Part shown: piece by piece, positions 1 through 64,000 of the stretch
How the letters are laid out: every line of letters starts with the position of its first letter
How positions within the stretch are numbered: the stretch's first letter is position 1
Translations under genes and position numbers: made by a program
Notes under the pieces: model-generated
Database searches by the model: none
What the model was told of the DNA's origin: nothing
The model's input: only the letters and a program-made list of their open reading frames with translations
IMG/VR virus record: IMGVR_UViG_3300033149_002633
Coordinates: 1-64,000 of that record
Length of the DNA: 64,000 bases
Source of the DNA: a virus
Strand: one strand, 5' to 3'

Positions 1-803
1 TCTTCAATATCTATAAGATGTTCAGTAGTTATATATTCCACTTTACTAAATGTTATTCTATGTATTCTGCATTGGTGCTTATAAAATAATTCTCTATCTT
101 TGATGTTATGTACCCAGAGTTTCATTCTGATTGGTCTTCCAAGCCTAATCGTTATAGTAACTAATTTTATACTGTAATTATCATCAAATTTTATTATCTT
201 GTGAGCTCTTTTTACAAGATGTTCTAAAGCGGATTTCAGATATTTGTCTTTCTCTACATCTTCAAAGGTTATCCCATCATTGAATACTATTTCTTCGTAG
301 TTCTTAAAATCTTCAAAGTCAAAATCATTTGAAAACCAATAGAACTTCCTCTCATATCGTGGTTCATCAAAAAAGTTAAAGATTTCCCATTTTGCAACTG
401 ATTTATGACTTCCTACTATCAAATAACAGCTTTCTGCTCTTCCACTGTCCGTAAATCTCAACATTGTTTCAGCTAATCTCAAATTTCTGATAGGTTCTTG
501 TTGTGTTTCAGCATTTAGCATATAGTCAGCAAATTTGAACAAATCAACAATTAGAATATCGTCACTCATATAGAACCAATCAACAAATACCTTATCGTGT
601 TTTCTTCTAGCTATGAAATCTACAGCTTCAGTCTTTGAACAAGTCCAGAGTTCGAAATTTATTTCTTCAAGTTTATAGTTATATTCTTCTGCATATCTTT
701 CAGCGTCTCTTCTCATATCAGCAACAGTACTATCAATACTATAATGCATATAATGTCCTTGAGCGTTATTATATGCGTCTGAACTCATTCGTAATTGTAT
801 CAT
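1..803 (-). CDS. Hypothetical protein, runs off window start (not in ORF track)
   Basis: ATG at 803 overlaps the upstream stop; frame is open to base 1 (MIQLRMSSDAYNNAQGHY...). Confidence 0.8.
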   Translation of the reverse strand, partial: MIQLRMSSDAYNNAQGHYMHYSIDSTVADMRRDAERYAEEYNYKLEEINFELWTCSKTEAVDFIARRKHDKVFVDWFYMSDDILIVDLFKFADYMLNAETQQEPIRNLRLAETMLRFTDSGRAESCYLIVGSHKSVAKWEIFNFFDEPRYERKFYWFSNDFDFEDFKNYEEIVFNDGITFEDVEKDKYLKSALEHLVKRAHKIIKFDDNYSIKLVTITIRLGRPIRMKLWVHNIKDRELFYKHQCRIHRITFSKVEYITTEHLIDIE

Positions 804-1087
804 TATTCCACCACCTCATCTGCTAATGTTTTCGCTCTCATCAGTTCATCTACTTCCCAAATTAGCTGTTGTACCTCTCTCGCTATCTCTCCAGCGTGAG
901 TATATCTATAATCGTCTGCTTCCATCGAAGAGACGAGTATATCTCCAGCCCCGATAGGTTCAGCTACTATATGGTCGTAATCTTTGTCGTAATAGATATT
1001 GTACCAATATCCGCGCATTCTGGTCTTTGCTGTTTTACCAGATAGAATTTTTTCTAAAATCTTATTGATTGTCCTCTTCTGTACCAT
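803..1087 (-). CDS. Hypothetical early protein
   Basis: Coupled within a minus-strand operon. Confidence 0.7.
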   Translation of the reverse strand: MVQKRTINKILEKILSGKTAKTRMRGYWYNIYYDKDYDHIVAEPIGAGDILVSSMEADDYRYTHAGEIAREVQQLIWEVDELMRAKTLADEVVE

Positions 1088-1346
1088 TTTTAATCACATC
1101 CATTACTTCATTATATATTTTCTCAAGAGCACTTATCTCAAGTGCTTCAGCATTTACATAATTTCTTTTGTCGTTTGCTTTCACATATAGTTCAACTTTG
1201 ACAAATTCATCACTATCATCATATCTTGTGTATATAGTTCTCACGACAAAAGTTCTCGTTTTCACTTCTGCATCTTTCTCGCCATATTCTTTTTCTAATG
1301 CGAGAATTATTTTCCATTTTGCATTTAGTCTTTCTATTATATTCAT
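1062..1346 (-). CDS. Hypothetical early protein
   Basis: GGTGATACCA-ATG start at 1346; TATA at 1391-1405. Confidence 0.75.
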   Translation of the reverse strand: MNIIERLNAKWKIILALEKEYGEKDAEVKTRTFVVRTIYTRYDDSDEFVKVELYVKANDKRNYVNAEALEISALEKIYNEVMDVIKNGTEEDNQ

Positions 1347-1390
1347 TGGTATCACCGTTTTGTTATCTACATTACATACACTACATACAC

Positions 1391-1405
1391 TATTTAAAGG
1401 TTTTG
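1391..1405 (-). promoter_or_regulatory. Archaeal BRE-TATA promoter
   Basis: caaaacctttaaata on minus strand upstream of a GGTGA RBS. Confidence 0.7.
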
Positions 1406-1519
1406 TTTTATTTCGGATTTTCGGAGAAAATCCGTCATGACATTACTTAACCGAAAAACCGAATTTTGAAAAATTTCGAAATGTTAAAAAAGAAGAAAAA
1501 GAAATAGAGTATAATGAAT

Positions 1520-2179
1520 TCATTCATAGACTACTACAAAACGAGTATCTTTATGTTCTCTCACGAATTTGAGCAGTTTGTATATCAATTGTATATCTCT
1601 TTCTCCTTCAAACTCGTTATAGCTCTTTACAAATTCAGTATAATTTTTGTAGAATTCCTTAAGATTATCCTCATTTATCTCGCATAACATAAGATGATAA
1701 ATGTCTGATGGGAAATCTTGTCCTTGAAAAAGATAGTAAAAGTTAAACTTGTCACAATCTTCAATGTATTCTTTCCAGCTCTCTACAATGTCATAACATC
1801 TTACGTATTTTTCTGGAACCACAAAATCTGTCATATCCTCATAGAACCCTTGTTCTAATGCTACTTGATACACTTCTTCATCTATCTTTTCTTTCAAATA
1901 GTCAGTTGGTAATAGCAGTTTTTCTATATCCAACTCAAATAAGAGGAACTTGTAAATCAAATCTTCTATCTCGTGACCGAATGCTATGTAGTGCTCATCT
2001 GGTTCTTCATCTAAATCAGTAAAATCGCTGAAATACAAGTAATCGAACTTCTCCACTACCCAATATTTCCAGAAATTATACCAGCTATCATATCTCGCAT
2101 AAGAAGGGAAAAGAGGGACATTTGTTTTGAACTTTATTTCCCCTTTCAAATCGTCTAAACTGTATAGTGTTAGTCTCAT
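1520..2179 (-). CDS. Acidic hypothetical protein
   Basis: 219 aa ORF, ATGA-coupled to the upstream gene, followed by an oligo-T tract. Confidence 0.8.
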   Translation of the reverse strand: MRLTLYSLDDLKGEIKFKTNVPLFPSYARYDSWYNFWKYWVVEKFDYLYFSDFTDLDEEPDEHYIAFGHEIEDLIYKFLLFELDIEKLLLPTDYLKEKIDEEVYQVALEQGFYEDMTDFVVPEKYVRCYDIVESWKEYIEDCDKFNFYYLFQGQDFPSDIYHLMLCEINEDNLKEFYKNYTEFVKSYNEFEGERDIQLIYKLLKFVREHKDTRFVVVYE

Positions 2180-2328
2180 TCTTCTTCCTCCTCTTCCTCT
2201 TCTTCAAACTCGCATTCGCAGTAGGCTGGTGCATCTGCCCACTCTGGTAGATAATATGTCCTTCCACATTCTGTACATTTCCATATTACATCCTCCCCAT
2301 CTGGATTTTTTACTATTTTGAATGGCAT
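2176..2328 (-). CDS. 50-aa Zn-ribbon microprotein with poly-Glu tail (not in ORF track)
   Basis: AGGTGATACCAA-ATG; MPFKIVKNPDGEDVIWKCTECGRTYYLPEWADAPAYCECEF followed by 9 Glu; stop overlaps the next ATG. Confidence 0.85.
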   Translation of the reverse strand: MPFKIVKNPDGEDVIWKCTECGRTYYLPEWADAPAYCECEFEEEEEEEEE

Positions 2329-2360
2329 TTGGTATCACCTACTTACACTACTCGCAGATG

Positions 2361-2376
2361 TTTTTAAACCTTTCGA
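2361..2376 (-). promoter_or_regulatory. Archaeal BRE-TATA promoter
   Basis: tcgaaaggtttaaaaa on minus strand. Confidence 0.8.
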
Positions 2377-2379
2377 TAT

Positions 2380-3250
2380 TTTTCGGTTATTCGGTAATAA
2401 TACTGCAAATAGTGTAAATAAGGCTCGAAACTTTAAAATAAGTGGAAAATAAATGGTAAAACGGTGCTTTTTTCTTCATTTTTTGCACCTTAACTCTTCC
2501 TCCTTGCCCGAGGGGTTCAGAAAATGGAGGGGAGAGGGATTATCTCTCCGCTTAAGATGTAAGATGGTGGATGAGTAGTCCTAACCTCCGTTTTTGCCAG
2601 AATGAAGAGAAATGGCAGTTTTTGGGGTTTAGAAAGGCTCTAACTTCCGTTTCTGCGTTCTCGCCAATATTTTTTGCCGTTTAGGGTCGCCTACTCTTAG
2701 TTCATGACTGGGGATTGTGTGATGCCGATACAAATTGTGGGGGATTGGTTCTTATTTTCTTCTCTCTGCCTCTCTGGTCGCATTTTTTAAATTTTGCTTT
2801 CAAATTCTGCTTTCTCCCAGCCTCTTTTTATCAAATTTGCCACCTTTAAAATTCTGCAGTTAGAGGCTCTCAGACTGCAGTTTATGCTATACACGTAAAT
2901 GTAATACTTTGCTCCTCCCAGCAAAATTCAAGAACCAATTTAAACCTTTCGAACATCTCTTCTTTGCTTAACGACCCCCGTAACGAATTTGTCGGTATCT
3001 GTAATACGATAGGTAAAACGAAATTTGTAATACGTTCTTCTCCCTTTTCTATAATATAAAAGGGACTGAAACGTATTACAACGACCTTGTATTACAAAAT
3101 CCAAAACTCAAAGAAAAGGAAGGGAGAAAGGCAGAGGGTGGAAAAGAGGAAAAAAGACTTCCAGTGGAAATGGGGGTGAAAAAGCTATAGGGGGTCTATA
3201 TAGGGGGGTTGAAAACTTAAAAAATTAAAGTGAATATAAAAAGGAAAGTT
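2380..3250. other. Long non-coding region with repeats and hairpins; candidate origin or packaging region
   Basis: No credible ORF; nested inverted repeat 3025-3081; repeated GTAATAC and AAATTyTGC words; G-runs near 3190-3208. Confidence 0.5.
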
Positions 3251-3257
3251 AAAAAAA

Positions 3258-3932
3258 TTAAGTGAAAGGCTTAAGAATAGATTGAAGAATAGAAGAAGCA
3301 CGAGAGACAAGAGGAAGAGGAACAAGAATAGAAACGTTAGAAGCAAAAACGTTACTGGTAGGAAGACGGACAAAAGCAAAAGTAAGACCCTCCTCAGCCA
3401 TACGCTCACGAAAACGGTCAAGAACAATCTTGTTCTCCTCCTCAGTAAGAACACCACGAAGACGAGCTTCGTGACGAGAAATACCGTAGAGAAATTGAAG
3501 ACATTCAATCTCCTTAGATTTCTCAAGACCCCTAAAATTGTAGTAGCCACGCCAACCACAACTGATGTACTTAGTGTGAGAAATGATGTCTAAAAGAAAA
3601 GAAGCATCATCATCAGAGAGAGAATTAATATTATCCACACAAAACTCGTCAAAAGTGCTGTCAAAGTAGATGAAAGGATTGTCGTAAAGAATGAAAGAAG
3701 TAAGTTTGCCGTTCTTATAAAAAGCAAGGTTACAAGCATCAGAAAGGTTGTAGTAACAAGTAAGACAAATCTGAGCGTAAGAACCATCAACGGTATTGAC
3801 CTCGAACATCTCTTCAGTGTCACCCTTATAATCAACCCATTCTTCTAAATCATTGTTCCAAATATATTCATCACCACATTGAGGACAAGTATAGGTAATC
3901 TTATCATTGTTTTCGCTATTGTCATTACTCAT
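3258..3932 (-). CDS. Zn-ribbon-containing hypothetical protein
   Basis: GAGGAGGT RBS before ATG 3932; CPQC...CLTC. Confidence 0.75.
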   Translation of the reverse strand: MSNDNSENNDKITYTCPQCGDEYIWNNDLEEWVDYKGDTEEMFEVNTVDGSYAQICLTCYYNLSDACNLAFYKNGKLTSFILYDNPFIYFDSTFDEFCVDNINSLSDDDASFLLDIISHTKYISCGWRGYYNFRGLEKSKEIECLQFLYGISRHEARLRGVLTEEENKIVLDRFRERMAEEGLTFAFVRLPTSNVFASNVSILVPLPLVSRASSILQSILKPFT

Positions 3933-4344
3933 TGATGATAACCTCCTCAGTGACAGAAGAGATAGAACGAGACTTCTTCTTTCTCTTTCTCCTCCTAAGC
4001 TGGTGGAAACGATTGAGCCTAATCCACATAAAGCCGTATTTAACTCGAAAAGTAGCACGTGTAGGGTCATAATCCTCTAACCACTCACGATAACCATCGA
4101 CATAGGCTTCAATAACGTGAGCTGGAATAACTTTAACTCCCAGACCTCGAAGGTACTGAAAAGCGTTAAGTTCGCTAATGCGATTGAAACGTCTTTCAAA
4201 CTCTTCAATTTGCTCTCTCTTGAGCTTTCTGTCAATCAGAAAGGTGCCATAAATGACACTGGTGGTCTGGTGCATCTCTCTAAGCCTTAGAACATAGACT
4301 TTCTCAAACTCTTGTTCTTCAATTTCTTCAATTTGTACATTCAT
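3925..4344 (-). CDS. Hypothetical protein with basic C-terminal patch
   Basis: GAGGAGG RBS before ATG 4344; RRRKRKKKSR. Confidence 0.7.
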   Translation of the reverse strand: MNVQIEEIEEQEFEKVYVLRLREMHQTTSVIYGTFLIDRKLKREQIEEFERRFNRISELNAFQYLRGLGVKVIPAHVIEAYVDGYREWLEDYDPTRATFRVKYGFMWIRLNRFHQLRRRKRKKKSRSISSVTEEVIINE

Positions 4345-4546
4345 TGTTTTTTTCCTCCTCTGGAATTGAAACTGAGACCTTTTTCTTTGAAAAAGACCCC
4401 AGATATGTATCTGCATAAATGATTTCGTTAGGATTGAAAGAAATATATCTCTTTTCTTCACAACTGGTACAAGCGAGTGTAACAGAAAGAAGGGTAAGAG
4501 AATGAAAACTATCTACTATAACCCAATTGTGTGTCCTCTCACTCAT
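4328..4546 (-). CDS. Small hypothetical protein (H...CxxC)
   Basis: GGTGA RBS before ATG 4546. Confidence 0.65.
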   Translation of the reverse strand: MSERTHNWVIVDSFHSLTLLSVTLACTSCEEKRYISFNPNEIIYADTYLGSFSKKKVSVSIPEEEKNNECTN

Positions 4547-4817
4547 TCTTCTCACCTTCTTCTTGCTTTCCTTCAGCCATTTCGACAAGCTTCTTTAGAC
4601 CAATGTAGAAGGGAGGAACTTCGAATTCCTCTTCTCCTAAAATCTCTTTTCTGCCAATATATTCATAGAAATCGATAATACAGAAACTTAGATAAGCTGT
4701 ATCGACCAGAGTGAATTTATCATAGTTCTCGACTATGAGCTCCAACTCTTTCTTTATTCGCTCTCTTACTGGCAATCTTTTTATCTCTTCAACTCTACCA
4801 GTTATTTTCTTCATCAT
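4539..4817 (-). CDS. Hypothetical protein
   Basis: Overlap-coupled ORF in operon. Confidence 0.7.
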   Translation of the reverse strand: MMKKITGRVEEIKRLPVRERIKKELELIVENYDKFTLVDTAYLSFCIIDFYEYIGRKEILGEEEFEVPPFYIGLKKLVEMAEGKQEEGEKNE

Positions 4818-5088
4818 CTAAATCATCCTCCTCATCTTCTATTTCTCTTATCTGAGTAGCAATAGATTTAACGAACATTTGCATACATTCTGGTTTGTTG
4901 CAAATGAACTCTTCTTCAAGATATCCTTCTGGATAACCATCTGGAATGAAGTGAAAGACAGCTGGTTGTCCGCAGTAGTTACACATAGGTCTATCTTCTT
5001 CAGACCACTCGCTACCTACTTCGATTTCCTCACGAAAGCTTCCATAATCGATACCTCTCGTGACTTTTGAGGTGTATTTTTTACCCAT
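4795..5088 (-). CDS. Zn-finger protein with acidic tail
   Basis: CNYC...CNKPEC; GGTGATACCAAA-ATG; promoter at 5121-5136. Confidence 0.8.
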   Translation of the reverse strand: MGKKYTSKVTRGIDYGSFREEIEVGSEWSEEDRPMCNYCGQPAVFHFIPDGYPEGYLEEEFICNKPECMQMFVKSIATQIREIEDEEDDLDDEENNW

Positions 5089-5120
5089 TTTGGTATCACC
5101 AAACTATTTTTATCGACAAC

Positions 5121-5136
5121 ATATTTAAAGGTTTCG
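5121..5136 (-). promoter_or_regulatory. Archaeal BRE-TATA promoter
   Basis: cgaaacctttaaatat, directly downstream of the oligo-T terminator of the previous gene. Confidence 0.8.
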
Positions 5137-5156
5137 AAAAAAAGAGGAAAAAAGGA

Positions 5157-7055
5157 TTAAAAAAGACGATAAAATTCAGTAGCCCAGAGAATATTGTTTT
5201 CATCAATGAAATATTGATATTTGATAGTCGAAGAAACAGTAGTAAGAACAACTTCGTTCCATTGTTGTTCAGTGAGATACTCACGAGAACAACGTAAGAT
5301 GTGACTGTTATTAAGTTCAAAGACGAAGATGGTATTATCATCAACTACATAAGAGCCAATGTTCTTAACTTCTGCGATTGTGTAATCATCACCCACATTA
5401 GTATTGTTGCTAAACATAGACTTGAACTCCAATCTTGTTTCTCTGACTACCTCACTCGCACTCATACCTTCTGCTTCAGTCATAGCGACCATATTAGTGT
5501 CCTTAGCATCGATGATACAGAAATATGACAATCTGTATAGTTCTCCATTTGTCCAATAGACTGGGATGTAATATGCCAATCTGTAACCTACAGCAGTCTC
5601 GATAGTGTAAAGAATAGGCATACCAGCATTGTAAGAGCCTCCACTGGGAGAGACAATCATCCCTTCTGCTATTCGTTCAACAGTGTCAGTAGAGATTAAG
5701 CCAAAATCTCGTAAATCATAGTAAGTCATATGACCAGTTCTATCAACCTTGAAAAGTCCAAAAAGAGACTTAGAAGAGGAAAGGAGACCAGTTCTCGGAA
5801 TGGTTGGTAAGACTGCTATAACTTCACTTCTATTATCTGGATTTACTATGTAGCGTAAGTCTTCGACCCATTCAAATCTATCTTGAGAAGCTCTTCTAAA
5901 CAAACCCCAACCAGCCCAAAAACTGATATTGGTGTCGTAACGTGTGTCACGTTTTTTTCCCCATCTATCTACCATTCTCTCAATTAGTTTTTCAGAATAG
6001 ACTTGTATCACATAGTCTGGCAAATGGTCATATTCATCGAGGGAATAAGATTTGAGTAGAGACCCATCTGAGACATCAATGATATCTATACCATCTGCAT
6101 ACCATCTACCCCAAACATCTTTAGTAGTCTTAGTACATACATAGACCCATTTCTTCAACTCATTGTCCCAAGCTGGATAATTGCGAGTATAAGTATATTC
6201 TCCTTCTCCAGACCATACATGAGTGTTGTCACGTCTAAAGTTGAGAACGTTAAGTCTGTGATTATACCAGAGATTGTCTGCATAATTAAAATCTTTAACT
6301 TTAATCACGATAGGCTCAGCGTTAGGATTGTTTGTATTGACGAGGATAATACCCACGATTTTATTATTTCTTTCTGGTATTCTGGTCTCGTAACGATATA
6401 AAAGTAACCAATACAAAGTCCCATTTATCTTTACAACGTTCATGTCTGCAATCTGGAGATGGCTCCCAAATACAGACGAATGTTGTTTTGCTATACTAAT
6501 AGCAAAATCCTTAGTAACTAAGCGAATGTCCGTATCCAATGCTTCGTTATTGAAAGGTAACTCCCCAGTTACGTAATCTATGTTCTCATCTACCCAATAA
6601 GCCATATCCATATGCATATTAGCCAAAATAATAGGAACACCAATTATTAAGAATAGGAGAGACAGCACAGTTAATATACCTAATATCCAGTCAGAAAATA
6701 AAATTATAGATTTATGGAGTTTGTCTTCTTGATTGACTAACACAGAAAATGAAATAATGATATTAATAGGGAATAATATCGTAGTCCATTGCCAAGCCAT
6801 ATTTAACATCATTCTTGTCCAGAACACAAATCCCCAGCATAGAAAGATTATTGGTATCGATAGAATAATACAGAGGATTAGAGGAGTAAAATCATAAGAG
6901 AATTCATAGTAATATTTTTTCTTTTTCTTTTTCTTTTTCTCCTTGTCAGTATAACTATGGTTATACTCTTTTTCAACATTCAATCCCAGCACGAAAGCTA
7001 GGAATATATAAGGCAAAAATGCCAATAAAAAAACAAATACACTACTTGCATACAC
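5157..7055 (-). CDS. Large membrane-anchored protein (about 4 N-terminal TM helices, beta-rich extramembrane domain)
   Basis: 632 aa; GGTGA RBS before GTG; hydrophobic N-terminal segments. Confidence 0.8.
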   Translation of the reverse strand: MYASSVFVFLLAFLPYIFLAFVLGLNVEKEYNHSYTDKEKKKKKKKKYYYEFSYDFTPLILCIILSIPIIFLCWGFVFWTRMMLNMAWQWTTILFPINIIISFSVLVNQEDKLHKSIILFSDWILGILTVLSLLFLIIGVPIILANMHMDMAYWVDENIDYVTGELPFNNEALDTDIRLVTKDFAISIAKQHSSVFGSHLQIADMNVVKINGTLYWLLLYRYETRIPERNNKIVGIILVNTNNPNAEPIVIKVKDFNYADNLWYNHRLNVLNFRRDNTHVWSGEGEYTYTRNYPAWDNELKKWVYVCTKTTKDVWGRWYADGIDIIDVSDGSLLKSYSLDEYDHLPDYVIQVYSEKLIERMVDRWGKKRDTRYDTNISFWAGWGLFRRASQDRFEWVEDLRYIVNPDNRSEVIAVLPTIPRTGLLSSSKSLFGLFKVDRTGHMTYYDLRDFGLISTDTVERIAEGMIVSPSGGSYNAGMPILYTIETAVGYRLAYYIPVYWTNGELYRLSYFCIIDAKDTNMVAMTEAEGMSASEVVRETRLEFKSMFSNNTNVGDDYTIAEVKNIGSYVVDDNTIFVFELNNSHILRCSREYLTEQQWNEVVLTTVSSTIKYQYFIDENNILWATEFYRLF

Positions 7056-7066
7056 TTTTTATCACC

Positions 7067-7276
7067 TTATAAAAATTCTGTTATATCTTCTACATTTTCG
7101 ATTATTTCTGAGATTTCTTGTAGAGCATCAGAAAAGTCCTTAATAGTATAGTCGCAAAATGGGTTAAATCGATTGAGAACACTACGGATTTGATTTATCT
7201 TAATCTTATAATCCGTTATTTCTCCTTGAAGCATTTTAATAATATTATTCATCTTTATCGTCCCAGTTATAAACAA
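7067..7276 (-). CDS. Hypothetical protein
   Basis: Fills operon gap; start uncertain. Confidence 0.6.
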   Translation of the reverse strand: MFITGTIKMNNIIKMLQGEITDYKIKINQIRSVLNRFNPFCDYTIKDFSDALQEISEIIENVEDITEFL

Positions 7277-7562
7277 TAGATAATTCCATTTCTAATCTTA
7301 TAGAGCGTAATACAGTATGTAGTTTAGAAGATAATTTATCACCGATTTTACTTATTCTTTTTTCAATCTCTGATATCTCATCGAAATTTACAGAAGTTCC
7401 GAAGTCTATAAGTATAGAAAATTCGTATATATCTTTATCATCAAACTCATCATTTATATTTTTGAGAGTAACATTTAGTCTAGTTATCCAGACATTTACT
7501 TCATCTACTATTTTGAGTATTTCATCAGTTATAGTTCTTATATTTATATTTATTTCTTCCAT
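7245..7562 (-). CDS. Hypothetical protein
   Basis: GGTGATACA-ATG at 7562. Confidence 0.7.
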   Translation of the reverse strand: MEEININIRTITDEILKIVDEVNVWITRLNVTLKNINDEFDDKDIYEFSILIDFGTSVNFDEISEIEKRISKIGDKLSSKLHTVLRSIRLEMELSIVYNWDDKDE

Positions 7563-7629
7563 TGTATCACCTTCAATTTTTTTCTTTTCGCTGGTAGAAC
7601 ACATCCAGCCAGCTTAAAAAAGAAAAAAG

Positions 7630-7824
7630 TTACCCTACCATTCTAACTTCTATATATGAGGTATTGGTTTTCTTATCTTTTAAAGTTCTGACTGATATTT
7701 TTACCTCTGGATACATCTCCTTCATTTCTTGTTTGACTTTTTTAGCTATCTCCAGAGCAATTTTATGATTAACAAAACCATAAAATCTTACAGTCTCATT
7801 GTCTATCTCTTGCATTTCTACCAT
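7630..7824 (-). CDS. Small protein resembling the LPD29 domain
   Basis: GAGGTGA RBS; AKKVKQEMKEMYPEVKISVRT...SYIEV pattern. Confidence 0.55.
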   Translation of the reverse strand: MVEMQEIDNETVRFYGFVNHKIALEIAKKVKQEMKEMYPEVKISVRTLKDKKTNTSYIEVRMVG

Positions 7825-7845
7825 TTTATCACCTCGAAATTAGGC

Positions 7846-7930
7846 TCAAAAACGAACGTAGAAGCACGATAATTTTTCGAATATAATATATATCCGAATG
7901 GAAAAATCGTCTCACTACATTCGTTTTTGA
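7846..7930 (-). repeat. Long imperfect inverted repeat / RNA hairpin
   Basis: tcaaaaacgaacgtag...ctacattcgtttttga (15/16) with nested inner stems. Confidence 0.75.
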
Positions 7931-7959
7931 TACCTTATCTTTGATTTTTGACAATAGTC

Positions 7960-8241
7960 TCACCCCGAAAAACAAATCTCGATAAAATCTTTTTCTTTGA
8001 ATTTTAAGACTTCAACAACAGTCATAGGGAAAGAAAGTCTAAGAGAGTTAAGGAAGCTAGAATGATACATCTTATCACTCTTCTTTTTCTTTTTATCAGT
8101 ATAGATTAGAATAAGGTAATCGTTTTTGTTAGAAAAAATGGTATAGTAGATAATATTGGGATAAGATGAATATAGGTTAGCTATAATACCATCAAGATAA
8201 GCCTTAGTTTTGTTATAGTTCAAAATACGAATAAGATACAT
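7960..8241 (-). CDS. Hypothetical protein
   Basis: TAATG coupling to upstream gene. Confidence 0.65.
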   Translation of the reverse strand: MYLIRILNYNKTKAYLDGIIANLYSSYPNIIYYTIFSNKNDYLILIYTDKKKKKSDKMYHSSFLNSLRLSFPMTVVEVLKFKEKDFIEICFSG

Positions 8242-8456
8242 TAATATCGACCTTCCTCTCCTTCTTCATTACGCTTGTAGAAACAGTCTTCGTGATAATA
8301 GTAAGTTGTCCCAAAATAAACAGCATCGTAAGTATCTGGTATTTCCATCTTTCTTTCTCCTTCACCGATATAATCATATTTTACTATCCATTCGTAACAG
8401 ATTAAAGCTTCTTCTCCTTCCTCTAATTCCTCTCCGCATCTACGACATTCTACCAT
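8241..8456 (-). CDS. Zn-finger protein (CxxC...HxxC)
   Basis: CRRC...YHEDC; GGAGG RBS. Confidence 0.75.
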   Translation of the reverse strand: MVECRRCGEELEEGEEALICYEWIVKYDYIGEGERKMEIPDTYDAVYFGTTYYYHEDCFYKRNEEGEEGRY

Positions 8457-8458
8457 TT

Positions 8459-8674
8459 TTATTCCTCCTTTTTCTCGTCTTCTTCTTTTTTTGGATTAAA
8501 GAGTGTTTTCAGTTCTCCTCTTAAACATCTATTACATCTGTATTGGAGCTTCTCTGCACACTTAGGACAGAAATTAACATATCTACAGACGGGACAGTTA
8601 TAAATTTCATTAGGCTTGATGTATGTAAAACATTCATCACATTGTGTCATATTTATACCCATTGATGTCATCAC
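8459..8674 (-). CDS. Eight-cysteine double Zn-finger (RING-like) protein
   Basis: CDEC-x11-CPVC-x5-CPKC-x7-CNRC. Confidence 0.7.
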   Translation of the reverse strand: MMTSMGINMTQCDECFTYIKPNEIYNCPVCRYVNFCPKCAEKLQYRCNRCLRGELKTLFNPKKEEDEKKEE

Positions 8675-8680
8675 TTTTCA

Positions 8681-9091
8681 TCACCTATAAATCTCAAATT
8701 TTACAAGCTTTTCATAATCATCCCCAAGAATTTCTCTGAAAGCTTTCTCTGTATTACATTCAATGATGTTATCACTATCTGGGTCGAATTCAGCTTCAAA
8801 TACCACCTCATAGACATTCATATACATTCCATAATATTCTATAGTTGTCCATCTTCCATCAAATACTACATCATCAGTTTCAAAGTAACAAGTCCCATCG
8901 ATATAAAATTCGGTTTTCTTCTGAATTCCTTTCATTAATTTGTACAGTTGTGTATTAGACCTACACAATTCATTATATGAATAATACAAGTTTTTATCAT
9001 CTTCGTTTTTGAAGAATACTGCAATGTCTAATAACTTCTCTTGGATATCGAGAAGTGTTTTTCTAACAATTTCTGCTTCTTCATAGTCCAT
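8681..9091 (-). CDS. Hypothetical protein
   Basis: GGTGA RBS; operon position. Confidence 0.75.
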   Translation of the reverse strand: MDYEEAEIVRKTLLDIQEKLLDIAVFFKNEDDKNLYYSYNELCRSNTQLYKLMKGIQKKTEFYIDGTCYFETDDVVFDGRWTTIEYYGMYMNVYEVVFEAEFDPDSDNIIECNTEKAFREILGDDYEKLVKFEIYR

Positions 9092-9100
9092 TTATATCAC

Positions 9101-9484
9101 CTAAATCTTTTTGAAAGCTCCTATTCTGGGAGAAAAGATTTCTCCTTCTCTGAATAGGTCGTCTAAACAAGCTTCTATTTTTCTTATATCTCCACCAGTT
9201 TTTTCTTTGATTTGTTCAATCGTTAATTCTTCATCGTCTGAAAGGTTAAAAAATAAATCATAAATCTTTGTCATGAGAGGTATTTCCCTCTCTTCATCTT
9301 CAGTATCTCCATCTTCTTCTTCAATGTAAATTCTGTTAGATATCTGTTGGATTGTAATATATAAGTCGTTGAGTTCGTATCTATAATTACTATCTTCATC
9401 ATCTAAGAGTTCTCCGAGTTCTCCCCATAGACATTCCATCTCACTGAGGATTTCATTTACTCTATCGATTTTTTCTACTTTCAT
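9101..9484 (-). CDS. Acidic protein with C-terminal winged helix of the MCM/RPA2 C-terminal type
   Basis: Ends ...IEACLDDLFREGEIFSPRIGAFKKI. Confidence 0.65.
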   Translation of the reverse strand: MKVEKIDRVNEILSEMECLWGELGELLDDEDSNYRYELNDLYITIQQISNRIYIEEEDGDTEDEEREIPLMTKIYDLFFNLSDDEELTIEQIKEKTGGDIRKIEACLDDLFREGEIFSPRIGAFKKI

Positions 9485-9488
9485 TTAA

Positions 9489-9935
9489 TCACTCCATGTT
9501 TTCTACAAATTTGGTTATTCTCTCATTGATATAGTCTTCACTTCCCCAGATTACTTCTATTTTGATAGAAGGGTCTCCATTCCATAGATAGTGTAATCCA
9601 TGTCTCTTAAGTACTTTACATAGTTCTTTTCCGACTTCTTTAGTAGTTAAAGGTGGTTTTACTCCTTGTTGTTCCATTTCGTATGTGTCAGAGGGAATAT
9701 AAGAGATATATACTCCACCATTTTCTTCTTTGAATGCTTTATCTTCTTGTTGGTGCCAGTATATTACTCCTTTGGGTATTTTCCCAGTTTCTTTCCATTT
9801 CTTTTCTATCTTTGAGAAAAGAGAGTATTGAGCACAAGTATTACAGCACATGTAATTAATTCTTGCTATAAATCCATCTTTTCTCAAATCCCTAAAAACA
9901 TCTTTTAGTCTTTCTCTTGTTTGATATCCGTTCAT
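9489..9935 (-). CDS. DUF6891-like protein
   Basis: RL..VF..L...G..AR.NY.CCxxC, YWHQQ, EVG.E....L...GL...WNG....I.V pattern. Confidence 0.65.
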   Translation of the reverse strand: MNGYQTRERLKDVFRDLRKDGFIARINYMCCNTCAQYSLFSKIEKKWKETGKIPKGVIYWHQQEDKAFKEENGGVYISYIPSDTYEMEQQGVKPPLTTKEVGKELCKVLKRHGLHYLWNGDPSIKIEVIWGSEDYINERITKFVENME

Positions 9936-9977
9936 TTTATCACCTCAACAAACTTGAAGTTTGTAAGTTTGTGGTTG

Positions 9978-10015
9978 GTAATACTGTATTACAAATGCAT
10001 ATTTAAACATTTCGA
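9978..10015 (-). promoter_or_regulatory. BRE-TATA promoter with palindromic operator GTAATACAGTATTAC
   Basis: cgaaatgTTTAAATA-7 bp-GTAATAcagTATTAC. Confidence 0.8.
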
Positions 10016-10040
10016 AATTCTCGAAAAAAAAAGAAGGAAA

Positions 10041-10313
10041 TTATGAGGATTTAAGAGATTGGAGATAAGGAATTCTGTCTTCGATTAGATATCTAACACG
10101 TCTTAGATTGGTAAGGAAATGATATGTTTCTCTTGCAGTCATTCTCCATTCATTTAGAGTTTCATAGATATTGTAGTTTTCATCTATTATCTCAAATCTA
10201 TATCCTCCATAAGTAGTATTATGGTTTATTTTCCAGCGTAATCCATCTGGAAGAGAAGGAAGAGCTTCTTTCGCTAACTTTACAATCATCTTTTCTGTTA
10301 CTCTGAAAGTCAT
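10041..10313 (-). CDS. Hypothetical protein
   Basis: TAATG coupling; oligo-T terminator follows. Confidence 0.75.
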   Translation of the reverse strand: MTFRVTEKMIVKLAKEALPSLPDGLRWKINHNTTYGGYRFEIIDENYNIYETLNEWRMTARETYHFLTNLRRVRYLIEDRIPYLQSLKSS

Positions 10314-10810
10314 TATAAGTCCTCCAATTCTGGTATATCATAAAATCTCTCTATAATAATCTCTGGTGGAGAATATTCAAAGCTATATCTTATCACTGTA
10401 TTGTCTAAGTTTATGTCATCAAAAGGACTTTCATCAATGATACATTTTATCATTTCGTAGAATAAGTCACAGCCCCATTCTTCTTCGAGTATTGCTCTTT
10501 CCACTGCGTCAAATCTTATACTGAACATCTCACGTTCCCAATACCAGTAGTTTATCCTTATAGTAGCAATAAATTTGGAGTGTTCTTCATCGTCATCTAT
10601 TGATATCATTATGTTGTCTTTGTAAATGTAAGGGGAAAAATACATTTTTTCTAGCCCCAATTCCTCCTCAACTTTGTCTAATGCTTTCAAGAATGGTTTT
10701 AAGAATTCTTTTGTTTCATCTACCATAGCATTGAATTTCTTTTCTAATTCAGAAATCTTTTTATTGAATTCTATTTCTGCTAATAAGTCTGGGTTTGTTA
10801 TCTTGTTCAT
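10313..10810 (-). CDS. Acidic hypothetical protein
   Basis: ATGA coupling. Confidence 0.75.
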   Translation of the reverse strand: MNKITNPDLLAEIEFNKKISELEKKFNAMVDETKEFLKPFLKALDKVEEELGLEKMYFSPYIYKDNIMISIDDDEEHSKFIATIRINYWYWEREMFSIRFDAVERAILEEEWGCDLFYEMIKCIIDESPFDDINLDNTVIRYSFEYSPPEIIIERFYDIPELEDL

Positions 10811-11226
10811 TTATATCTCTCCTCTATTTCTTCAAGGATTTGATAAACATAATAACATAATCTGTATCTGAATTCACGGAATGTATCTTTCATTTCCCTT
10901 TTCTTATTCTCATGTAAATCATCGAAAGGAATTGGTCTGTTATCATCGTCTAATTCTAATATTTGTTCTAGCTGATATAGTATATCATAGATGAGTATTC
11001 CATATCTTTTCTGCTGGATTTCTATTAAGTCTAAGATAGTCTGAAATGTGTTGCTCTTGATAAAGTAACTGGTACATTTTTCGAATTCATCGTTACAACT
11101 ATCATGATATTCATCAGCAAAGACGAATATTGTATCAAGCCATTTCTTATCTCCATCTTTTCCAGTTGGATAACCCAATAAATGGGTTAAAACTGAATTG
11201 TCAATTTCTGTCCATCTGTAGTTCAT
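10807..11226 (-). CDS. Hypothetical protein
   Basis: GGTGA RBS; first gene after an operator-bearing promoter. Confidence 0.8.
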   Translation of the reverse strand: MNYRWTEIDNSVLTHLLGYPTGKDGDKKWLDTIFVFADEYHDSCNDEFEKCTSYFIKSNTFQTILDLIEIQQKRYGILIYDILYQLEQILELDDDNRPIPFDDLHENKKREMKDTFREFRYRLCYYVYQILEEIEERYK

Positions 11227-11253
11227 TTTTCATCACCAAAAAACAAAGTTTTT

Positions 11254-11297
11254 GTGGTCGTAATACTGTATTACGACCACTTATTTAAACCTTTCGA
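11254..11297 (-). promoter_or_regulatory. BRE-TATA promoter with perfect 27-bp palindrome
   Basis: gtggtcgtaatac-t-gtattacgaccac (11254-11280) next to cgaaaggTTTAAATA. Confidence 0.85.
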
Positions 11298-11303
11298 ATA
11301 TTT

Positions 11304-11540
11304 TTATTTTTTATTCTTATTACAATAGACAGTTATATAGCGTATATCAGTTATATCTATAAAGTATATCTTTAAGTCTTTGTCTACTTTAATACCGTCT
11401 TCTTCTGTAACTGCTAATGATGTATTAGTAGCAAATAAGAATATATAGTCCCCAATCATCTCACAATCTACATGAGCAATGTAGATTTTACTGAAAGGGG
11501 GGATAAAAAAATAAATAGGGTCTGTATTATTAGTAGTCAA
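11304..11540 (-). CDS. Hypothetical protein
   Basis: Fills operon gap; TTG start uncertain. Confidence 0.5.
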   Translation of the reverse strand: MTTNNTDPIYFFIPPFSKIYIAHVDCEMIGDYIFLFATNTSLAVTEEDGIKVDKDLKIYFIDITDIRYITVYCNKNKK

Positions 11541-12510
11541 GGTTCATCATCTCTCCTAACATTTTACTTTCTTCATCCTTTTTTATTTCTTCATTTGTTA
11601 AGTCTATTACTACTTCTCTTTTTGGCTTGAATACTTTTGTCTTAAATGGGTGTTTTAATACCATAATTGGATAGAAGTCAAGTCTTTGTCCTTTTTGTTG
11701 AGCTTCTTCTTTTGTTAAGTTTGTATATATTCTCGTACTTGCATATATATCGTCATTTGCATATGTTTCTAATGTTCCTATCAATGTGTAGAAGTATTTT
11801 TCATCGTCTTTTCGAAGGGTTTCAAAAATCGATTTGAAAGCATCATAAACACACGAGGTGTTACGATTTACATCATTCTTGATATAATAGTCATAGAGAT
11901 AATCGAAAATGTCTGTAACTTGTTTATATTTCTTCAATACATCAACAATTAATACTTGCTCAGAAAAAACATACTCAGAAAAAACATAAAGAGTTGCTTC
12001 AGTGTTTTTGTAATACCTTATCATTGTATCAATTTGTGATTTTAGTCTATTGATAGTTTCATGTAAGTCTTCAAAGCTTATACAATGTTCTTCTTCTTTT
12101 TCTGGACATTCTTCAAATAGCCATTCTCCAAATATGTTTCTTTCATTTATTGTCTCTTCTAAATCATCTAATATTTCTTCTAAGGTTAATTCTCCTTCAT
12201 CTTCTGCGTCGCAGTTAAGGCATATTATTTTGAACTCAAGTTTATCATCAAAGGATTGTGCATAAGGATAGTCATCGAGAGAGATTTCATGATTGGTATA
12301 GACCATTACATCATTTTCTTCATCTTCATACTCACATTCACCACTTAAGAGACTTGAAAATCTCCTACCTATATCAATACAGAATGTCCCATTGTATTTC
12401 TGCCCGCAATTAATACATTCTATGATATAACCTATATGGTCTTCGTCAGCCCATTTGTTATAATTCTCTGGTTTTATTATTAGTCTATGTCCGTTGTATT
12501 CATATGGCAT
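11530..12510 (-). CDS. Protein with two H...CxxC...C Zn-binding repeats
   Basis: CINC and CLNC repeats; GGTGA RBS. Confidence 0.75.
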   Translation of the reverse strand: MPYEYNGHRLIIKPENYNKWADEDHIGYIIECINCGQKYNGTFCIDIGRRFSSLLSGECEYEDEENDVMVYTNHEISLDDYPYAQSFDDKLEFKIICLNCDAEDEGELTLEEILDDLEETINERNIFGEWLFEECPEKEEEHCISFEDLHETINRLKSQIDTMIRYYKNTEATLYVFSEYVFSEQVLIVDVLKKYKQVTDIFDYLYDYYIKNDVNRNTSCVYDAFKSIFETLRKDDEKYFYTLIGTLETYANDDIYASTRIYTNLTKEEAQQKGQRLDFYPIMVLKHPFKTKVFKPKREVVIDLTNEEIKKDEESKMLGEMMNLDY

Positions 12511-12518
12511 TTTATCAC

Positions 12519-12836
12519 CTACTCCACGTACTCTAACAACATGTTAAAAAAATGGGTGTAACACCTTGATAGTTTGTCATCTAAAGGAAGGGGATTGAAT
12601 ATATCCCCATTAGCTCTGAATAAGTCATTTAGGAAATCTACGAAGTAAGATTTGAATTCTTCATATGAGATATCTTCTAAATCTCCTATTTTGTCTAACA
12701 TATTCATCTCGTTTAATACGCTTCCTATAAAATCGACTATCTTTTCGTCTGAAATCAACATACGGAAGTCTTCCCAATGTACTACTTCCATATCAGTGTT
12801 TTCATATAGTATGCCATTGTAATACTGTAATGTCAT
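12519..12836 (-). CDS. Hypothetical protein
   Basis: GGAGG RBS before ATG 12836. Confidence 0.7.
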   Translation of the reverse strand: MTLQYYNGILYENTDMEVVHWEDFRMLISDEKIVDFIGSVLNEMNMLDKIGDLEDISYEEFKSYFVDFLNDLFRANGDIFNPLPLDDKLSRCYTHFFNMLLEYVE

Positions 12837-12837
12837 T

Positions 12838-13272
12838 TTAGTCTTCCTCCCCCAAGTCATTGTCTATGAGTGAGCTTACTACTTTGTCTATAGCTTCCAT
12901 AAAATCTTTTTCTGATATTTCTTCAAGGAGTATTTTGATATCTTTGTCAATGTAATCTTTGAATTCTTTTTTTATTAGTTTTTTCACTTGTTGATGTTTT
13001 AAGAAATCTATGTAATCATTTAATGATTTGAGGAAGTAATTGTGAATTAGAAAACTGAATAGTCTTTCTCTATCAATCTTGCCTTGTAGTTTCTTGATTA
13101 GATTTTGTGTAAATTCAAAGTCTGAAGTCTGTAACAACTTATCTTTATCCTCACTTGTTAATAATTCATCAATGTATGATTCTGTGTTTGACATCAATAT
13201 CTCATATTCCTCATCTGATAGTATCTGTTTTTCAGTGATAGTCTTGAATATTAATATTTTCTCGTTTTCCAT
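12838..13272 (-). CDS. Helical hypothetical protein
   Basis: Adjacent stop/start coupling. Confidence 0.75.
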   Translation of the reverse strand: MENEKILIFKTITEKQILSDEEYEILMSNTESYIDELLTSEDKDKLLQTSDFEFTQNLIKKLQGKIDRERLFSFLIHNYFLKSLNDYIDFLKHQQVKKLIKKEFKDYIDKDIKILLEEISEKDFMEAIDKVVSSLIDNDLGEED

Positions 13273-13647
13273 TTAAATAGCCTCCAGAAACTCATAAATG
13301 AAAGTTATAGTCCAATGGTAATTTCCGCCAGTTTCTGCCTTTTCTCCATTATTACTATCAGTGATAATACCAAGTATTAATACTGGCTCTTCTACATGCA
13401 CTTTTAACAACTTTAATGCGTTGTGATGTGCTATTCTTCTAGCTGTATCAACAAAAGGTAGAACATCAATACTATCATTTTCCTTGTGTTCTAAGTGGTA
13501 AAAACTTACTACTTTGAAATAACAAGATTTTTCTGATAGTCTTTCTATTCTCTCCTCATGTACTAAGAGTTCAACCTTTCTGAACTCTTTTACTATTTCT
13601 TGTTTCAGTGTTTGTGTTAATACTCTATTCATTTTCGAATACCTCAT
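13273..13647 (-). CDS. Hypothetical protein
   Basis: Operon position. Confidence 0.7.
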   Translation of the reverse strand: MRYSKMNRVLTQTLKQEIVKEFRKVELLVHEERIERLSEKSCYFKVVSFYHLEHKENDSIDVLPFVDTARRIAHHNALKLLKVHVEEPVLILGIITDSNNGEKAETGGNYHWTITFIYEFLEAI

Positions 13648-14086
13648 TTATTGATTTTTTAACTGTGTTTAAAGCACTATATAATTTCTTTTGTTCGATT
13701 TCGAAGAAATTACGAATGTTGTAAATGATTACATCAATGTGTGATGTAAGTTCTAATAAATCATCTCTACTAAGAACCTTTGTAAGTTGTAATGTAGTTT
13801 CTGAATTCATCCACACGTCATATGGAATATCTATTCTAGCTCCATTCCAGAACCATTGAAATTCATAATCAAGTATGTTTAGTACTCTTTCTAATTTACT
13901 ATTCCCATCATTTGGGTCTTTCATTGGTATTTCGAGTTTTATTGTATTGTTGCCTAACACTTCATCTAACCATTTGAATATGTTCTGTGTAGTATCATAT
14001 AGTTGTTTAGTTAGTCTTGTTCTTCCTTCGCTAGCTTTTCGTAATCTTTCCAATTCATATTTTGTCAATTTGATTTTCTCACTCAT
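13625..14086 (-). CDS. Hypothetical protein
   Basis: ATGA coupling; GAGGAGG RBS. Confidence 0.75.
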   Translation of the reverse strand: MSEKIKLTKYELERLRKASEGRTRLTKQLYDTTQNIFKWLDEVLGNNTIKLEIPMKDPNDGNSKLERVLNILDYEFQWFWNGARIDIPYDVWMNSETTLQLTKVLSRDDLLELTSHIDVIIYNIRNFFEIEQKKLYSALNTVKKSINEVFENE

Positions 14087-14592
14087 TTTTGTTCCTCCTC
14101 TATTTTATACCAGTTTAAGTCTTCATCATAGAATGTTTGTGTTTCATCATCATTCATATCATAATCATCTTCTATTATCGGTGGATAATATGGTTCCATA
14201 CTTCTGGAAGTAATGAAATAATCATCTTCTACTCCATATTCTCTTTTATCACCATGATTCTCAATCAAATGAGAGATATGACAATTTTTGGAACAAAACG
14301 TATGGTTATCATTATTTATTACGAATTCATTTCCACAGTAATAACATTGTTTTACTGTGCCAATAGGTGAGAATTCTACTATATCTTTTAATTCTGCTTT
14401 GGATTTCAAGTGTAAGTATCGTTCTTCTTTATTTATCTCTTCTTTGTGTTTTTTTAGCCATTCTTCTATATCTTTTTCTCTTGTTGTATTCTTATCTGAT
14501 TTGATAGCACTTATTGGGACATTTATATCACATTCTGTGATTACATCCCATTTTTCTCTCATTCTTACTCTAACTTTTATGTATCTTGTCAT
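14083..14592 (-). CDS. TRASH/MYM-like Zn-finger protein
   Basis: CYYCG...FCSKNC; GGTGATACA-ATG; promoter at 14634-14649. Confidence 0.7.
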   Translation of the reverse strand: MTRYIKVRVRMREKWDVITECDINVPISAIKSDKNTTREKDIEEWLKKHKEEINKEERYLHLKSKAELKDIVEFSPIGTVKQCYYCGNEFVINNDNHTFCSKNCHISHLIENHGDKREYGVEDDYFITSRSMEPYYPPIIEDDYDMNDDETQTFYDEDLNWYKIEEEQK

Positions 14593-14633
14593 TGTATCAC
14601 CATTTTGTTGTGTGATAACTTTATTCTTTTATC

Positions 14634-14649
14634 TTTTTAAACCTTTCGA
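14634..14649 (-). promoter_or_regulatory. BRE-TATA promoter heading the early cluster
   Basis: tcgaaaggtttaaaaa; upstream tandem ATTATTAyGACCATT repeats at 14649-14683. Confidence 0.8.
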
Positions 14650-14795
14650 TTATTACGACCATTTGGTAATTATTATGACCATTCCAGTCGAAATAAGGGT
14701 TTTATAGTCTAACTATTTTTTCGTAAGTTGTTATTAGAGAGGCTGAAACCATAAAATTTAAATGTTTTGAACATTTCGATATAATTGTGGTTCAG

Positions 14796-14954
14796 ATGAA
14801 AAACTATTTGGAAGGATTGATAAAAAGACTGATAATGATATGTCTTCCAGTAACATGTTTTGTGTTTATTATTTCTGGTATATTATGGATATTCATAGGC
14901 GAGAAAGCGATGGAATTATATGATGATTATATGGATTGGGTAATGGATTATTAA
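14796..14954 (+). CDS. 52-aa single-TM membrane protein (not in ORF track)
   Basis: MKNYLEGLIKRLIMICLPVTCFVFIISGILWIFIGEKAMELYDDYMDWVMDY. Confidence 0.65.
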   Translation: MKNYLEGLIKRLIMICLPVTCFVFIISGILWIFIGEKAMELYDDYMDWVMDY

Positions 14955-14972
14955 GAAGAAGGGTAGGAAATA

Positions 14973-15224
14973 ATGGATAAACAATTAGATGTTAAAAAGT
15001 TGAGAGAATATATAGAGAATATATCTCAGAAAGTTTATGACTTTAGGGATGATATAATGCTCTATAAGAGACTGTTATATAAGCTTGAGATAAAAGAAAT
15101 GGTAGATAAAGATTTTGTAAGTCAGACAGAGATAATAAGAGAAGAGATGTGGGAATTAGTAGAAGGCATAATGAGAATATTAAATTTAGAGAATGATTTA
15201 ACATACATTTATCTCTACGACTGA
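14973..15224 (+). CDS. Helical hypothetical protein
   Basis: Purine-rich RBS; operon position. Confidence 0.7.
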   Translation: MDKQLDVKKLREYIENISQKVYDFRDDIMLYKRLLYKLEIKEMVDKDFVSQTEIIREEMWELVEGIMRILNLENDLTYIYLYD

Positions 15225-15247
15225 CACTAAGGGGGTTAAGATGTAAG

Positions 15248-15730
15248 ATGTCTAAATGGAAAAAAGTCGTCTCTTCTGTAATAGATAAGAAGAATACTAT
15301 TGAAATAAAGAATTATATTCATTGGAGAGTAAAAGGGAATAAAATAACAACAGAAAAGATTTTGAATGGTTTAACACATTTAATTAAATTGAAAGATAAA
15401 GATTATCCAATAAAAAGATTAGATTCTTTTAGCATCCCAGATAATATATATGTTACTGTAGCCAACTCTGGACTTTTAGTAGTATATGTCTATAATTCTA
15501 TTCCTAAAAGAGTTTTCTGGGATGATATTCTAAATGATATGAAAATATTTTTCAATAAAAGACCAATGTTTAGAGATATGAGACTTACAGAAGAAGGTTT
15601 TTTAGTCTCATTTTTAATAAAGACCAGAGAAGATGTCTCTATTGATGACTTATATTATATAGAAAGAAGCGAATACCTCGATTTTCTATCCTCTCGTAAA
15701 GATAAGGCTGGGAAACCCCAGCCTTATTAA
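15248..15730 (+). CDS. Hypothetical protein
   Basis: 160 aa ORF. Confidence 0.7.
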   Translation: MSKWKKVVSSVIDKKNTIEIKNYIHWRVKGNKITTEKILNGLTHLIKLKDKDYPIKRLDSFSIPDNIYVTVANSGLLVVYVYNSIPKRVFWDDILNDMKIFFNKRPMFRDMRLTEEGFLVSFLIKTREDVSIDDLYYIERSEYLDFLSSRKDKAGKPQPY

Positions 15731-15745
15731 GATGTTAAACGTTAG

Positions 15746-15789
15746 AAGGTTTCGAAACCTTTAAATATTGTTTTGTAATATTGTATTAC
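15746..15789 (+). promoter_or_regulatory. BRE-TATA promoter with operator GTAATATTGTATTAC before a leaderless HTH gene
   Basis: cgaaaccTTTAAATA-7 bp-GTAATAttgTATTAC-g-ATG; 16-bp palindrome aaggtttcgaaacctt over the BRE. Confidence 0.8.
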
Positions 15790-15790
15790 G

Positions 15791-16468
15791 ATGACACCAT
15801 ACAACATATTTAAAGAATTTACGCTTCCAACTCGTAGTCAGTTGGTGTTGTTAAAAGAAAAGTCATTTTTGACTGTAGAAGACGTATCGAAAATATTTGG
15901 ATATAGTAAAGAGACTATACGGAAGAGAATAAGAGAAGGAGATATACCAGCTAAGCGGGAAGTTACAAAATATTTGATACCATCTAAAGCTGTATATGAT
16001 AAAACTTCAACGTTGCTTACTGCTCTGAAAAATATGGAGATAGAAACAACAATAGTTCCAGAGATATACAATAGAGTATTCTATAAAGCAACAATACAAC
16101 ATCCAATAGATTTTACAATAAAGAATGAAGAAATTGTAATAATATTTGACGTAAATATAAAGAAAGAGACTACTCACTTTACGACTTTTGCATTAACTAT
16201 TCTTTATGTAAATGGAGAAAAACCAAGTATATCTGGTGATAATATCATAGCAACTATACATGTATTCTTTGACATTGATAATTCTGTTACTGGATTAGAG
16301 ATAGAGAAAATGTGGGACAAAGAGAATAGATTTGATTATTCTCATACTCCAAAAGTCATAAGTAGAAAGTGGAGAACAGTCATATATTGGATAATCAATA
16401 CATTTGTCTTGAAATTCTATAATACGGAGGATGAAAAATTTGTTAGAGAAAGAGAGATTAATAGTTAG
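15791..16468 (+). CDS. Excisionase/MerR-like HTH (HTH_17-type) DNA-binding protein with C-terminal beta domain
   Basis: FLTVEDVSKIFGYSKETIRKRIREGDIPA...YLIP. Confidence 0.85.
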   Translation: MTPYNIFKEFTLPTRSQLVLLKEKSFLTVEDVSKIFGYSKETIRKRIREGDIPAKREVTKYLIPSKAVYDKTSTLLTALKNMEIETTIVPEIYNRVFYKATIQHPIDFTIKNEEIVIIFDVNIKKETTHFTTFALTILYVNGEKPSISGDNIIATIHVFFDIDNSVTGLEIEKMWDKENRFDYSHTPKVISRKWRTVIYWIINTFVLKFYNTEDEKFVREREINS

Positions 16469-16823
16469 GACAATACGTTTCCCAGACGAGATACGTGATT
16501 ACTTTGATTTGCGTGGTATTAGAATGAGTACTGTAATAAGGGATAGTCTTGATATGGAAATAACACTAGAAGAAGTCAAAAAATATGATGAGATTTATAG
16601 AGAATTTGGTGTTCCTAAAAGCATTAGATTGACAGATAAAGACGTTGCTAAGCTGAAACAAGAAGCTTTTATCTTGGATACTCAAATTAGAGGAAAAACT
16701 ATAGGATATACTTCATTATTGAGGTATAAAATAATCAAGTATTTTCATGAAGAAAATATGGAATATGATATCGATTATGGCAAGATAGAACAATTAAGAG
16801 AACAATTGGGGGAATTAAAATGA
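16431..16823 (+). CDS. Tandem ribbon-helix-helix DNA-binding protein
   Basis: RTIRFPDEI...MSTVIRDSL and KSIRLTDKD...GYTSLLRYKI. Confidence 0.65.
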   Translation: MKNLLEKERLIVRTIRFPDEIRDYFDLRGIRMSTVIRDSLDMEITLEEVKKYDEIYREFGVPKSIRLTDKDVAKLKQEAFILDTQIRGKTIGYTSLLRYKIIKYFHEENMEYDIDYGKIEQLREQLGELK

Positions 16824-17158
16824 ATGAAGAATATGAAATTGAAGAAGGTTATATAGAAATAAAAAATGATAATGATGTTCCTATCAGTAAGGAGTTGTTA
16901 AATACGATATTAGATATTATCTCAAAGTGGGTCGAGAAAGAAGATTGGACTTCTTTTAAGATTCAATATAAGAAGATAAAAGATAATGAAGGACAAAAAA
17001 TGTCTGGTAGATACGTGTTTGGAACTTGTGCTGATAGTGGAATATTTTTGACTGCAGATAATATATTAGAGGATTTACAACAAATAGATTGGAAGAAAAA
17101 TACTAATAAATATATAAAAAGGGATGAAAAAAATGGCGACAAAGAAAGAACTAGCTGA
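16820..17158 (+). CDS. Hypothetical protein
   Basis: ATGA coupling. Confidence 0.7.
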   Translation: MNEEYEIEEGYIEIKNDNDVPISKELLNTILDIISKWVEKEDWTSFKIQYKKIKDNEGQKMSGRYVFGTCADSGIFLTADNILEDLQQIDWKKNTNKYIKRDEKNGDKERTS

Positions 17159-17543
17159 AATAAAAGAAAAAGGTGTGCTTGAGTTCCTCGCAGAACAGAA
17201 ATCGAAGTTAGAAAGGGAAGATATAAATGGCGACATCATAGATGCTCTCTATGAAGACGAAGAAGTAAAAAGACTTATCTTACGTGCTAATGAGCTAAAG
17301 AAGGAGTTAAAAAGTATAGAAACTACACTTAAGGAAGTCGATAAAATAGCTCTTGATGCTCTTAAGAGACGTAAAATAAAGAAAGCTGAAACATCAACGT
17401 TTAAACTCACTTTAGTTCAACAGACAAGATATGAGCTGGATAAACAATCATTACAAGAGTTCTTATCTATCAATGGTAAGACTTTAGAAGAGTTTCAGAC
17501 AGAGAAGGAAGTGACATATATTAGGAGGACTATCAAGAAATGA
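17124..17543 (+). CDS. Coiled-coil protein, Gp157/Gam-like architecture
   Basis: Coiled coil followed by ETSTFKLTL..QTRYELDK. Confidence 0.5.
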   Translation: MKKMATKKELAEIKEKGVLEFLAEQKSKLEREDINGDIIDALYEDEEVKRLILRANELKKELKSIETTLKEVDKIALDALKRRKIKKAETSTFKLTLVQQTRYELDKQSLQEFLSINGKTLEEFQTEKEVTYIRRTIKK

Positions 17544-17749
17544 GTTTGTCAGATACTTTATATCTTTTCTTTCTTTTTTTCAGTGGAATTATGGCTATAC
17601 AAGGGTTTTATGCTGTTCTATATAACTTATTAGAAAAAGATAAAATCTTGAAAGTATCTACAGAAAAAGAGTATAGAATTAGTTTTTTATGGCAATTTTT
17701 ATGGTTTATTTTTTGGTCTATTAGTTTTTTCTTTATTTATGCATCTTAG
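17540..17749 (+). CDS. Small two-TM membrane protein
   Basis: Two hydrophobic segments; ATGA coupling; GGAGG RBS. Confidence 0.7.
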   Translation: MSLSDTLYLFFLFFSGIMAIQGFYAVLYNLLEKDKILKVSTEKEYRISFLWQFLWFIFWSISFFFIYAS

Positions 17750-17960
17750 TTTTATGCATTGATAAACCTCGTTTAGAGCTAAACTCTCTTCCACAAATAT
17801 CACATATGATTTTGTTACATTTACATTCTATTATAGAATTATTCTCTAATACTACAGTTGTATCTACAGAAGTGTCTGTAATTTTTGAAACGGTAAATGG
17901 TATTTTGACTATTTTCTCTTCTTTTTCTTTCTTTTTTAGATTTTTAAACCATTTTAACAT
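17733..17960 (-). CDS. C2H2 zinc-finger protein
   Basis: CDICGREFSSKRGLSMHKTKMH; GGTGA RBS. Confidence 0.85.
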   Translation of the reverse strand: MLKWFKNLKKKEKEEKIVKIPFTVSKITDTSVDTTVVLENNSIIECKCNKIICDICGREFSSKRGLSMHKTKMHK

Positions 17961-18318
17961 TATTTCTCACCTTTTGTTCTCTTGCTTTCTTTATTGGTCT
18001 TAATTTTGTTCTTTTTGATGTCTTGATTTTACCAGACAAAATGGCTTCTTTTGTTTCAAAGTATTTCTTTTCTTTTTTCGGATTTATTCTATAGACTGGA
18101 ACTTGGGGATTATTTTTATCATATTTCTCTTCTAACACTCCAGCTACATGAAGTGGATTAAGATGATGATGTATAGTCGAAGCTACTTTTTGAGCTCGTT
18201 GAGACAATTCTTTGACGCTCCAATATTGATATTGACCATTTTCGTCTTTTTCTTCAAGACAATTAAATACAATCATCTTAGTTTGTTCTTTTTGGACTTC
18301 TCCGTTGTTTAATGGCAT
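17944..18318 (-). CDS. Winged-helix (ArsR-like) DNA-binding protein
   Basis: SVKELSQRAQKVASTIHHHLNPLHVAGVLE. Confidence 0.75.
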   Translation of the reverse strand: MPLNNGEVQKEQTKMIVFNCLEEKDENGQYQYWSVKELSQRAQKVASTIHHHLNPLHVAGVLEEKYDKNNPQVPVYRINPKKEKKYFETKEAILSGKIKTSKRTKLRPIKKAREQKVRNNVKMV

Positions 18319-18390
18319 TTAAATCACCCTATTTAAAGATATTGAACATTTCTATATAAATGTATCGTCTTAAACATTTCGAAAAAGGGT

Positions 18391-18753
18391 TTAAAATAAA
18401 AGTCCTATCTCTATTATTATTTGTAGTGTAAGAGAACCTATAGATTTAACAGAAATATCTATATTGTCTAAAGTCATACCTTTTAATGACATTTTGTCTT
18501 TAATCAAATCTTTAATATTAGATATATCTTCGATGTCTATAATTACTTGTCGAGTATGTTCATTAGTTAAATCTATTTGGATATCTAATTCTTCTTTATG
18601 TGTTGCTGGTGTACATTCATTCCCATCATCGTATAGGTAATTATCGTAGGACAATGACAAATTTTTTATTATTAGGTTATTGTCATTACAAAAGTTTAAG
18701 AGTATATCAAAAACTTCTCCTATTGTTTTGTTTTGTGTATAAATCATTTTCAC
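18391..18753 (-). CDS. Hypothetical protein
   Basis: Coupled to MazG stop. Confidence 0.7.
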   Translation of the reverse strand: MKMIYTQNKTIGEVFDILLNFCNDNNLIIKNLSLSYDNYLYDDGNECTPATHKEELDIQIDLTNEHTRQVIIDIEDISNIKDLIKDKMSLKGMTLDNIDISVKSIGSLTLQIIIEIGLLF

Positions 18754-19061
18754 ACCTTTTTATTTCCATGTTTATATCCACGAGATTTATTTATCTCAAG
18801 TTTATGTAATATCTCTTTTTCAATATCAATCTTAAGACCAGAGCAAAGGTCTAATATCCTTATCATGATGTCAGCTAATTCTACTTTGAATTTGTCAAAG
18901 TCATTGTTTCTAAATTCTTCTAAAGCTTCAGATGATTCACTTACTATTAGCATCAGTTTTGTTGGTATAAATGTTTCTTGTTCCCATGCATCTTCTGGTA
19001 TTATCCACCCATTCATATCGTTTATTTCCCTTATTTTATTCATTATTTTGTTCAAATGCAT
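18750..19061 (-). CDS. MazG-like nucleotide pyrophosphohydrolase
   Basis: KLMLIVSESSEALEEFR...ELADIMIRILD...N..R.YKHG. Confidence 0.9.
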   Translation of the reverse strand: MHLNKIMNKIREINDMNGWIIPEDAWEQETFIPTKLMLIVSESSEALEEFRNNDFDKFKVELADIMIRILDLCSGLKIDIEKEILHKLEINKSRGYKHGNKKV

Positions 19062-19109
19062 ATTATCACCTTTTAAACCTATTGAACCTTTCTATATAAA
19101 TTTATTGTT

Positions 19110-19240
19110 TAAAAATAGATAAGGAAAGAGCATGAGGGAGGTGAAAAATAATGGAATTTTTCGAAATCTAAGTGTAAGCCTCATGCTCGTATATGGAGGT
19201 ATTACGTGGTGTAGAGGTGTATGATAAATAATTTTCCTCC
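19110..19240 (-). ncRNA. Candidate small RNA with anti-Shine-Dalgarno motifs
   Basis: Own promoter cgaaaactttaaaaat (19261-19276); perfect 10-bp stem gagcatgagg/cctcatgctc; three ACCTC motifs; no credible ORF. Confidence 0.4.
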
Positions 19241-19326
19241 AGAAATAATATGGTTTTAATATTTTTAAAGTTTTCGAAAGCTCGGACATGGAAATTTTTT
19301 GTGGAAAATTTTTAAAAGAAAAGAAA

Positions 19327-19581
19327 TTAACGTCTATAAGGTTTCATGTAGTAAATTCCTTCTTGACGTAATTTCTTTTCTTTTATAAGTAAAACGAGAG
19401 CTGTTTCAAGGTCAGAATATTTGGTATAAGGATAAAATCTACGACCATTAATTAATCTGTGTATTTCTTTGATAGTAAGGGAATAACTATGTCCTTCGAA
19501 AACTCGTAAGATATTCTTTTTTATTTTTAGTATATGTCTTTCTTCTTTAGAGATGACTTGGTCATTTCTTAATGGCATCAT
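19327..19581 (-). CDS. Small winged-helix-like protein
   Basis: LTIKEIHRLI...LETALVLLIKEKKL; ATGA coupled to PolB. Confidence 0.6.
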   Translation of the reverse strand: MMPLRNDQVISKEERHILKIKKNILRVFEGHSYSLTIKEIHRLINGRRFYPYTKYSDLETALVLLIKEKKLRQEGIYYMKPYRR

Positions 19582-22286
19582 AATCCCTCAAAATTTAGTT
19601 TTGTTTGAACTCTTTTTTTCTTCTTTACGCTATCTTTGATAGGATTTACTAATTGGTTATAGACACTACGAAGTATGTTAATATATTCATCTGGATTGAT
19701 ATCTTTCTTACTTGCAAGTTCAACTGGAAGAACTTCTTTCCTTGTTTGTTTTTTAGATTGTTTAAAAGTATATATGAATTCGATAACAGTACCCTTTTTT
19801 ATGAGAAGATTCTCATCTATAGGTTGGCTACTGTTATTACGTATAGCTTCTACTAATTTTTCTGCAGCTTGGACTTGAGGAGGATTTGATTTATAATTCT
19901 TAAGTGTATTTGACATAGTAATTTTGATAGAATAATCACTTATATCTCCAAATCTGTTTTTTATTGCTTTTTCATAGTCATTTAACGAAGTCTCGAGTTT
20001 GTTGATAAGACATGGAATATCAGACGGTTTTCTCAGAGTTTCTTCTATTATTTTAGTCCATTTCTCAAATGCATCTCGTATGATTTTTGGTATATGTTTT
20101 TTCTTTCCTACTAATCCAGCAATAATTATATTTGTTTTACCGTTAGGTTTCTTTTCAACTATCAAATAGTTCTTCTTTTCTGACAAAACTATTGCATATC
20201 CCCTTTCTTCTATGGCTAAATCTACTCCATATCTCTGTTTAATATCCTTTACAAATTCATCCCATCTTTCTTCTGTAACATTTATGAGGAAAACACTATC
20301 AGTATCACCATAGATTACTTCTGCTTCATCTTCTGTTTCAAAATAGTCTTTAATAGCCATGATAGTTTGTCTTGCTGTAGCAGTTACACTTTCAGCTGCT
20401 GGACCGCAGAAAAGTGGAAAGACATCGAACCCATAAACACCATAGGAAGCATTGATGATAACTTTTAGATATTGTTCTACTGCTTTATATCCTATAACTT
20501 TATTCTTATTTTTCTTAAAATAATAAACTCTCACATCTTTGATAAAGCCTATGATTGTTGAAGTTAATCCATCAAATTTTTTACAGATATGATGTGTCAT
20601 AGACTTCTCTGTTTCAGTCATATTTTCTTCTTTTAACTTATTGACTGGAAGACTACTTATACTATACACTTTATTATCTTTACATTCTGGATGATTACAA
20701 TTCATTGTGCTGTAACAGATGTTGTTATTGACTATCATAGAAGGATAAAGACTTGCTACGTCAGCTACAAGTAGATTAAAATGACAACCTCTTTTAGGTT
20801 CAAAAACTACTGCTCCAGCAAATTTTTTACCAGTGGCTGATTTTGAATAAATGGGTCCTATTTTCTCTAATTCTTTCTTGTTAATGTTAATCATGTTATA
20901 ATATACCAGTATTCTGCGTGAAAGATTAAGTATAACTGCAGATACATATCTTCTACAAGCACTTTCTAATGTTAATGTTCCTACTCTCATTGTGATAACT
21001 ATTAATTGCATTACAATTTCATTGTCATGAGTAGCTAATTTTAGAACTAATGCATTATCTTGAGCATTATAGTATGCTAATTCTGACATAGATAAATCCG
21101 TAATAGTATTCTCATAGACATATTTTTTCTCATTGAGTAGAGATTCTGTAATATCGTCAAGAGAATTTTTCTCGTATGCAGCTTTGAAAGCATAGTTTTT
21201 GATTGATGGGTTCTTGAAGAACTCATATAAGTCTATGAGGAATTTGTTTTTTATCCCTCTACTCTTTTTTATTACCTCTTTTCCACTATCAATGAATTCA
21301 TTCTTATAACCCCAGATTTTATTTGATTTAACACCTAAATATCTCATCCTTGTATCAAGATAAGGAATATCAAAATCATCTACGTTGAAACCTACGATAA
21401 ATTTCTGTGGAAGACCACATAGATAAGATACAACATCTTTTAACATTTCTCTTTCGTTATCATATTCTCTAATGATGTGGTTTTCATGTTTCTTATTGAA
21501 ACCTTTATCTATTCTTTTTCTCATTTCGTCTGATAAAATAAATGTTAAGTGATGTATATTGTCTTCCTTATACCAGCTTAATGTGACTGAAGATATAGGT
21601 GCTACTGCAGTATAAGCATCTATAGCATCTCTATAGTTGAAATCACACTCGATATCTATTGCTAATATATGTTCTTTAAAGACTGGAAATGGTGTAGTGA
21701 ATAATGATATTGCCCAATCAAAAGCTTTCTTTGGCATTTTTCCTTTATATTTCTCTATTTCTGGGATAGTATAGATTGGATGGCTTCTTATTTTTTCCCA
21801 ATCTAATTCTGGTTCAAGTGTTTCGATGTTATATGGCATTCCTAAAGTATAATCATTATCAAAATTGAATACATCAGCATAAGGTATATGGTTATTATAC
21901 ACAAATTCTGGTGCTATGAGCTGACTTAGACCAGTATATTTCTTGTTTGTGATAAAGTTTGGATTAGTTGTGCATACTTTAGTTAGCATGATTGGTTCTC
22001 TTGACCTTGGGTGTATCTTTTTAACTCTCTCGACTTTTACTACTTTTGATGCATTCCAGACGAATTTCTTAGACAATGGAGATTTTATTACATATCTATA
22101 TTTTTGTACTTTATCTATATTCATTATTTGTGATGGTGTAAGTACTGTATAGAAATATGGGTAATGTCCTTCTGTTTTCTTAATTTCTGTTATTTTTCCA
22201 GTTTTATCATCCCAAAATAATAATATTTGTCCATTACTTTCCTTTTCACCTTTTGGATATTTCGTTGATATTAACCAATTCGTCAT
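19578..22286 (-). CDS. polB: Family B DNA polymerase, archaeal PolB1-like, with 3'-5' exonuclease
   Basis: DIECD, FNVDDFDIPY, YNAQD, DVASLYPS, KVIINASYG, YGDTDS. Confidence 0.97.
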   Translation of the reverse strand: MTNWLISTKYPKGEKESNGQILLFWDDKTGKITEIKKTEGHYPYFYTVLTPSQIMNIDKVQKYRYVIKSPLSKKFVWNASKVVKVERVKKIHPRSREPIMLTKVCTTNPNFITNKKYTGLSQLIAPEFVYNNHIPYADVFNFDNDYTLGMPYNIETLEPELDWEKIRSHPIYTIPEIEKYKGKMPKKAFDWAISLFTTPFPVFKEHILAIDIECDFNYRDAIDAYTAVAPISSVTLSWYKEDNIHHLTFILSDEMRKRIDKGFNKKHENHIIREYDNEREMLKDVVSYLCGLPQKFIVGFNVDDFDIPYLDTRMRYLGVKSNKIWGYKNEFIDSGKEVIKKSRGIKNKFLIDLYEFFKNPSIKNYAFKAAYEKNSLDDITESLLNEKKYVYENTITDLSMSELAYYNAQDNALVLKLATHDNEIVMQLIVITMRVGTLTLESACRRYVSAVILNLSRRILVYYNMININKKELEKIGPIYSKSATGKKFAGAVVFEPKRGCHFNLLVADVASLYPSMIVNNNICYSTMNCNHPECKDNKVYSISSLPVNKLKEENMTETEKSMTHHICKKFDGLTSTIIGFIKDVRVYYFKKNKNKVIGYKAVEQYLKVIINASYGVYGFDVFPLFCGPAAESVTATARQTIMAIKDYFETEDEAEVIYGDTDSVFLINVTEERWDEFVKDIKQRYGVDLAIEERGYAIVLSEKKNYLIVEKKPNGKTNIIIAGLVGKKKHIPKIIRDAFEKWTKIIEETLRKPSDIPCLINKLETSLNDYEKAIKNRFGDISDYSIKITMSNTLKNYKSNPPQVQAAEKLVEAIRNNSSQPIDENLLIKKGTVIEFIYTFKQSKKQTRKEVLPVELASKKDINPDEYINILRSVYNQLVNPIKDSVKKKKRVQTKLNFEGL

Positions 22287-22315
22287 ATTCTCTCCTCTTC
22301 AAAGTAAAAATAGAA

Positions 22316-22546
22316 TTAGGTAAAGTATATTATAATTTGTTTTATTGTAAATACTGTCATAAGTGCTACCACAAAGAATATTAAAATGTATAATATGAAT
22401 ATTGCTAATATTAGTAGTAATAATCTACTTATACCTAATTCTTCAATATCTATATCTGGTTTCAGTTTTATTTCTAAACCAAATACGAACAACCATAGTG
22501 TTGTTGTTATGGAAATATACAATGATAACAATGTTATGTGTATCAT
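22316..22546 (-). CDS. Small two-TM membrane protein, leaderless
   Basis: cgaaaggtttaaata promoter at 22568-22582; ATG 22 nt downstream. Confidence 0.75.
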   Translation of the reverse strand: MIHITLLSLYISITTTLWLFVFGLEIKLKPDIDIEELGISRLLLLILAIFILYILIFFVVALMTVFTIKQIIIYFT

Positions 22547-22585
22547 AATTTAAAATATTCAATAGTGTATTTAAACCTTTCGAAA

Positions 22586-23449
22586 CTATTGATAAGAAAT
22601 ATAATGTTCAATATATTTCTTTTTTAATCTTCTATTTGTTGTCGATATCATTGCTTCTGAAATATCACAAACATAATAGTTACATCCTAAGTTTTTTGCG
22701 ACAAAAGCTGTAGTTCCTCCTCCCACAAAACTATCATAAACAGTTAATCCATTACCAAATTTAGGGTGTGACTTTAATGCGCATTCGACTAACATTGGTG
22801 GAAACTCGGCTGGATTATATTTTTTAATATATTGATTGTATTTCAGTATAGGTATTACCCACACATCTCCAATATCCTTGAAGGCTCTACCAAATTTTTC
22901 TTTATACTTATCTATTACTTTCTTATATCTCTTGTCATTCAGATATTCTTCTGACAAATTTTCTCCTATAAGGTCTTTCCTTATTTTTACGTTTCCCTTT
23001 CCGAATAATAATATCATCTCTTTATATGATGAGAATTTACTGATTACCTTGAAAGGGTCTAAATGTTGTTTATTCGGCATTACCCAACATATATCTTGTA
23101 TGAATTTCCAGTTTGACATTTCTTCTATTTGCTCACCGATAAAAACAATTTCGGATAATGATTGGAGTGGCTTGGAGCTGTTTATCTTCATGTTCAAATA
23201 CATTAATGCTCCATCAGAACAAATTTTATCGGTAGGATAAAGAGAGTGTATAATCATATCCATCCATTCACTATCTGGCTTGTTATCAATATAACCAGTA
23301 TATGGAATTCCAATATTATATGGAGGAGATGTAATAATTATATCCACTTTAGGGTAATTATAGTATTCTATCAGAGAATAAATATAATTATGAAAAGAAA
23401 TAGCATCATATTGTTTTATGACTTTATATTGTTTTACTACTTCGTTCAT
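22586..23449 (-). CDS. N4-cytosine/N6-adenine DNA methyltransferase, beta class
   Basis: TSPPYN catalytic motif precedes DSFVGGGTT SAM-binding motif. Confidence 0.92.
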   Translation of the reverse strand: MNEVVKQYKVIKQYDAISFHNYIYSLIEYYNYPKVDIIITSPPYNIGIPYTGYIDNKPDSEWMDMIIHSLYPTDKICSDGALMYLNMKINSSKPLQSLSEIVFIGEQIEEMSNWKFIQDICWVMPNKQHLDPFKVISKFSSYKEMILLFGKGNVKIRKDLIGENLSEEYLNDKRYKKVIDKYKEKFGRAFKDIGDVWVIPILKYNQYIKKYNPAEFPPMLVECALKSHPKFGNGLTVYDSFVGGGTTAFVAKNLGCNYYVCDISEAMISTTNRRLKKKYIEHYISYQ

Positions 23450-23494
23450 CGTATATGTTTTAAGAGAAGATATTTTTAAAGCTTTTGAATGTTT

Positions 23495-23585
23495 CTATGC
23501 TGGAGAGGAGGAGAGGTAGATATAAAAATAGACCTCTCCCGCAGAAGAAGGAAGTGGTGATACCAAACACTACTTCTCTCTTAAC
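23495..23585. ncRNA. Candidate two-hairpin small RNA; strand uncertain
   Basis: ggagaggt/acctctcc and gaagtggtg/cactacttc stems in intergenic DNA. Confidence 0.35.
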
Positions 23586-23616
23586 TAAAGAAAGATGAAA
23601 AAGGTGTATTTAAATG

Positions 23617-26600
23617 TTACTGTGTTGGTTGTAAAAGGAAATATATCTTTTGAGTAACTTTATCAGTTACAACTTCTATACCAAAATATTGTAAGACATC
23701 TTGAGAATGAATTAGTTCTTTGATATAGTCTAATGAACATTTTGCCTTTTTTGTTAAAGTTGTAATAGGAGCACTACCAACTCTTTCAAGATATTGGTAA
23801 ATTTTTATAAATCTTGTATCTAATATAACACCAAACTTTGTCCAAGCTTTTCCAATCATAGTCATATAATCATTAGAATTTTTCAGACCATGAGTATTTA
23901 CGATATGAGGAATAGGAACATCATCATCCATTTGAATAATTTCTTTTATTTTTTTATAGCTGATACCCCAACAATATACTACACTGAATTTTTCAGCTTC
24001 TGGGTCTTTCACTCTACCTATAGTTTGGTAAAATGATTGGTGTTCATTCATTTGTTCAAGCTTCTTAGATAAAGCAATATGAGAAACACTACTTTCATCA
24101 TCAGAATCTATAAAAAGTCCTTGTTCATGATAAAAATTAGCTAACCATAAAGAGGAGTTTCTTGGTGGGGTAGGAGGACAAATACAAATCATCACTCTTT
24201 CTTTTTTTTCTACTCCTATCGTTTGTGATGAACGATACCACGTATAATGAACTCGTGGTATTAGTCCTTTTTCTCTCATATCTATTAACATTGCAGTAGT
24301 AGAACGAGAGTTAGGAACAACAACTAAAACATTCTCAGTTCCATGAGCTGTACAAACTTTATTTATTAAACTGATTAAGTTCTTTTGATTTTCATTCATT
24401 GTTTCACCTTTTTTAGGTCTTTCAAGTAAATCACGAACTGACTTAGTTATTGTATCTGTTATCACTAATTGTTTATTGCATGTATTTCTTGGGTCTCCTA
24501 CTACAAACCTTTCAAAATCTATTCTAAATATATCACTCATCTTTACAAGTGGCATAGTAGCATCAGTTACTATAATCTGTTTTCCAAGCCAATTCATTCT
24601 TTCAACAAAATCAGTTATTTTTTGTATTTTAGGAGATGTTACAAAATTTGCAGAAATCTTTTTCTCTGTTACGTTATCTACTGGTGTGCTTTGTAACCAC
24701 CATGTATCACTCTGTAAAAGAATAATCATTTTTATGAGAGCATTCAACCTCTCATTAGTCCTCTTAGTATAGTTAGACAAAAGAGAATAAAAGGCAAAAA
24801 ACATTTCTCTGAACTCTTCTAATCTTTCTCTTCCATCTTTCAATAAAAAGTTCTCTATTTTCCAACAACTAACCCTATCAAATTCCCCACTAAATCTTTT
24901 CTCTCTTATAAATCTATCAAATGCACTGATAAAGTCTGTAGTTATTTGACGTAACATATCCATAGTATGAGTTGAATAAGGTTCGAAACTATTTTCTTCA
25001 AACATGTTAGGTGGTTTGTCTAATTTGCTGAGCTCTGCATAGAGCTGAGAACAAAAATCTTCATAATGTATCTCTACTTGTGATGTTCCATTTATATCCT
25101 TTACTATCTGTTCATACATTGTTATTGTTAATGGAGAACTTTGTACTAGTGTAGATACTTCATCTAAAAAGATTATATCGAATATATTTTCAATCAACTC
25201 TATAAATTCTCTTGCTTCTGCTTCTGTATTTAATAACATAGCTGCTAATTTATCGTATGTGATAAATATCACATCATAATTAGCTATCTTTTGCATAACT
25301 GTTTGATAAGCACAATAACCTTGTTTTACTTGTTGAATTTGATATTGTGTTGCATCTGCTTCTATTATAGCATATGGAGTTCCATCTTTCCTTCTATGTG
25401 GGAAGTCGAATAAGTCATGATAATATTCACATTCTCTCCTTCTCCCCTCATTCATTACTACACATGATGGTTTGCTATGGAATGGTAATTTTTCCCATTC
25501 AATATCACTACTTTGTCCCCAATCTGGATTTTTTTCTTTCTTTTTCCTCAAATCTTCTAACGTAAATTTGAGCTTTAGACATGATTTTATATTAGATGAG
25601 AGGACTGCTCCATCTATTTTCTCTCCATATTTCTTATATACTAATCTTAATGCTTTTCCAAATACTGACCGAGCTATTTCAGTAGTAGGAACAACAGCAA
25701 GTATCTTTTTGTTATGAAAAACAGCTGCACGTATTAAAGTAGTAGTTACTCCAGCTCTTGTAGTTTTTATTACTTCCAGATTTTTGTTTAACATTACCAT
25801 TTGAGATGCGAGATTGGTTATTTCTTCAAATCCTACCTCATTTTTCTCCTCCTCATCTTGTTTGTCTTGTTTGTATCTTATTATATTTGGCTGTGGTTGT
25901 TTAAATAAACAGTAATTTCTTTGACATCTACTTGCATCTGCTATTGGGTCACAACAATAATATTGATGTTCTTTATCTTGATAAATTATACATCCAGAAG
26001 GTTTATCTGGTTCATGTGGGTCTCTCAAAAAGGTTATTATATTACTGAAAAGTCTGTTCTTGTTTTTAGGTAAATTATCTTCTTCATCATTTACCATAAA
26101 TCTGAAAAATAATGCTAAATCATTCCATGAATATTCTTTACGTGGATATGAGTCTTTATATCTTAATGATGCGAGATAACGCAAGAGAATAACTTTCATC
26201 CAGTGTTCATCTCTTCTCATCCATGCATTGTATATACATGGAGGAGTGAATTTTGGATTTGGGTTTGATACTAATTTTCTCATCTCATCGAGTTTTTCTA
26301 TTTGTTTCTTTGTTAGTTTTTCATCTGGTTCTGGTATATTAAATCTATAAGAGACTTTTCTTTTATTCAATGTGCCTATTCTTTGATATCTACTAATTGT
26401 GTTTGTTGAGACTTCTTTTATTATTCTACTATTGAATTGGAATGATGGGATTATAATATTTTCAACTACAAGATTTCTTAGCTCTGTTCTTTTGATTGTT
26501 TCTTCTTTGTCAAAATTTCCTTCTTTATCTTTTACTACTGGAACACAATAGAAAGTTTGATATCCATGTTTTAGATATGCACTATATGGTATTCTAAATA

Positions 26601-27177
26601 CATGTCTTCCTTTCTTGTACAGAGCTAAATCAATTATTATTTTATATTCTACATTATCAATAGTTATCTTATTTTCTATTCCACTTCCATTTTTTGATAT
26701 CTTAAATCCTTCTGATTTTTTTAATATTCCATTATTTTTCTTATTTGTCCCCCAAAGTATTTCCAGAAAGTGTGTTTTGGGTATTGGTTTATCACATCTT
26801 TGAATTCTATACATTCCTTTTCCGCTTACATAATCAAAGAATTTGTATTCTGGATGTTTTTTACTCCACTCTTCCCAAAAGGTCATTACTGCGTTAAGCT
26901 TCATTTTCCTTATTTCATCAACTGTTTTTAGTTCTTCTACATATTTGGTCATTATCTTTACATCTGTATCTATTGCAAAGATAGTATGGTCAGTTCCTTC
27001 TAAAGTTCTAAAAATAGGTATTAACGGGTTTAATGACATTGGGTCGAAATTTTCTTGCCATTTCTGTATTTTTTCTCCTCCACCTTCCGACCTCAATCCA
27101 GACGTTATACTGTTTGCGTTTCTTATGAAATCACTCATTATTTTTTTTAGTTGTTTTATTTTTTCCTCTCCAGTCAT
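23617..27177 (-). CDS. Archaeo-eukaryotic primase (PriS-like + PriL-like) fused to an SF2-like helicase
   Basis: AIDTD, SGKG, RIPYS (AEP); PPCI plus Cys cluster (PriL-type); TRAGVTT, VVPT, LDEV, TDAT, QTIGR (SF2). Confidence 0.8.
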   Translation of the reverse strand: MTGEEKIKQLKKIMSDFIRNANSITSGLRSEGGGEKIQKWQENFDPMSLNPLIPIFRTLEGTDHTIFAIDTDVKIMTKYVEELKTVDEIRKMKLNAVMTFWEEWSKKHPEYKFFDYVSGKGMYRIQRCDKPIPKTHFLEILWGTNKKNNGILKKSEGFKISKNGSGIENKITIDNVEYKIIIDLALYKKGRHVFRIPYSAYLKHGYQTFYCVPVVKDKEGNFDKEETIKRTELRNLVVENIIIPSFQFNSRIIKEVSTNTISRYQRIGTLNKRKVSYRFNIPEPDEKLTKKQIEKLDEMRKLVSNPNPKFTPPCIYNAWMRRDEHWMKVILLRYLASLRYKDSYPRKEYSWNDLALFFRFMVNDEEDNLPKNKNRLFSNIITFLRDPHEPDKPSGCIIYQDKEHQYYCCDPIADASRCQRNYCLFKQPQPNIIRYKQDKQDEEEKNEVGFEEITNLASQMVMLNKNLEVIKTTRAGVTTTLIRAAVFHNKKILAVVPTTEIARSVFGKALRLVYKKYGEKIDGAVLSSNIKSCLKLKFTLEDLRKKKEKNPDWGQSSDIEWEKLPFHSKPSCVVMNEGRRRECEYYHDLFDFPHRRKDGTPYAIIEADATQYQIQQVKQGYCAYQTVMQKIANYDVIFITYDKLAAMLLNTEAEAREFIELIENIFDIIFLDEVSTLVQSSPLTITMYEQIVKDINGTSQVEIHYEDFCSQLYAELSKLDKPPNMFEENSFEPYSTHTMDMLRQITTDFISAFDRFIREKRFSGEFDRVSCWKIENFLLKDGRERLEEFREMFFAFYSLLSNYTKRTNERLNALIKMIILLQSDTWWLQSTPVDNVTEKKISANFVTSPKIQKITDFVERMNWLGKQIIVTDATMPLVKMSDIFRIDFERFVVGDPRNTCNKQLVITDTITKSVRDLLERPKKGETMNENQKNLISLINKVCTAHGTENVLVVVPNSRSTTAMLIDMREKGLIPRVHYTWYRSSQTIGVEKKERVMICICPPTPPRNSSLWLANFYHEQGLFIDSDDESSVSHIALSKKLEQMNEHQSFYQTIGRVKDPEAEKFSVVYCWGISYKKIKEIIQMDDDVPIPHIVNTHGLKNSNDYMTMIGKAWTKFGVILDTRFIKIYQYLERVGSAPITTLTKKAKCSLDYIKELIHSQDVLQYFGIEVVTDKVTQKIYFLLQPTQ

Positions 27178-27202
27178 TGTTAAATACAATCCATCATAAT
27201 CA

Positions 27203-27244
27203 ATTTAAAGGTTGTTATCAAGTTATATTCGAAAGGTTTAAAAA
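27203..27244. promoter_or_regulatory. Back-to-back divergent promoters
   Basis: caacctttaaat (minus) and cgaaaggtttaaaaa (plus, 27230-27244). Confidence 0.75.
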
Positions 27245-27315
27245 GGTTATCATCTACTATAATTTGTCGAAACAAAGTTTCGAAAAAAGTGAAAAAGAAA
27301 TAAAGTGTGAGAAAA

Positions 27316-28776
27316 ATGGCAGTTGATGAACTGTTTTTGATGAAAAAACTCAAGGAAGTTGAGTTGAAGGACTTTTGTACTGCAGCTATGCAGTATGTAA
27401 AAGAGCAAGGTGATTATGAAAAAATCTTTACATATTATTGTGAAGATGAAGAAGGTAGAACAGATGAAGGTATCTTAGCATATGAAGTAAATAGTACATG
27501 TGAAGGAATATTCGAAGATAAACTATACAGATTTGGAACTGTAAGAGGAGCTATGAATGCAGTAGTAACAAAGTTAAGACAAGAAGTCTATAAGAATCTC
27601 GGAGAACAACAAGTAAAGGATAAAATCAACAGTGGAGATTATATCCAACAAAGTGGTATTCTTATCGGAAGCTATGATTGGGAAATACAAAAGAATGATG
27701 GAGGCTCATTTATTAAACAATTCATTGCTATGCAGACAGATGATGGAGTAATAGAGGTATCATTAATCGGCGATAAGATAGGTAGTAGAAGATATGGTGT
27801 CCCAGTTCCATGGATGAAAGAAGTTACATTAGCAATTGAACCAAGGAAATTCTTTAGAGCCAACCAGAAAGAAGATATAGATAATGCAATTATCAGAGTA
27901 TTAGATGTAGTTGATGATGAATATATATTTGATGACCTTATCGCAATGGCTGAAGATAAAGACTTAATCTATGATATAGACAGAATCATAGAAGAGTTTC
28001 CACCAAATGGTAATCTTAAGATTGGTGATTGGTTCTGGTTCAAAGGAGTTGCTAAAGTGAATAGAGCTATGACTGCTTTTCCAGTATTCGAATTCAGACA
28101 ACAAACTGGTGATTTCCATCATTTGACTGTCGTTGATAAGAATGGTTCATTAAGATATACTTTCAATCTTGGTGTTAAAGGTAAGTTCCTAAAAGATGAA
28201 GGAAGAGGATATTATCCTACTGTTCGTATGCAACCAGTCCAAATAGCTAAAACAGATGTTGATTGGTCTGATGATTTAATCGAATTAGTAGATTACCTTA
28301 ATCAATCATCTGAGACATTAACTCCAGAACAACAATTTGATACTCTTTCTAACAATATAGTTGATAGAGTATTTTATGCTCTGGTAAAGCTAGTTAAGAT
28401 TGAAAGAAGAGAAGGACCAAGTAATGACCCAGATGACCAAGATACAACTGTAGAACGTTTCTTCATTAATCTTAATACTGTGTATGTAAAATTTACAGAC
28501 AAATTTGATATACAAGTATCTTCTCAAGAAGAAACTGAGAAAGAAGATAAGAAGGAAACTAAAAGTGGGTCAAATGAACAAAAACCAAAAGTAAATATAC
28601 CTCATAAATCGTGGAAACCTAAGCTAAAGAAAAAGATTGTTGAATGGTTAAGTGTGATGTCTGAAGCAACCTTTGAATCTCTAAAAGAAAATGGTGTATT
28701 TGACGACTTTAAAGATGTCCCAGATAGTGCTCTCAAAGAAGTTTTTGATGAAATAAAGAAAGAGATGAGTGAGTAG
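27316..28776 (+). CDS. Probable ssDNA-binding / recombination protein (OB-fold-like)
   Basis: Beta-rich acidic 486 aa protein between the primase-helicase and a recombination-type ATPase; function inferred from context only. Confidence 0.45.
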   Translation: MAVDELFLMKKLKEVELKDFCTAAMQYVKEQGDYEKIFTYYCEDEEGRTDEGILAYEVNSTCEGIFEDKLYRFGTVRGAMNAVVTKLRQEVYKNLGEQQVKDKINSGDYIQQSGILIGSYDWEIQKNDGGSFIKQFIAMQTDDGVIEVSLIGDKIGSRRYGVPVPWMKEVTLAIEPRKFFRANQKEDIDNAIIRVLDVVDDEYIFDDLIAMAEDKDLIYDIDRIIEEFPPNGNLKIGDWFWFKGVAKVNRAMTAFPVFEFRQQTGDFHHLTVVDKNGSLRYTFNLGVKGKFLKDEGRGYYPTVRMQPVQIAKTDVDWSDDLIELVDYLNQSSETLTPEQQFDTLSNNIVDRVFYALVKLVKIERREGPSNDPDDQDTTVERFFINLNTVYVKFTDKFDIQVSSQEETEKEDKKETKSGSNEQKPKVNIPHKSWKPKLKKKIVEWLSVMSEATFESLKENGVFDDFKDVPDSALKEVFDEIKKEMSE

Positions 28777-29623
28777 AATGAGTAAAACTAATCCGAATAT
28801 AACTCTTAAAGCAACATCAATGAGTAGTACTTACATACCATACGTTAAGTGTCTCATATTCGGAGGAACAAATATGGGTAAGACATATCTATGTCTTAAC
28901 TCATATTTTGAATATGAGAAGGAGAAAAAAGTCATATTCATTAATACTGACCAGCCAGAAAACTTTGCAAAGAATTTTAATATGTTATCAGAAGATGAGC
29001 AGAAAAGGGTTATTCAACCTCATGATGGAAATGTTATGGGAGCAAGACTTGGAGATAAAGATGCTATTAAATCTATAGTCAATGAAATATTAAAACCTCC
29101 TATTTCTACGCTAATTAGAAATGGTGAAGTCTCATTAATTGCAGTGGATAGCTTAGATGTAATCCAAGAGGCTTATGAAGATTGGGAAGTTGCTCATGAT
29201 TTTGGCGGTACTCCAGATATGTTCCTCAAAGGAAGAGCTCGTAAAGCGATGGAAAAAGAATTCCTTGTTCCTTTAATTAATTTACCTTGTAACTTCATAG
29301 CTACTTCTTTCTATGAGAATGTCTATCCAGAGACTGGAGGACCGTTCAAACAAGTGTTGGAGGCAAAGATTGATAATGTCAAAGCTACTGTAAGAAGACC
29401 AGTATCCAATGGTAGATATTTCAAACATTTTACGAGTATAATGGAACTACGCAACTTATTCCCTCATGATGCTGTTAAGTCTCAGATTAATGGATACTTT
29501 ATCAAATCTAAATGGTTCCAAGGTTTGTATGGATATCATAAGATTTCTGGTGACAAGAAGACTAAGAGAGGACCATCTTATGCTCAACTGCTTCAATATG
29601 ATAGAGAGGGTAAAACCTCTTAA
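28769..29623 (+). CDS. RecA/Sak4 (AAA_24)-like P-loop ATPase
   Basis: LIFGGTNMGKT Walker A; FINTD; LIAVDS Walker B. Confidence 0.8.
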   Translation: MSRMSKTNPNITLKATSMSSTYIPYVKCLIFGGTNMGKTYLCLNSYFEYEKEKKVIFINTDQPENFAKNFNMLSEDEQKRVIQPHDGNVMGARLGDKDAIKSIVNEILKPPISTLIRNGEVSLIAVDSLDVIQEAYEDWEVAHDFGGTPDMFLKGRARKAMEKEFLVPLINLPCNFIATSFYENVYPETGGPFKQVLEAKIDNVKATVRRPVSNGRYFKHFTSIMELRNLFPHDAVKSQINGYFIKSKWFQGLYGYHKISGDKKTKRGPSYAQLLQYDREGKTS

Positions 29624-29645
29624 TTTTTTTATTTTAGGTGATTAA

Positions 29646-30008
29646 ATGAAAGAAGAAGAAAAATCTGATATACAATCAAATGATTTGATTATTTCTCTCA
29701 ATTGGTTAAAAGGTACAGCGATAGATATTGATAAAATATCACGTCATGAAGAAGATATAACTTTTAAGGTGATATATAAGATATTACCAGATATATATAA
29801 CAGATTTGTAATCTTTAGAGTAGAAGTAGAAACAAAAATTAAAAAAGAAATCGATGAAAGGGAAGTAAAGTATTTACGTGATTTGATAAAAAAATCAGTA
29901 GGAGAATTGTTTGAAACAGCACCATATAATATAATGACGACAGATAAAGGTACAGTTATAGTTTTTCCTTTTTATAGGATTATTGATTCTTCAGAAACTT
30001 TTAGATGA
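29646..30008 (+). CDS. Hypothetical protein
   Basis: GGTGA RBS. Confidence 0.75.
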   Translation: MKEEEKSDIQSNDLIISLNWLKGTAIDIDKISRHEEDITFKVIYKILPDIYNRFVIFRVEVETKIKKEIDEREVKYLRDLIKKSVGELFETAPYNIMTTDKGTVIVFPFYRIIDSSETFR

Positions 30009-30017
30009 GGTGATACT

Positions 30018-30347
30018 ATGTCAATAAGTCTTTCTGATTTAACTGAGATAGACCAGTTTGATGTATGTAAAATGTTGTTAGATGGTAAAGAACCTATGTT
30101 CCATGGTAAGAGAGTTGAGATACCTAATATGCTTTCAGCTAGATATACTTGTATTTCATGTGGTGATGTTATGACCCCTATGTTTTACAAATCTGACCTT
30201 AGTAACATTTCTAAGAGAGTTATGTGTTCTAAATGTATGAATTGGTCTGTTTTACACTTTATTGGTACTCCAGTTCAACATGAAGTTAAAAAACTGAAAA
30301 AAGTTGTACAAAAACGTTTAATGGAATTTAATTTAGAAGGTGTATAA
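30018..30347 (+). CDS. Zn-ribbon protein with C-terminal PIP box
   Basis: CISC...CSKC; QKRLMEF matches QxxLxxF. Confidence 0.7.
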   Translation: MSISLSDLTEIDQFDVCKMLLDGKEPMFHGKRVEIPNMLSARYTCISCGDVMTPMFYKSDLSNISKRVMCSKCMNWSVLHFIGTPVQHEVKKLKKVVQKRLMEFNLEGV

Positions 30348-30816
30348 GATGGAAGAAAAAGAAATATTTGAAAAGATAAAAGAGAGTAATATACAACATA
30401 TTAAATTTTCTATTGAGGATGAGATTAAATGGTTATTTGAAAAATGTAATGAGGAAGAATTAAAGAGTCTGCGTTCTTTAATTCATGACTTTAAAAGGAC
30501 TAAAGAGTTTCATATAAAGATGGAAGAAATAAAAGAGGATAAAATTTCTGATTATTTCTTATTAGATGATTGTCCTTTTTTGTTTTTTGGTGCTACTGTC
30601 TATGTTCCTAAGTATTATCCATATAGAAATGCAGATTGGATTAAATTTAAAGTTACGATGTTAGATAAAATACACATAGATACATTTGATATTTGGAGAG
30701 AATTGGCTGAAAAATTGGGAGTTGAATACTATGACTTAATAATTAGAGCTTCTACTAATGGTATGTTTCAATATATTAATGAGATAATGAGGGAGAAAAT
30801 ACATGGGGAAAAATAG
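30340..30816 (+). CDS. Hypothetical protein
   Basis: Operon position. Confidence 0.7.
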   Translation: MYKMEEKEIFEKIKESNIQHIKFSIEDEIKWLFEKCNEEELKSLRSLIHDFKRTKEFHIKMEEIKEDKISDYFLLDDCPFLFFGATVYVPKYYPYRNADWIKFKVTMLDKIHIDTFDIWRELAEKLGVEYYDLIIRASTNGMFQYINEIMREKIHGEK

Positions 30817-30863
30817 AACCGAAAACTATAAATCTCATCCTTTTCTTTTTTATATTGATAACA

Positions 30864-31247
30864 ATGGAAATAAATTATGAACAAGCAATGTTTTGGCTTT
30901 GGGTAGCAACTGTAGGTGGAACATTTCTTGGTACTACACTTTTCGTTCTAATCAGAAAATTACAAGGGAAACCAGTTGCAGCTCCAGAATTGATTAAGCT
31001 TTTTCAAAATCATAATAGATTAATTATGTTGTGGTTTTGGAGAGCATTAGAAGATGGAGTTATAACTAATGAAGAAGCAATGGAGTTTAAAACTATTGTA
31101 ACACAAGGATTTCAAGATATTCTTTCATTTATTCTTACGACTTATGGGAAACCAGAGTTGAAAGAAACCAACGATAAAGTAGTCATTCCAGAGCCTCCTT
31201 CTGCTGAAGAAATAAGAAATGAACTACCTCCTCCAGAGCCAAAGTAA
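30864..31247 (+). CDS. Single-TM membrane protein (holin/antiholin-like candidate)
   Basis: N-terminal TM FWLWVATVGGTFLGTTLFVLI; Pro/Glu tail; promoter at 30820-30833. Confidence 0.6.
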   Translation: MEINYEQAMFWLWVATVGGTFLGTTLFVLIRKLQGKPVAAPELIKLFQNHNRLIMLWFWRALEDGVITNEEAMEFKTIVTQGFQDILSFILTTYGKPELKETNDKVVIPEPPSAEEIRNELPPPEPK

Positions 31248-31250
31248 AAA

Positions 31251-32108
31251 TTAGATTATTCTTTTTTTAGTTTTCTTTTTTCTTTGTTTCTTTCTATTAT
31301 GAGTTATGAGAGCATTTTGTACTTCCCAAAGGTAATTAGGTAATTCAAATACTTCTTCTTCTTTATCTACGCCTAACATTTTCCCAAATATTTGAGGTGA
31401 GAAAACTACTATCATTGTAAATAATGATGCCATGATTATTACTAAAACAGAATTATTTACAATCCATTCTACAAGAGCTGAATTGCTATTTAGTTGTTGA
31501 TTTAAATAGCTTACAATAGCTACTAAGATAGAACCTCCCATACCTCCTAACAGACCAGAATTTCTGGCTTTTCCTAATTCATTCTTAAAGGTATTGACCA
31601 GATTTTCGCTATTTTTAGCTATGTATGACATTTGAATTTTGGTTTCTTGTATGTCACATCTTGTATCTACTATCTCTTGCGATAGTTGTGCTAAACCTCT
31701 TTCTAAGTTATAGATTCTTTGGCGTAGTATATTTACTGTTACTTTATCGATATGCATTTCAATTTCTGCTAATAAGTTTGGAATGTTTATTGGTTTCTTG
31801 AAGACATTTTTAACACCGGCATTTAAAAACTCTTCATCATCATCATCGTTAAAACCAGTGATACCTACTATAACTGCGTCTGGGTCGATTTTTAGTATTT
31901 CTTCTGTTGCTCTACTTCCACTCATAGTTGGCATGACTTTATCCATTAAGACTATATCTGGCATAATCTTCCTATATGATTTTACGGCTTCGTCTCCGTT
32001 GTTTAATACTACTACTTCGAAACCACGTTCTTCAAATTTAGTGGCGAGTGCTTTTGCAAACTCATCATTATCATCTACAATCATGACGCAGTTTCTGTAA
32101 CTCATCAA
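31251..32108 (-). CDS. CheY-like receiver domain fused to a coiled coil and two TM helices
   Basis: IVDD, LMDKVMPTMSG, GITG, KKP; heptad region; two hydrophobic segments; basic C-terminus. Confidence 0.9.
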   Translation of the reverse strand: MMSYRNCVMIVDDNDEFAKALATKFEERGFEVVVLNNGDEAVKSYRKIMPDIVLMDKVMPTMSGSRATEEILKIDPDAVIVGITGFNDDDDEEFLNAGVKNVFKKPINIPNLLAEIEMHIDKVTVNILRQRIYNLERGLAQLSQEIVDTRCDIQETKIQMSYIAKNSENLVNTFKNELGKARNSGLLGGMGGSILVAIVSYLNQQLNSNSALVEWIVNNSVLVIIMASLFTMIVVFSPQIFGKMLGVDKEEEVFELPNYLWEVQNALITHNRKKQRKKKTKKRII

Positions 32109-32140
32109 TTTAAAGGTAGAAAAAAAATATAAAAATTTAT

Positions 32141-33118
32141 TTATGCTATTAATTCTGTCATATATTTCTCGATAGTTTCAAAGCTTTGTTTATCATCACT
32201 ATAAGTGGATATCATCTCTATTTCTGGATAAGAAGGTGAATAGAAACCAAATTCTTCACATTCATATACATAACTACATACCATACAAAATTTCTGCATA
32301 CCTACATTTCTTGTCAAATGGTTTATCGTGAGTGGTTGCGGGTCACGAAATTTTTTCTGAGCACGTTTGAAATCCTCCACTTTTATTGCATACCATTTAA
32401 CTTGATATTTTGCACCTCCTAATAATACACACATTGTGTATGGTTTTCCGCTATGGAAGTAATAAGGTATATTTTTTAACATCGCTGATAATTTTTTAAA
32501 GTATTCTGAACTTGTTAATAGATGAAAATATCCACATAATTGAATATAATGATTGGGTAGTGATGATACACTACTCTTCCAATCAATTATTAGGATTTTC
32601 CATCCTACTGGTGTCTTAAATAATGTTAATAAGTCTATGGTTCCAGAGAAAGAATTTAATTCGTCTATAGTACCATCATCTTTTCTTACTATATGTCTTA
32701 ATTTCTTTTCTATTGCTATTATCTTTATCTTGCCTTTATAGTCTCTCCAGAAAGATACAAAGTTATTATATACTCTTTCTATTTCGTTTATGAATATGCT
32801 AAAGCGTTGTTTATTATTCATTAGTCTTGATAACAGTTTTCTATCTTCTGGTGATAATACTACTTGTTCTGTTTGTAATCCTATTTGTTGTCTTAGAAAG
32901 TTCTCTATTTTACCATGAATTATTGTTCCAGCAATAGCCTTTAGGTTATTTCTTATTTTTTTATCTTTATGTATCTTTTTCCAGTTTTCTATACCTACTC
33001 TATCTCTTTCATGGATAGGATGGAGATATCCACTCATCTCGCATACTATTGTCTGTGCTATCTCTGTAGTTCTTGGTATTAAGTATTCTCTATTGTTTTC
33101 TCTGTAAATATAAGGCAT
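32141..33118 (-). CDS. Cas4/AddB-like PD-(D/E)xK exonuclease with Fe-S cysteines
   Basis: N-terminal Cys, GTIIH, GTIDL, IIDWKS, QLCGY, CMVCSYVYEC. Confidence 0.85.
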   Translation of the reverse strand: MPYIYRENNREYLIPRTTEIAQTIVCEMSGYLHPIHERDRVGIENWKKIHKDKKIRNNLKAIAGTIIHGKIENFLRQQIGLQTEQVVLSPEDRKLLSRLMNNKQRFSIFINEIERVYNNFVSFWRDYKGKIKIIAIEKKLRHIVRKDDGTIDELNSFSGTIDLLTLFKTPVGWKILIIDWKSSVSSLPNHYIQLCGYFHLLTSSEYFKKLSAMLKNIPYYFHSGKPYTMCVLLGGAKYQVKWYAIKVEDFKRAQKKFRDPQPLTINHLTRNVGMQKFCMVCSYVYECEEFGFYSPSYPEIEMISTYSDDKQSFETIEKYMTELIA

Positions 33119-33119
33119 A

Positions 33120-33716
33120 TTACTCTCCTTTTTGTTTATTTTGTACAAGGTTACTTAGTTTATTGATTTTCTTTTGAGCTTTTACAGCTATTTCTGAATA
33201 ACCTTTCTTTTCTGCTTCTTTCATTATTGATTGTAGTCTTTTTATATCATTTGTTTTATCTATTTCTCCTTCCATCATTTTCATTTCTATTTCTGCTATT
33301 TTCTTTTCTGCTGGTTCTTCCACTTCCATCTCTTGTTTGAATTGTTCTTTAGTTCTCTTTGCTTCTAATCCTACAGCTTTTAAGACATCTCCAAGTTTAG
33401 CATAGCCTTTTTTAGGTGGTGGAGCTGGTGAATTTAATTCTTCCAGAGTTAATGATGGAGGTTCTATTTCTATTTTTGACATTTTTCTAAGTGCTTCTTC
33501 TGTCCTCTTTTTTTCCTCTTGTATTTTATCTAGCTCTTCTTGTGTTACATAAAAATCATATCTTGTCATGTAGATAGGGTTTCTAATGCATTGGTATTGA
33601 CCACACCATCCCCAAGGTCTTTCTCTTTTTGTTTTGGGGTCAAATGCTCTGATATATCGAGCACATCTTTCTTTTTTATTTTTTCCAACGAAAAATTCAC
33701 ATTCCATAATAATCAC
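33120..33716 (-). CDS. Cys-containing N-terminal domain plus charged helical tail
   Basis: 198 aa; promoter near 33740-33755. Confidence 0.7.
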   Translation of the reverse strand: MIIMECEFFVGKNKKERCARYIRAFDPKTKRERPWGWCGQYQCIRNPIYMTRYDFYVTQEELDKIQEEKKRTEEALRKMSKIEIEPPSLTLEELNSPAPPPKKGYAKLGDVLKAVGLEAKRTKEQFKQEMEVEEPAEKKIAEIEMKMMEGEIDKTNDIKRLQSIMKEAEKKGYSEIAVKAQKKINKLSNLVQNKQKGE

Positions 33717-33742
33717 TAACTAATTGAACATATTGAACAAAT

Positions 33743-34027
33743 TTAAACCTTTCTATCCTCCTTAATGATTATGTCTATTTCAGTCTCGAACCCATCATAA
33801 TCTACTTTTCTTCGATGTTCATTACATACTGCAACGAAAGATAGTTTATGTGTTATTATATCTTCTATTAATAGAAGGTGAGTAGGAGGATTATTACAAC
33901 CAATTCTGTTACATTTATTTTGATGTTTAATCCATTTGACTATCTTTTTTTGTTCATTGAGAGGTAAAGAAAAGAAAAGTAGATTGAGAGCTGATAGGTT
34001 TCCGATTTCTCTTGTTTCAGTCATCAT
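33743..34027 (-). CDS. Zn-finger protein (C..C...CxxH)
   Basis: CNRIGC...CNEH. Confidence 0.65.
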   Translation of the reverse strand: MMTETREIGNLSALNLLFFSLPLNEQKKIVKWIKHQNKCNRIGCNNPPTHLLLIEDIITHKLSFVAVCNEHRRKVDYDGFETEIDIIIKEDRKV

Positions 34028-35597
34028 AATCATCTCCTTCTTCATCTACATTTATATTTATCATATTCTCAAGAAAAGTATTTTTGACATCTATTGTAAA
34101 TCCAGCTTCATACCATGCGAGTGCTCTATCTCTGCTATGTTCCCATAGATATTTTGTATTGTTAGCAAAATCAATGAATATGGCATCAGATTTTTCATGA
34201 GCCTTACGTATTAAACGACCTAATGATTGGATGGCTCTGGTTTTTGATTTCCAGCTTCCAGCTAATATCATAGCATTCATATCTGGAAAGTCAAATCCTT
34301 CTCCTACTAACTGGTATGTACATATCATTACTGACACGTTACCATATAAGAATTCGTTAAATTTCTCATTTCTTTTATTATCCTTTGAATGAGTATATAC
34401 TACATCATCTTCATCCAAGTCATCTTCAGCAGATATAAAATTAGAGAATTGAAGTTTAAGTCTTTGACAATGAGCTATTCTATCGGTTAAAATCAATACT
34501 TTCCTTTTTTTCCTCATTAGTTTTATTGCTTCTGTTATTATCAGATTATTTCTAATTTCATTTTGAATGATATAGTTCTCATATATATCATCATAGTTAA
34601 AGCTTCTGGGATAGTTTCTGGGTGGAACTGGTATGAATTTAATTGATGGTTTTACAGCTTGTTCTAATTCTATTAGGTCTTTTTGTGTCAGATTACCAAC
34701 GTTGGGTCCTAAGTATGCATGATAAACTAAATCACTACCATCAGAACGCATATCGGCTGTACCAGTCAAGCCTATTCTATGATAACAATTTAAGCTCTCG
34801 AGTATTTCTTTTGATTGCTTACTTGAAGCATGATGACATTCATCATAGATTACCAATCCACAATCATCTATAATCGCACGAAAACGCTCATATTCTTTCG
34901 ATTTTGTTTTTGATTTACCATAGTATATGTTATGGACAAAACTCCTCGTAGCGACCACGAAAAGTGGGTTATTTTCTAAATCTGTAACAAGTCTAACCTT
35001 CTTTACTACATTAAGCTCATTATCCAAACTGGTTATGAAATATCTTTGAATTCGTTCTAACCACTGTCGTTCTACTGTAGTGTTAGGAACAATGATTAAA
35101 GTAGTAGTCTGTAATATTGAAGCAAGATAAAGACCCATTTGTGTTTTACCAGCTCCAGTAGCTACATGTAATACACATCTTGCTCCAAGTTCAAGAGCTT
35201 CATTGACTATGTCTTTCTGATAACTCCTAAGTATGATTGGCTCCTTCATTGGAAATATGACTTTTTTACTCGGAGGTATGAGGTTACTTTCAATTTTTAC
35301 ATCATCAAAAAGTCCAAGAACAACATACATTAACCCACTTGGAAAGATTCTTCTGTATTTATCATAAAGATGAATTTTTCCATCCCAATCTCTCCACCAA
35401 TTCATCTTAGATTTCCACTTGAGTATTTCACTGTCTGTTTTAGCTTTCCATAGATTTACTTCACATTGAGCTATCTTAGCATCTCTTACTCGTTCCTTTT
35501 CTTTTACATCATATGCAAGTATATCATATAGCTTCTGTCTCTCTTCTTGTGTTGCCTCTATAACTTCTGTATATAGATTACCTACTCTTACTTTCAT
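34017..35597 (-). CDS. SF2 DEAD/DEAH helicase (UvsW/XPB-like)
   Basis: LRSYQ, ATGAGKT, DECHH, TGT, GEGFDFP, QSLGRLIR. Confidence 0.95.
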   Translation of the reverse strand: MKVRVGNLYTEVIEATQEERQKLYDILAYDVKEKERVRDAKIAQCEVNLWKAKTDSEILKWKSKMNWWRDWDGKIHLYDKYRRIFPSGLMYVVLGLFDDVKIESNLIPPSKKVIFPMKEPIILRSYQKDIVNEALELGARCVLHVATGAGKTQMGLYLASILQTTTLIIVPNTTVERQWLERIQRYFITSLDNELNVVKKVRLVTDLENNPLFVVATRSFVHNIYYGKSKTKSKEYERFRAIIDDCGLVIYDECHHASSKQSKEILESLNCYHRIGLTGTADMRSDGSDLVYHAYLGPNVGNLTQKDLIELEQAVKPSIKFIPVPPRNYPRSFNYDDIYENYIIQNEIRNNLIITEAIKLMRKKRKVLILTDRIAHCQRLKLQFSNFISAEDDLDEDDVVYTHSKDNKRNEKFNEFLYGNVSVMICTYQLVGEGFDFPDMNAMILAGSWKSKTRAIQSLGRLIRKAHEKSDAIFIDFANNTKYLWEHSRDRALAWYEAGFTIDVKNTFLENMININVDEEGDDYDD

Positions 35598-35794
35598 ACT
35601 TCATCCTCCTTTATAAGTGAATATTTGTAAGGATAAACCTCTTTAAATTCGTCAAACTCTCTCATTTTGTATATTATAAGGACATATAACTTATCTCCTT
35701 CTCTAATGTCAAAATCATTTCTTGCCCATTCTGGAAATGTACATCTTCCATTTTTTCCTATTTTTAATCTTATTAAACAATCTTTCATACTCAT
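35594..35794 (-). CDS. AbrB/SpoVT-type DNA-binding protein
   Basis: KIGKNGRCTFPEWARNDFDIREGDKL. Confidence 0.8.
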   Translation of the reverse strand: MSMKDCLIRLKIGKNGRCTFPEWARNDFDIREGDKLYVLIIYKMREFDEFKEVYPYKYSLIKEDEV

Positions 35795-36762
35795 AGGTCT
35801 ATCACCATTGTTTCTGGATTGTTATCTATATAACTTAAATCACAAACAAATTCTGTTTGAAATTTGTCAAGTTCTAAAAAGTGCTGTAAGTGAAACATAA
35901 TTTTATCATCTATTGAGAATAATGTATCTCTTTTTTTCCATTTAGAAACGAACAAATGTGTAGGACAAAAAGTCGTATCCATGAATACTGTTTTACCAAA
36001 GTCATAGAAGCCATGATAGAGATTTTCTATGTATTTAATTAGTCTTGTACTGTTCTCTCTTTCTCCGTATATTAGTTCTGGTGATGTAAAAACTATTAAT
36101 CTAACATTATCATGTTGTATGAGATTATCTATTATCTTATCTCCATTAGGATAAATCTCATCTATAATTACAGTAGCGTTTCTTTCTCCTACGTTATCTC
36201 TGAACTCGATATATTTCTTCATGTAGTCTTGTTGAGATGTAAAATGTATTATCCCAGAACCGTTTTTGATATATTCATAGGGTAGTGTATCTATCCACCA
36301 TCTATAATGATAAAAGAATGTTTTCTTTCTATGTTTCTCATTACTAGCTATAAATAAGACTGGTTCTTTTGATAAAATAGAAGCTAATGTTGCTGTCGTT
36401 GTTTTTCCAGTCATTCTCCCCCAAAGATGTATATATAATTCATATTGATTGATGTTCTCTATAACTTCTTTCTGTAAATCTGTAAGTTTAAAGCTTGTTG
36501 ATTTTTTCTCTGTTACGGCTTCGAATAATGCAAGAGGTCTCCCTTTCGTGCTAACTCTTAATGTCTTTCTTTGTACTAGTTTTTTTCTCATCAATATTGC
36601 TATGTGGTCATAAAGTGTAGTAGATGGTAAATCTATGTATTTTCTCAATTCATCTCTAAATGATGGTCCTTTAGCTTGTAAAATATTATAGATTGTTTTA
36701 CAATAAATACAATCTAATGGATTTTTAAGAGCTTCATGATAATATCTAATTCTTCCTTTCAT
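35791..36762 (-). CDS. Winged-helix domain fused to a terminase-like ATPase domain (no nuclease)
   Basis: LPSTTLYDHI...KGRP; LTDLQKE, WGRMTGKTT, IIDE, FTSP, FQTEF. Confidence 0.7.
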   Translation of the reverse strand: MKGRIRYYHEALKNPLDCIYCKTIYNILQAKGPSFRDELRKYIDLPSTTLYDHIAILMRKKLVQRKTLRVSTKGRPLALFEAVTEKKSTSFKLTDLQKEVIENINQYELYIHLWGRMTGKTTTATLASILSKEPVLFIASNEKHRKKTFFYHYRWWIDTLPYEYIKNGSGIIHFTSQQDYMKKYIEFRDNVGERNATVIIDEIYPNGDKIIDNLIQHDNVRLIVFTSPELIYGERENSTRLIKYIENLYHGFYDFGKTVFMDTTFCPTHLFVSKWKKRDTLFSIDDKIMFHLQHFLELDKFQTEFVCDLSYIDNNPETMVIDL

Positions 36763-36825
36763 ATCGAAAGGTTCGCATACATCTATTTAAAGGTTTCGAT
36801 AAAAATGATTAGAGGAATTTTATCG

Positions 36826-37440
36826 TTATTCCTCTTCTACTTTATTATCTCGCATATTAGCAAGGAAAACAGAAAAGCTTTCTATATCATTTCCACCTTT
36901 AACAGAACCAGATTGTTTAATCCGTTCTTTTCTTGTGGCGGCAAGTTCTTTGAGAACACTAAGAAGTTGTTTAGTATGGTCATTGACACTCTTATGAAGG
37001 AATTTGGATATCTCAAGTTTTATCTTACTTCCAGTTTCATATGCATCCATTTCATAGTCTTCATGATATACGGCGATTTTAGCTGCACTCCTCCATAATT
37101 CTTTGAGCTGGATAAAACTTGCTAATACGAGAGCTTTATCACGTAATCCAGCTCCTTCTCTTTGAAGGTCTCTTAGATGTTCTCGTAATAGATTACGTTC
37201 TATTTGACAAGTATCATGAGATTGATAAAAGTCACAACCAAATCTCCTAATAAAACAACTATCACATCTTGTATATAGAAAAGATGTATATTCATTAAGT
37301 GTCATTGCCACTACAAGGTCATCAGTAGTAACTGCTACAGATGGAGTTTCCGTAAATTTTTCATCCTCTAAATCAGTTAGCATGTTTGGTACTTCAACTT
37401 TTTCTCCCTCATTTTGTTGTGTATCATTTTCTTCCGTCAT
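36826..37440 (-). CDS. Cys4 helical protein, possible terminase small subunit
   Basis: CDSC..C..C then helices; lies near TerL; context only. Confidence 0.45.
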   Translation of the reverse strand: MTEENDTQQNEGEKVEVPNMLTDLEDEKFTETPSVAVTTDDLVVAMTLNEYTSFLYTRCDSCFIRRFGCDFYQSHDTCQIERNLLREHLRDLQREGAGLRDKALVLASFIQLKELWRSAAKIAVYHEDYEMDAYETGSKIKLEISKFLHKSVNDHTKQLLSVLKELAATRKERIKQSGSVKGGNDIESFSVFLANMRDNKVEEE

Positions 37441-37503
37441 TATGCCTATTTAAGCAGAAAATATATATAAGTATTCTGTGTTTAACAATTAGGTGATAAT
37501 ATT

Positions 37504-37872
37504 ATGGGTGAAACATTAGTTGATAGAAATATACGTTTGCTTAAAGAGAGGGTTACAAAATTAGAAGAGATGATTGGAACTGACTTAGTAGAAAAGCTCA
37601 ATAATTTTAAACCAGAGAAAGTAGATTTGATGCCTTTAGAAGCAAAAATAAATTCTGTAAATACACATATTACTGAGATGGAAAAGAAGTATAACAGTTT
37701 GATTGAGCAGCTTAAATCAGTTATAAATGCTAAGACTAATGAACTCAGTACCAAAATTCTGGAAGTTAGTAAGAAGCTAGAAATTACTGAAGCAAAGCTA
37801 CAAAAACAATTAGATGAACTATTCGAACATCCTTCTATCAAAATTATAGAAGATGAACCCCCTTCTGAATGA
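37504..37872 (+). CDS. Coiled-coil protein
   Basis: GGTGA RBS; heptad pattern. Confidence 0.75.
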   Translation: MGETLVDRNIRLLKERVTKLEEMIGTDLVEKLNNFKPEKVDLMPLEAKINSVNTHITEMEKKYNSLIEQLKSVINAKTNELSTKILEVSKKLEITEAKLQKQLDELFEHPSIKIIEDEPPSE

Positions 37873-37925
37873 TTTTGTATTGTAACATAAAAACCTTTTA
37901 ATATTTATTTTATCTTTTTTAATAT

Positions 37926-39551
37926 ATGGATGACGAGATGCTACGTAAGTTAGCACAAGGGATGTTAAATGACCCAGTCCTTTTTGTTCAGAAAACCACT
38001 GGAAATATACCTTATTTTTATCAAGAAGAATTATTGAGATGTAATGATAGATTTATAGCAGCTTGTTGGGCAAGACAGTTAGGCAAAAGCTGGATAGTAA
38101 GAATGAAGGCAATATATCAAGCTTTCACTTATCCAGACCAACTTATCATAATCATTTCAGCTACTGAAAAACAAGCATTACATTTCTATCGTTTGTTAAT
38201 GAAGGAAATACAAGACTCTGATTTATTACGTAATGAGATAGCTAGATATACTAAAACTATGGCTGTTTTAAAGAATGGTAGCCAAATTATTTGTCTTGCA
38301 CCTTCAGAGAAATCAGTAAGAGGTTATTCTGCTGATTTAGTTATTATAGATGAAGCAGACTTTGTTGCCAGAGAAGTAATAGTAGCTGTAGAACAATGTA
38401 TTACAGCAAGATATGGTAAAATGATACTTATTTCTACTCCTTCTCCAGAAGGTATTGGTTCATTATTCTATCAATATTTTAATGATGGGTTAAGAGCTCA
38501 GAGAGAAGGATTGGTAGGAACTGATGAACATAAATTCAAGTATAGAGTTTTCCATTATACTTATGAAGTTGGATTACAAGTAACAAGAGTTGAACGAGGT
38601 CAAAGACGTACCCAATTAGACCCGCATATGATTGCTATCAAACGCAAGACCATGGCTGAATGGGAATGGAAAAGAGAATATATGGCAGAATGGGCTGATA
38701 GTGTAGGTACTTACTACAATAGACTACACATAGAATCTTGTACGGATAAAAATTATAGAATGATGGAAAATCAACTTGGGAAAGGAATGAAAGAATATAT
38801 AGGAGAGTTTGAATATTATTCAGATTGTATCTATTTTGCTGGTGCGGACTTTGCTAAACAGATAGACAAAACAGTTTTAGCTATTTGTAGAACTATGTCA
38901 GATGGAGGTTATAAGATAGTTTATTTCTTTGAAGCTCAAGGAGTAGATTATACAATACAAGGATATTATATTGTTAAAGCACTTGGCAGATATAAAGTTT
39001 CTATGGCTTGGGGAGATAAAAGCGGAGTAGGAGAGCCATTTATCGACTATATCAGTAGATTAGCTAGAGAAGACCCAGAATGTGATAACTTACAAAAAAT
39101 TGAACCAGTAGCTCTTACAAATCTAAAGAAGCAAGAAATCTTTGGTAATACCATTCCAATTGTAGCTCAACAACATATAGTGTTTCCTAACCATCCTCAA
39201 TTCTTACAAGAAATGATTTATCTTAAAAGAGAACTAACTCCAGAAGGAATGTTAAAAATCAACGGTCCCACTGAAATGGATGATATTAATGATGACTATC
39301 CTATGGCTTTTGCACTAATGATGATGTGCGAACTTAAGAGTAACTATTCCAGAGACTTTTTTGTTACTGCTACTCCACAATATGCAGAAATGATTAAAGA
39401 CGATAGGAGAAGAGATGCTTTTGGAGAAACAACTTCATTATATGACAAAGACGAAATGTCCTTTTTCTATACTCCAGATGGATTAGATAGTACTATGGCT
39501 TTTTCCTTTAATAGAGGAATAAAAAGAACGAGAAGTAGAAGATTATTCTAA
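37926..39551 (+). CDS. terL: Terminase large subunit
   Basis: YQ, ARQLGKS, RG...IIDEA, ISTP, REY.AE, GADFA, DKSGVG, DDYPMA. Confidence 0.97.
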   Translation: MDDEMLRKLAQGMLNDPVLFVQKTTGNIPYFYQEELLRCNDRFIAACWARQLGKSWIVRMKAIYQAFTYPDQLIIIISATEKQALHFYRLLMKEIQDSDLLRNEIARYTKTMAVLKNGSQIICLAPSEKSVRGYSADLVIIDEADFVAREVIVAVEQCITARYGKMILISTPSPEGIGSLFYQYFNDGLRAQREGLVGTDEHKFKYRVFHYTYEVGLQVTRVERGQRRTQLDPHMIAIKRKTMAEWEWKREYMAEWADSVGTYYNRLHIESCTDKNYRMMENQLGKGMKEYIGEFEYYSDCIYFAGADFAKQIDKTVLAICRTMSDGGYKIVYFFEAQGVDYTIQGYYIVKALGRYKVSMAWGDKSGVGEPFIDYISRLAREDPECDNLQKIEPVALTNLKKQEIFGNTIPIVAQQHIVFPNHPQFLQEMIYLKRELTPEGMLKINGPTEMDDINDDYPMAFALMMMCELKSNYSRDFFVTATPQYAEMIKDDRRRDAFGETTSLYDKDEMSFFYTPDGLDSTMAFSFNRGIKRTRSRRLF

Positions 39552-41692
39552 ATCTTCTCATCGTAATAAATCACTATTCTTCCAATTTTACAATGTATAT
39601 CATTTTTAGTCAATGTGCCAAGTGCTTGATTGTTTATATTTACAAATAGTTCTAATAAGTAAATACATCCATCGTCTGCATCTGAATCAGCAACACTATT
39701 CCAATTTCCAGTAAGTTCGAATTCTCCCCATCCATTATTAGCAGATGTTATTGCAGCTATTTGCTCACCATTTATTATTGTATATTTGGTACCATAGTAA
39801 GGTTGCGTAGCATTAGCATACCATTGATAGAGATAAACTTTAATTTCTATAGAACTTGTATCCCAATTTGCTGGTTCAATACAATAAGCATTTACTCCTA
39901 TTTTTATTCCTTTAAACGTAGTTTTAGATGATTTAATATCGATTTTGAATGGGGTTCTAAAGTATGCTTGACCTATACCATTATCATCTTTATGGAAATC
40001 TGGTAAAATAATATCACCAGTTAAGTCTCCAAAAGCATCTTCTTCTGTCATTGAGAAATTACAATCATAAGTATCGGATATTTTAATCCAGAATGGATAC
40101 TGAAAAATTGAAGCATTTATTGATGAGAAGCTTTGAGAACTTGCATCGTTAGGTGCATCTATACTACTGCTTATATAGTGCCAAGCTCCAAAACCACCAA
40201 GAGTGATAGATTTCGATGTTGTAGTTATTATTTCTCCATCAACATAAAGGTTTGTTGGTATTCTAACACCATTTAAACCACTTAATTCAAGCTCTGTATT
40301 AGCATTTATCTTTAAATCTCCATCTTCTCCAAATTCTATAATTGCACCAGAGACACTAATTTGTGATGAGTTTAGAACTATAGAGGTAGGACTTATAATG
40401 TTTATACCACTACCAGATAATGTCAAAGAACCAACAGTATTTTTGATGGAAGTATTAAGCTGGTTCATCTCAATATTTCCAGAGAAGGTAGCTAAGCCAG
40501 ATATAGTAATATCTCCGTTAATTGTTGCTCCACTATCTGCTGTTAGCCAATTTGTAGATATACCAGTGTCTCCATCAATAGTTACTGTTACATTACCAAG
40601 CGTATTAAAGGCACTTAATTGTCCAGCAGAAGAAATGTAAATGCTTGGATTTAAACCATAAGGAACTGAAAGTGTCTGGAATAAACCATTTTCAAATTCT
40701 GCACTTGAACCACTTACTGTTGTACCAGCAGTAAATTCAACTATTCCTCCACTCACATCATCTATTTCATTGACATAAATCTTTTTACCAGCAGTGATGG
40801 TCACATTATCATTAAGCGTAATTGGTGCTCCAGAAATTGTTATTGAAGTATCAAAGTCTATATAGCTTCCATTTTGAGCTGTTATTTTATTAGGGTCAAA
40901 AATCATAGAGTTTAATGAGAGAGATGTAGCGTTGTCTAAAATAATTGTATCAACAGCTAATGAACCACTAACTATTAGGTTATTTTTTATGAGTGCATCA
41001 TTATCTGCTGTAAAATTATATACGTCTATATTATTAGAACCTAAATCTACATTATAATTAAATGTAATACCAGAAGTATTGAACTCAGCAATAACTTCTC
41101 CCTTATATGATTTTATACGAACACTATAACTGTTTTTTGCTATTATATCATTTACTCTTGTTTCTGGATATCCAGTAGTATGAACATTTATAATACTACT
41201 AATATCTAAAGTTGTTTCTGCTCTGGTATAGGTAGCTAATAATATTTCATCATCTTCTATAGTATCAGTTATAGCTTTTTCTACTAATACAAAACTTTCG
41301 TTTTCTACTTCTCTTAAATTTCCATCTATTTGCCAATCATCAGCGGACTCAAGTATTTTAGCTACAAGTAATCTATTACCACTTGTTACAGTTCCACTTA
41401 ATTGTGTAGTAGTAAAGTCTTCTGATGACGCTTGTCTTAACCATCTACCATTAATCATTAAGTTTCCAGCAGCTAAATGAATAGTAGAATCGGTATTAGT
41501 AATCTCACAACCATTTCTAATCCTTGATAATACACCAACATCCATCATATCTTCTATGATACGTTGGGTATTCTTGAAAACTGACTGGTCAGAGGTTAGA
41601 GCTGACCATTTGATATTCTCAATAACAATAGGTGATTGTTCTACTATATCACTTTCCGTTATATGTTCCTTAGATAATGTTTTATATGACAT
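39548..41692 (-). CDS. Baseplate-attached tail fibre / receptor-binding protein
   Basis: Follows baseplate genes; beta-rich S/G/T/N repeats. Confidence 0.7.
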   Translation of the reverse strand: MSYKTLSKEHITESDIVEQSPIVIENIKWSALTSDQSVFKNTQRIIEDMMDVGVLSRIRNGCEITNTDSTIHLAAGNLMINGRWLRQASSEDFTTTQLSGTVTSGNRLLVAKILESADDWQIDGNLREVENESFVLVEKAITDTIEDDEILLATYTRAETTLDISSIINVHTTGYPETRVNDIIAKNSYSVRIKSYKGEVIAEFNTSGITFNYNVDLGSNNIDVYNFTADNDALIKNNLIVSGSLAVDTIILDNATSLSLNSMIFDPNKITAQNGSYIDFDTSITISGAPITLNDNVTITAGKKIYVNEIDDVSGGIVEFTAGTTVSGSSAEFENGLFQTLSVPYGLNPSIYISSAGQLSAFNTLGNVTVTIDGDTGISTNWLTADSGATINGDITISGLATFSGNIEMNQLNTSIKNTVGSLTLSGSGINIISPTSIVLNSSQISVSGAIIEFGEDGDLKINANTELELSGLNGVRIPTNLYVDGEIITTTSKSITLGGFGAWHYISSSIDAPNDASSQSFSSINASIFQYPFWIKISDTYDCNFSMTEEDAFGDLTGDIILPDFHKDDNGIGQAYFRTPFKIDIKSSKTTFKGIKIGVNAYCIEPANWDTSSIEIKVYLYQWYANATQPYYGTKYTIINGEQIAAITSANNGWGEFELTGNWNSVADSDADDGCIYLLELFVNINNQALGTLTKNDIHCKIGRIVIYYDEKI

Positions 41693-41704
41693 TTTTATTT
41701 ACTC

Positions 41705-42406
41705 CTATATTACTATTGGCTGTAATGTTATTTTATATCTTATGCCTAAAGGTCTCACTTCATCTACTACTTGTTTAAGTAGGACTTTCTTTTCTTCTTG
41801 ATTCCAATATTGATAATAATCCCTATTTTGAATAGAATTACTTGTTGTTCCACTAACCAATTTTATAATTATTTCAGCACCATAAATTTCTCCTTCTAAA
41901 GATGACCAATAACCTATTTCTAATCCATTATAGGTACTTCCCCAATATGAAGTAGAGCCACTACTTACATCATTCCAATAAGATATCAAACCACTCAATC
42001 TTGGTTCATTTATAATTATCCTATTAGTTTCTGACCACCCCTCATAACCAAAAGCTCCTTCTCCTATAAAATCATATATTACTCGTTTTATACTATTTTT
42101 ATTTCCCCCTCCTTCAAATGATTTCCAATAAGTAGAAGCTCTAATAGCTAAACTTTCACTATCTTCCATAGGAAATTCATAAACTCCAAAATATTTAGAT
42201 GCATCTGTTAAAACCCAATCACTGGCATTAACAACTAATTTTTCTTCATTTCTAATATCTTGTCTTATATTTTCAGTATCTACAGCACAAGATATAGCCA
42301 TCATAAATTTATAAATGACACTATCTTCATTACTGACAAAAGATTGTGGTAGATAATTCCACACACCACTACTAACTATCTCACTAAAATCTTTACTCCA
42401 TGCCAT
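41705..42406 (-). CDS. Baseplate wedge protein (P2 gpI / Mu gp48-like)
   Basis: Directly after baseplate J; YLP, E..E.L..R, ends VRPLGIRY. Confidence 0.75.
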   Translation of the reverse strand: MAWSKDFSEIVSSGVWNYLPQSFVSNEDSVIYKFMMAISCAVDTENIRQDIRNEEKLVVNASDWVLTDASKYFGVYEFPMEDSESLAIRASTYWKSFEGGGNKNSIKRVIYDFIGEGAFGYEGWSETNRIIINEPRLSGLISYWNDVSSGSTSYWGSTYNGLEIGYWSSLEGEIYGAEIIIKLVSGTTSNSIQNRDYYQYWNQEEKKVLLKQVVDEVRPLGIRYKITLQPIVI

Positions 42407-44718
42407 TATCTCACCTTAGGTACTGCTGTACTGTCTATTCTAAATAATGATGCTACTTCTGTTTTCCAGATTTGGTAATCTACAGAGGCATTATTTGTTC
42501 CACTAATAGGCATCATTACCATGAAACGCATAGGTCGAGGAGTTATTTCCCATGAACCACTTGTAGCAATATAAAACAATTCTCCAGAAATAGGTCTATC
42601 ATACCATGCATTAGTTCCTAAAAATAGAGAACCACTTGCACTTACACCAGAGACTACTACCCAATGTTTTTCATCTCTTTGTGTTACGGTTAAAACATCA
42701 TCGAACTCTACAAAATAATCTTGTGCTATACTACTATCTAACGTTATCGTACCAGATGTTAAAAGGTCAGTGGGTCCAGAATTTGTTCCAGACCAAACAG
42801 AGACAGAAACTTGGTCTCCTATTGTCCCAGATAGATTTACTACTACTCCTACTATTTTATCATATTCATAGTTCTCGTAAATGAATAGTAAATCTTCTCC
42901 ATCTTGTAATGAAGCTTCATTACTACCAGATATACTATCAACTATAGTTATTGAAGTTGGAGTATGGCTGTCATAATAATTATTGACATATAATGGGTTG
43001 CGTATCCAGTTACCGTCATTATCTTGTAAAGCACGATAAACCAATGGAGTTGAAACTGTAACCCCAGTTATATTTGACCCACTCATTACATAGGTATTAG
43101 AGCCAGATACATATTGATAAACATCTGAATATGATTTAGTTCCCATGTAAAATTGTTGAGCAAAACGAGTTCCACTTGCTGTTCCAGCTCCACTACCTAA
43201 ATCTATCACATATTCTAATCCATATGGAGTAAATTCATAGGTTGAAATATAGAATTTATTTATTTGTGTAGAATAGACTCCTATAACATTCATCGATACA
43301 TCCATTAGCTTTGAATAAACTACATCTTCTCCTATTTTCAAATCAGCAATATAATCATTTATCTTGTTCTCTACATTCAGTAAGATATTATTTCTATCAT
43401 GCCAATATCCATCATCTGGCATAATAGACAAATCAAGATAAACATATTTAAACGTAGGATGATAAATTGTATGTCTTGTACCTACTGGTTTCTTTTCTTT
43501 TATTACTTCTTCAACTCTATTGATAGTATTGATATTAGTTATCTGTTTATTATCTCCGAGAATAAATACTTGGATATAGCTTTCAGCAATAAAAGGTTTG
43601 TTTTCTATATCATAGACTTTACATTCTGCTATACCTTCTATACTTTCTATTGCTCCTTCTATGGCACTATAAGTTGCTGAACCTTGTTTTAATGAAGCGT
43701 TCAAAATCCTTGAACGCAATTCTTCATCTGTTTCTCTATCCGAACCATTATTGAAATAATTCTGTTGTCCTAAATGGGTAGGAGGATTAAAAACTCTAAC
43801 ATTACTTTCTTCAGTTGTTAAAGAACTATCAGTCCATATTTTTGTTATGGTCATTGGTGCAACATTTTGGGAAGCACCAGTTGTAGTAGCTCTAACTGTT
43901 ATATATCCCGTTTTTCCAGCTTCTAATGTGATAAATGATGTTGGTTGAAAAATAGCGGACTTATCTACTGTAGAAAATCTATGAGAAGCTGATACTGTAA
44001 AACTTTCTGTCGAACTTTGATTTTCTATATACAAATATCCACTTGTATAGGTAGACTCTCTTCTTACTACTCCCCATGGATATGCTAATTCATCTAATGC
44101 ATCTCCATCAGCAGTTCTAACAAAACTATCTAAAAAGTTATCATAATTTTTAGCATCAACATTCGCTAAGACCATTGAGATAGCTTCTATTATAGTAGTT
44201 AGAACTGTTCCATCACTAAAATTATTAGCATCACAAATCTTACTACTATCAAAATACTTGTAATTAATTCTAAACAAAGTTCCGTCTTTCGGATGATAAC
44301 CAGAAGTGGTATTCCATCTTATAGCATTATACATTGGCTGTCCATGATAGACTGAACCAGAAGATGAAACATTCATCCTTGACCCACTCCAATATAACCA
44401 GTAATTAACACTCGGGTCATCATCTGTTGGAGGATTATAATATTCACTATCTTGTAATATTTGTCCTCTTCCTTGTTTCCATGCATCTACACCCTTAAAA
44501 GAACCTTCTAAAGGAACCCAATTTCCATCTTCATTTATCCCTTCTACTGAAAGGATTTCTACAATTGTTGGGTTAGTTGCAGAAGCTCCACTAAGAATAT
44601 ATATATCATTATCATCACTATAAACGTATTCCTCGCTCTCAATTAAAACTATACCATCTCTTAACTGTTCTATGATTTGTTGTTTAATCTCTGAAGATGT
44701 TCTTGGATTATAAGACAT
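42406..44718 (-). CDS. Baseplate J-like protein with extra N- and C-terminal domains
   Basis: TADGDALD, G..R, GSDRETDEELRSR, GSAT..AIE, KPVG. Confidence 0.92.
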   Translation of the reverse strand: MSYNPRTSSEIKQQIIEQLRDGIVLIESEEYVYSDDNDIYILSGASATNPTIVEILSVEGINEDGNWVPLEGSFKGVDAWKQGRGQILQDSEYYNPPTDDDPSVNYWLYWSGSRMNVSSSGSVYHGQPMYNAIRWNTTSGYHPKDGTLFRINYKYFDSSKICDANNFSDGTVLTTIIEAISMVLANVDAKNYDNFLDSFVRTADGDALDELAYPWGVVRRESTYTSGYLYIENQSSTESFTVSASHRFSTVDKSAIFQPTSFITLEAGKTGYITVRATTTGASQNVAPMTITKIWTDSSLTTEESNVRVFNPPTHLGQQNYFNNGSDRETDEELRSRILNASLKQGSATYSAIEGAIESIEGIAECKVYDIENKPFIAESYIQVFILGDNKQITNINTINRVEEVIKEKKPVGTRHTIYHPTFKYVYLDLSIMPDDGYWHDRNNILLNVENKINDYIADLKIGEDVVYSKLMDVSMNVIGVYSTQINKFYISTYEFTPYGLEYVIDLGSGAGTASGTRFAQQFYMGTKSYSDVYQYVSGSNTYVMSGSNITGVTVSTPLVYRALQDNDGNWIRNPLYVNNYYDSHTPTSITIVDSISGSNEASLQDGEDLLFIYENYEYDKIVGVVVNLSGTIGDQVSVSVWSGTNSGPTDLLTSGTITLDSSIAQDYFVEFDDVLTVTQRDEKHWVVVSGVSASGSLFLGTNAWYDRPISGELFYIATSGSWEITPRPMRFMVMMPISGTNNASVDYQIWKTEVASLFRIDSTAVPKVR

Positions 44719-45164
44719 TATACTGTCACCCCTAATGTAGCTGTTCCTCCACTTATAATAGTTAATATAATTTCAAAATATAATTCTCCACTTGTAGTAG
44801 CATATGTATTTGAAAATTCTATTGAAGTAATGATATTACTGTAATATTTCATGATAGAGTTAATAACTTCCACTTGCATTATTTCTATAAACTCTTCATC
44901 TGGGATAGGGTTTAAAGTTAAATATTTAAAAGTAGAACCAAAATCTGGGTGAAAAGGTAATTCTCCTTCTCCAGTTACTGGATTATAAACCGTATTTAAT
45001 AAAAGTGTTACAACGTTAAGGGTTAGTTCTGCTAAACCATCAGTGAGTTTTAAGTCACCATCACCCTTAACGTCTAAATCTAAACTTCCATCTATTGCTC
45101 TTAGTTTTAAATCTCTTCCATATATTTCATTTTCTTCGGCATTGGTCATTAACTTAGGAGACAT
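44718..45164 (-). CDS. gp25/GPW-like baseplate wedge (sheath initiator)
   Basis: DGDLKL..G..EL, GELPFHPDFGS. Confidence 0.85.
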   Translation of the reverse strand: MSPKLMTNAEENEIYGRDLKLRAIDGSLDLDVKGDGDLKLTDGLAELTLNVVTLLLNTVYNPVTGEGELPFHPDFGSTFKYLTLNPIPDEEFIEIMQVEVINSIMKYYSNIITSIEFSNTYATTSGELYFEIILTIISGGTATLGVTV

Positions 45165-45185
45165 CTAAATATATTTGTATTATTC

Positions 45186-46301
45186 TTATATATTTCTTTT
45201 GCGTTTTCTTAGGGTTATAGACAATATTCCTATTCCAATCAATCCAAAAGTTAATGAGACTGGTGTTTCTTTCGTTTCAAATTCGTAAGTAGAATTTTGT
45301 ATATCAAAGTCTATTAATTTCATTATCAGTTTTGGTAGTTTATATGTAGTAGATAATTTCACATCATTAAATGATGGAGTAGATAATGTTTTTTCTATCG
45401 ATAATGGTAATCCTATCTCATAAGTATATGTCCATATTTCCTTAAATGATATAAAATCTATTGGTAAATATCCTACGCTCCAATATTCTATTGGTACTCC
45501 GTAATCACCTTCACTAAAACTACCAAAAGTTATTTCTTCTATATACATATCAGTAGTTGTTATTGTTATATTTCTGCACCTAACATCATTTAGTATAAAT
45601 TCATTACTTGCTTCGTACCTTTCTTCAATAGATAATTTAAATGTAATAACCTTCATACTTCCATCATTTATTATCCCATTATCAATGTAATAATCATCAT
45701 AAGGATTTAGTACAAATGTCCTTTTGTTTGTCTGTACTGTTCCAGTAGCTATTGTTTCAACAATTGAAGGATTACTACATTCTTCTATTACATTTACATT
45801 GGTCAATGAAATTATAGTATCATTAATTCTGTTTCCATTATAAATTATATCAATAAATGATATGTTCAACGAAAAGTTAGTCATTCTTTTATATAATATG
45901 TTTCCTCGTGATGATTTGTAAATTTGGTCATCTATTGGATTGTAGAAATTTATTTTCATTTGTAATGTAGCATCTTTTCCACTTTGTTCTTTCATGTCTA
46001 TTATTTTACTATTAAATTCATATACCTTGTACTCATCTATTGTTTTATTGGATTCTATTTTATTTACCTTCATTTCTTCGTCTTCATTGTCTAATGCTGG
46101 TAAGTAATCAATATCTGTTACATTAAAGACAACTATTTCATTACTTTCAGTAGCCTTGTAATTACTGTTAGTATTATATTGTATATTATATAGCCAATTA
46201 TCTCCTTTTGATATTTCTATTAGCGGTTCAGCATTACTATTTATTCCAAGTAATGGTAATACAATCATTAAAATTATAATTATTGACTTCTTCTTGTTCA
46301 T
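45186..46301 (-). CDS. Secreted cell-surface protein with C-terminal TM plus basic sorting tail
   Basis: Signal peptide MNKKKSIIIILMIVLPLLG..A; ends ETPVSLTFGLIGIGILSITLRKRKRNI; own promoter 46331-46346. Confidence 0.8.
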   Translation of the reverse strand: MNKKKSIIIILMIVLPLLGINSNAEPLIEISKGDNWLYNIQYNTNSNYKATESNEIVVFNVTDIDYLPALDNEDEEMKVNKIESNKTIDEYKVYEFNSKIIDMKEQSGKDATLQMKINFYNPIDDQIYKSSRGNILYKRMTNFSLNISFIDIIYNGNRINDTIISLTNVNVIEECSNPSIVETIATGTVQTNKRTFVLNPYDDYYIDNGIINDGSMKVITFKLSIEERYEASNEFILNDVRCRNITITTTDMYIEEITFGSFSEGDYGVPIEYWSVGYLPIDFISFKEIWTYTYEIGLPLSIEKTLSTPSFNDVKLSTTYKLPKLIMKLIDFDIQNSTYEFETKETPVSLTFGLIGIGILSITLRKRKRNI

Positions 46302-46350
46302 TTTTATCAGTCTAATTATTATTTATGAAACTTATAAACCTTTTCATAAT

Positions 46351-49300
46351 CTATGCATAATAACACTGTAATAACGGAGGACTATATTCTAAGTATCCAG
46401 CAGTAGCAACTATTGATACTATCTTTATTGTAACCATATGATATATGGAAACATCAATAGCAGTAAATGTTTCTGTTTTTAAACCAATAGTATTGTATTC
46501 AGCACTTGTATATATCAATGGAATTCCAGTATCTGTCATACCATAAATATAAACTCTACAATAATTTGAAGTATCAGCATCAGAAACTGACAATTTTAAT
46601 CCACTTATGTATAATTTAAGAGCACCTTTTGCAGTAGGTAAAGGTAAAACCCAATAAGTCGAATAATCTGTTCCCCCTTCATTACCTACACGACCATTCG
46701 TAGCTTTGAAATATAAAGCTCCAGTACTTTCCATATAATATGGACAAGGTACCCAAGCTGCGTTAGCTGACCCAAACATGACAAAATCAGAAAGTTTCTT
46801 AGTTGAACCTCCATTATAAAACTCAAAATCATTATTAGCAGTAACAGTTTTATTAAAATAAAACTTAGGTATATCAGTATTAGTATTAAAATGACACCAA
46901 TTAGCATTTTGTGGTCCTATATCTACATAACCATTAGTTGTTTTTACTCTGGTTACACCAGTAGTTTGTATCCTTAAATAACCACTTGAACCACTATGAA
47001 TTAAGAACAATGCACCACTATTATCATCACTTTTAGTACTAATATTCCAATAACCAACTCATCTCTATAAATATTTACTTTATCATTTGAAGCTCTTAAA
47101 ATAACATCTTCTCCACTTGCACCAGCAGTACCATCATTAGCTCTTAACTCTACATAACCATTAGCAGTACGGTTACATAAAGCAACTACTTTGTTAGTAG
47201 AATCAAAGAATAAACCATATCTTGTATCAGTATCTCCAGTCGGTTTATAGGTTATACCATATTGAGCACTTTCCATAAAAAAGTCTATACCCGTTTTATC
47301 AATATCTATTAATTTTGTATTATCACTATCCCCGTCATATAAAGTTAAATAATGACGACTATTTTTAGCAGATATCTCTAAAGCTTTTTTAATATACGAT
47401 GTACCATAATTTTCTAAATAAACTTCTAATCCAAACCCGTTGCCTCCATCTTCTGCATCTTGAGCTCGTGTTCTTAACCAAGACAAAACGGTATAATTAG
47501 TTGAATTATACCAAGCATTTCCTTTCAAAGTTAATCTTGGACTATATGCATCAGCATCAGTAGTTGTATTTACAAGAACGAAACCATCTGTAGCAATAGT
47601 TTTTTTAATAACTATTGCATCAGATTCTTCCATCATTATACTATCAGTTAAAACACCAGTACTTTCCCATTTAGGGATATAACCAGTGGTTACATTAGTA
47701 CCTTGTGAAATATCTCCAGTTCCAGCATCTCCATTTATCCAATTTCCAGTTCCACTATCATATACAAGCACTTGACCATCAGAAAGGGATGATATATTTA
47801 CATCACTTAAATCGTCTAAAGCGTGGGTATGACTTATAGAAGCATATTTAGAACTTAAAGAAGCTCCTCCTTCATAGATAGTTCCAGAAACTGATAAATC
47901 TTCGATTATATCAACACTATTATCAAATAAAGCATCTCCACCTACTTCTAATCCATAACCAGTAGATACACTAGTACTACCTCGATTTATACTTGTTATT
48001 CCAGTTAGCCATTGTCTATCATCATAAATATAAGCACCAACACTCCCATCATTTCCTTTTATCATTAAACCATCAGTCAATGGAGCAATGATTCCACCAT
48101 TAGTTGGAGGAGAGCCTATTGTTATAGTATTAGTATTAATAATATCATTAGAATAAATTGTAGCCCATCTTTTATTACTTGAACCTAAACCAGCTATATT
48201 ATCAGAATATGGTGTTATATTTCCATTTACTGCTACATTATTTCCAAACCAAAAACCACTATTTGCATCTGTTGTTAAATGAGCATATGTTGTATTACCA
48301 GCTCCTATTCTAATAGTTTTACCAGATGTAGCATTATAAATACCTAAAGAAGCTCCATAACCACTATCATCTGGTTGTAAAGTAATATCTAATGCGTCAC
48401 TTAATAATATACTTTTACTAATTAATTTATTCCATCTGTTTGATGTTGTTCCTAAATCAGCTCCTCCATCAGTATAAGGTCTAAATAATTTATTAACATA
48501 CATAGCATAGGGAGTTATAACTAAAAAATTATCCCATGAAAAAGTATTACCAGCTGTTCCACTTACTGCTACTTTTAAGTAAATTTCTCCATTACAACCT
48601 TCAAAATTTTGCTCGATAGCAGTTGCACCATTATTAGTTGTCTCATAAATATAACCACTGTTATAATAACAACCTCCTCTAAAATTCCAATTTCCACCCC
48701 CATCATTACAAGTAATCTTTTTTATTCCCTTACCAGAATCTCCAGTATTATCCATAGAAAGATAGGCAGAACCATGTGTTAGTTTCAAATGTTGTGCAGA
48801 AATAGTTAATGTGTTAGAAAAGTTCCAACTACCACTTATTGTTTCATCTTGACCTAAATGAGCGTATTGTGGGTGGTCATCATCATTCAAACCTAATAAA
48901 TTACCATGGTCAATAGAAGATTCAGTAAAGTGAATGCTACTGTCAGATATATGATTGTCTATATCTGTATGAGAATTAACTCCTATATTTTTTAAATCAT
49001 TATGGTCTATACCAACAGTTGAGCCACTGAAAGATACTGAACCACTAAAAACTGTTGAACCACTAAATGTCCAATCTCCAGTAATAGTTTCATTCTCACT
49101 TAAAGCTGCAAAATAACTACTATCATATCCGTCTAAAGTATCGGCGTTTAATCCTACCTCATCTACTGCAATAGTTAAAGTGTTAGCTACATCATCATAA
49201 GTTAATGAGATGTTACTACCAGCTACTAACAGATTACTTACTCTATCATCAACCCGTTCATCAGTATAATATAGATTTGTTGTTCCTTCTACTATATTGT

Positions 49301-50666
49301 CTGTTGTCTTTCCAGAGAGCCATGTATCAGCTCTTCCGTCAGTATGGTATTGGGGATGGTCGTCATCTGTTAAACCAGCTAAATCTCCATGGTCAATTAT
49401 GTTAGGCTTAGTATATTCTATTGAGAATGTTGTTCTAACGTCTATCCATGCATCGCTTGGGAAAGGAGGAAGTTCAGTATCTCCTTCTTGTGTTATAAGA
49501 GCTATTGATTTAGGTAAAATACTTAATCCATCTGGTATATTAGGTAAAGCACCATTTACAGCATCAGCAAAGTTGTTGAAATATTCTTGTGGATAAATCC
49601 AATGAATTTCAGTTGGAGAAACAATAAACAAGCTTTTAACATATTTATTAACTGGTAAAGCAGCTAAACCAGTTCCAGTATCATAATTAACAGTGTCTAT
49701 TGTAGAACTTGTATCAGAAACCCAGTTACCAGAAGCGTCATGATACCATCTTCTTATCAGTGTTACTGTACTATCTATTGATGGTACAGTAACTTTAACA
49801 TTCATATTTTCATAATATTCTCCACCATCTGTTTTAACTGCTAAAGCTGTAACACCTTGTGGCTCTACTATTAAACCTTTCTTAACAAATTCTGGGAATA
49901 AATCTTTAAGAGCTTTAAACCCATCATTAAACGCAAATGATACACTATTCTCTTGATGTATCCTATAAATACTACCATTGACACATGATACTCTACCAAG
50001 TAGAATATGGTTAAAATTAGGAAAAGTAGTAGATACTTGAACACCTAATCCTTCATTGGCATAATCTATATACAGATAATTTACTGCATTATCTGTTAGA
50101 GTTGCTGAACCACTTTCAAAGCTTTTTACATCATTACTATATATGTTGTTATAATGACCTTCAGTCCATGATATAGTCAATCCTCCAAGCGAACTTAATT
50201 CTCCTCCTTGAAGGAGCCAATTAGGTGTAACATGTTCAAACATGTCATGGACTGTATGAACTGTTGAACCATCACTATCATAATGATGTGCTATTAATTT
50301 TGCACCAAATCCATCTCCAATAGAATATAAATCAGCTCTTAAAGTAGCATCCGAAGAACCAGAACCCCATTCCTCAAAAGGTCTAGCTACACCACTAACT
50401 ATAGCATAAACATTATTTTCATTAGCAAAAATACCGAATTTTGTTCCAGTTAAAATAGTATCCTTAACATTTCCTAAAGTTCCAGAACCAAATCCAATGA
50501 CTACTTTGTTAGCATCGAATTCTATAAAACCACTACTACTATCCCATGTTTTTCCACTTAATACTCCAGATGAAGTAAGCTCGTAACCATCTATATCTAT
50601 AAATAAAGCTGAATAAGCTTCATTTGCTCCACTTGTAATATAGTCTGATGATATATAAAATGTCAT
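46351..50666 (-). CDS. Long tail fibre, split by a frameshift near 47040-47060
   Basis: DH..L.GL.DDDHPQY repeats, EGTTNLYYT..RV, HTH.LDDLSDV; downstream ORF continues fibre motifs in the -1 frame. Confidence 0.8.
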
Positions 50667-51538
50667 GCTGGTTCAACCTTCTCCTTTCTATTCGGACTAT
50701 TTAATGTTCCATTACTTATATTTATTTGTCCATTTTGGTGTTGTATAGAAGTAAATGTTAAAGTTGATGGTGTTGAAACTGGGATAGGAGAACCTATTGG
50801 TGACATAGTTATTTGTCCAGCAGTAATAGTCATTACACCATTTGTTATTTGATAAGTTCCTCCATTAATATCTACCGTATCTCCATCAGCAGCTACACTT
50901 TTTCCATTCTCACTATCAGTATTAAAGTAAATACCATTATTAGTATCAAAATAGACTTCATTATTAATATTAAAACGAATATCCTTACTTGTTTCTATTA
51001 TTACAGACCCATTTGCCATAGTAATAGATACCATATCTTCTCCATCTTTTCTTATAACTATTACCCCTTCATCTGGTAAGCTTGGTATCTCTGTAGCGTC
51101 TCTTTGGTCGAATTCATCATCAATATACTGTTTATTTGTTTGTAAAGTCCAATCTTTATATTCTTCTCCACTAACAATACTTATCCTATCCCCAGATATA
51201 GTAACATTACCAGTAGTACTTCCACTGGTAGGAGACTCTGGTCTAGCTCCTAAATGTATCATAGCACCTTCTGGATTTACAGCTAGAAATTCTCCATCTA
51301 AAGGGTCTATAGAATTAGGTATTGAACCAATAATATAACTTAATGTATCACTAATAGCTATTATTACCCTATCATTAACTCTATAGCTAGGAACAAGACC
51401 AGTTCCATAATCTTTACTTGTCATATAAGACAATGGAGTACAAATATATTTATCATTCTCTTCTCCAACGAAGCCTAAATCAACTTCATATAAATTCCTA
51501 CCAACAATTTTAGTGATAACTCCCATTTCTGTCCTCAT
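50663..51538 (-). CDS. Baseplate central spike (gpV/gp5 OB-fold type)
   Basis: G.I..I...YEV, P.Y.VNDRVIIA, YIIGSI; follows the hub gene. Confidence 0.75.
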   Translation of the reverse strand: MRTEMGVITKIVGRNLYEVDLGFVGEENDKYICTPLSYMTSKDYGTGLVPSYRVNDRVIIAISDTLSYIIGSIPNSIDPLDGEFLAVNPEGAMIHLGARPESPTSGSTTGNVTISGDRISIVSGEEYKDWTLQTNKQYIDDEFDQRDATEIPSLPDEGVIVIRKDGEDMVSITMANGSVIIETSKDIRFNINNEVYFDTNNGIYFNTDSENGKSVAADGDTVDINGGTYQITNGVMTITAGQITMSPIGSPIPVSTPSTLTFTSIQHQNGQINISNGTLNSPNRKEKVEPA

Positions 51539-54500
51539 TATCCTAATAACCTCCTTGTAGAGATAGAAGCATGTTCCGATAAACCAGCACGTTGTAAGAA
51601 AGTAGATAATTCTCTTGTAACAACATTATCTTCATCAAAAGGTATATTACTGAGTAAAGGATTATCTGTAATATAAATTTTTGACATGAAACCACTTGTT
51701 ATACCAAAATTACCAGCATAAATGATATGTCTATAAACGAACCAACGAGGTATATCTTCCTTTGGTATCTTAAGACTTTTTAAATCTGATATATTTATTC
51801 CATCTTCAAAGAATATTTTTCCTTCCCCATTCTCTATAAAATCTCTATTAACTTTTATTACTCCTCCAGAAATCCAATCAGCTAATCTTCCTTTACTTGT
51901 AATGGTATTACCTATTAATTGTGAGATTTTAGTCTTGTACTCTATTCCACCATCTGGTCTGGCATATCTAAGCTTTCTGCTCAAATGTTCTATTGCTCTA
52001 CCTCTGCTTTCTTCAAATAATATTATTTCATCTCCTACTTGTATATCAATTGCAGAAGGCATATAAATAGAACCATTTCTTCCTTCCATTGCAATAAGGT
52101 CATTAATCATTATACCTATTGTCTCTATACCTAACCTTATTATATCTAATACTATCTGAATAGCATTTCGTTTAAGCACTGCAATACTGTTTATAAAACT
52201 ACCTCTCTTTAAATCGTCTCCATATTTAGTAATGATTTGAGTATATTTATTTTTATCTTCTTCTAATATTCTTGTTATTCTTGCATTTCTTTCTTCTATA
52301 GATACTGATAATGCTGTAATGGGATTTGTTTTTTTCGTAGCTTCTAAAAACAATCTAAAAATTTTCTTTCTGTGTGACAAAGAATTTCTTAGTGCATCTT
52401 CTCTAAAAGGATTGATGAACATGAAATAGTCTCTTGTAATTCCTCTTTCCTCGTAAAATTTAGCAGATGTAAGCTCAAAAAAGTTTTTACATATATTATC
52501 TAAACAATCAAAAAAGCTTTTTGCATATATTGAAAAATCATGTAAAGTCATAGGTATAGTAGGTATAGTAAATCTAATTGGTGAATTTGGTAATTTAAAA
52601 GATATCCAATTATCCTTATCATTGTTATTCCAACATATATGAAAACCCTCATTAAAGTTAAATAGAATTTGAATATCTTTAAACGAACCACCAGCTTCTC
52701 TAACCTTATATTTTAATTGTTCAAACATATTTACTTTGCCACTATCTTCTTCCTCTTTAGTGGTTATATTAGTAATTGCATTGTATAAATCATTTACTTG
52801 TAATTTTAAGTTCTCTACCTCATTTGAATATATAATATTCCCATTTTTGTAAGTAATCAAGTCTTTCTTTGAGCTAATACTGGTTACTTTTCCTCTTAAT
52901 TGACCATCAGAATGATGAGCTCTAACAGAAGGGTTTTTTAGAATACATGAAACATTTAAAGGATTAATATAATCATCATATAATTCACATGAACTTACAT
53001 TTCCTCTTCTATTTATTTCATAAATATCTAATTCTGCTATCTCATCAAGATAAATTTCATGGGTATATCCAGAATTCTTTATTTTTCCAGAGTACCAATC
53101 TTTTCCAGAATATGTAAATAATAAAGTTAAGACTATACCTTTATCTTTTATAAACACATTAGAACTTACCCAAACATTTTTCCTAATATTCCCCATAACT
53201 TTCTGAGTATTATTAAATAATCTACTTATCCATGAAATTATGAAATCTATTAAAGATGGAGTATTCCTACTTGCAAATAAACGAGGTTGAGTAAATAAGT
53301 CAATAGCATCTGGATTAAACCTTTCGCTTGTAAAAGATGTGAATTTACTAATAGGTTGAGTAAGAGCTTCAGCTAAAGCATAATTAGAAGGATAATCATC
53401 TTGATTTAAATCTAATTGTATTTGTAATGAACCGTTATTATCATCTGATGCTGGAATTTTCTTAAACTTAATTCTGGATTTTGAAATACTTACACTATCA
53501 ATATATTTTCTTATGTTATAATCAAAAGATATTAATAGATAATTATATGGTCTCCCATAATCTTTTTCTATATTTATACTATTCTCATAGACTGTTTGTG
53601 ATAATACTCTAAAGAAATCTTCTGGAATAACAAAATAATTATTAGTCTCTTCTTCAATAGCCAGTCCTAAATCTATACATTTATAGAATGCTTTTTTACA
53701 TGTTTCCCAGAAGAAATTCTTGTTATATTCATTTACATCATATTTAGTCCCTTCTTCATCGTCTTCAAACCCATAATCAATCTTTAAATGTTGAAACATT
53801 CTAGCTGGGTCCATCCCACTCATTCTTAGTTGTGCTGTCCTAGCTAAATGATAGTTTTTAACAGTTATAAAACCAGCAAAATGAGGTACTTCTTTATAAT
53901 TAGGATTAATAACTCTATCTCTTATATAATATTTACCAGCAAAACATAATTCATCAATTAAATTACCATATTTTAAGAGATTTGACCCAACAGATACTTT
54001 TATTTTATCATCATAATAATCAACCATATCAACTTGAAACCTTTTTTGACTATAAAATTTTGCTAAATTAAATAATGGAATAGGAACTGAAGTAGGTGCA
54101 ATAGCTTGTGATGTTAAAGATTTAGGAATTTTAACTACCCAAAGATACATAATATCATTTGTCTTAATAAGACGATATAACAATCTTTGGTAATCTGAAA
54201 AGCTTATTTCTATTTTTGTTCCAAATCGTGATGATTTATCGATTTGAAGACCAAGTAAAGTATTATCAGAACCATATCCACTGGAACCTAAAACAAAGTT
54301 ACCTACAGTCTTAGTTAATTTTCCAACTTTCTTTAAAGTTGTTCCTATATTACTCTTTATCGTACCCATTAGGTTCATATCTTCTAAAGCTTTCTGTTCT
54401 GATTTACTTAAAACACTATAATCTATTTCATATTTATAATAAGGTTTAATATCTATAAACTTCTTATACCTCCCCTCATGATATCGCCATATTTCACATG

Positions 54501-54567
54501 CTACAGCTACTATTTCATCATCTGTTGAAAATACAATATCTTTATAGAGACTTAAATCTTTACTCAT
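51538..54567 (-). CDS. Large baseplate hub protein (gp27/gpD-like)
   Basis: Position between tube initiator and spike; F.GFI, G.D, IQVGD, W.V..H features. Confidence 0.6.
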   Translation of the reverse strand: MSKDLSLYKDIVFSTDDEIVAVACEIWRYHEGRYKKFIDIKPYYKYEIDYSVLSKSEQKALEDMNLMGTIKSNIGTTLKKVGKLTKTVGNFVLGSSGYGSDNTLLGLQIDKSSRFGTKIEISFSDYQRLLYRLIKTNDIMYLWVVKIPKSLTSQAIAPTSVPIPLFNLAKFYSQKRFQVDMVDYYDDKIKVSVGSNLLKYGNLIDELCFAGKYYIRDRVINPNYKEVPHFAGFITVKNYHLARTAQLRMSGMDPARMFQHLKIDYGFEDDEEGTKYDVNEYNKNFFWETCKKAFYKCIDLGLAIEEETNNYFVIPEDFFRVLSQTVYENSINIEKDYGRPYNYLLISFDYNIRKYIDSVSISKSRIKFKKIPASDDNNGSLQIQLDLNQDDYPSNYALAEALTQPISKFTSFTSERFNPDAIDLFTQPRLFASRNTPSLIDFIISWISRLFNNTQKVMGNIRKNVWVSSNVFIKDKGIVLTLLFTYSGKDWYSGKIKNSGYTHEIYLDEIAELDIYEINRRGNVSSCELYDDYINPLNVSCILKNPSVRAHHSDGQLRGKVTSISSKKDLITYKNGNIIYSNEVENLKLQVNDLYNAITNITTKEEEDSGKVNMFEQLKYKVREAGGSFKDIQILFNFNEGFHICWNNNDKDNWISFKLPNSPIRFTIPTIPMTLHDFSIYAKSFFDCLDNICKNFFELTSAKFYEERGITRDYFMFINPFREDALRNSLSHRKKIFRLFLEATKKTNPITALSVSIEERNARITRILEEDKNKYTQIITKYGDDLKRGSFINSIAVLKRNAIQIVLDIIRLGIETIGIMINDLIAMEGRNGSIYMPSAIDIQVGDEIILFEESRGRAIEHLSRKLRYARPDGGIEYKTKISQLIGNTITSKGRLADWISGGVIKVNRDFIENGEGKIFFEDGINISDLKSLKIPKEDIPRWFVYRHIIYAGNFGITSGFMSKIYITDNPLLSNIPFDEDNVVTRELSTFLQRAGLSEHASISTRRLLG

Positions 54568-54576
54568 ATAATCACC

Positions 54577-55113
54577 TTACCAAAGACCAACCTTTACTGG
54601 GAACTTAACCATTATTGGCAATCTTCTAATCTCATACAAATCTATAATATATGATACTCTCATCCTTTTATCTCCATGTAATTCCCATTCCATTCTATCT
54701 ATAGTAACAAATGATATGTCATAATCGGCTCTCATAAGAATAGGTAAATCATAAGTATAAAGATATTCCATGATGTATTTAACAGTCCGAGGGTCAAATA
54801 ATGAATCAGCTTTTAGGTTACCTAATCCCTTAAAATATTTATTCCACTTCCTAAAATAATTTTCGAAGTTTAAATCTCCCTTAATTTTGAAATGTGTAGA
54901 TTTAGTTCCAAACTTCTGTCTGATAGAACCTATCCTACCAATTGGATTTACCTCATTTACTCTTTTCTCATATATTCCACTCCAAAACTGTGCTTGTGGG
55001 TCAATTATGAAATATGGAGGTGCCCATAAAATCACTCTTCTTGTATTCTTAGTAGGGAATATTTCCCTATTCATACCTATGAAATCTTTCCTTATTGTAC
55101 TTTCTGATGACAT
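54577..55113 (-). CDS. Tail tube initiator (P2 gpU-like)
   Basis: Follows tape measure; IGR.GS.RQ.FG, Y.I.L.E. Confidence 0.65.
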   Translation of the reverse strand: MSSESTIRKDFIGMNREIFPTKNTRRVILWAPPYFIIDPQAQFWSGIYEKRVNEVNPIGRIGSIRQKFGTKSTHFKIKGDLNFENYFRKWNKYFKGLGNLKADSLFDPRTVKYIMEYLYTYDLPILMRADYDISFVTIDRMEWELHGDKRMRVSYIIDLYEIRRLPIMVKFPVKVGLW

Positions 55114-56580
55114 TTAACTACCTCCTACTGGAAGCCTTAATGATTTTAAGATATCCAATATTCTCTCAACAACTTCTGGGTTTGACACTCTACTTAACTC
55201 TCCAATCAATTTCTCTGTTAATATTGCTTGGTTTTTCTGGAACTCTTGAATTGATGTAAGATTAGACATAATTTCAATTTTCTCTTCTTCTGTAAATCCC
55301 CAATTTGTTTGTGTTAATCTCTCTATAAGTCTATCAAACTTTTCTCTTTCTTCCTTCGATAAAATAGACATAGCTCCACGATATAATTTTTCACTTTCTA
55401 TTCCTTCTCTGGCAGAAATTGGAACATAACCAAGTTTAGCAACATGTTTTTCTCCAGCTTGAAGTACCATATAGCTTTTTTCTTCACCCCTCATCCATCT
55501 TATAGTTAGACTTTCCATAAACTTGTCAAATGCTCTTTTAAGTTCATCATCTTTAATTTGTCCTTTAACTACTTCTTCCAATTGATTTTTTATAGCAGAT
55601 AAAACTATATTCTTAGCTTCAGATGATTCATAAATACCTTCTTGTCCTCCAACAAAAGATTCTGCTAAAAGAGCTAGGACTTTGTCACTATAATATTTAG
55701 AGAAGATTTCAGTAAATTGTCTAATAGCATCTTTACCTTTTACCCCTCTCATTTCTTCAGTCATACGCTCATATTCTCCTCGGGGTAATAATCCTAAATA
55801 CTCGATTTTTTGTCCTTCATCTCTAATAAAACTTGATACTCGTTTAGTGAGTATAGAAGCTAAAGAAAATAAAATATGGTCTGTATATATATCTAAAAAT
55901 TTAATTCTACCTTTTCCTCCCATAGTAAATTCTTTTTGAGCATGTTTGAATATTTCTTCTATCAATTCATATACCATATTTTGTAACTTTGCTTCTCCTT
56001 TAGAAATAAATTTACTAAGAAATTCTTGGCTTAAGACTGATAACTCTAATTCTTTTCCTCTTTTCCTTGGACCAAATTCAGATAGAATGTTGGATAGTTT
56101 TCCAAAATGAGCTAATAAAATATCCATAGCCTTTTGAACTTTCTTGAATTCTGAAGTCTCTCCTTCTTCTATTGCTTTAATTAATCTAACTCTGGCAACT
56201 TCAATTATTTCATCTATCTTTTTTCTTCCTCCTTCTAACATTTCATCTAAAATTTCATCATCAAATTTCTCAAGGTTTTTCTCCACTTCTTCTATCTTAG
56301 AAAATATGGTTTGAATTCCAGCATGACCAGAAACTGGTTTAATATAAGGTAACATACTCCTTATTAACATTTTAGTAGTTAAAATCATTCTTTTTATATC
56401 TTCAAAGTATCCTACTGTATCTTTTCCAGCCTTAACTTCTATAGGTTCTCCAGCAAAAGCCTCTTGAATAGCTTTTCTTATATCATCTCCTAATCTATCA
56501 AAATCTTTAAACATATCTTTTATTTGTTTAAGATTAGTTATCTCTGTTTCTGCTTTCAATTTTATAGTTATATCAGCCAT
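55114..56580 (-). CDS. Tape measure protein (short)
   Basis: All-helical 488 aa directly after the chaperone frameshift pair; starts MADITIKLKA. Confidence 0.7.
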   Translation of the reverse strand: MADITIKLKAETEITNLKQIKDMFKDFDRLGDDIRKAIQEAFAGEPIEVKAGKDTVGYFEDIKRMILTTKMLIRSMLPYIKPVSGHAGIQTIFSKIEEVEKNLEKFDDEILDEMLEGGRKKIDEIIEVARVRLIKAIEEGETSEFKKVQKAMDILLAHFGKLSNILSEFGPRKRGKELELSVLSQEFLSKFISKGEAKLQNMVYELIEEIFKHAQKEFTMGGKGRIKFLDIYTDHILFSLASILTKRVSSFIRDEGQKIEYLGLLPRGEYERMTEEMRGVKGKDAIRQFTEIFSKYYSDKVLALLAESFVGGQEGIYESSEAKNIVLSAIKNQLEEVVKGQIKDDELKRAFDKFMESLTIRWMRGEEKSYMVLQAGEKHVAKLGYVPISAREGIESEKLYRGAMSILSKEEREKFDRLIERLTQTNWGFTEEEKIEIMSNLTSIQEFQKNQAILTEKLIGELSRVSNPEVVERILDILKSLRLPVGGS

Positions 56581-56595
56581 CTTAAACCCTTAAAT

Positions 56596-57134
56596 TCATG
56601 CTTCATATAATGATATACATTCAATTATAAAAAGCATTTCTGTGATATTCATATCCAATATCTGTTTAGGAGATAAACCAGTCATTTTACACAGAGTATA
56701 AATTCTCTTACCTATTTCACTACGAGCTAATCGTCTAATTTCTCCCGCCCCACTTTGTGAAAAAAAGACAATTGCTCTATTGTTTTAGTTAAAACCTCCA
56801 TCATTCCTAAAGGCATCATATCAATTTCAGCATATGATATTGGTCTTCCATCTTCCGTAGTTACTAATCTACTTATTATATGTCTATCTCTTTCCATTTT
56901 TGTTTTGAATATTTCAGTCTCCATTTCAATTTTTACAGTCATAGGCTTAACTATAAAAGTTATCTCTTCATCTATATCATCATATCTTATAGTAACTTTC
57001 TCTTTCCTTTCTTCAGTTATAGATTTTAGTATTTCTCTAAATGCTTCTCCTTCTCTTTGACTTATAGCTAAAGTCTTTCTTAAATCTCCTAATGTAAGTT
57101 TAACATCTTTCTGATTTTCTGTTTCCTTACTCAT
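56596..57134 (-). CDS. Tail assembly chaperone G/GT with programmed -1 frameshift
   Basis: Short form stops at 56727; slippery T TTT TTT at 56766-56760 opens SQSGAGEIRRLARSEIGKRIYTLCKMTGLSPKQILDM... to a stop at 56596. Confidence 0.85.
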
Positions 57135-57169
57135 AACATCACCCATTTAAACCATTTGAAGCTTTCAAT

Positions 57170-57664
57170 TTATAAACTTACCTTTTCTACTCTCGAAGCA
57201 ATGAATGATATTTTTTCACGAGCAAATTCCCCTTCATCTATTCCTCCATCAACATCAGTAATAATTATACGACTAAATTCATAACCTTCATTCAAACTAA
57301 TAGCATAAAAAACTAAATTAACAGATGAATAAGGAAAAGTAATAGAAGGAAATCTTGGATGTTTAATTTCACCTAATATTAACATAGCTCCTAAATCTAT
57401 TAAATCTTGTCTAACATCTCTATGTTTCTTAAGCACTAACTTTTCTAATTCTCCTTCAGCTACAAATTTATCTCTAAAAATTTCGGAGGGAAACATATCA
57501 TCTCCTATAGCATAATAAGGTTCAGCAGTCCATCTATATCTCCATCTAATACGTTGAGCATCTCCTATAGGGAAATATTCAAGTCCTTCTTTATCTTCAC
57601 ATCTCAAAGCTATATAAACTTCATCAGAGTGGAGATAATTATATGGTTTATGATAACTCATCAA
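57170..57664 (-). CDS. Second tail-tube-like protein
   Basis: IG..Q.I.W, AIG, GE...E.I.F pattern parallels the adjacent tube gene. Confidence 0.6.
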   Translation of the reverse strand: MMSYHKPYNYLHSDEVYIALRCEDKEGLEYFPIGDAQRIRWRYRWTAEPYYAIGDDMFPSEIFRDKFVAEGELEKLVLKKHRDVRQDLIDLGAMLILGEIKHPRFPSITFPYSSVNLVFYAISLNEGYEFSRIIITDVDGGIDEGEFAREKISFIASRVEKVSL

Positions 57665-57701
57665 TATAAAAAAGAGAATAAAAATTAAAAAGTTTTCTTA
57701 A

Positions 57702-58292
57702 CTATGTCCCAGTATATGTTTCATTATTAACTATGTCAGAACTCATAAGACTATAATCATATTCTCCTTCAAGCTCCATAATAGTGAATTCTCCTTCTCT
57801 GACTTCTTTAACTCGTCTGGTAAATTTCACGTTATAAAGTTCATCCATATAGCCAGTTCTAACATTACGGATTTGAATTTTGAAAGAATAAGGTACAAAA
57901 TATTTAGTATCAGAAAGAATAAAAGGTATAGTATCGTCACCACTAAATAAACCGTCTATTATAAGGGAGCTATTTTCTGGCGTAATCTCTTCTCCAGAAG
58001 AAACAAAAGCACCAAGAGCATATTGTATAATACCCATATTGATAGCAGTAGGTTTAAGAGTACATCTAAGTATTCCTCTAAATCTTGTAGTTCTACTATC
58101 TATACGAAATTTTGAACCTATACCTCTAGCTTCTTTTAATTCTTCACTATCTTCATATCTTATAGTTTCCATTCTTCCTATATTGAATTCTACTGTTGAA
58201 CCCGCAATCTTAGCATCTGGAACAATAAATTTGAGGATGATATCATCCCCAAATTCTGTGCTGAATTTTTTAACACTTGCATCATAACTCAT
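57702..58292 (-). CDS. Tail tube protein
   Basis: Directly after sheath; IGRMETI, RGIG, L.NVKFT. Confidence 0.8.
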   Translation of the reverse strand: MSYDASVKKFSTEFGDDIILKFIVPDAKIAGSTVEFNIGRMETIRYEDSEELKEARGIGSKFRIDSRTTRFRGILRCTLKPTAINMGIIQYALGAFVSSGEEITPENSSLIIDGLFSGDDTIPFILSDTKYFVPYSFKIQIRNVRTGYMDELYNVKFTRRVKEVREGEFTIMELEGEYDYSLMSSDIVNNETYTGT

Positions 58293-58303
58293 TTTTCTTC
58301 ACC

Positions 58304-59614
58304 TCATAATGATAATGTAGCAGTTAAATCTATTACAACTTTCAAAGTCTCGAACACTGGAACAAAGACTATTTTACATCTCATAATGTTATTAACCTCA
58401 TCTTCAGCAGAAGCATAGACTTTAGTACCAAAATTCTTTATCATTCCTTCGTTCTTACGTTGTGTTAATTTATCTCTAATAGCACTATTAGCTGAAGCTC
58501 TTGAAGAAACAGTATTAGCTTTAAATAAGTATCGTCTCATAATACTACGAGCATCTTTAGCAAGAGTATCCATGATTTGTCTTGTAGTTATCAAAGTTGG
58601 CATTTCATTTCCATTAGCATCTTCTGGTTTATCAGTAACAGTAAATAACCAACCTCTATCGAATGACCAGCTTTCAGCTCCACCAGAAACCCATCTACGT
58701 GGAAACAGAACATGGTCATTCCACATACTTTTTAACTTAACATTATTTAATGCAGCTTTATTCTTGTTACCTTGATAAGATGGAGTCCAATCAGAGATAT
58801 AGCTTAATGGCACATGAGCATCTTGACTTGATAATTTCCCAGCTATATAAGCTGCTAAGAAATTACCTCCAATCTCATGAGTACCAGATGACCATAATTC
58901 TCCAGACCATAAATGACTGTCAGTAATATCTCCAGTAGCATAAGTAAATTTCCAAGTAGTATTAGCTACAACACAAATAACTCTACCATTATCATCTTTT
59001 AAATTAGAAGCTATGCTGGGTAATGAATAAGACATATCTGAACCAGAGAAAGCTCTATTCCAAGATACACCAGTAACATAAACCCTTTCCTTTCCTTCTT
59101 CTCGACTTGATGCTGTTAATACTTCTGATTTAACTGTAGCGATAGGTTCATAACCAGCAAGAACAACGTAATAGACATCATCAAAAGCTCTTAAAGCTTG
59201 AAGTGCTTCAGTTAATCCATCTGGAGTAGTAGTAGGTCCAGCTCCGCTACCAGATAAAACACAACCATAAACCCTTTTAGCTCCACCAGCAAATGCTAAT
59301 TCTACTGCTCTCATAAAATTAGTTGAAGGGTCAAAAGGTGCTTCGCCTAAAGCTCCACTACCAAAAGTGCCTACACTCCAGTCATCTCCAGTAGCAAGTC
59401 CCATCTTATTTTTAAAGTCAAGGATATTTTCATAAACAAATACAGTACCTACTTGTCCATTAGCAAATTTGTCATTATCTTGAAGGTTATAATCAGCAGA
59501 CCCAGATAACATATGACCAATGATAGCGACATATCTTCCAGTATCTACTGCAGAAGGCGATATACCTTCCGAACTTTGTTCTACATATACACCAGCAAGA
59601 GTATAATTGCTCAT
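58304..59614 (-). CDS. Contractile tail sheath protein
   Basis: AGVYVEQ, AIIG, AF.GGA, AYIAG, ITTRQIMD, F.PV...K.V. Confidence 0.92.
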   Translation of the reverse strand: MSNYTLAGVYVEQSSEGISPSAVDTGRYVAIIGHMLSGSADYNLQDNDKFANGQVGTVFVYENILDFKNKMGLATGDDWSVGTFGSGALGEAPFDPSTNFMRAVELAFAGGAKRVYGCVLSGSGAGPTTTPDGLTEALQALRAFDDVYYVVLAGYEPIATVKSEVLTASSREEGKERVYVTGVSWNRAFSGSDMSYSLPSIASNLKDDNGRVICVVANTTWKFTYATGDITDSHLWSGELWSSGTHEIGGNFLAAYIAGKLSSQDAHVPLSYISDWTPSYQGNKNKAALNNVKLKSMWNDHVLFPRRWVSGGAESWSFDRGWLFTVTDKPEDANGNEMPTLITTRQIMDTLAKDARSIMRRYLFKANTVSSRASANSAIRDKLTQRKNEGMIKNFGTKVYASAEDEVNNIMRCKIVFVPVFETLKVVIDLTATLSL

Positions 59615-59652
59615 AAGTTAAACTTCATTTGATGAATATAAAAGCTTTATCC

Positions 59653-60375
59653 TCACCCACTTCCAGAGACTGTACCAGAAGCAACCAGATTATCATAAGT
59701 AGTACCACTTGCTGATGAATAGACTTCATAAACAATTTCTCCAATAAGATAAATATTAGGTTCTACTTTTGGAACTATTCTAACATCAGCATTAATAAGA
59801 GCCAAAACTTCTCTACGATAGATAGTATCAACTCCTACATGATAAGATACATCTTTGATATATCTATCAGTTTGGTCATAACCTATCAGCTCTGAACCTA
59901 TAACCCTAATATTCCTTATACCTTTATCATACATATCATTAACATATGGAGAACTGGCATATCTAAGAAGATTTTGTAATTCCCAATCAATCATATCTCT
60001 AATCATAGTATTAGAAGTCCAAATATCAAATCTTACTAAGAATTCATATTCACCACCATAGACTGCATCATAACTACCAGAAGCAGCTATACCAGAAGCA
60101 GTATCAGTATAATCAAACAGAAAATTACCAATATATCTATTACGTTCTACTTCTTTCTGAATAGTAACAATGATAGAAGGTAAATGCATATTTTCTGCTT
60201 TTTGATAATCTCCCCAACACTTTATTTCAGCTGGAGTTGAACCAGACGTAACTAAGATAGTAGAAAGGTTATCTCTAATATATTGGACAAGATGAGCTTT
60301 TAAAGCATCACCAGCTAAACCTAATCTCCCTTCATAAGGAGAAAGAACTGCACCATTATAATCTTCCCAACTCAT
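59653..60375 (-). CDS. Tail terminator / completion protein
   Basis: LPSIIV, FDIW...RD; sits before sheath. Confidence 0.75.
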   Translation of the reverse strand: MSWEDYNGAVLSPYEGRLGLAGDALKAHLVQYIRDNLSTILVTSGSTPAEIKCWGDYQKAENMHLPSIIVTIQKEVERNRYIGNFLFDYTDTASGIAASGSYDAVYGGEYEFLVRFDIWTSNTMIRDMIDWELQNLLRYASSPYVNDMYDKGIRNIRVIGSELIGYDQTDRYIKDVSYHVGVDTIYRREVLALINADVRIVPKVEPNIYLIGEIVYEVYSSASGTTYDNLVASGTVSGSG

Positions 60376-60974
60376 TTCGCATCATCCCATGATTTGACTA
60401 TAATTCTCTTACTATCTATTAAGAATTCTCCTAAAGTAGCAAGTTTAAGAGGTCTCTTTCCAGATTTATCCCATTGAACTATATAATCAATACTAACTTT
60501 TAATTCCCCTTTTCCAGTAGTCGAAAGTCTTTCAGTAATAACAGACACTTTTCCTATATTGGCACTAACTTGACCTATGTCAATCGGACTAATAGATGAA
60601 CTCCAAGAAACATCAGATGACCTACCTATACCTCCTCTTGCTATTCTTTTTATAGCTCGTTCAGCAGCTCCAGAAAAATACATCGCCTCTGGAATATAGG
60701 GGTCAGCATATCTTCTATAATATTTTTCTGTCTCTGGTTTTCTTGATATAAATCCATAACTTTTATAAGTTCCATATGCTCCCATTAAAACATTATGCAT
60801 TTTTTTAGCTGTCTCAGCACCTAAATTATTTATAAAATCTTTAAAAGTGTCATCTAATAATGATAGAGAACCTCTATTATAAGTAATTTTAAACTGAAAT
60901 TTTAAATCTTTGAATTTGTTTGAGAATTGTCTCATAATTTTATTGACAATATCTCGTTTAGTCATACTTACCAT
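60372..60974 (-). CDS. Basic neck / tail completion protein
   Basis: Position; RP motif near C-terminus. Confidence 0.5.
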   Translation of the reverse strand: MVSMTKRDIVNKIMRQFSNKFKDLKFQFKITYNRGSLSLLDDTFKDFINNLGAETAKKMHNVLMGAYGTYKSYGFISRKPETEKYYRRYADPYIPEAMYFSGAAERAIKRIARGGIGRSSDVSWSSSISPIDIGQVSANIGKVSVITERLSTTGKGELKVSIDYIVQWDKSGKRPLKLATLGEFLIDSKRIIVKSWDDAK

Positions 60975-61015
60975 ACTAAATAAAAAAAGGGAAAAAAGTA
61001 TTAAATCTTTTCTTC

Positions 61016-62179
61016 TTATCCGACATTCGTTATCACATCAGCTAGTTTTTTAGCAGCTGATTGCCATGACCATTGTTTTATGTCTTCAAGACCTTTGTCA
61101 GCCTTCCTCTTAAGTATATTAGGATTATCTACTACATATCTCATTGTTTCTCTGATTTCTTCAATAGAAGGAATAGCCCATTTTAGACCATGAATAGGAG
61201 CATACCAATTAGCTCCATCAGTCATTCTCATCTCTTTTGGATTTATTAAAAATGAATTCCCATCATTCATATAATCGAGATGACCGCCATATCTTTGTGC
61301 TATCGATGGAACACCACAAGCCATAGACTGAATATAAGGCAATCCCCAACTTTCTCCTTTACTTACCAGTATAAAACAATTAGCAGAATTGTAAAGTTTC
61401 CTCATTCCTTCTTCAGTGAGCATCTGACCATGTACTACAACATTTGGAGGATTAATAACATTCATAGTATAGCTTTTATTCTTGATGGAATTTACAATAT
61501 TAATCATAGTTGGAAAAGTATTATCTCTACCATATGTCTTTATAATTAAAATTACATCATCGTCTCCAGAGAATTCCTTATAATAAGCCTCTAACATCTC
61601 TTCAAATCCTTTTCTTCTTATCCATTGACCAACACATAAGAAGACAAAAGTATCATCACCAAACTTATATAATGGGTCGTTTTTATCTGGAAAATAAATC
61701 TTAGTATCTACACCATGAGGGACAATATGAATTTGTTTATCAATAGGTTCTTTTCCAGACATTACTTTCATAGTTCTATTGTACAAATCCAAAGAGTTGT
61801 GTATAGATTGTTTGCAAAATTCAGTATTAGTAATATATTCATCGTATGGTTCTATATAGTTTAGCCATGATGGTGGTAAGTAATCTAATTCCCATACAAA
61901 TTTTAACAAGTTTCTTTTATGGTCTGGAGCTGGTGCTGAAGCAAACACTGGAGGAGTACCATACCTTAACAATGGAACATCTTTACTATATTCAGCATTT
62001 AGCATATCATTGAAAATCTTTGTCTCTTCTGAAGTAAGCCTAATTTGCATTACATCCATCTTTCTCTCATAAAGACTAACCTTTATTCCTTCATCAACTA
62101 ATCCAAGTAGTAATTTTCTAGCTGCATAAGCATAACCACTTGGAGCAAATACAGTTGTATCTATTCTTACATCTACCAT
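61016..62179 (-). CDS. Glycosyltransferase, GT4 (GT-B fold)
   Basis: SGY, VPHGVD, RKG, GESWGLPYIQSMACGVP. Confidence 0.93.
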   Translation of the reverse strand: MVDVRIDTTVFAPSGYAYAARKLLLGLVDEGIKVSLYERKMDVMQIRLTSEETKIFNDMLNAEYSKDVPLLRYGTPPVFASAPAPDHKRNLLKFVWELDYLPPSWLNYIEPYDEYITNTEFCKQSIHNSLDLYNRTMKVMSGKEPIDKQIHIVPHGVDTKIYFPDKNDPLYKFGDDTFVFLCVGQWIRRKGFEEMLEAYYKEFSGDDDVILIIKTYGRDNTFPTMINIVNSIKNKSYTMNVINPPNVVVHGQMLTEEGMRKLYNSANCFILVSKGESWGLPYIQSMACGVPSIAQRYGGHLDYMNDGNSFLINPKEMRMTDGANWYAPIHGLKWAIPSIEEIRETMRYVVDNPNILKRKADKGLEDIKQWSWQSAAKKLADVITNVG

Positions 62180-62180
62180 T

Positions 62181-63497
62181 TTACATCACCAAATGAACTT
62201 TAGTATTTATTTTATCAAATATAGGTTTCCACATTTTTTCTACTACTTCCCAATCATAGTGTTTAACTGCCCATTCTCTCGCTTTTTCTCCATGTATCTT
62301 AGCTAATTCTGGAGCCATGTAGTATTTTTCCATTGCTTTAGCAAATTCTTTTACATCTACCCATGCTTTCTTAACTCCACACATTTCCATATATAGTCTG
62401 CTTGGTGGGACTAATGTACCTCTTAGGTCTTCTGGTTTGACATATTTCCCATTATCACCAATAGCCATGAATTCAGTAGAAGTAGTGTAATCAGTTAGAA
62501 TGTTAGGAAGACCACAAGCCATAGCTTCAACAATAGGTATTCCAAATCCTTCTCCACCAGTAGGTAATACATGAACATCGAAAGCATTGTACAATAAAGA
62601 CATATCAGCTTCTGGGATACCATTTATATAACTATATGTCTTGTTTTGAGGATTGAATTGTGGAGTTATAATTACATTGTTAGCAATACCTCTAACTTCT
62701 ATTTGTTCAAGGAAGAAATAATCATGATTAGGGTCTCCAATATATAGAGCATCTTTAGGGTCAAGATGTAGATATAAGTAACAATTCTTTCTTCTCTCTT
62801 CATCTTTCTCAAGGAAAATCCTAAATGCCTCAAGCAACCTCATATGGTGTTTTCGTTTGTTTAATCTTGCTACACAACCAAAGATAAAAGCTTCATCTGG
62901 GTCAATAGGTAATCTTATTCCTAACTTTGCAAAAATTTCTCTTCTTGCAACTTTCTTGTTTATTGGAGAAAAGAGTTTTGTATCTACACCATGAGGAACA
63001 TATTCAACACTAATACCTAATTGTTTTCTTGTTAATGCTTGCCCAAAACGTGACATCGCAACTCTTACATCAGCTCTTTTTATGACACTGGCAATTTGTG
63101 TATTAATTGGGTCTCCATCTAATGGGTAATAACAAATCCAGAATGGTCGAGGTTTCATAGCCAATACATCAACCATATGTGCGTCTCCTTGTGTAAATAT
63201 AGCATCTGGTGATATTTTCTTAAAGAAATTATCATAACTATCTTTTCCAAAAGCTGCTCTACCTTCTACTCCATGTATCTTAAAGTCAAATCCTTTAATC
63301 TCTGGATTACCTCTGGTTTGCCAACCAAGATAATGAACATCCCATCCCCATTTAACAGCAAAACTAGCTATCTTACTGCATTGTACAGCAAATCCAGTCG
63401 GATAGTAAGGACTGTCACTTGCAAATCCTATAACTGGTTTTTTTATAACCTTCATTTGTTCTTTTATCTTTACTTCTGGTTTATTATGTCTTGACAT
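62181..63497 (-). CDS. Glycosyltransferase, GT4 (GT-B fold)
   Basis: PTGF, VPHGVD, R..RK, GEGFGIPIVEAMACGLP. Confidence 0.95.
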   Translation of the reverse strand: MSRHNKPEVKIKEQMKVIKKPVIGFASDSPYYPTGFAVQCSKIASFAVKWGWDVHYLGWQTRGNPEIKGFDFKIHGVEGRAAFGKDSYDNFFKKISPDAIFTQGDAHMVDVLAMKPRPFWICYYPLDGDPINTQIASVIKRADVRVAMSRFGQALTRKQLGISVEYVPHGVDTKLFSPINKKVARREIFAKLGIRLPIDPDEAFIFGCVARLNKRKHHMRLLEAFRIFLEKDEERRKNCYLYLHLDPKDALYIGDPNHDYFFLEQIEVRGIANNVIITPQFNPQNKTYSYINGIPEADMSLLYNAFDVHVLPTGGEGFGIPIVEAMACGLPNILTDYTTSTEFMAIGDNGKYVKPEDLRGTLVPPSRLYMEMCGVKKAWVDVKEFAKAMEKYYMAPELAKIHGEKAREWAVKHYDWEVVEKMWKPIFDKINTKVHLVM

Positions 63498-63541
63498 GAA
63501 AACAATTATAACAACAATTTATTTAAAACTTTTGATATTTT

Positions 63542-63994
63542 TTATCCTATCGGTGATGGTTTAGTAGGGTCAGTTTCTCCAGTTTCAGCATAAGGCTTAC
63601 GCATAAGATACAATCGAGTATAAACTTTTTTACCATGTGTCCCAATCATAGTTAGAACATTAATAACATCATGTTCAAACTTAATACCATCAATAGGGTG
63701 AATGATTGTATCTCCTACAGCGATTTTTTCTCCTTCATGTCCATAAGTCCATAGAATGTGATTATAACGCTGGACTGGTCCAGCTTGGGTAATAAAATCA
63801 GCTATTTCATTTCTTCCTTGAGGTTCTATAGGTCTAATATATGCATCAATGATTCTTTCTTCGTAAATCCAACCATTATTACATAGAGGACAAAACCTAT
63901 CTGGTTGTCCAGTTATATCATCCCAACATGTACATTTAGTAGCAGTATATTTAGACCTATGAATGACTTTAACACCATGAATAGTTAAAATCAT
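63542..63994 (-). CDS. Head closure / head-tail joining protein (start may lie beyond window)
   Basis: CTC...CPLC..GW Zn motif, G.V, I..GD.I; neck position. Confidence 0.65.
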   Translation of the reverse strand: MILTIHGVKVIHRSKYTATKCTCWDDITGQPDRFCPLCNNGWIYEERIIDAYIRPIEPQGRNEIADFITQAGPVQRYNHILWTYGHEGEKIAVGDTIIHPIDGIKFEHDVINVLTMIGTHGKKVYTRLYLMRKPYAETGETDPTKPSPIG

Positions 63995-64000
63995 CTGGAA

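Follow-up and report, generated by a model that had tools for sequence, protein, structure and literature searches.

The locus lies in a 64,000-nt stretch of a virus record (the window) and consists of a minus-strand gene for a predicted membrane-anchored response regulator and a small convergent gene (Table 1). An earlier note on this DNA had read a receiver, a coiled coil, two transmembrane helices and a basic tail in a single product, and this combination is encoded by a real ORF. Its product is 285 aa long from a TTG at 32108 and 284 aa long from an ATG at 32105; the ATG is likely the true start, and the 284-aa form is identical to an entry in the protein collection (P0001). The TATA-like box upstream may represent the gene's own promoter, giving a leaderless or short-leader mRNA. 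In a related virus (G001) the homologous gene is likewise preceded by a divergent, AT-rich promoter region of its own, containing TTTATAAA, and these upstream regions suggest that the gene is transcribed as a separate unit in each of the two viruses. The convergence on a single-transmembrane gene was also borne out, with a gap of 3 nt between the two ORFs. The start of 30864 given in the earlier note therefore takes in this neighbor. The neighbor matched no family in Pfam, PHROGs, NCBIfam or PADLOC and had no counterpart in G001 by tblastn; it is at most a possible part of the signaling system.

Table 1 Features of the response regulator locus and of the viral kinase. Positions are those of the window unless stated otherwise.
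Feature	Position	Strand	Basis
Membrane-anchored response regulator, whole ORF	31251..32108	-	ORF list; start region read; identical to 284-aa P0001
TATA-like box TTTTTATAT	32127..32135	-	About 26 nt upstream of ATG 32105; sequence read
Receiver (REC) domain; D11, D12, D55, T83 and K104 intact	31761..32087	-	Pfam PF00072, six-frame match, family alignment, CheY-like fold
Long continuous helix (stalk/signaling), ~73 residues	31566..31784	-	AF2 helix 108-180; alignment A1; heptad count
Transmembrane helix 1, Gly-rich, weakly hydrophobic (GLLGGMGGSILVAIVSYL)	31491..31553	-	Hydropathy 1.6; AF2 helix 185-205; in all family members
Short polar loop with conserved N...S, and transmembrane helix 2	31377..31478	-	Hydropathy 2.3; AF2 helices 210-243
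C-terminal region: acidic stretch, NYLW, Lys/Arg-rich tail ending ..KKRII	31254..31376	-	Segment charges; tail counts; pLDDT
Convergent neighbor, 130 aa, one N-terminal transmembrane helix, Pro-rich tail	30855..31247	+	ORF list; transmembrane prediction
REC-PAS-HisKA-HATPase kinase, 498 aa	73158-74654 of the genome (outside the 64,000-nt window)	Opposite to the response regulator gene	

The N-terminal part of the protein is a CheY-like receiver. Residues 8-116 match the Pfam family Response_reg (PF00072) with an E value of 2.7e-20 and 73 bits against a cut-off of 30.2, and every motif previously quoted in support of an intact receiver was found (284-aa numbering): the acidic pair D11/D12, the acceptor D55 in LMDKVMP, T83 in GITG, and K104-P105. 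The AF2 model of this domain is a (beta-alpha)5 receiver with a pLDDT of 80-89. CheY proteins from P. horikoshii (6er7) and T. maritima (1tmy, 4qyw) were the best sequence and structure matches (E value of 2e-24, TM-score of 0.91), with an rmsd of 1.4 Å on T. maritima CheY in Foldseek. The domain is apparently phosphorylatable. All NCBIfam matches were far under their cut-offs, the best being CheY_Halo at 65.9 bits against 200, and PADLOC returned weak matches only, all to the receiver part. CheY itself is defined by its equivalog score, a stand-alone length of ~120 aa and a che operon; here that score is not reached, the protein has 285 aa with two transmembrane segments, and its neighbors are replication genes.

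In the AF2 model, the last helix of the receiver (alpha5) runs directly on into a long stalk helix, which leads into the two transmembrane segments. The start of the stalk carries the motif EIEMHIDKVTVNILRQR, the most conserved family-specific stretch in alignment A1, and hydrophobic residues occupy 13 of 21 a/d heptad positions in the best register. By the Kyte-Doolittle scale the second transmembrane helix is strongly hydrophobic (2.3, compared with 1.6 for the first) and has a conserved proline at its end; N206, S209 and P237 are invariant across the family. Ten of the final 20 residues are Lys or Arg and none is Asp or Glu, the tail has a net charge of +9, and its last two residues are hydrophobic. 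The coiled coil, the two membrane helices and the very basic tail were therefore all found as originally described. The distribution of charge fits an N-in/C-in topology, which would place the tail and the rest of the C-terminal region in the cytoplasm, and low pLDDT values indicate that this region is likely disordered. Confidence in the membrane part is low (AF2 pLDDT of 50-65, and 61 in a separate model of the C-terminal module), and a two-copy homodimer prediction for residues 105-250 scored 0.02, which gives no verdict. No enzymatic or DNA-binding domain was found in the protein.

An exhaustive HMMER search of 5.8 billion proteins placed the C-terminal module in a family of seven sequences. 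The six relatives are 257-288 aa long and share the layout of receiver, helix, two transmembrane segments and basic tail, so that a search for homologs lacking the receiver, as the earlier note had proposed, found the module only within the full-length architecture. Every contig found to carry a member was either viral or a short metagenomic one, and the module was not found in GTDB species genomes, 400 Asgard genomes or GenBank phages. The full architecture might have been common in cellular genomes, which would have spoken against a viral role, and it was not found in the GTDB species genomes or the 400 Asgard genomes. Across these collections the family is shown to be restricted to viruses, with a constant architecture. 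The contigs carrying P0002, P0003, P0007 and P0008 are 27.5, 8.1, 46.9 and 5.3 kb long, respectively. IMG/VR scans with the C-terminal module, P0002, P0003, P0007 or the viral kinase described below found nothing, and alignment A1 alone recovered the G001 contig from that database. A metagenome scan with P0002 and a GTDB scan with alignment A2 gave matches to the receiver only. One phmmer match, P0004, is a repetitive acidic protein of 996 aa and was rejected as a compositional or coiled-coil artifact. Three marginal matches in the 400 Asgard genomes (E value ~2e-4) were rejected as chance, because all three are short reading frames and two contain internal stops.

All five catalytic residues are kept in the target protein and in P0002, P0003 and P0005, and P0007 likewise counts as a member with a canonical receiver. 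The acidic pair is lost in P0006 and P0008, a YG pseudo-receiver clade with one of its two members in G001. Conservation of the stalk, the hairpin, the NYLW motif and the tail matches that of the receiver, also in this clade, and the tail is Lys/Arg-rich in every family member. The existence of the pseudo-receiver clade shows that this membrane module does not need phosphorylation in order to function.

The complete record is 79,254 bp long with 114-bp direct terminal repeats, and it encodes TerL, a sheath protein, baseplate J, PolB and a 1190-aa ORF. It is a tailed virus of archaeal type, probably with an Asgard host. No tRNA genes were found in the virus, and an ORF at 75041-75322 of the genome is of low complexity and is probably not a gene. 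Proteins shared with G001 include PolB (37% identity) and the 1190-aa ORF (32%), among others; a scan of IMG/VR with a PolB profile returned G001 and two weak partial PolB matches (23-24% identity) on contigs of 38.8 and 17.6 kb. The response regulator gene lies in a replication/recombination module in both genomes. In the target genome (G000) the module comprises PolB, a methylase, the 1190-aa ORF, a Sak4-like ATPase, an exonuclease and a helicase, and in G001 the homolog lies between the counterpart of the 1190-aa ORF and the Sak4-like ATPase.

This location could indicate that the protein tethers viral DNA replication or organizes the genome at the membrane, as p16.7 of phage phi29 does for replication, with the basic tail present in all members binding DNA or replication proteins and the receiver regulating the process. 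We consider this quite improbable. The likeness to p16.7 is one of analogy, a DNA-binding fold or motif is absent, genes of unrelated function are loosely ordered in viruses, and the gene appears to be transcribed separately from the module in both genomes. Even less probable is a role in superinfection exclusion or in modulating some other host membrane protein, in which the hairpin would block a host receptor or transporter. Such a role would suit a membrane protein with no enzymatic domain and a possible promoter of its own outside the late structural block, but genes of this kind are usually poorly conserved among distant relatives, whereas this one is kept between viruses whose core proteins are only ~30-40% identical.

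Two-component systems are regarded as cellular equipment. The window contains no histidine kinase, as the earlier note had stated, and a check of the remainder of the genome, which it had recommended, found one. The HATPase_c domain of this kinase reaches 69 bits, well over its cut-off of 26.4; the HisKA match is weak (19.5 against 26.9), and the H-box AHDLNNKL is present. Across the whole record REC was matched exactly twice and HATPase_c once; the virus has no other kinase, and no receivers besides those of this protein and the membrane protein. The earlier suggestion was that the membrane protein reads host two-component phosphorylation; the host is not a necessary source of phosphate, because the virus carries its own kinase. 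The closest relatives of the kinase are P0010 and P0011; its nearest named relatives are in Asgard archaea, which suggests an Asgard host and agrees with the earlier idea that two-component systems abound in the host. The closest relatives of the receiver in the membrane protein, in the GTDB scan with alignment A2, are not Asgard receivers, and the two genes may therefore differ in origin.

The genes for the kinase and the membrane protein are 41 kb apart on opposite strands and do not form an operon. Since the kinase has an N-terminal receiver of its own, it could also act on itself or on host proteins. No kinase was found in G001, where the receiver lacks the acidic pair; a partnership between the viral kinase and the membrane protein would predict such co-variation, which was seen in two genomes only. 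We infer that the two are paired, and the virus appears to own a signaling relay that ends in the host membrane. In the literature searched, no archaeal virus was described as having a full set of kinase and regulator.

A receiver held at the membrane could also serve as a phosphate sink or decoy, draining host kinases such as CheA or membrane sensors or competing with host regulators, so that host signaling or motility is silenced during infection and the hairpin is a mere anchor. The closest solved and named relatives of the receiver are indeed CheY proteins, CheY_Halo is its best NCBIfam match, the protein has no output domain of known activity, and one archaeal virus is reported to inhibit the motility of its host strongly (PMC12542753). 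However, the CheY_Halo score is far under the cut-off, the virus has its own kinase, and the conservation of the stalk, hairpin, NYLW motif and tail in the pseudo-receiver clade counts against a sink, because a sink needs a working pocket. We regard this explanation as distinctly unlikely.

The reading that we favor, with a probability of about one half, is that the protein acts as the final phosphate acceptor in a virus-borne relay and has a membrane-embedded output, possibly the timing of egress. The cytoplasmic receiver would be joined through one long helix to the two-helix membrane hairpin and the cytoplasmic basic tail. The viral kinase, itself cytoplasmic, would respond to a cue inside the cell, sensed by its PAS domain and/or by its receiver, the latter possibly fed by host kinases. 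Once autophosphorylated on His291, it would hand the phosphate on to the membrane protein at Asp55. The resulting signal at the alpha4-beta5-alpha5 face could then travel along the continuous alpha5-stalk helix and alter the packing or oligomerization of the hairpin in the membrane. With neither an enzymatic nor a DNA-binding domain in the protein, the output would have to be a membrane event, and our best guess is that it controls membrane integrity or the timing of egress late in infection; the topology, the oligomerization mechanism and the nature of this event are what we infer. The weak hydrophobicity of the first transmembrane helix and the low AF2 confidence in the membrane part are points against the relay. 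The gene is located among replication/recombination genes and no lysis enzyme was recognized in the ~50 ORFs scanned, so the genomic context does not support the egress reading.

Holins are typically under ~150 aa, encoded beside an endolysin and usually in a late lysis cassette, and they are very diverse, such that a missing family match does not exclude membership. The C-terminal module had been assigned to holin/XhlA-like lysis proteins from its architecture, and none of our tests supported the assignment. PF00072 was the sole Pfam family at E <= 0.01, with no match to XhlA (PF10779), and neither Pfam nor PHROGs gave a holin match or any match past the receiver. Fold searches of the module (ESM Atlas, BFVD Foldseek, and a wide search with VIA-align) returned generic long-helix or coiled-coil matches only, the model of the module being of low confidence. 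A holin or antiholin gated by phosphorylation, in which the hairpin and basic tail form the hole and the receiver holds them inactive until it is phosphorylated or dephosphorylated, thereby setting the time of lysis, is possible but on the unlikely side. The Gly-rich, weakly hydrophobic first helix recalls the releasable TMD1 of the phage 21 pinholin. The gene has been kept between two distantly related viruses, and no other ORF in the genome pairs a transmembrane hairpin with a strongly charged tail. ORFs at 17540-17749 and 22316-22546 also encode two transmembrane segments and were rejected as alternative holins, as they have no charged tail. Two transmembrane segments, N-in/C-in topology and a highly charged C-terminal tail are generic holin hallmarks (PMC10791045), and where holins have at least one transmembrane segment and a highly charged hydrophilic C-terminus, this protein has two segments and a net charge of +9. 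At 285 aa, however, it is far above the typical holin size, no lysin adjoins it or was recognized in the ~50 ORFs scanned, and its neighbors are the exonuclease, the helicase and the Sak4-like ATPase of the replication/recombination module, a setting found in both genomes.

According to reviews, no holin has yet been identified in the tailed viruses of archaea (PMC10791045). If the protein is a phospho-gated holin, the moment of lysis would be set by a sensed intracellular signal and not by holin concentration alone, and the long-missing egress protein of these viruses would be identified. That it is the first phospho-gated protein of holin type, with the kinase of an Asgard virus phosphorylating a receiver fused to a pore-forming hairpin, we consider unlikely. 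In the relay that we favor, the output of the regulator is not transcription; it is a membrane hairpin found only in a small viral family, which points to a membrane event that a sensed signal controls directly and post-translationally. The means by which tailed archaeal viruses breach the membrane is acknowledged to be an open question (PMC10791045), and this protein offers a concrete candidate that can be expressed and has an obvious switch residue in Asp55. Even if its function proves to be different, it would provide a natural module coupling a receiver to transmembrane segments, which is of interest to signaling biochemists.

Compared with known systems, the protein shares with CheY of P. 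horikoshii and T. maritima the (beta-alpha)5 fold and all five conserved residues. CheY is soluble, ~120 aa long and docks to motor proteins, whereas the viral receiver is fused to a further 165 aa of helix, hairpin and basic tail, is below the CheY equivalog cut-off and lacks a che operon. In REC-stalk-GGDEF regulators of the WspR and PleD type, alpha5 extends into a long helix that passes phosphorylation on as a change in oligomerization. The continuation of alpha5 into a long helix is shared by the viral protein, but the output of WspR and PleD is an enzyme and that of the viral protein is a transmembrane hairpin, for which oligomerization through the stalk is proposed. Class II holins and pinholins such as S68 of phage 21 are alike in having two transmembrane segments, an N-in/C-in topology (predicted in the viral protein) and a highly basic cytoplasmic C-terminus. 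The viral protein is three to four times larger than these, has a cytoplasmic N-terminal sensor part of 180 residues, and has no adjacent lysin and no family or fold match.

Galperin et al. (2018) cataloged lineage-specific outputs of archaeal response regulators, including the membrane-anchored MetOD3, and found kinases with the REC-PAS-HisKA-HATPase arrangement to be very common in archaea (PMC5847659). An output consisting of a helix and two transmembrane segments behind a receiver is not listed in that catalog. The cataloged proteins combine archaeal-type receivers with narrowly distributed, uncharacterized output modules, as does the viral protein. MetOD3 is N-terminal (MetOD3-REC-MetOD2) and cellular, occurring in Methanoregula, whereas the module described here is C-terminal and is carried on viral or short metagenomic contigs.

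The receiver domain of the membrane-anchored protein is intact and is joined by one long helix to a predicted membrane hairpin. Pfam PF00072 matches residues 8-116 at 73 bits (E 2.7e-20; cut-off 30.2 bits), and in the family alignment none of the catalytic residues is missing: acidic pair D11/D12 (numbering of the 284-aa form), phospho-acceptor D55, T83 and K104-P105. The nearest structures are CheY proteins: T. maritima CheY (TM 0.91, Foldseek) and, in a PDB sequence search, P. horikoshii CheY (E 2e-24). The AF2 model, built from a five-sequence family alignment, contains a confident (beta-alpha)5 domain whose alpha5 continues unbroken as a single helix over residues 108-180; two more helices (185-205, 210-243) and a disordered tail follow. 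Of the two hydrophobic segments, the first is rich in Gly and only weakly hydrophobic (hydropathy 1.6), the second strongly so (2.3). The net charge is +2 ahead of the first, -1 across the loop of 5-12 residues and +9 over the tail. As the receiver has to lie in the cytoplasm, this pattern fits a predicted N-in/C-in hairpin. The protein has no catalytic or DNA-binding output domain. Pfam, alignment, AF2, hydropathy and charges thus bear out the anatomy described in the earlier note: intact receiver, coiled coil, two transmembrane helices and basic tail.

The range assigned to the protein in that note, 30864-32108, spans two convergent genes, the second being the single-transmembrane gene on which the note correctly saw it converge. 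Read directly, the start region has a TTG at 32108 and an ATG immediately after at 32105; the protein collection entry (P0001) is the 284-aa ATG form. The gene may have its own promoter, since a TATA-like TTTTTATAT is located ~26 nt upstream of the ATG, in the 32 nt that separate the gene from the exonuclease gene. At 31254-31300, the Lys-rich tail codons on the minus strand form long plus-strand T-runs right after the stop of the convergent neighbour, and on the minus strand the stop of the target is itself followed by a TTTTT run. The two may be archaeal oligo-T terminators, in which case the tail-coding DNA is possibly dual-use.

Features of the viral genome and of the related contig G001
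Feature	Positions	Strand	Remarks
632-aa ORF	5157-7055	-	four N-terminal transmembrane helices; no Pfam/NCBIfam match
DUF6891 match	9489-9935	-	E 1e-19
HTH_17 regulator	15791-16468	+	
69-aa ORF	17540-17749	+	two transmembrane helices, no charged tail
76-aa ORF	22316-22546	-	two transmembrane helices, no charged tail
N6/N4 DNA methylase	22586-23449	-	between PolB and 1190-aa ORF
Convergent neighbour, 130 aa	30855-31247	+	one N-terminal transmembrane helix (ORF list)
Target	31251-32108	-	ORF list
1221-aa tail fibre	47001-50666	-	weak endosialidase-type tail-spike signal, E 5e-5, below cut-off
512-aa ORF	67888-69426		
Sulfotransferase-family gene	71532-72431	-	adjoins kinase, as does a 201-aa ORF
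498-aa REC-PAS-HisKA-HATPase_c kinase	73158-74654 (L001:1480-2976)	+	outside window
Second receiver domain	73179-73499		six-frame search, whole record
Rejected candidate	75041-75322	+	beyond window, downstream of kinase; Phe/Pro-rich, low-complexity, in a zone of odd composition; probably not a gene
P0006 gene, G001	L030:10001-10774	+	

When residues 120-285 alone were searched exhaustively with HMMER against 1.84 billion representatives, four relatives and one repetitive artefact came back, and a two-sequence profile of this C-terminal module added one further relative. With near-identical cluster members, the family comprises P0001, P0002, P0003, P0005/P0007, P0006 and P0008, all 257-288 aa long. 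Every member shares a receiver or receiver-like domain, a long helix, two transmembrane helices, an N-Y-L-W/Y motif and a basic tail finishing in two hydrophobic residues, and the alpha5-stalk junction is the most conserved family-specific stretch. The receiver-less homologs sought in the earlier note did not appear: each member keeps its N-terminal domain, and no other fusions were seen among the relatives found. In P0006 and P0008, Y-G/G-K replaces the acidic pair while D55 and K104 are kept, and Pfam does not recognise the receiver; these are pseudo-receivers that make up a sub-clade. The earlier note had named a full-length architecture common in cellular genomes, with a known role, as counting against its reading; in the collections searched it is not common: matches were at receiver level only in 185,579 GTDB species genomes, as in JGI metagenome contigs and GenBank phages, and the C-terminal profile gave just three chance-level matches in 400 Asgard genomes.

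The 79,254-bp IMG/VR virus record carries direct terminal repeats of 114 bp, and the window covers bases 1-64000. It encodes TerL, tail sheath, baseplate J, a family-B DNA polymerase (PolB), DNA methylase, SF2 helicase, a PD-(D/E)XK-like exonuclease, a Sak4-like ATPase and a 1190-aa ORF that no Pfam family matches. The record's CheckV-type completeness value is 47%, although it has the terminal repeats and its replication, packaging and tail modules are complete; such an estimate is probably unreliable in this novel lineage, as is the 53% for G001. Among the membrane proteins of the virus the 632-aa ORF is the largest, and the 69-aa and 76-aa ORFs are other candidate small membrane effectors.

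P0006 is encoded on G001, a 74.7-kb IMG/VR contig from a relative of this virus, with identities of 37% for PolB, 32% for both the 1190-aa ORF and the helicase, 30% for the exonuclease, 28% for both baseplate J and the 512-aa ORF, and 27% for TerL. There its gene is flanked by the 1190-aa ORF counterpart and the Sak4-like ATPase, on the opposite strand to both and behind a 186-nt AT-rich region with TTTATAAA. In the window, the target comes after the helicase-exonuclease block and converges on the Sak4-like block. Because of these placements, the gene is predicted to be a separate transcription unit inside the replication/recombination module in both viruses, rather than part of a recognisable lysis cassette; among ~50 ORFs scanned with Pfam, none was recognised as a lysin.

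The earlier note reported no histidine kinase in the window, which is true of the window but misleading for the virus. The search of the rest of the genome that it proposed found one, carrying REC, PAS, HisKA and HATPase_c domains; the HisKA match is weak, its H-box (AHDLNNKL) is intact, and HATPase_c scores 69 bits. This is the sole HATPase_c match in the record, which encodes one kinase and two receivers in total. The closest relatives, P0010 and P0011, are shorter REC-HATPase proteins (56-58% identical across 45% of the kinase), encoded on contigs of 1.6 and 20.6 kb that may come from related viruses. Since the nearest named relatives (30-40% identity) are overwhelmingly Asgard (Thor-, Heimdall-, Hod-, Loki- and Odinarchaeota), this one gene points to an Asgard archaeon as host, and the G+C content of 31% agrees with that. 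In G001, neither HATPase_c nor a recognisable receiver was found. This matches the degenerate acidic pocket of P0006, co-variation of the kind a kinase-receiver partnership would predict, across two genomes of which one is possibly incomplete.

Receiver phosphorylation remodels the alpha4-beta5-alpha5 face; where a stalk couples receiver and output, as in WspR, the oligomeric state changes with it. Here the receiver is predicted to be phosphorylatable and its helical link to the hairpin is modelled as rigid, so that phosphorylation of Asp55 would alter the packing or oligomeric state of the hairpins. The virus-borne kinase, the conserved whole architecture and the lack of a catalytic or DNA-binding output underlie this proposed mechanism. 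Of the candidate outputs, egress or membrane-integrity timing ranks first, because the protein has holin-like hallmarks, is the only ORF in the genome with a transmembrane hairpin and strongly charged tail, and is conserved in distant relatives, and because the holins that tailed viruses of archaea use have yet to be found (PMC10791045). The rival readings are a phosphate sink, a tether for replication and superinfection exclusion. That the protein is itself a holin, as its hallmarks and its retention across distantly related viruses might suggest, seems unlikely given its size, its replication/recombination context and the lack of any family or fold match for its membrane module. The earlier interpretation, a holin-like protein reading host phosphorylation, is therefore supported in part: the anatomy is borne out, the holin side has its architecture in favour, and the protein need not depend on a host kinase, as the virus owns one.

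The virus belongs to a lineage different from the described verdandiviruses, which are siphovirus-like, ~20 kb and without replication genes. Kinases with N-terminal receivers are very common in archaea (PMC5847659), and nothing relevant was found in the literature on two-component systems in archaeal or Asgard viruses. The receiver is a bona fide PF00072 member, but no CheY equivalog, scoring 65.9 bits against the cut-off of 200 for these. The archaeal regulator census (PMC5847659) lists the membrane-anchored module MetOD3 and no REC-helix-2TM output; MetOD3 is N-terminal and cellular, whereas the membrane module described here is C-terminal to the receiver and viral. The protein couples a known signalling domain to an output architecture that is new and virus-restricted, alongside a virus-encoded kinase.

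What the first reader, a model, noticed from the sequence alone, without database searches (positions are those of the whole stretch)
39548..63497. Candidate virion glycosylation system: Ser-Gly enrichment in virion proteins plus two GT4 enzymes inside the neck genes
Seen: manual Ser-Gly dipeptide counts are about 19 in baseplate J (770 aa), 14 in the 714-aa fibre, 8 in the sheath (436 aa) and 7 in the tail terminator (240 aa, ending ASGTVSGSG). By contrast there is about 1 in PolB (902 aa), 1 in TerL (541 aa) and 5 in the primase-helicase (1190 aa). In baseplate J, 14 lie in the last ~270 aa and none in the conserved ~280-aa core. Two GT4 glycosyltransferases sit between the head-closure and tail-completion genes. 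Established: Ser-Gly is the eukaryotic glycosaminoglycan attachment site, and some phages glycosylate their virions. Inference: the virus has accumulated SG acceptor sites on exposed surfaces for O-glycosylation, giving a glycan coat for stability, shielding or host attachment.
Basis: partly seen in the sequence, partly recalled or inferred. Interest (0 to 1): 0.85.

Follow-up and report, generated by a model that had tools for sequence, protein, structure and literature searches.

The report
Ser-Gly tag on virus tail proteins
The outer tail, neck and head-decoration proteins of this uncultured, probably archaeal, tailed virus and its relatives carry a conserved Ser-Gly-(Ser/Thr/Ala) motif about twice as often as chance allows. 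The virus's own sugar-transferase gene travels with this motif, so it may be a sugar-attachment site, but no chemistry has tested that.

Summary

**The signal**
- In the virion proteins, Ser-Gly (SG) is the top outlier of about 300 dipeptides: 119 observed against 57 expected, z 8.3.
- The same holds in two relatives at only 45-60% identity (observed/expected, O/E, 2.1 and 2.4). Non-virion proteins show none of it (O/E 0.7-1.2).
- The motif is directional: S-G-[S/T/A]. SGT:TGS is 81:8.
- TG, NG, DG and the N-x-S/T sequon are not enriched.

**Explanations excluded**
- Composition, local composition, paralogy and DNA-level constraints do not explain it.
- These genomes contain no GATC, CAGG or CCTG at all, so Pro-Gly cannot be encoded. 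A shuffle that respects this still gives 47±6 SG.
- Five comparison virus sets give only 0.8-1.5.

**Where the motif sits**
- SG-rich: fibre, baseplate J extensions, spike, sheath, a neck protein and a capsid cement-like protein.
- Not SG-rich: major capsid protein, portal and tube.

**Link to the glycosyltransferases**
- Both GT4 genes are core and syntenic in the clade.
- The one with a canonical E-x7-E motif (GT_B) also appears to co-occur with SG-rich sheaths in two more distant relatives. It was not seen for three SG-poor ones. This rests on indirect matching and small numbers.

The glycosylation reading is plausible but unproven. The glycosaminoglycan analogy fails, because acidic residues are depleted beside SG. 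Excess SG sites are old and conserved, not still accumulating. This scan has noted similar SG tags on other phage DNA before.

The parts
62181..63497 (-). GT_B: soluble GT4 glycosyltransferase (438 aa) with the canonical E-x7-E motif (EGFGIPIVE at 316). Candidate initiating protein O-glycosyltransferase.
   Evidence: PF00534 at 64.9 bits, phrog_2170 at 1e-30. E-x7-E is conserved in orthologues and there is no TM segment. 57-61% identical in all clade members. 40-49% orthologues occur on contigs whose length and source match SG-rich distant sheaths. A TTTAAATA box lies about 26 nt upstream.
61016..62179 (-). GT_A: paralogous GT4 (387 aa, 27% identical to GT_B) with a variant E-x7-Q motif. Candidate second-sugar transferase or helper subunit.
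   Evidence: PF00534 at 50.1 bits. Alignment to GT_B shows GESWGLPYIQ. Best PDB hit is chlorovirus GT B736L, 3oy2, 1e-6. The orthologue in relative G1 carries an intein just after ...QSMA|C. The family is found only in the immediate clade.
59653..60375 (-). 240-aa neck/tail-top protein, SG-rich (7 observed, 1.7 expected). Its C-terminal tail carries 2-4 SG[S/T] motifs in every orthologue.
   Evidence: No Pfam, PHROG or PDB match.
58304..59614 (-). Tail sheath (436 aa), 8 SG against 3.7 expected. All lie in loops, five of them directly after a beta-strand. None lies in the last 125 residues, which hold the conserved C-terminal domain.
   Evidence: PF17482. AF2 pLDDT 81, pTM 0.85. Foldseek hits to contractile-system sheaths at 1e-14. 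SG positions. Distant homologues are compared.
42406..44718 (-). Baseplate J-like wedge protein (770 aa) with N- and C-terminal extensions. 19 SG against 5.8 expected, 14 of them in residues 501-770.
   Evidence: PF04865 at residues 205-472. Seven homologues at 45-50% identity have 16-20 SG each, and 7 SG pairs are invariant.
39548..41692 (-). 714-aa fibre-like protein, 14 SG against 5.7 expected. Typical context is a hydrophobic strand followed by SG.
   Evidence: Divergent orthologues (25-31% identity) keep 12-13 SG.
47001..50666 (-). 1221-aa spike/fibre protein with a weak endosialidase-like stretch. 23 SG against 12.5 expected, including SG-x4-SG-x4-SG runs.
   Evidence: Counterparts in G1 and G2 have 20 and 28 SG against 11.1 expected.
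41705..42406 (-). 233-aa baseplate-distal protein, mildly SG-rich (4 observed, 2.2 expected; 5/1.6 and 4/1.1 in relatives).
63542..64000 (-). 172-aa neck-region gene that runs to genome position 64060, just past the window end. Not SG-rich. It marks the upstream border of the GT pair.
   Evidence: weak match to phrog_1004, virion structural protein.

Best explanation
The window is the first 64 kb of a complete 79-kb tailed virus genome with a contractile tail and archaeal-type replication genes.

**Proposed mechanism**
- Two soluble GT4 glycosyltransferases lie in the late structural operon.
- They work in the cytoplasm on newly made virion proteins.
- They attach a short O-linked glycan to the serine of S-G-[S/T/A] motifs, which sit in loops, often right at the end of a beta-strand.
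- The target proteins are on the outside of the particle: fibre, spike, baseplate J extensions, the sheath outside its conserved C-terminal domain, a neck protein's C-terminal tail, a capsid cement protein and a 283-aa head-module protein.
- GT_B is the likely initiating enzyme. It has a canonical E-x7-E motif and is more widely distributed.
- GT_A, with E-x7-Q, is found only in this clade. It would add a second sugar or act as a helper.
- Accessory enzymes would trim or decorate the glycan in some members: a sulfotransferase in this genome, and methyltransferases, a sulfotransferase and a sugar epimerase/dehydratase in a relative.

**Shown here**
- The motif, its specificity, its conservation and its distribution among proteins.
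- The identity and conservation of the GT genes.

**Inferred**
- That the GTs act on proteins, and that SG-serine is the acceptor.
For: - **Size and specificity of the excess.** SG is the rank-1 dipeptide in virion proteins of three genomes (O/E 2.10, 2.08, 2.37; z 7.3-9.9) and unremarkable in their other proteins.
- **Directional, Ser-specific motif.** SGT:TGS is 81:8 and SGA:AGS is 36:6. TG, NG and DG are near 1.
- **Selection at amino-acid level.** Both serine codon families are used at SG (AGT 55%, TCT 43%).
- **Stronger purifying selection on SG-serines.** This holds in virion proteins only.
- **Not a fold requirement.** More distant sheaths replace the conserved SG positions and have O/E 0-1.4.
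- **Not paralogy.**
- **Not DNA-word avoidance or Pro-Gly replacement.**
- **Not general to tail proteins.** Comparison viruses give 0.81-1.47, and the T4 long tail fibre genes gp34-37 give 0.96.
- **Distribution fits exposure.** A cement-like decoration protein has 8 SG against 2.0 expected. The major capsid protein, portal and tube are at chance.
- **The GTs are core genes.** They are soluble, syntenic and among the better-conserved module genes. One carries an intein beside its catalytic motif.
- **A relative carries more sugar chemistry.** It has a 7-kb sugar-modification cassette inside the head module.
- **Co-occurrence beyond the clade.** GT_B orthologues match the contigs of the two SG-rich distant sheaths that lie on long contigs. 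No match was seen for three SG-poor ones.
- **Precedents.** Phage GTs modify capsid and tail-tube proteins (Freeman 2023, as cited in PMC11600133). Serine-but-not-threonine glycosylation at an N-S-G-G site occurs in TibA (PMC4358343).
Against: - There is no chemical or structural link between the GTs and SG.
- The co-occurrence test rests on matching contig lengths and sources. It has 5 cases against 3, is confounded by phylogeny, and used a hit list cut at 120 of 745.
- SG sites not shared with a relative are at chance (O/E 1.05). The signal is therefore a set of old, fixed positions, which a structural role would explain equally well.
- The most exposed protein, the major capsid protein, is not enriched.
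- A phage with a homologous GT4 cassette between its capsid and neck genes (phiPsal1) has no SG excess (O/E 1.16).
- Soluble GT4 enzymes also build lipid-linked or cell-wall glycans.
- Exposure was judged only from secondary structure and domain position. The baseplate J model was poor (pLDDT 56).
Confidence: 0.45

Rival explanations
1. S-G-[S/T/A] is an unmodified structural or assembly motif: a strand-ending turn inherited from the common ancestor of this virus group and kept by purifying selection. The GT pair does something else, such as remodelling host envelope or lipid-linked glycans late in infection, or glycosylating virion proteins at other sites.
For: - The whole excess comes from positionally shared sites. 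Private sites have O/E 1.05.
- In the sheath model all 8 SG lie in loops, five directly after a beta-strand.
- The link between GT_B and SG-rich sheaths is confounded by shared ancestry.
- phiPsal1 has a similar GT cassette without any SG excess.
- GT4 family matches are to polysaccharide and glycolipid enzymes.
Against: - A generic turn motif should also enrich NG, DG, TG or the mirror tripeptides. It should also appear in non-virion proteins and in other viruses' tail proteins. None of this is seen.
- The motif spans unrelated folds with no detectable paralogy.
- Distant sheaths manage without it.
- In the 240-aa protein's poorly conserved C-terminal tail the motif is kept while its position shifts.
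Confidence: 0.3
2. The SG-serine accepts a different modification, made by a host enzyme or another viral enzyme. Examples are phosphorylation, sulfation or a host O-glycosylation pathway. The GT4 pair is only coincidentally nearby.
For: - Serine specificity and virion-only conservation point to a modified residue without naming the chemistry.
- The genome encodes a sulfotransferase-family protein (PF13469, genome 71532-72431).
- It also encodes two-component signalling proteins.
Against: - The sulfotransferase is accessory: relative G1 has no orthologue.
- The GT pair is universal in the clade.
- No Ser/Thr protein kinase family was found among the proteins scanned.
- GT_B tracks SG-rich sheaths beyond the clade.
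Confidence: 0.15
3. The SG excess is an artefact of amino-acid composition, low-complexity regions, codon or restriction-site constraints, or repeated domains.
For: - Virion proteins are richer in Ser and Gly.
- The genome has extreme DNA-word avoidance that does reshape dipeptides. There is no Pro-Gly at all, and NCA codons never precede GGN.
Against: - Block shuffles, mirror tripeptides and a constraint-aware codon shuffle all leave a 2- to 2.5-fold excess.
- Where distant homologues have Pro-Gly, this clade has Ala-Gly, not Ser-Gly.
- There is no paralogy or internal repeat at E 0.05.
- The result replicates in two genomes at 45-60% identity.
Confidence: 0.03

Closest known systems
Mycobacteriophage virion glycosylation (Che8, Corndog and Myrna type; Freeman et al. 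2023, Cell Host Microbe 31:1216). Known here only through citing papers PMC11600133 and PMC10877033; the paper itself is not held.
   Same: Virus-encoded glycosyltransferase genes lie in tandem beside methyltransferase-type accessory genes and modify structural proteins of a tailed virus. Here the cassette also lies inside the head-neck-tail module.
   Different: - The reported targets there are capsid and tail-tube proteins. Here the major capsid protein and tube are not SG-enriched, while fibres, baseplate, sheath, neck and cement protein are.
- No SG-type sequon is known to me from that system.
- The host is probably archaeal.
- Homology of the GTs to the mycobacteriophage enzymes was not tested.
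Bacterial autotransporter heptosyltransferases TibC/AAH acting on TibA/AIDA-I (PMC4358343)
   Same: This is cytoplasmic O-glycosylation of beta-rich surface proteins on serine but not threonine. One mapped site, Ser-313, is in an N-S-G-G context. That parallels the Ser-only, strand-end SG motif here.
   Different: - The enzyme is an ADP-heptose-dependent heptosyltransferase, not GT4.
- The substrates are bacterial adhesins with 19-residue repeats, not virion proteins.
GtfA/GtfB O-GlcNAc transferase pair of serine-rich-repeat adhesins (PDB 4pqg and 5e9t are weak hits of GT_B)
   Same: Two adjacent GT4-type paralogues, one with intact and one with altered catalytic motifs, act in the cytoplasm on serines of a surface protein.
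   Different: - The similarity is only generic GT4 (E 4e-4).
- The acceptors there are long Ser-rich repeats, and none is present here.
- Whether GT_A is inactive is unknown.
Chlorovirus-encoded capsid glycosylation machinery (GT B736L, PDB 3oy2, is the best solved relative of GT_A)
   Same: A virus-encoded soluble GT4-type enzyme from a virus that builds its own virion glycans independently of host secretory glycosylation (from established knowledge).
   Different: - Chlorovirus glycans are N-linked on the major capsid protein at atypical sequons.
- That virus is a giant eukaryotic virus.
- The match is only E 1e-6.
Eukaryotic glycosaminoglycan attachment at Ser-Gly by xylosyltransferase
   Same: The Ser-Gly dipeptide. 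A sulfotransferase is also present in the genome.
   Different: - Acidic residues are depleted rather than enriched next to SG.
- The residue after SG is S, T or A.
- No GT14-type enzyme or UDP-xylose synthase was found among the proteins of this genome that were scanned.
- The resemblance is superficial.

Membership tests
GT4 / Glycos_transf_1 retaining glycosyltransferases | Pfam PF00534 match above the gathering score | tested here: met
   GT_A scores 50.1 bits and GT_B 64.9 bits, against a cut-off of 26.4. Both also match phrog_2170.
GT4 / Glycos_transf_1 retaining glycosyltransferases | E-x7-E motif in the C-terminal domain | tested here: inconclusive
   GT_B has EGFGIPIVE, conserved in orthologues. 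GT_A has E-x7-Q (GESWGLPYIQ) in this genome and in G1. The effect on activity is unknown.
GT4 / Glycos_transf_1 retaining glycosyltransferases | Two-Rossmann-domain GT-B fold | not tested
Phage-encoded virion glycosylation system (mycobacteriophage type) | GT genes encoded by the virus within or next to the structural module | tested here: met
   The GT pair lies between the 172-aa neck-region gene and the 200/240-aa genes upstream of the sheath. It is syntenic in all relatives.
Phage-encoded virion glycosylation system (mycobacteriophage type) | Glycans demonstrably attached to virion proteins | not testable with these tools
   This needs virions or recombinant proteins and mass spectrometry.
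Phage-encoded virion glycosylation system (mycobacteriophage type) | Acceptors on capsid and tail-tube subunits | tested here: not met
   Taking the SG motif as a proxy, the major capsid protein has 1-3 SG against 1.2-1.3 expected and the tube 0-2 against 0.7-1.3. Enrichment lies in other proteins.
Glycosaminoglycan-type Ser-Gly sequon (xylosyltransferase) | Acidic residues flanking Ser-Gly | tested here: not met
   E and D are depleted at position -1 (0.45 and 0.48 of background) and D at +1 (0.31). The +1 position is S, T or A.
Glycosaminoglycan-type Ser-Gly sequon (xylosyltransferase) | Xylosyltransferase-type enzyme and a UDP-xylose supply | tested here: not met
   Only GT4 enzymes were found. 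No sugar-nucleotide enzyme was found among the proteins of this genome that were scanned. Relative G2 has an NAD epimerase/dehydratase of unknown specificity.
TibC/AAH-type serine-specific protein glycosylation | Serine but not threonine used as acceptor | tested here: inconclusive
   The sequence statistics fit (SG O/E 2.1, TG 0.93), but no modification has been mapped.
TibC/AAH-type serine-specific protein glycosylation | Heptosyltransferase-family enzyme | tested here: not met
   Both enzymes are GT4. No heptosyltransferase family appeared in the scans.
GtfA/GtfB serine-rich-repeat glycosylation | Long serine-rich repeat acceptor domain | tested here: not met
   No internal repeats or Ser-rich repeat domains occur in virion proteins.

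The most novel reading that the evidence does not exclude
A soluble virus-encoded GT4 enzyme reads a short, serine-specific, directional sequon, S-G-[S/T/A] at strand ends, and uses it to sugar-coat selected outer virion proteins of an archaeal tailed virus lineage. Notes from this scan report similar Ser-Gly tags in several unrelated GT-rich bacterial phages. If those hold up, the SG tag would be a widespread, previously unrecognised sequon for virion O-glycosylation across tailed viruses of both prokaryotic domains.
Probability: 0.35. Interest if true: 0.8.

Novelty: new variant of a known kind. Interest (0 to 1): 0.62.

Why it matters
Virion glycosylation by virus-encoded enzymes has been shown for only a few tailed phages, and no acceptor sequon has been defined there.

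A short, predictable Ser-Gly-(Ser/Thr/Ala) tag would have several uses:
- Glycosylated virion proteins could be recognised from sequence alone.
- It would help explain why glycosyltransferase genes sit inside structural modules of many uncultured viruses.
- It would give a compact enzyme-plus-tag pair for protein glyco-engineering.

For archaeal tailed viruses it would be, to my knowledge, the first indication of self-encoded cytoplasmic virion O-glycosylation.

Even if the glycan link is wrong, the motif needs an explanation. It is virion-specific, serine-specific and conserved.

Tried and rejected
**Explanations tested and rejected**
- Composition and local composition.
- A DNA motif. Both serine codon families are used at SG.
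- Restriction-word avoidance. The constraint-aware shuffle gives 46.7±6.1 against 119 observed.
- Replacement of the unencodable Pro-Gly. The clade uses Ala-Gly at those positions, and some SG-rich distant sheaths still contain Pro-Gly.
- Shared paralogous domains or repeats.
- A general property of tail or fibre proteins.
- N-x-S/T sequon enrichment: 0.8-1.0 of expectation.

**Steps that led nowhere**
- Scans with distant-sheath alignments found nothing in viral contigs or genome contigs. Two alignments were too diverse to scan with.
- The single-protein sheath scan found nothing.
- The major capsid protein alignment found no provirus in genomes, so no host was identified.
- The GT_B alignment scan returned only the same five contigs.
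- The genome search 'relatives' is not available for virus records.
- The AF2 model of baseplate J was too poor to map exposure (pLDDT 56).
- PDB profile searches for the 202-aa and 240-aa proteins found nothing usable.
- Freeman et al. 2023 is not held in the library.
Full report
**What the DNA is**

The window is the first 64,000 bases of a 79,254-base virus record with a 114-base terminal repeat, so the genome is probably complete. GC content is about 31%.

It encodes a head-neck-contractile-tail module on the minus strand, running from 39.5 kb to 69.4 kb:
- Tail end: fibre, baseplate J, spike and a probable tape measure.
- Tail body: tube, sheath and neck genes.
- Inside the neck region: the two glycosyltransferases.
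- Beyond the window: a 283-aa protein, the major capsid protein, a 202-aa protein, a protease-like protein and the portal.

The family B polymerase matches archaeal-type DNA polymerase I models over its whole length (E 4e-131). An XPB-like helicase is also present. GT_B has a TTTAAATA box about 26 nt upstream of its start. Other readers of this genome also took it for an archaeal virus. I consider an archaeal host likely but could not identify it.

**The observation**

Pooled over the virion proteins of the whole genome:
- SG occurs 119 times against 56.7 expected from each protein's own Ser and Gly content.
- It is the strongest outlier of 306 testable dipeptides (z 8.3). The next best reaches z 3.1.
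- In the other proteins of the genome it is 38 against 31.

The excess survives:
- shuffling within blocks of 20 to 100 residues;
- a composition-free mirror test. Over three genomes, SGT outnumbers TGS 81 to 8, and SGA outnumbers AGS 36 to 6.

The motif itself:
- The residue after SG is Ser or Thr in half of all cases (each about threefold enriched) and Ala 1.8-fold.
- Charged residues and Pro are depleted just before SG.
- Hydrophobic strand-like residues often precede it.
- TG, NG, DG and AG are at chance.
- The N-x-S/T sequon is not enriched.

**A DNA-level trap, checked**

While checking codons I found that NCA codons never precede GGN. The cause is that this genome and both relatives contain no GATC, no CAGG and no CCTG at all, against 105-330 expected of each. 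CTAG, GANTC, GGCC and CCGG are also strongly depleted.

As a result Pro-Gly cannot be encoded. There is not one Pro-Gly among 728 prolines. DNA constraints therefore do shape dipeptides here, so I built a codon shuffle that forbids creating these words.
- It gives 46.7±6.1 SG (maximum 65) against 119 observed.
- Where distant sheaths have a conserved Pro-Gly, this clade has Ala-Gly, not Ser-Gly.
- Some SG-rich distant sheaths still contain Pro-Gly.
- AGT and TCT, which cannot interconvert by one mutation, share the SG serines.

The selection is on the amino acids.

**Relatives**

Seven full-length baseplate J homologues at 45-50% identity each carry 16-20 SG (O/E 2.4-3.5), and seven SG pairs are invariant.

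Two related virus contigs of 80 and 85.6 kb were fetched whole.
- In each, SG is again the rank-1 dipeptide of virion proteins (O/E 2.08 and 2.37) and unremarkable elsewhere (0.69 and 1.22).
- The same proteins are enriched in all three genomes: fibre, 233-aa protein, baseplate J, spike, sheath, the 240-aa neck protein, the 283-aa protein and the 202-aa protein.
- The major capsid protein, portal and tube are not enriched.

The 202-aa protein resembles phage cement (decoration) proteins by language-model features and by predicted structure. That fits an external location.

Conservation:

| Protein set | Ser within SG conserved | Other Ser conserved |
|---|---|---|
| Virion proteins | 54% | 37% |
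| Non-virion proteins | 14% | 30% |

SG sites that are not shared with a relative occur at chance (80 against 76.5). The excess is therefore a set of old, maintained positions, not continuing accumulation. In the poorly conserved C-terminal tail of the 240-aa protein, the motif is kept while its exact place shifts.

**Is it just what tail proteins look like?**

| Comparison set | SG O/E |
|---|---|
| Phage D6E, structural module | 1.47 |
| Clostridioides phage CD1801 | 0.81 |
| Exiguobacterium phage vB_EauM-23 | 1.27 |
| T4 long tail fibre genes gp34-37 | 0.96 |
| Methanobacterium virus PhiF1 (archaeal myovirus) | 1.34, rank 11 of 300 |

There is no detectable paralogy or internal repetition among the virion proteins.

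A profile search with the sheath found more distant full-length homologues.
- The nearer ones are SG-rich (O/E 1.7-2.8).
- The farther ones are not (0-1.4) and replace the conserved SG positions with other residues.

The sheath fold does not need the motif.

A confident sheath model (pLDDT 81, pTM 0.85), confirmed as a contractile-sheath fold, places all eight SG in loops, five directly after a beta-strand. None lies in the last 125 residues, which hold the conserved C-terminal domain. I infer that this domain builds the inner layer. The baseplate J model was too poor to use.

**The glycosyltransferases**

Both are PF00534 proteins without membrane segments. They are paralogues at 27% identity.

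GT_B:
- It has the canonical E-x7-E motif.
- It is most like virus-encoded GT4 clusters.

GT_A:
- It has E-x7-Q.
- Its best solved relative is chlorovirus B736L.

Both genes are present, adjacent and 55-61% identical in every relative that covers the region. In one relative GT_A carries an intein inserted just after the catalytic-motif region. This is the kind of site inteins occupy in conserved, needed genes.

A second relative has a 7-kb insert between the 285-aa SG-rich gene and the major capsid protein gene. It encodes two SAM methyltransferases, a sulfotransferase and an NAD sugar epimerase/dehydratase. The present genome has a sulfotransferase-family gene at 71532-72431.

**The with/without test**

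I therefore matched contig length, number of contigs and source between protein hit lists.
- GT_B orthologues at 42-44% identity lie on contigs of 41,382 and 53,987 bases. Their sources match those of SG-rich sheaths P0019 and P0017.
- SG-poor sheaths P0026, P0031 and P0028 lie on contigs of 82,525, 86,925 and 24,900 bases. No GT_B homologue with those lengths appears among the best 120 hits.
- GT_A is confined to the immediate clade.

So SG-rich goes with GT_B in 5 of 5 cases and SG-poor in 0 of 3. The method is indirect, the hit list is truncated, and the two groups are also phylogenetic groups.

One counter-example to any universal rule is Pontimonas phage phiPsal1. It has a GT_B homologue, a methyltransferase and a GT2 between its major capsid protein and neck genes, yet no SG excess (O/E 1.16).

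**Reading**

The most economical account is that SG-serines at strand ends on outer virion proteins are acceptor sites for a short O-glycan. GT_B would install it in the cytoplasm. GT_A and accessory enzymes would extend or decorate it.

The closest working analogies:
- Mycobacteriophage virion glycosylation, known here only through citing papers.
- Serine-only heptosylation of TibA at an N-S-G-G site (PMC4358343).

The proteoglycan analogy does not hold, because acidic residues are depleted beside SG and the enzyme family is different.

A purely structural motif, or a different modification, remains a serious alternative. I put the glycosylation-at-SG reading at about 0.45.

**Relation to earlier notes of this scan**

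The same stretch was noted from a second window, which supplied the sulfotransferase lead that I confirmed. Several other phage genomes in this scan were reported to have Ser-Gly excesses on outer virion proteins together with glycosyltransferases. I did not test those. They suggest the pattern recurs, but they are not independent evidence for the mechanism.

Noticed in passing
whole window and genome; relatives L010-L018: This genome and both relatives contain no GATC (about 250 expected), no CAGG and no CCTG (105-160 expected each). CTAG, GANTC, GGCC, CCGG and GTAC are also strongly depleted. As a result Pro-Gly cannot be encoded: there is none among 728 prolines, and a conserved L-P-G-V-Y of sheath homologues has become L-A-G-V-Y. 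This is an extreme case of restriction avoidance rewriting protein sequence.
   Followed up: partly
L015:6874-8886 (-), relative G1: The GT_A orthologue is 670 aa because an intein of about 296 aa (PF14890) is inserted directly after ...GESWCLPYMQSMA, beside the catalytic E-x7-Q motif. The same relative's PolB is 1209 aa against 902 aa here and may also carry an insert.
   Followed up: partly
L013:1230-7604 (relative G2, record 61230-67604): A 7-kb cassette lies between the SG-rich 285-aa gene and the major capsid protein gene. It encodes two SAM methyltransferases, a sulfotransferase, an NAD-dependent sugar epimerase/dehydratase and three unknown proteins. It looks like a glycan-tailoring island inside the head module.
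   Followed up: partly
L001:9532-10431 (-) = genome 71532-72431, beyond the window: A sulfotransferase-family protein (PF13469, E 2e-10), 27% identical to the one in relative G2 and with no orthologue in G1.
   Followed up: partly
L001:4010-4618 (-) = genome 66010-66618, beyond the window: The 202-aa protein between the protease-like gene and the major capsid protein gene resembles phage capsid cement/decoration proteins (Phage_cement families; TM 0.54-0.58). It has four invariant SG pairs.
   Followed up: partly
window 37482-37841 (-) and 37504-37872 (+): A 119-aa ORF with 23.5% serine lies antisense to a 122-aa plus-strand ORF just upstream of the large terminase gene. The plus-strand ORF is the more likely gene (perhaps the small terminase), and the Ser-rich frame is probably not real.
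   Followed up: no
window 31251-32108 (-) and L001:11158-12654 (+): The virus encodes a CheY-like receiver protein and a hybrid histidine kinase with its own receiver domain, which is unusual cargo for a tailed virus. Other readers noted this too.
   Followed up: no
L039:6979-9351 (Pontimonas phage phiPsal1): A cultured actinobacterial siphovirus has a GT4, a SAM methyltransferase and a GT2 exactly between its major capsid protein and neck genes. The placement matches that seen here, but its virion proteins show no SG excess.
   Followed up: yes
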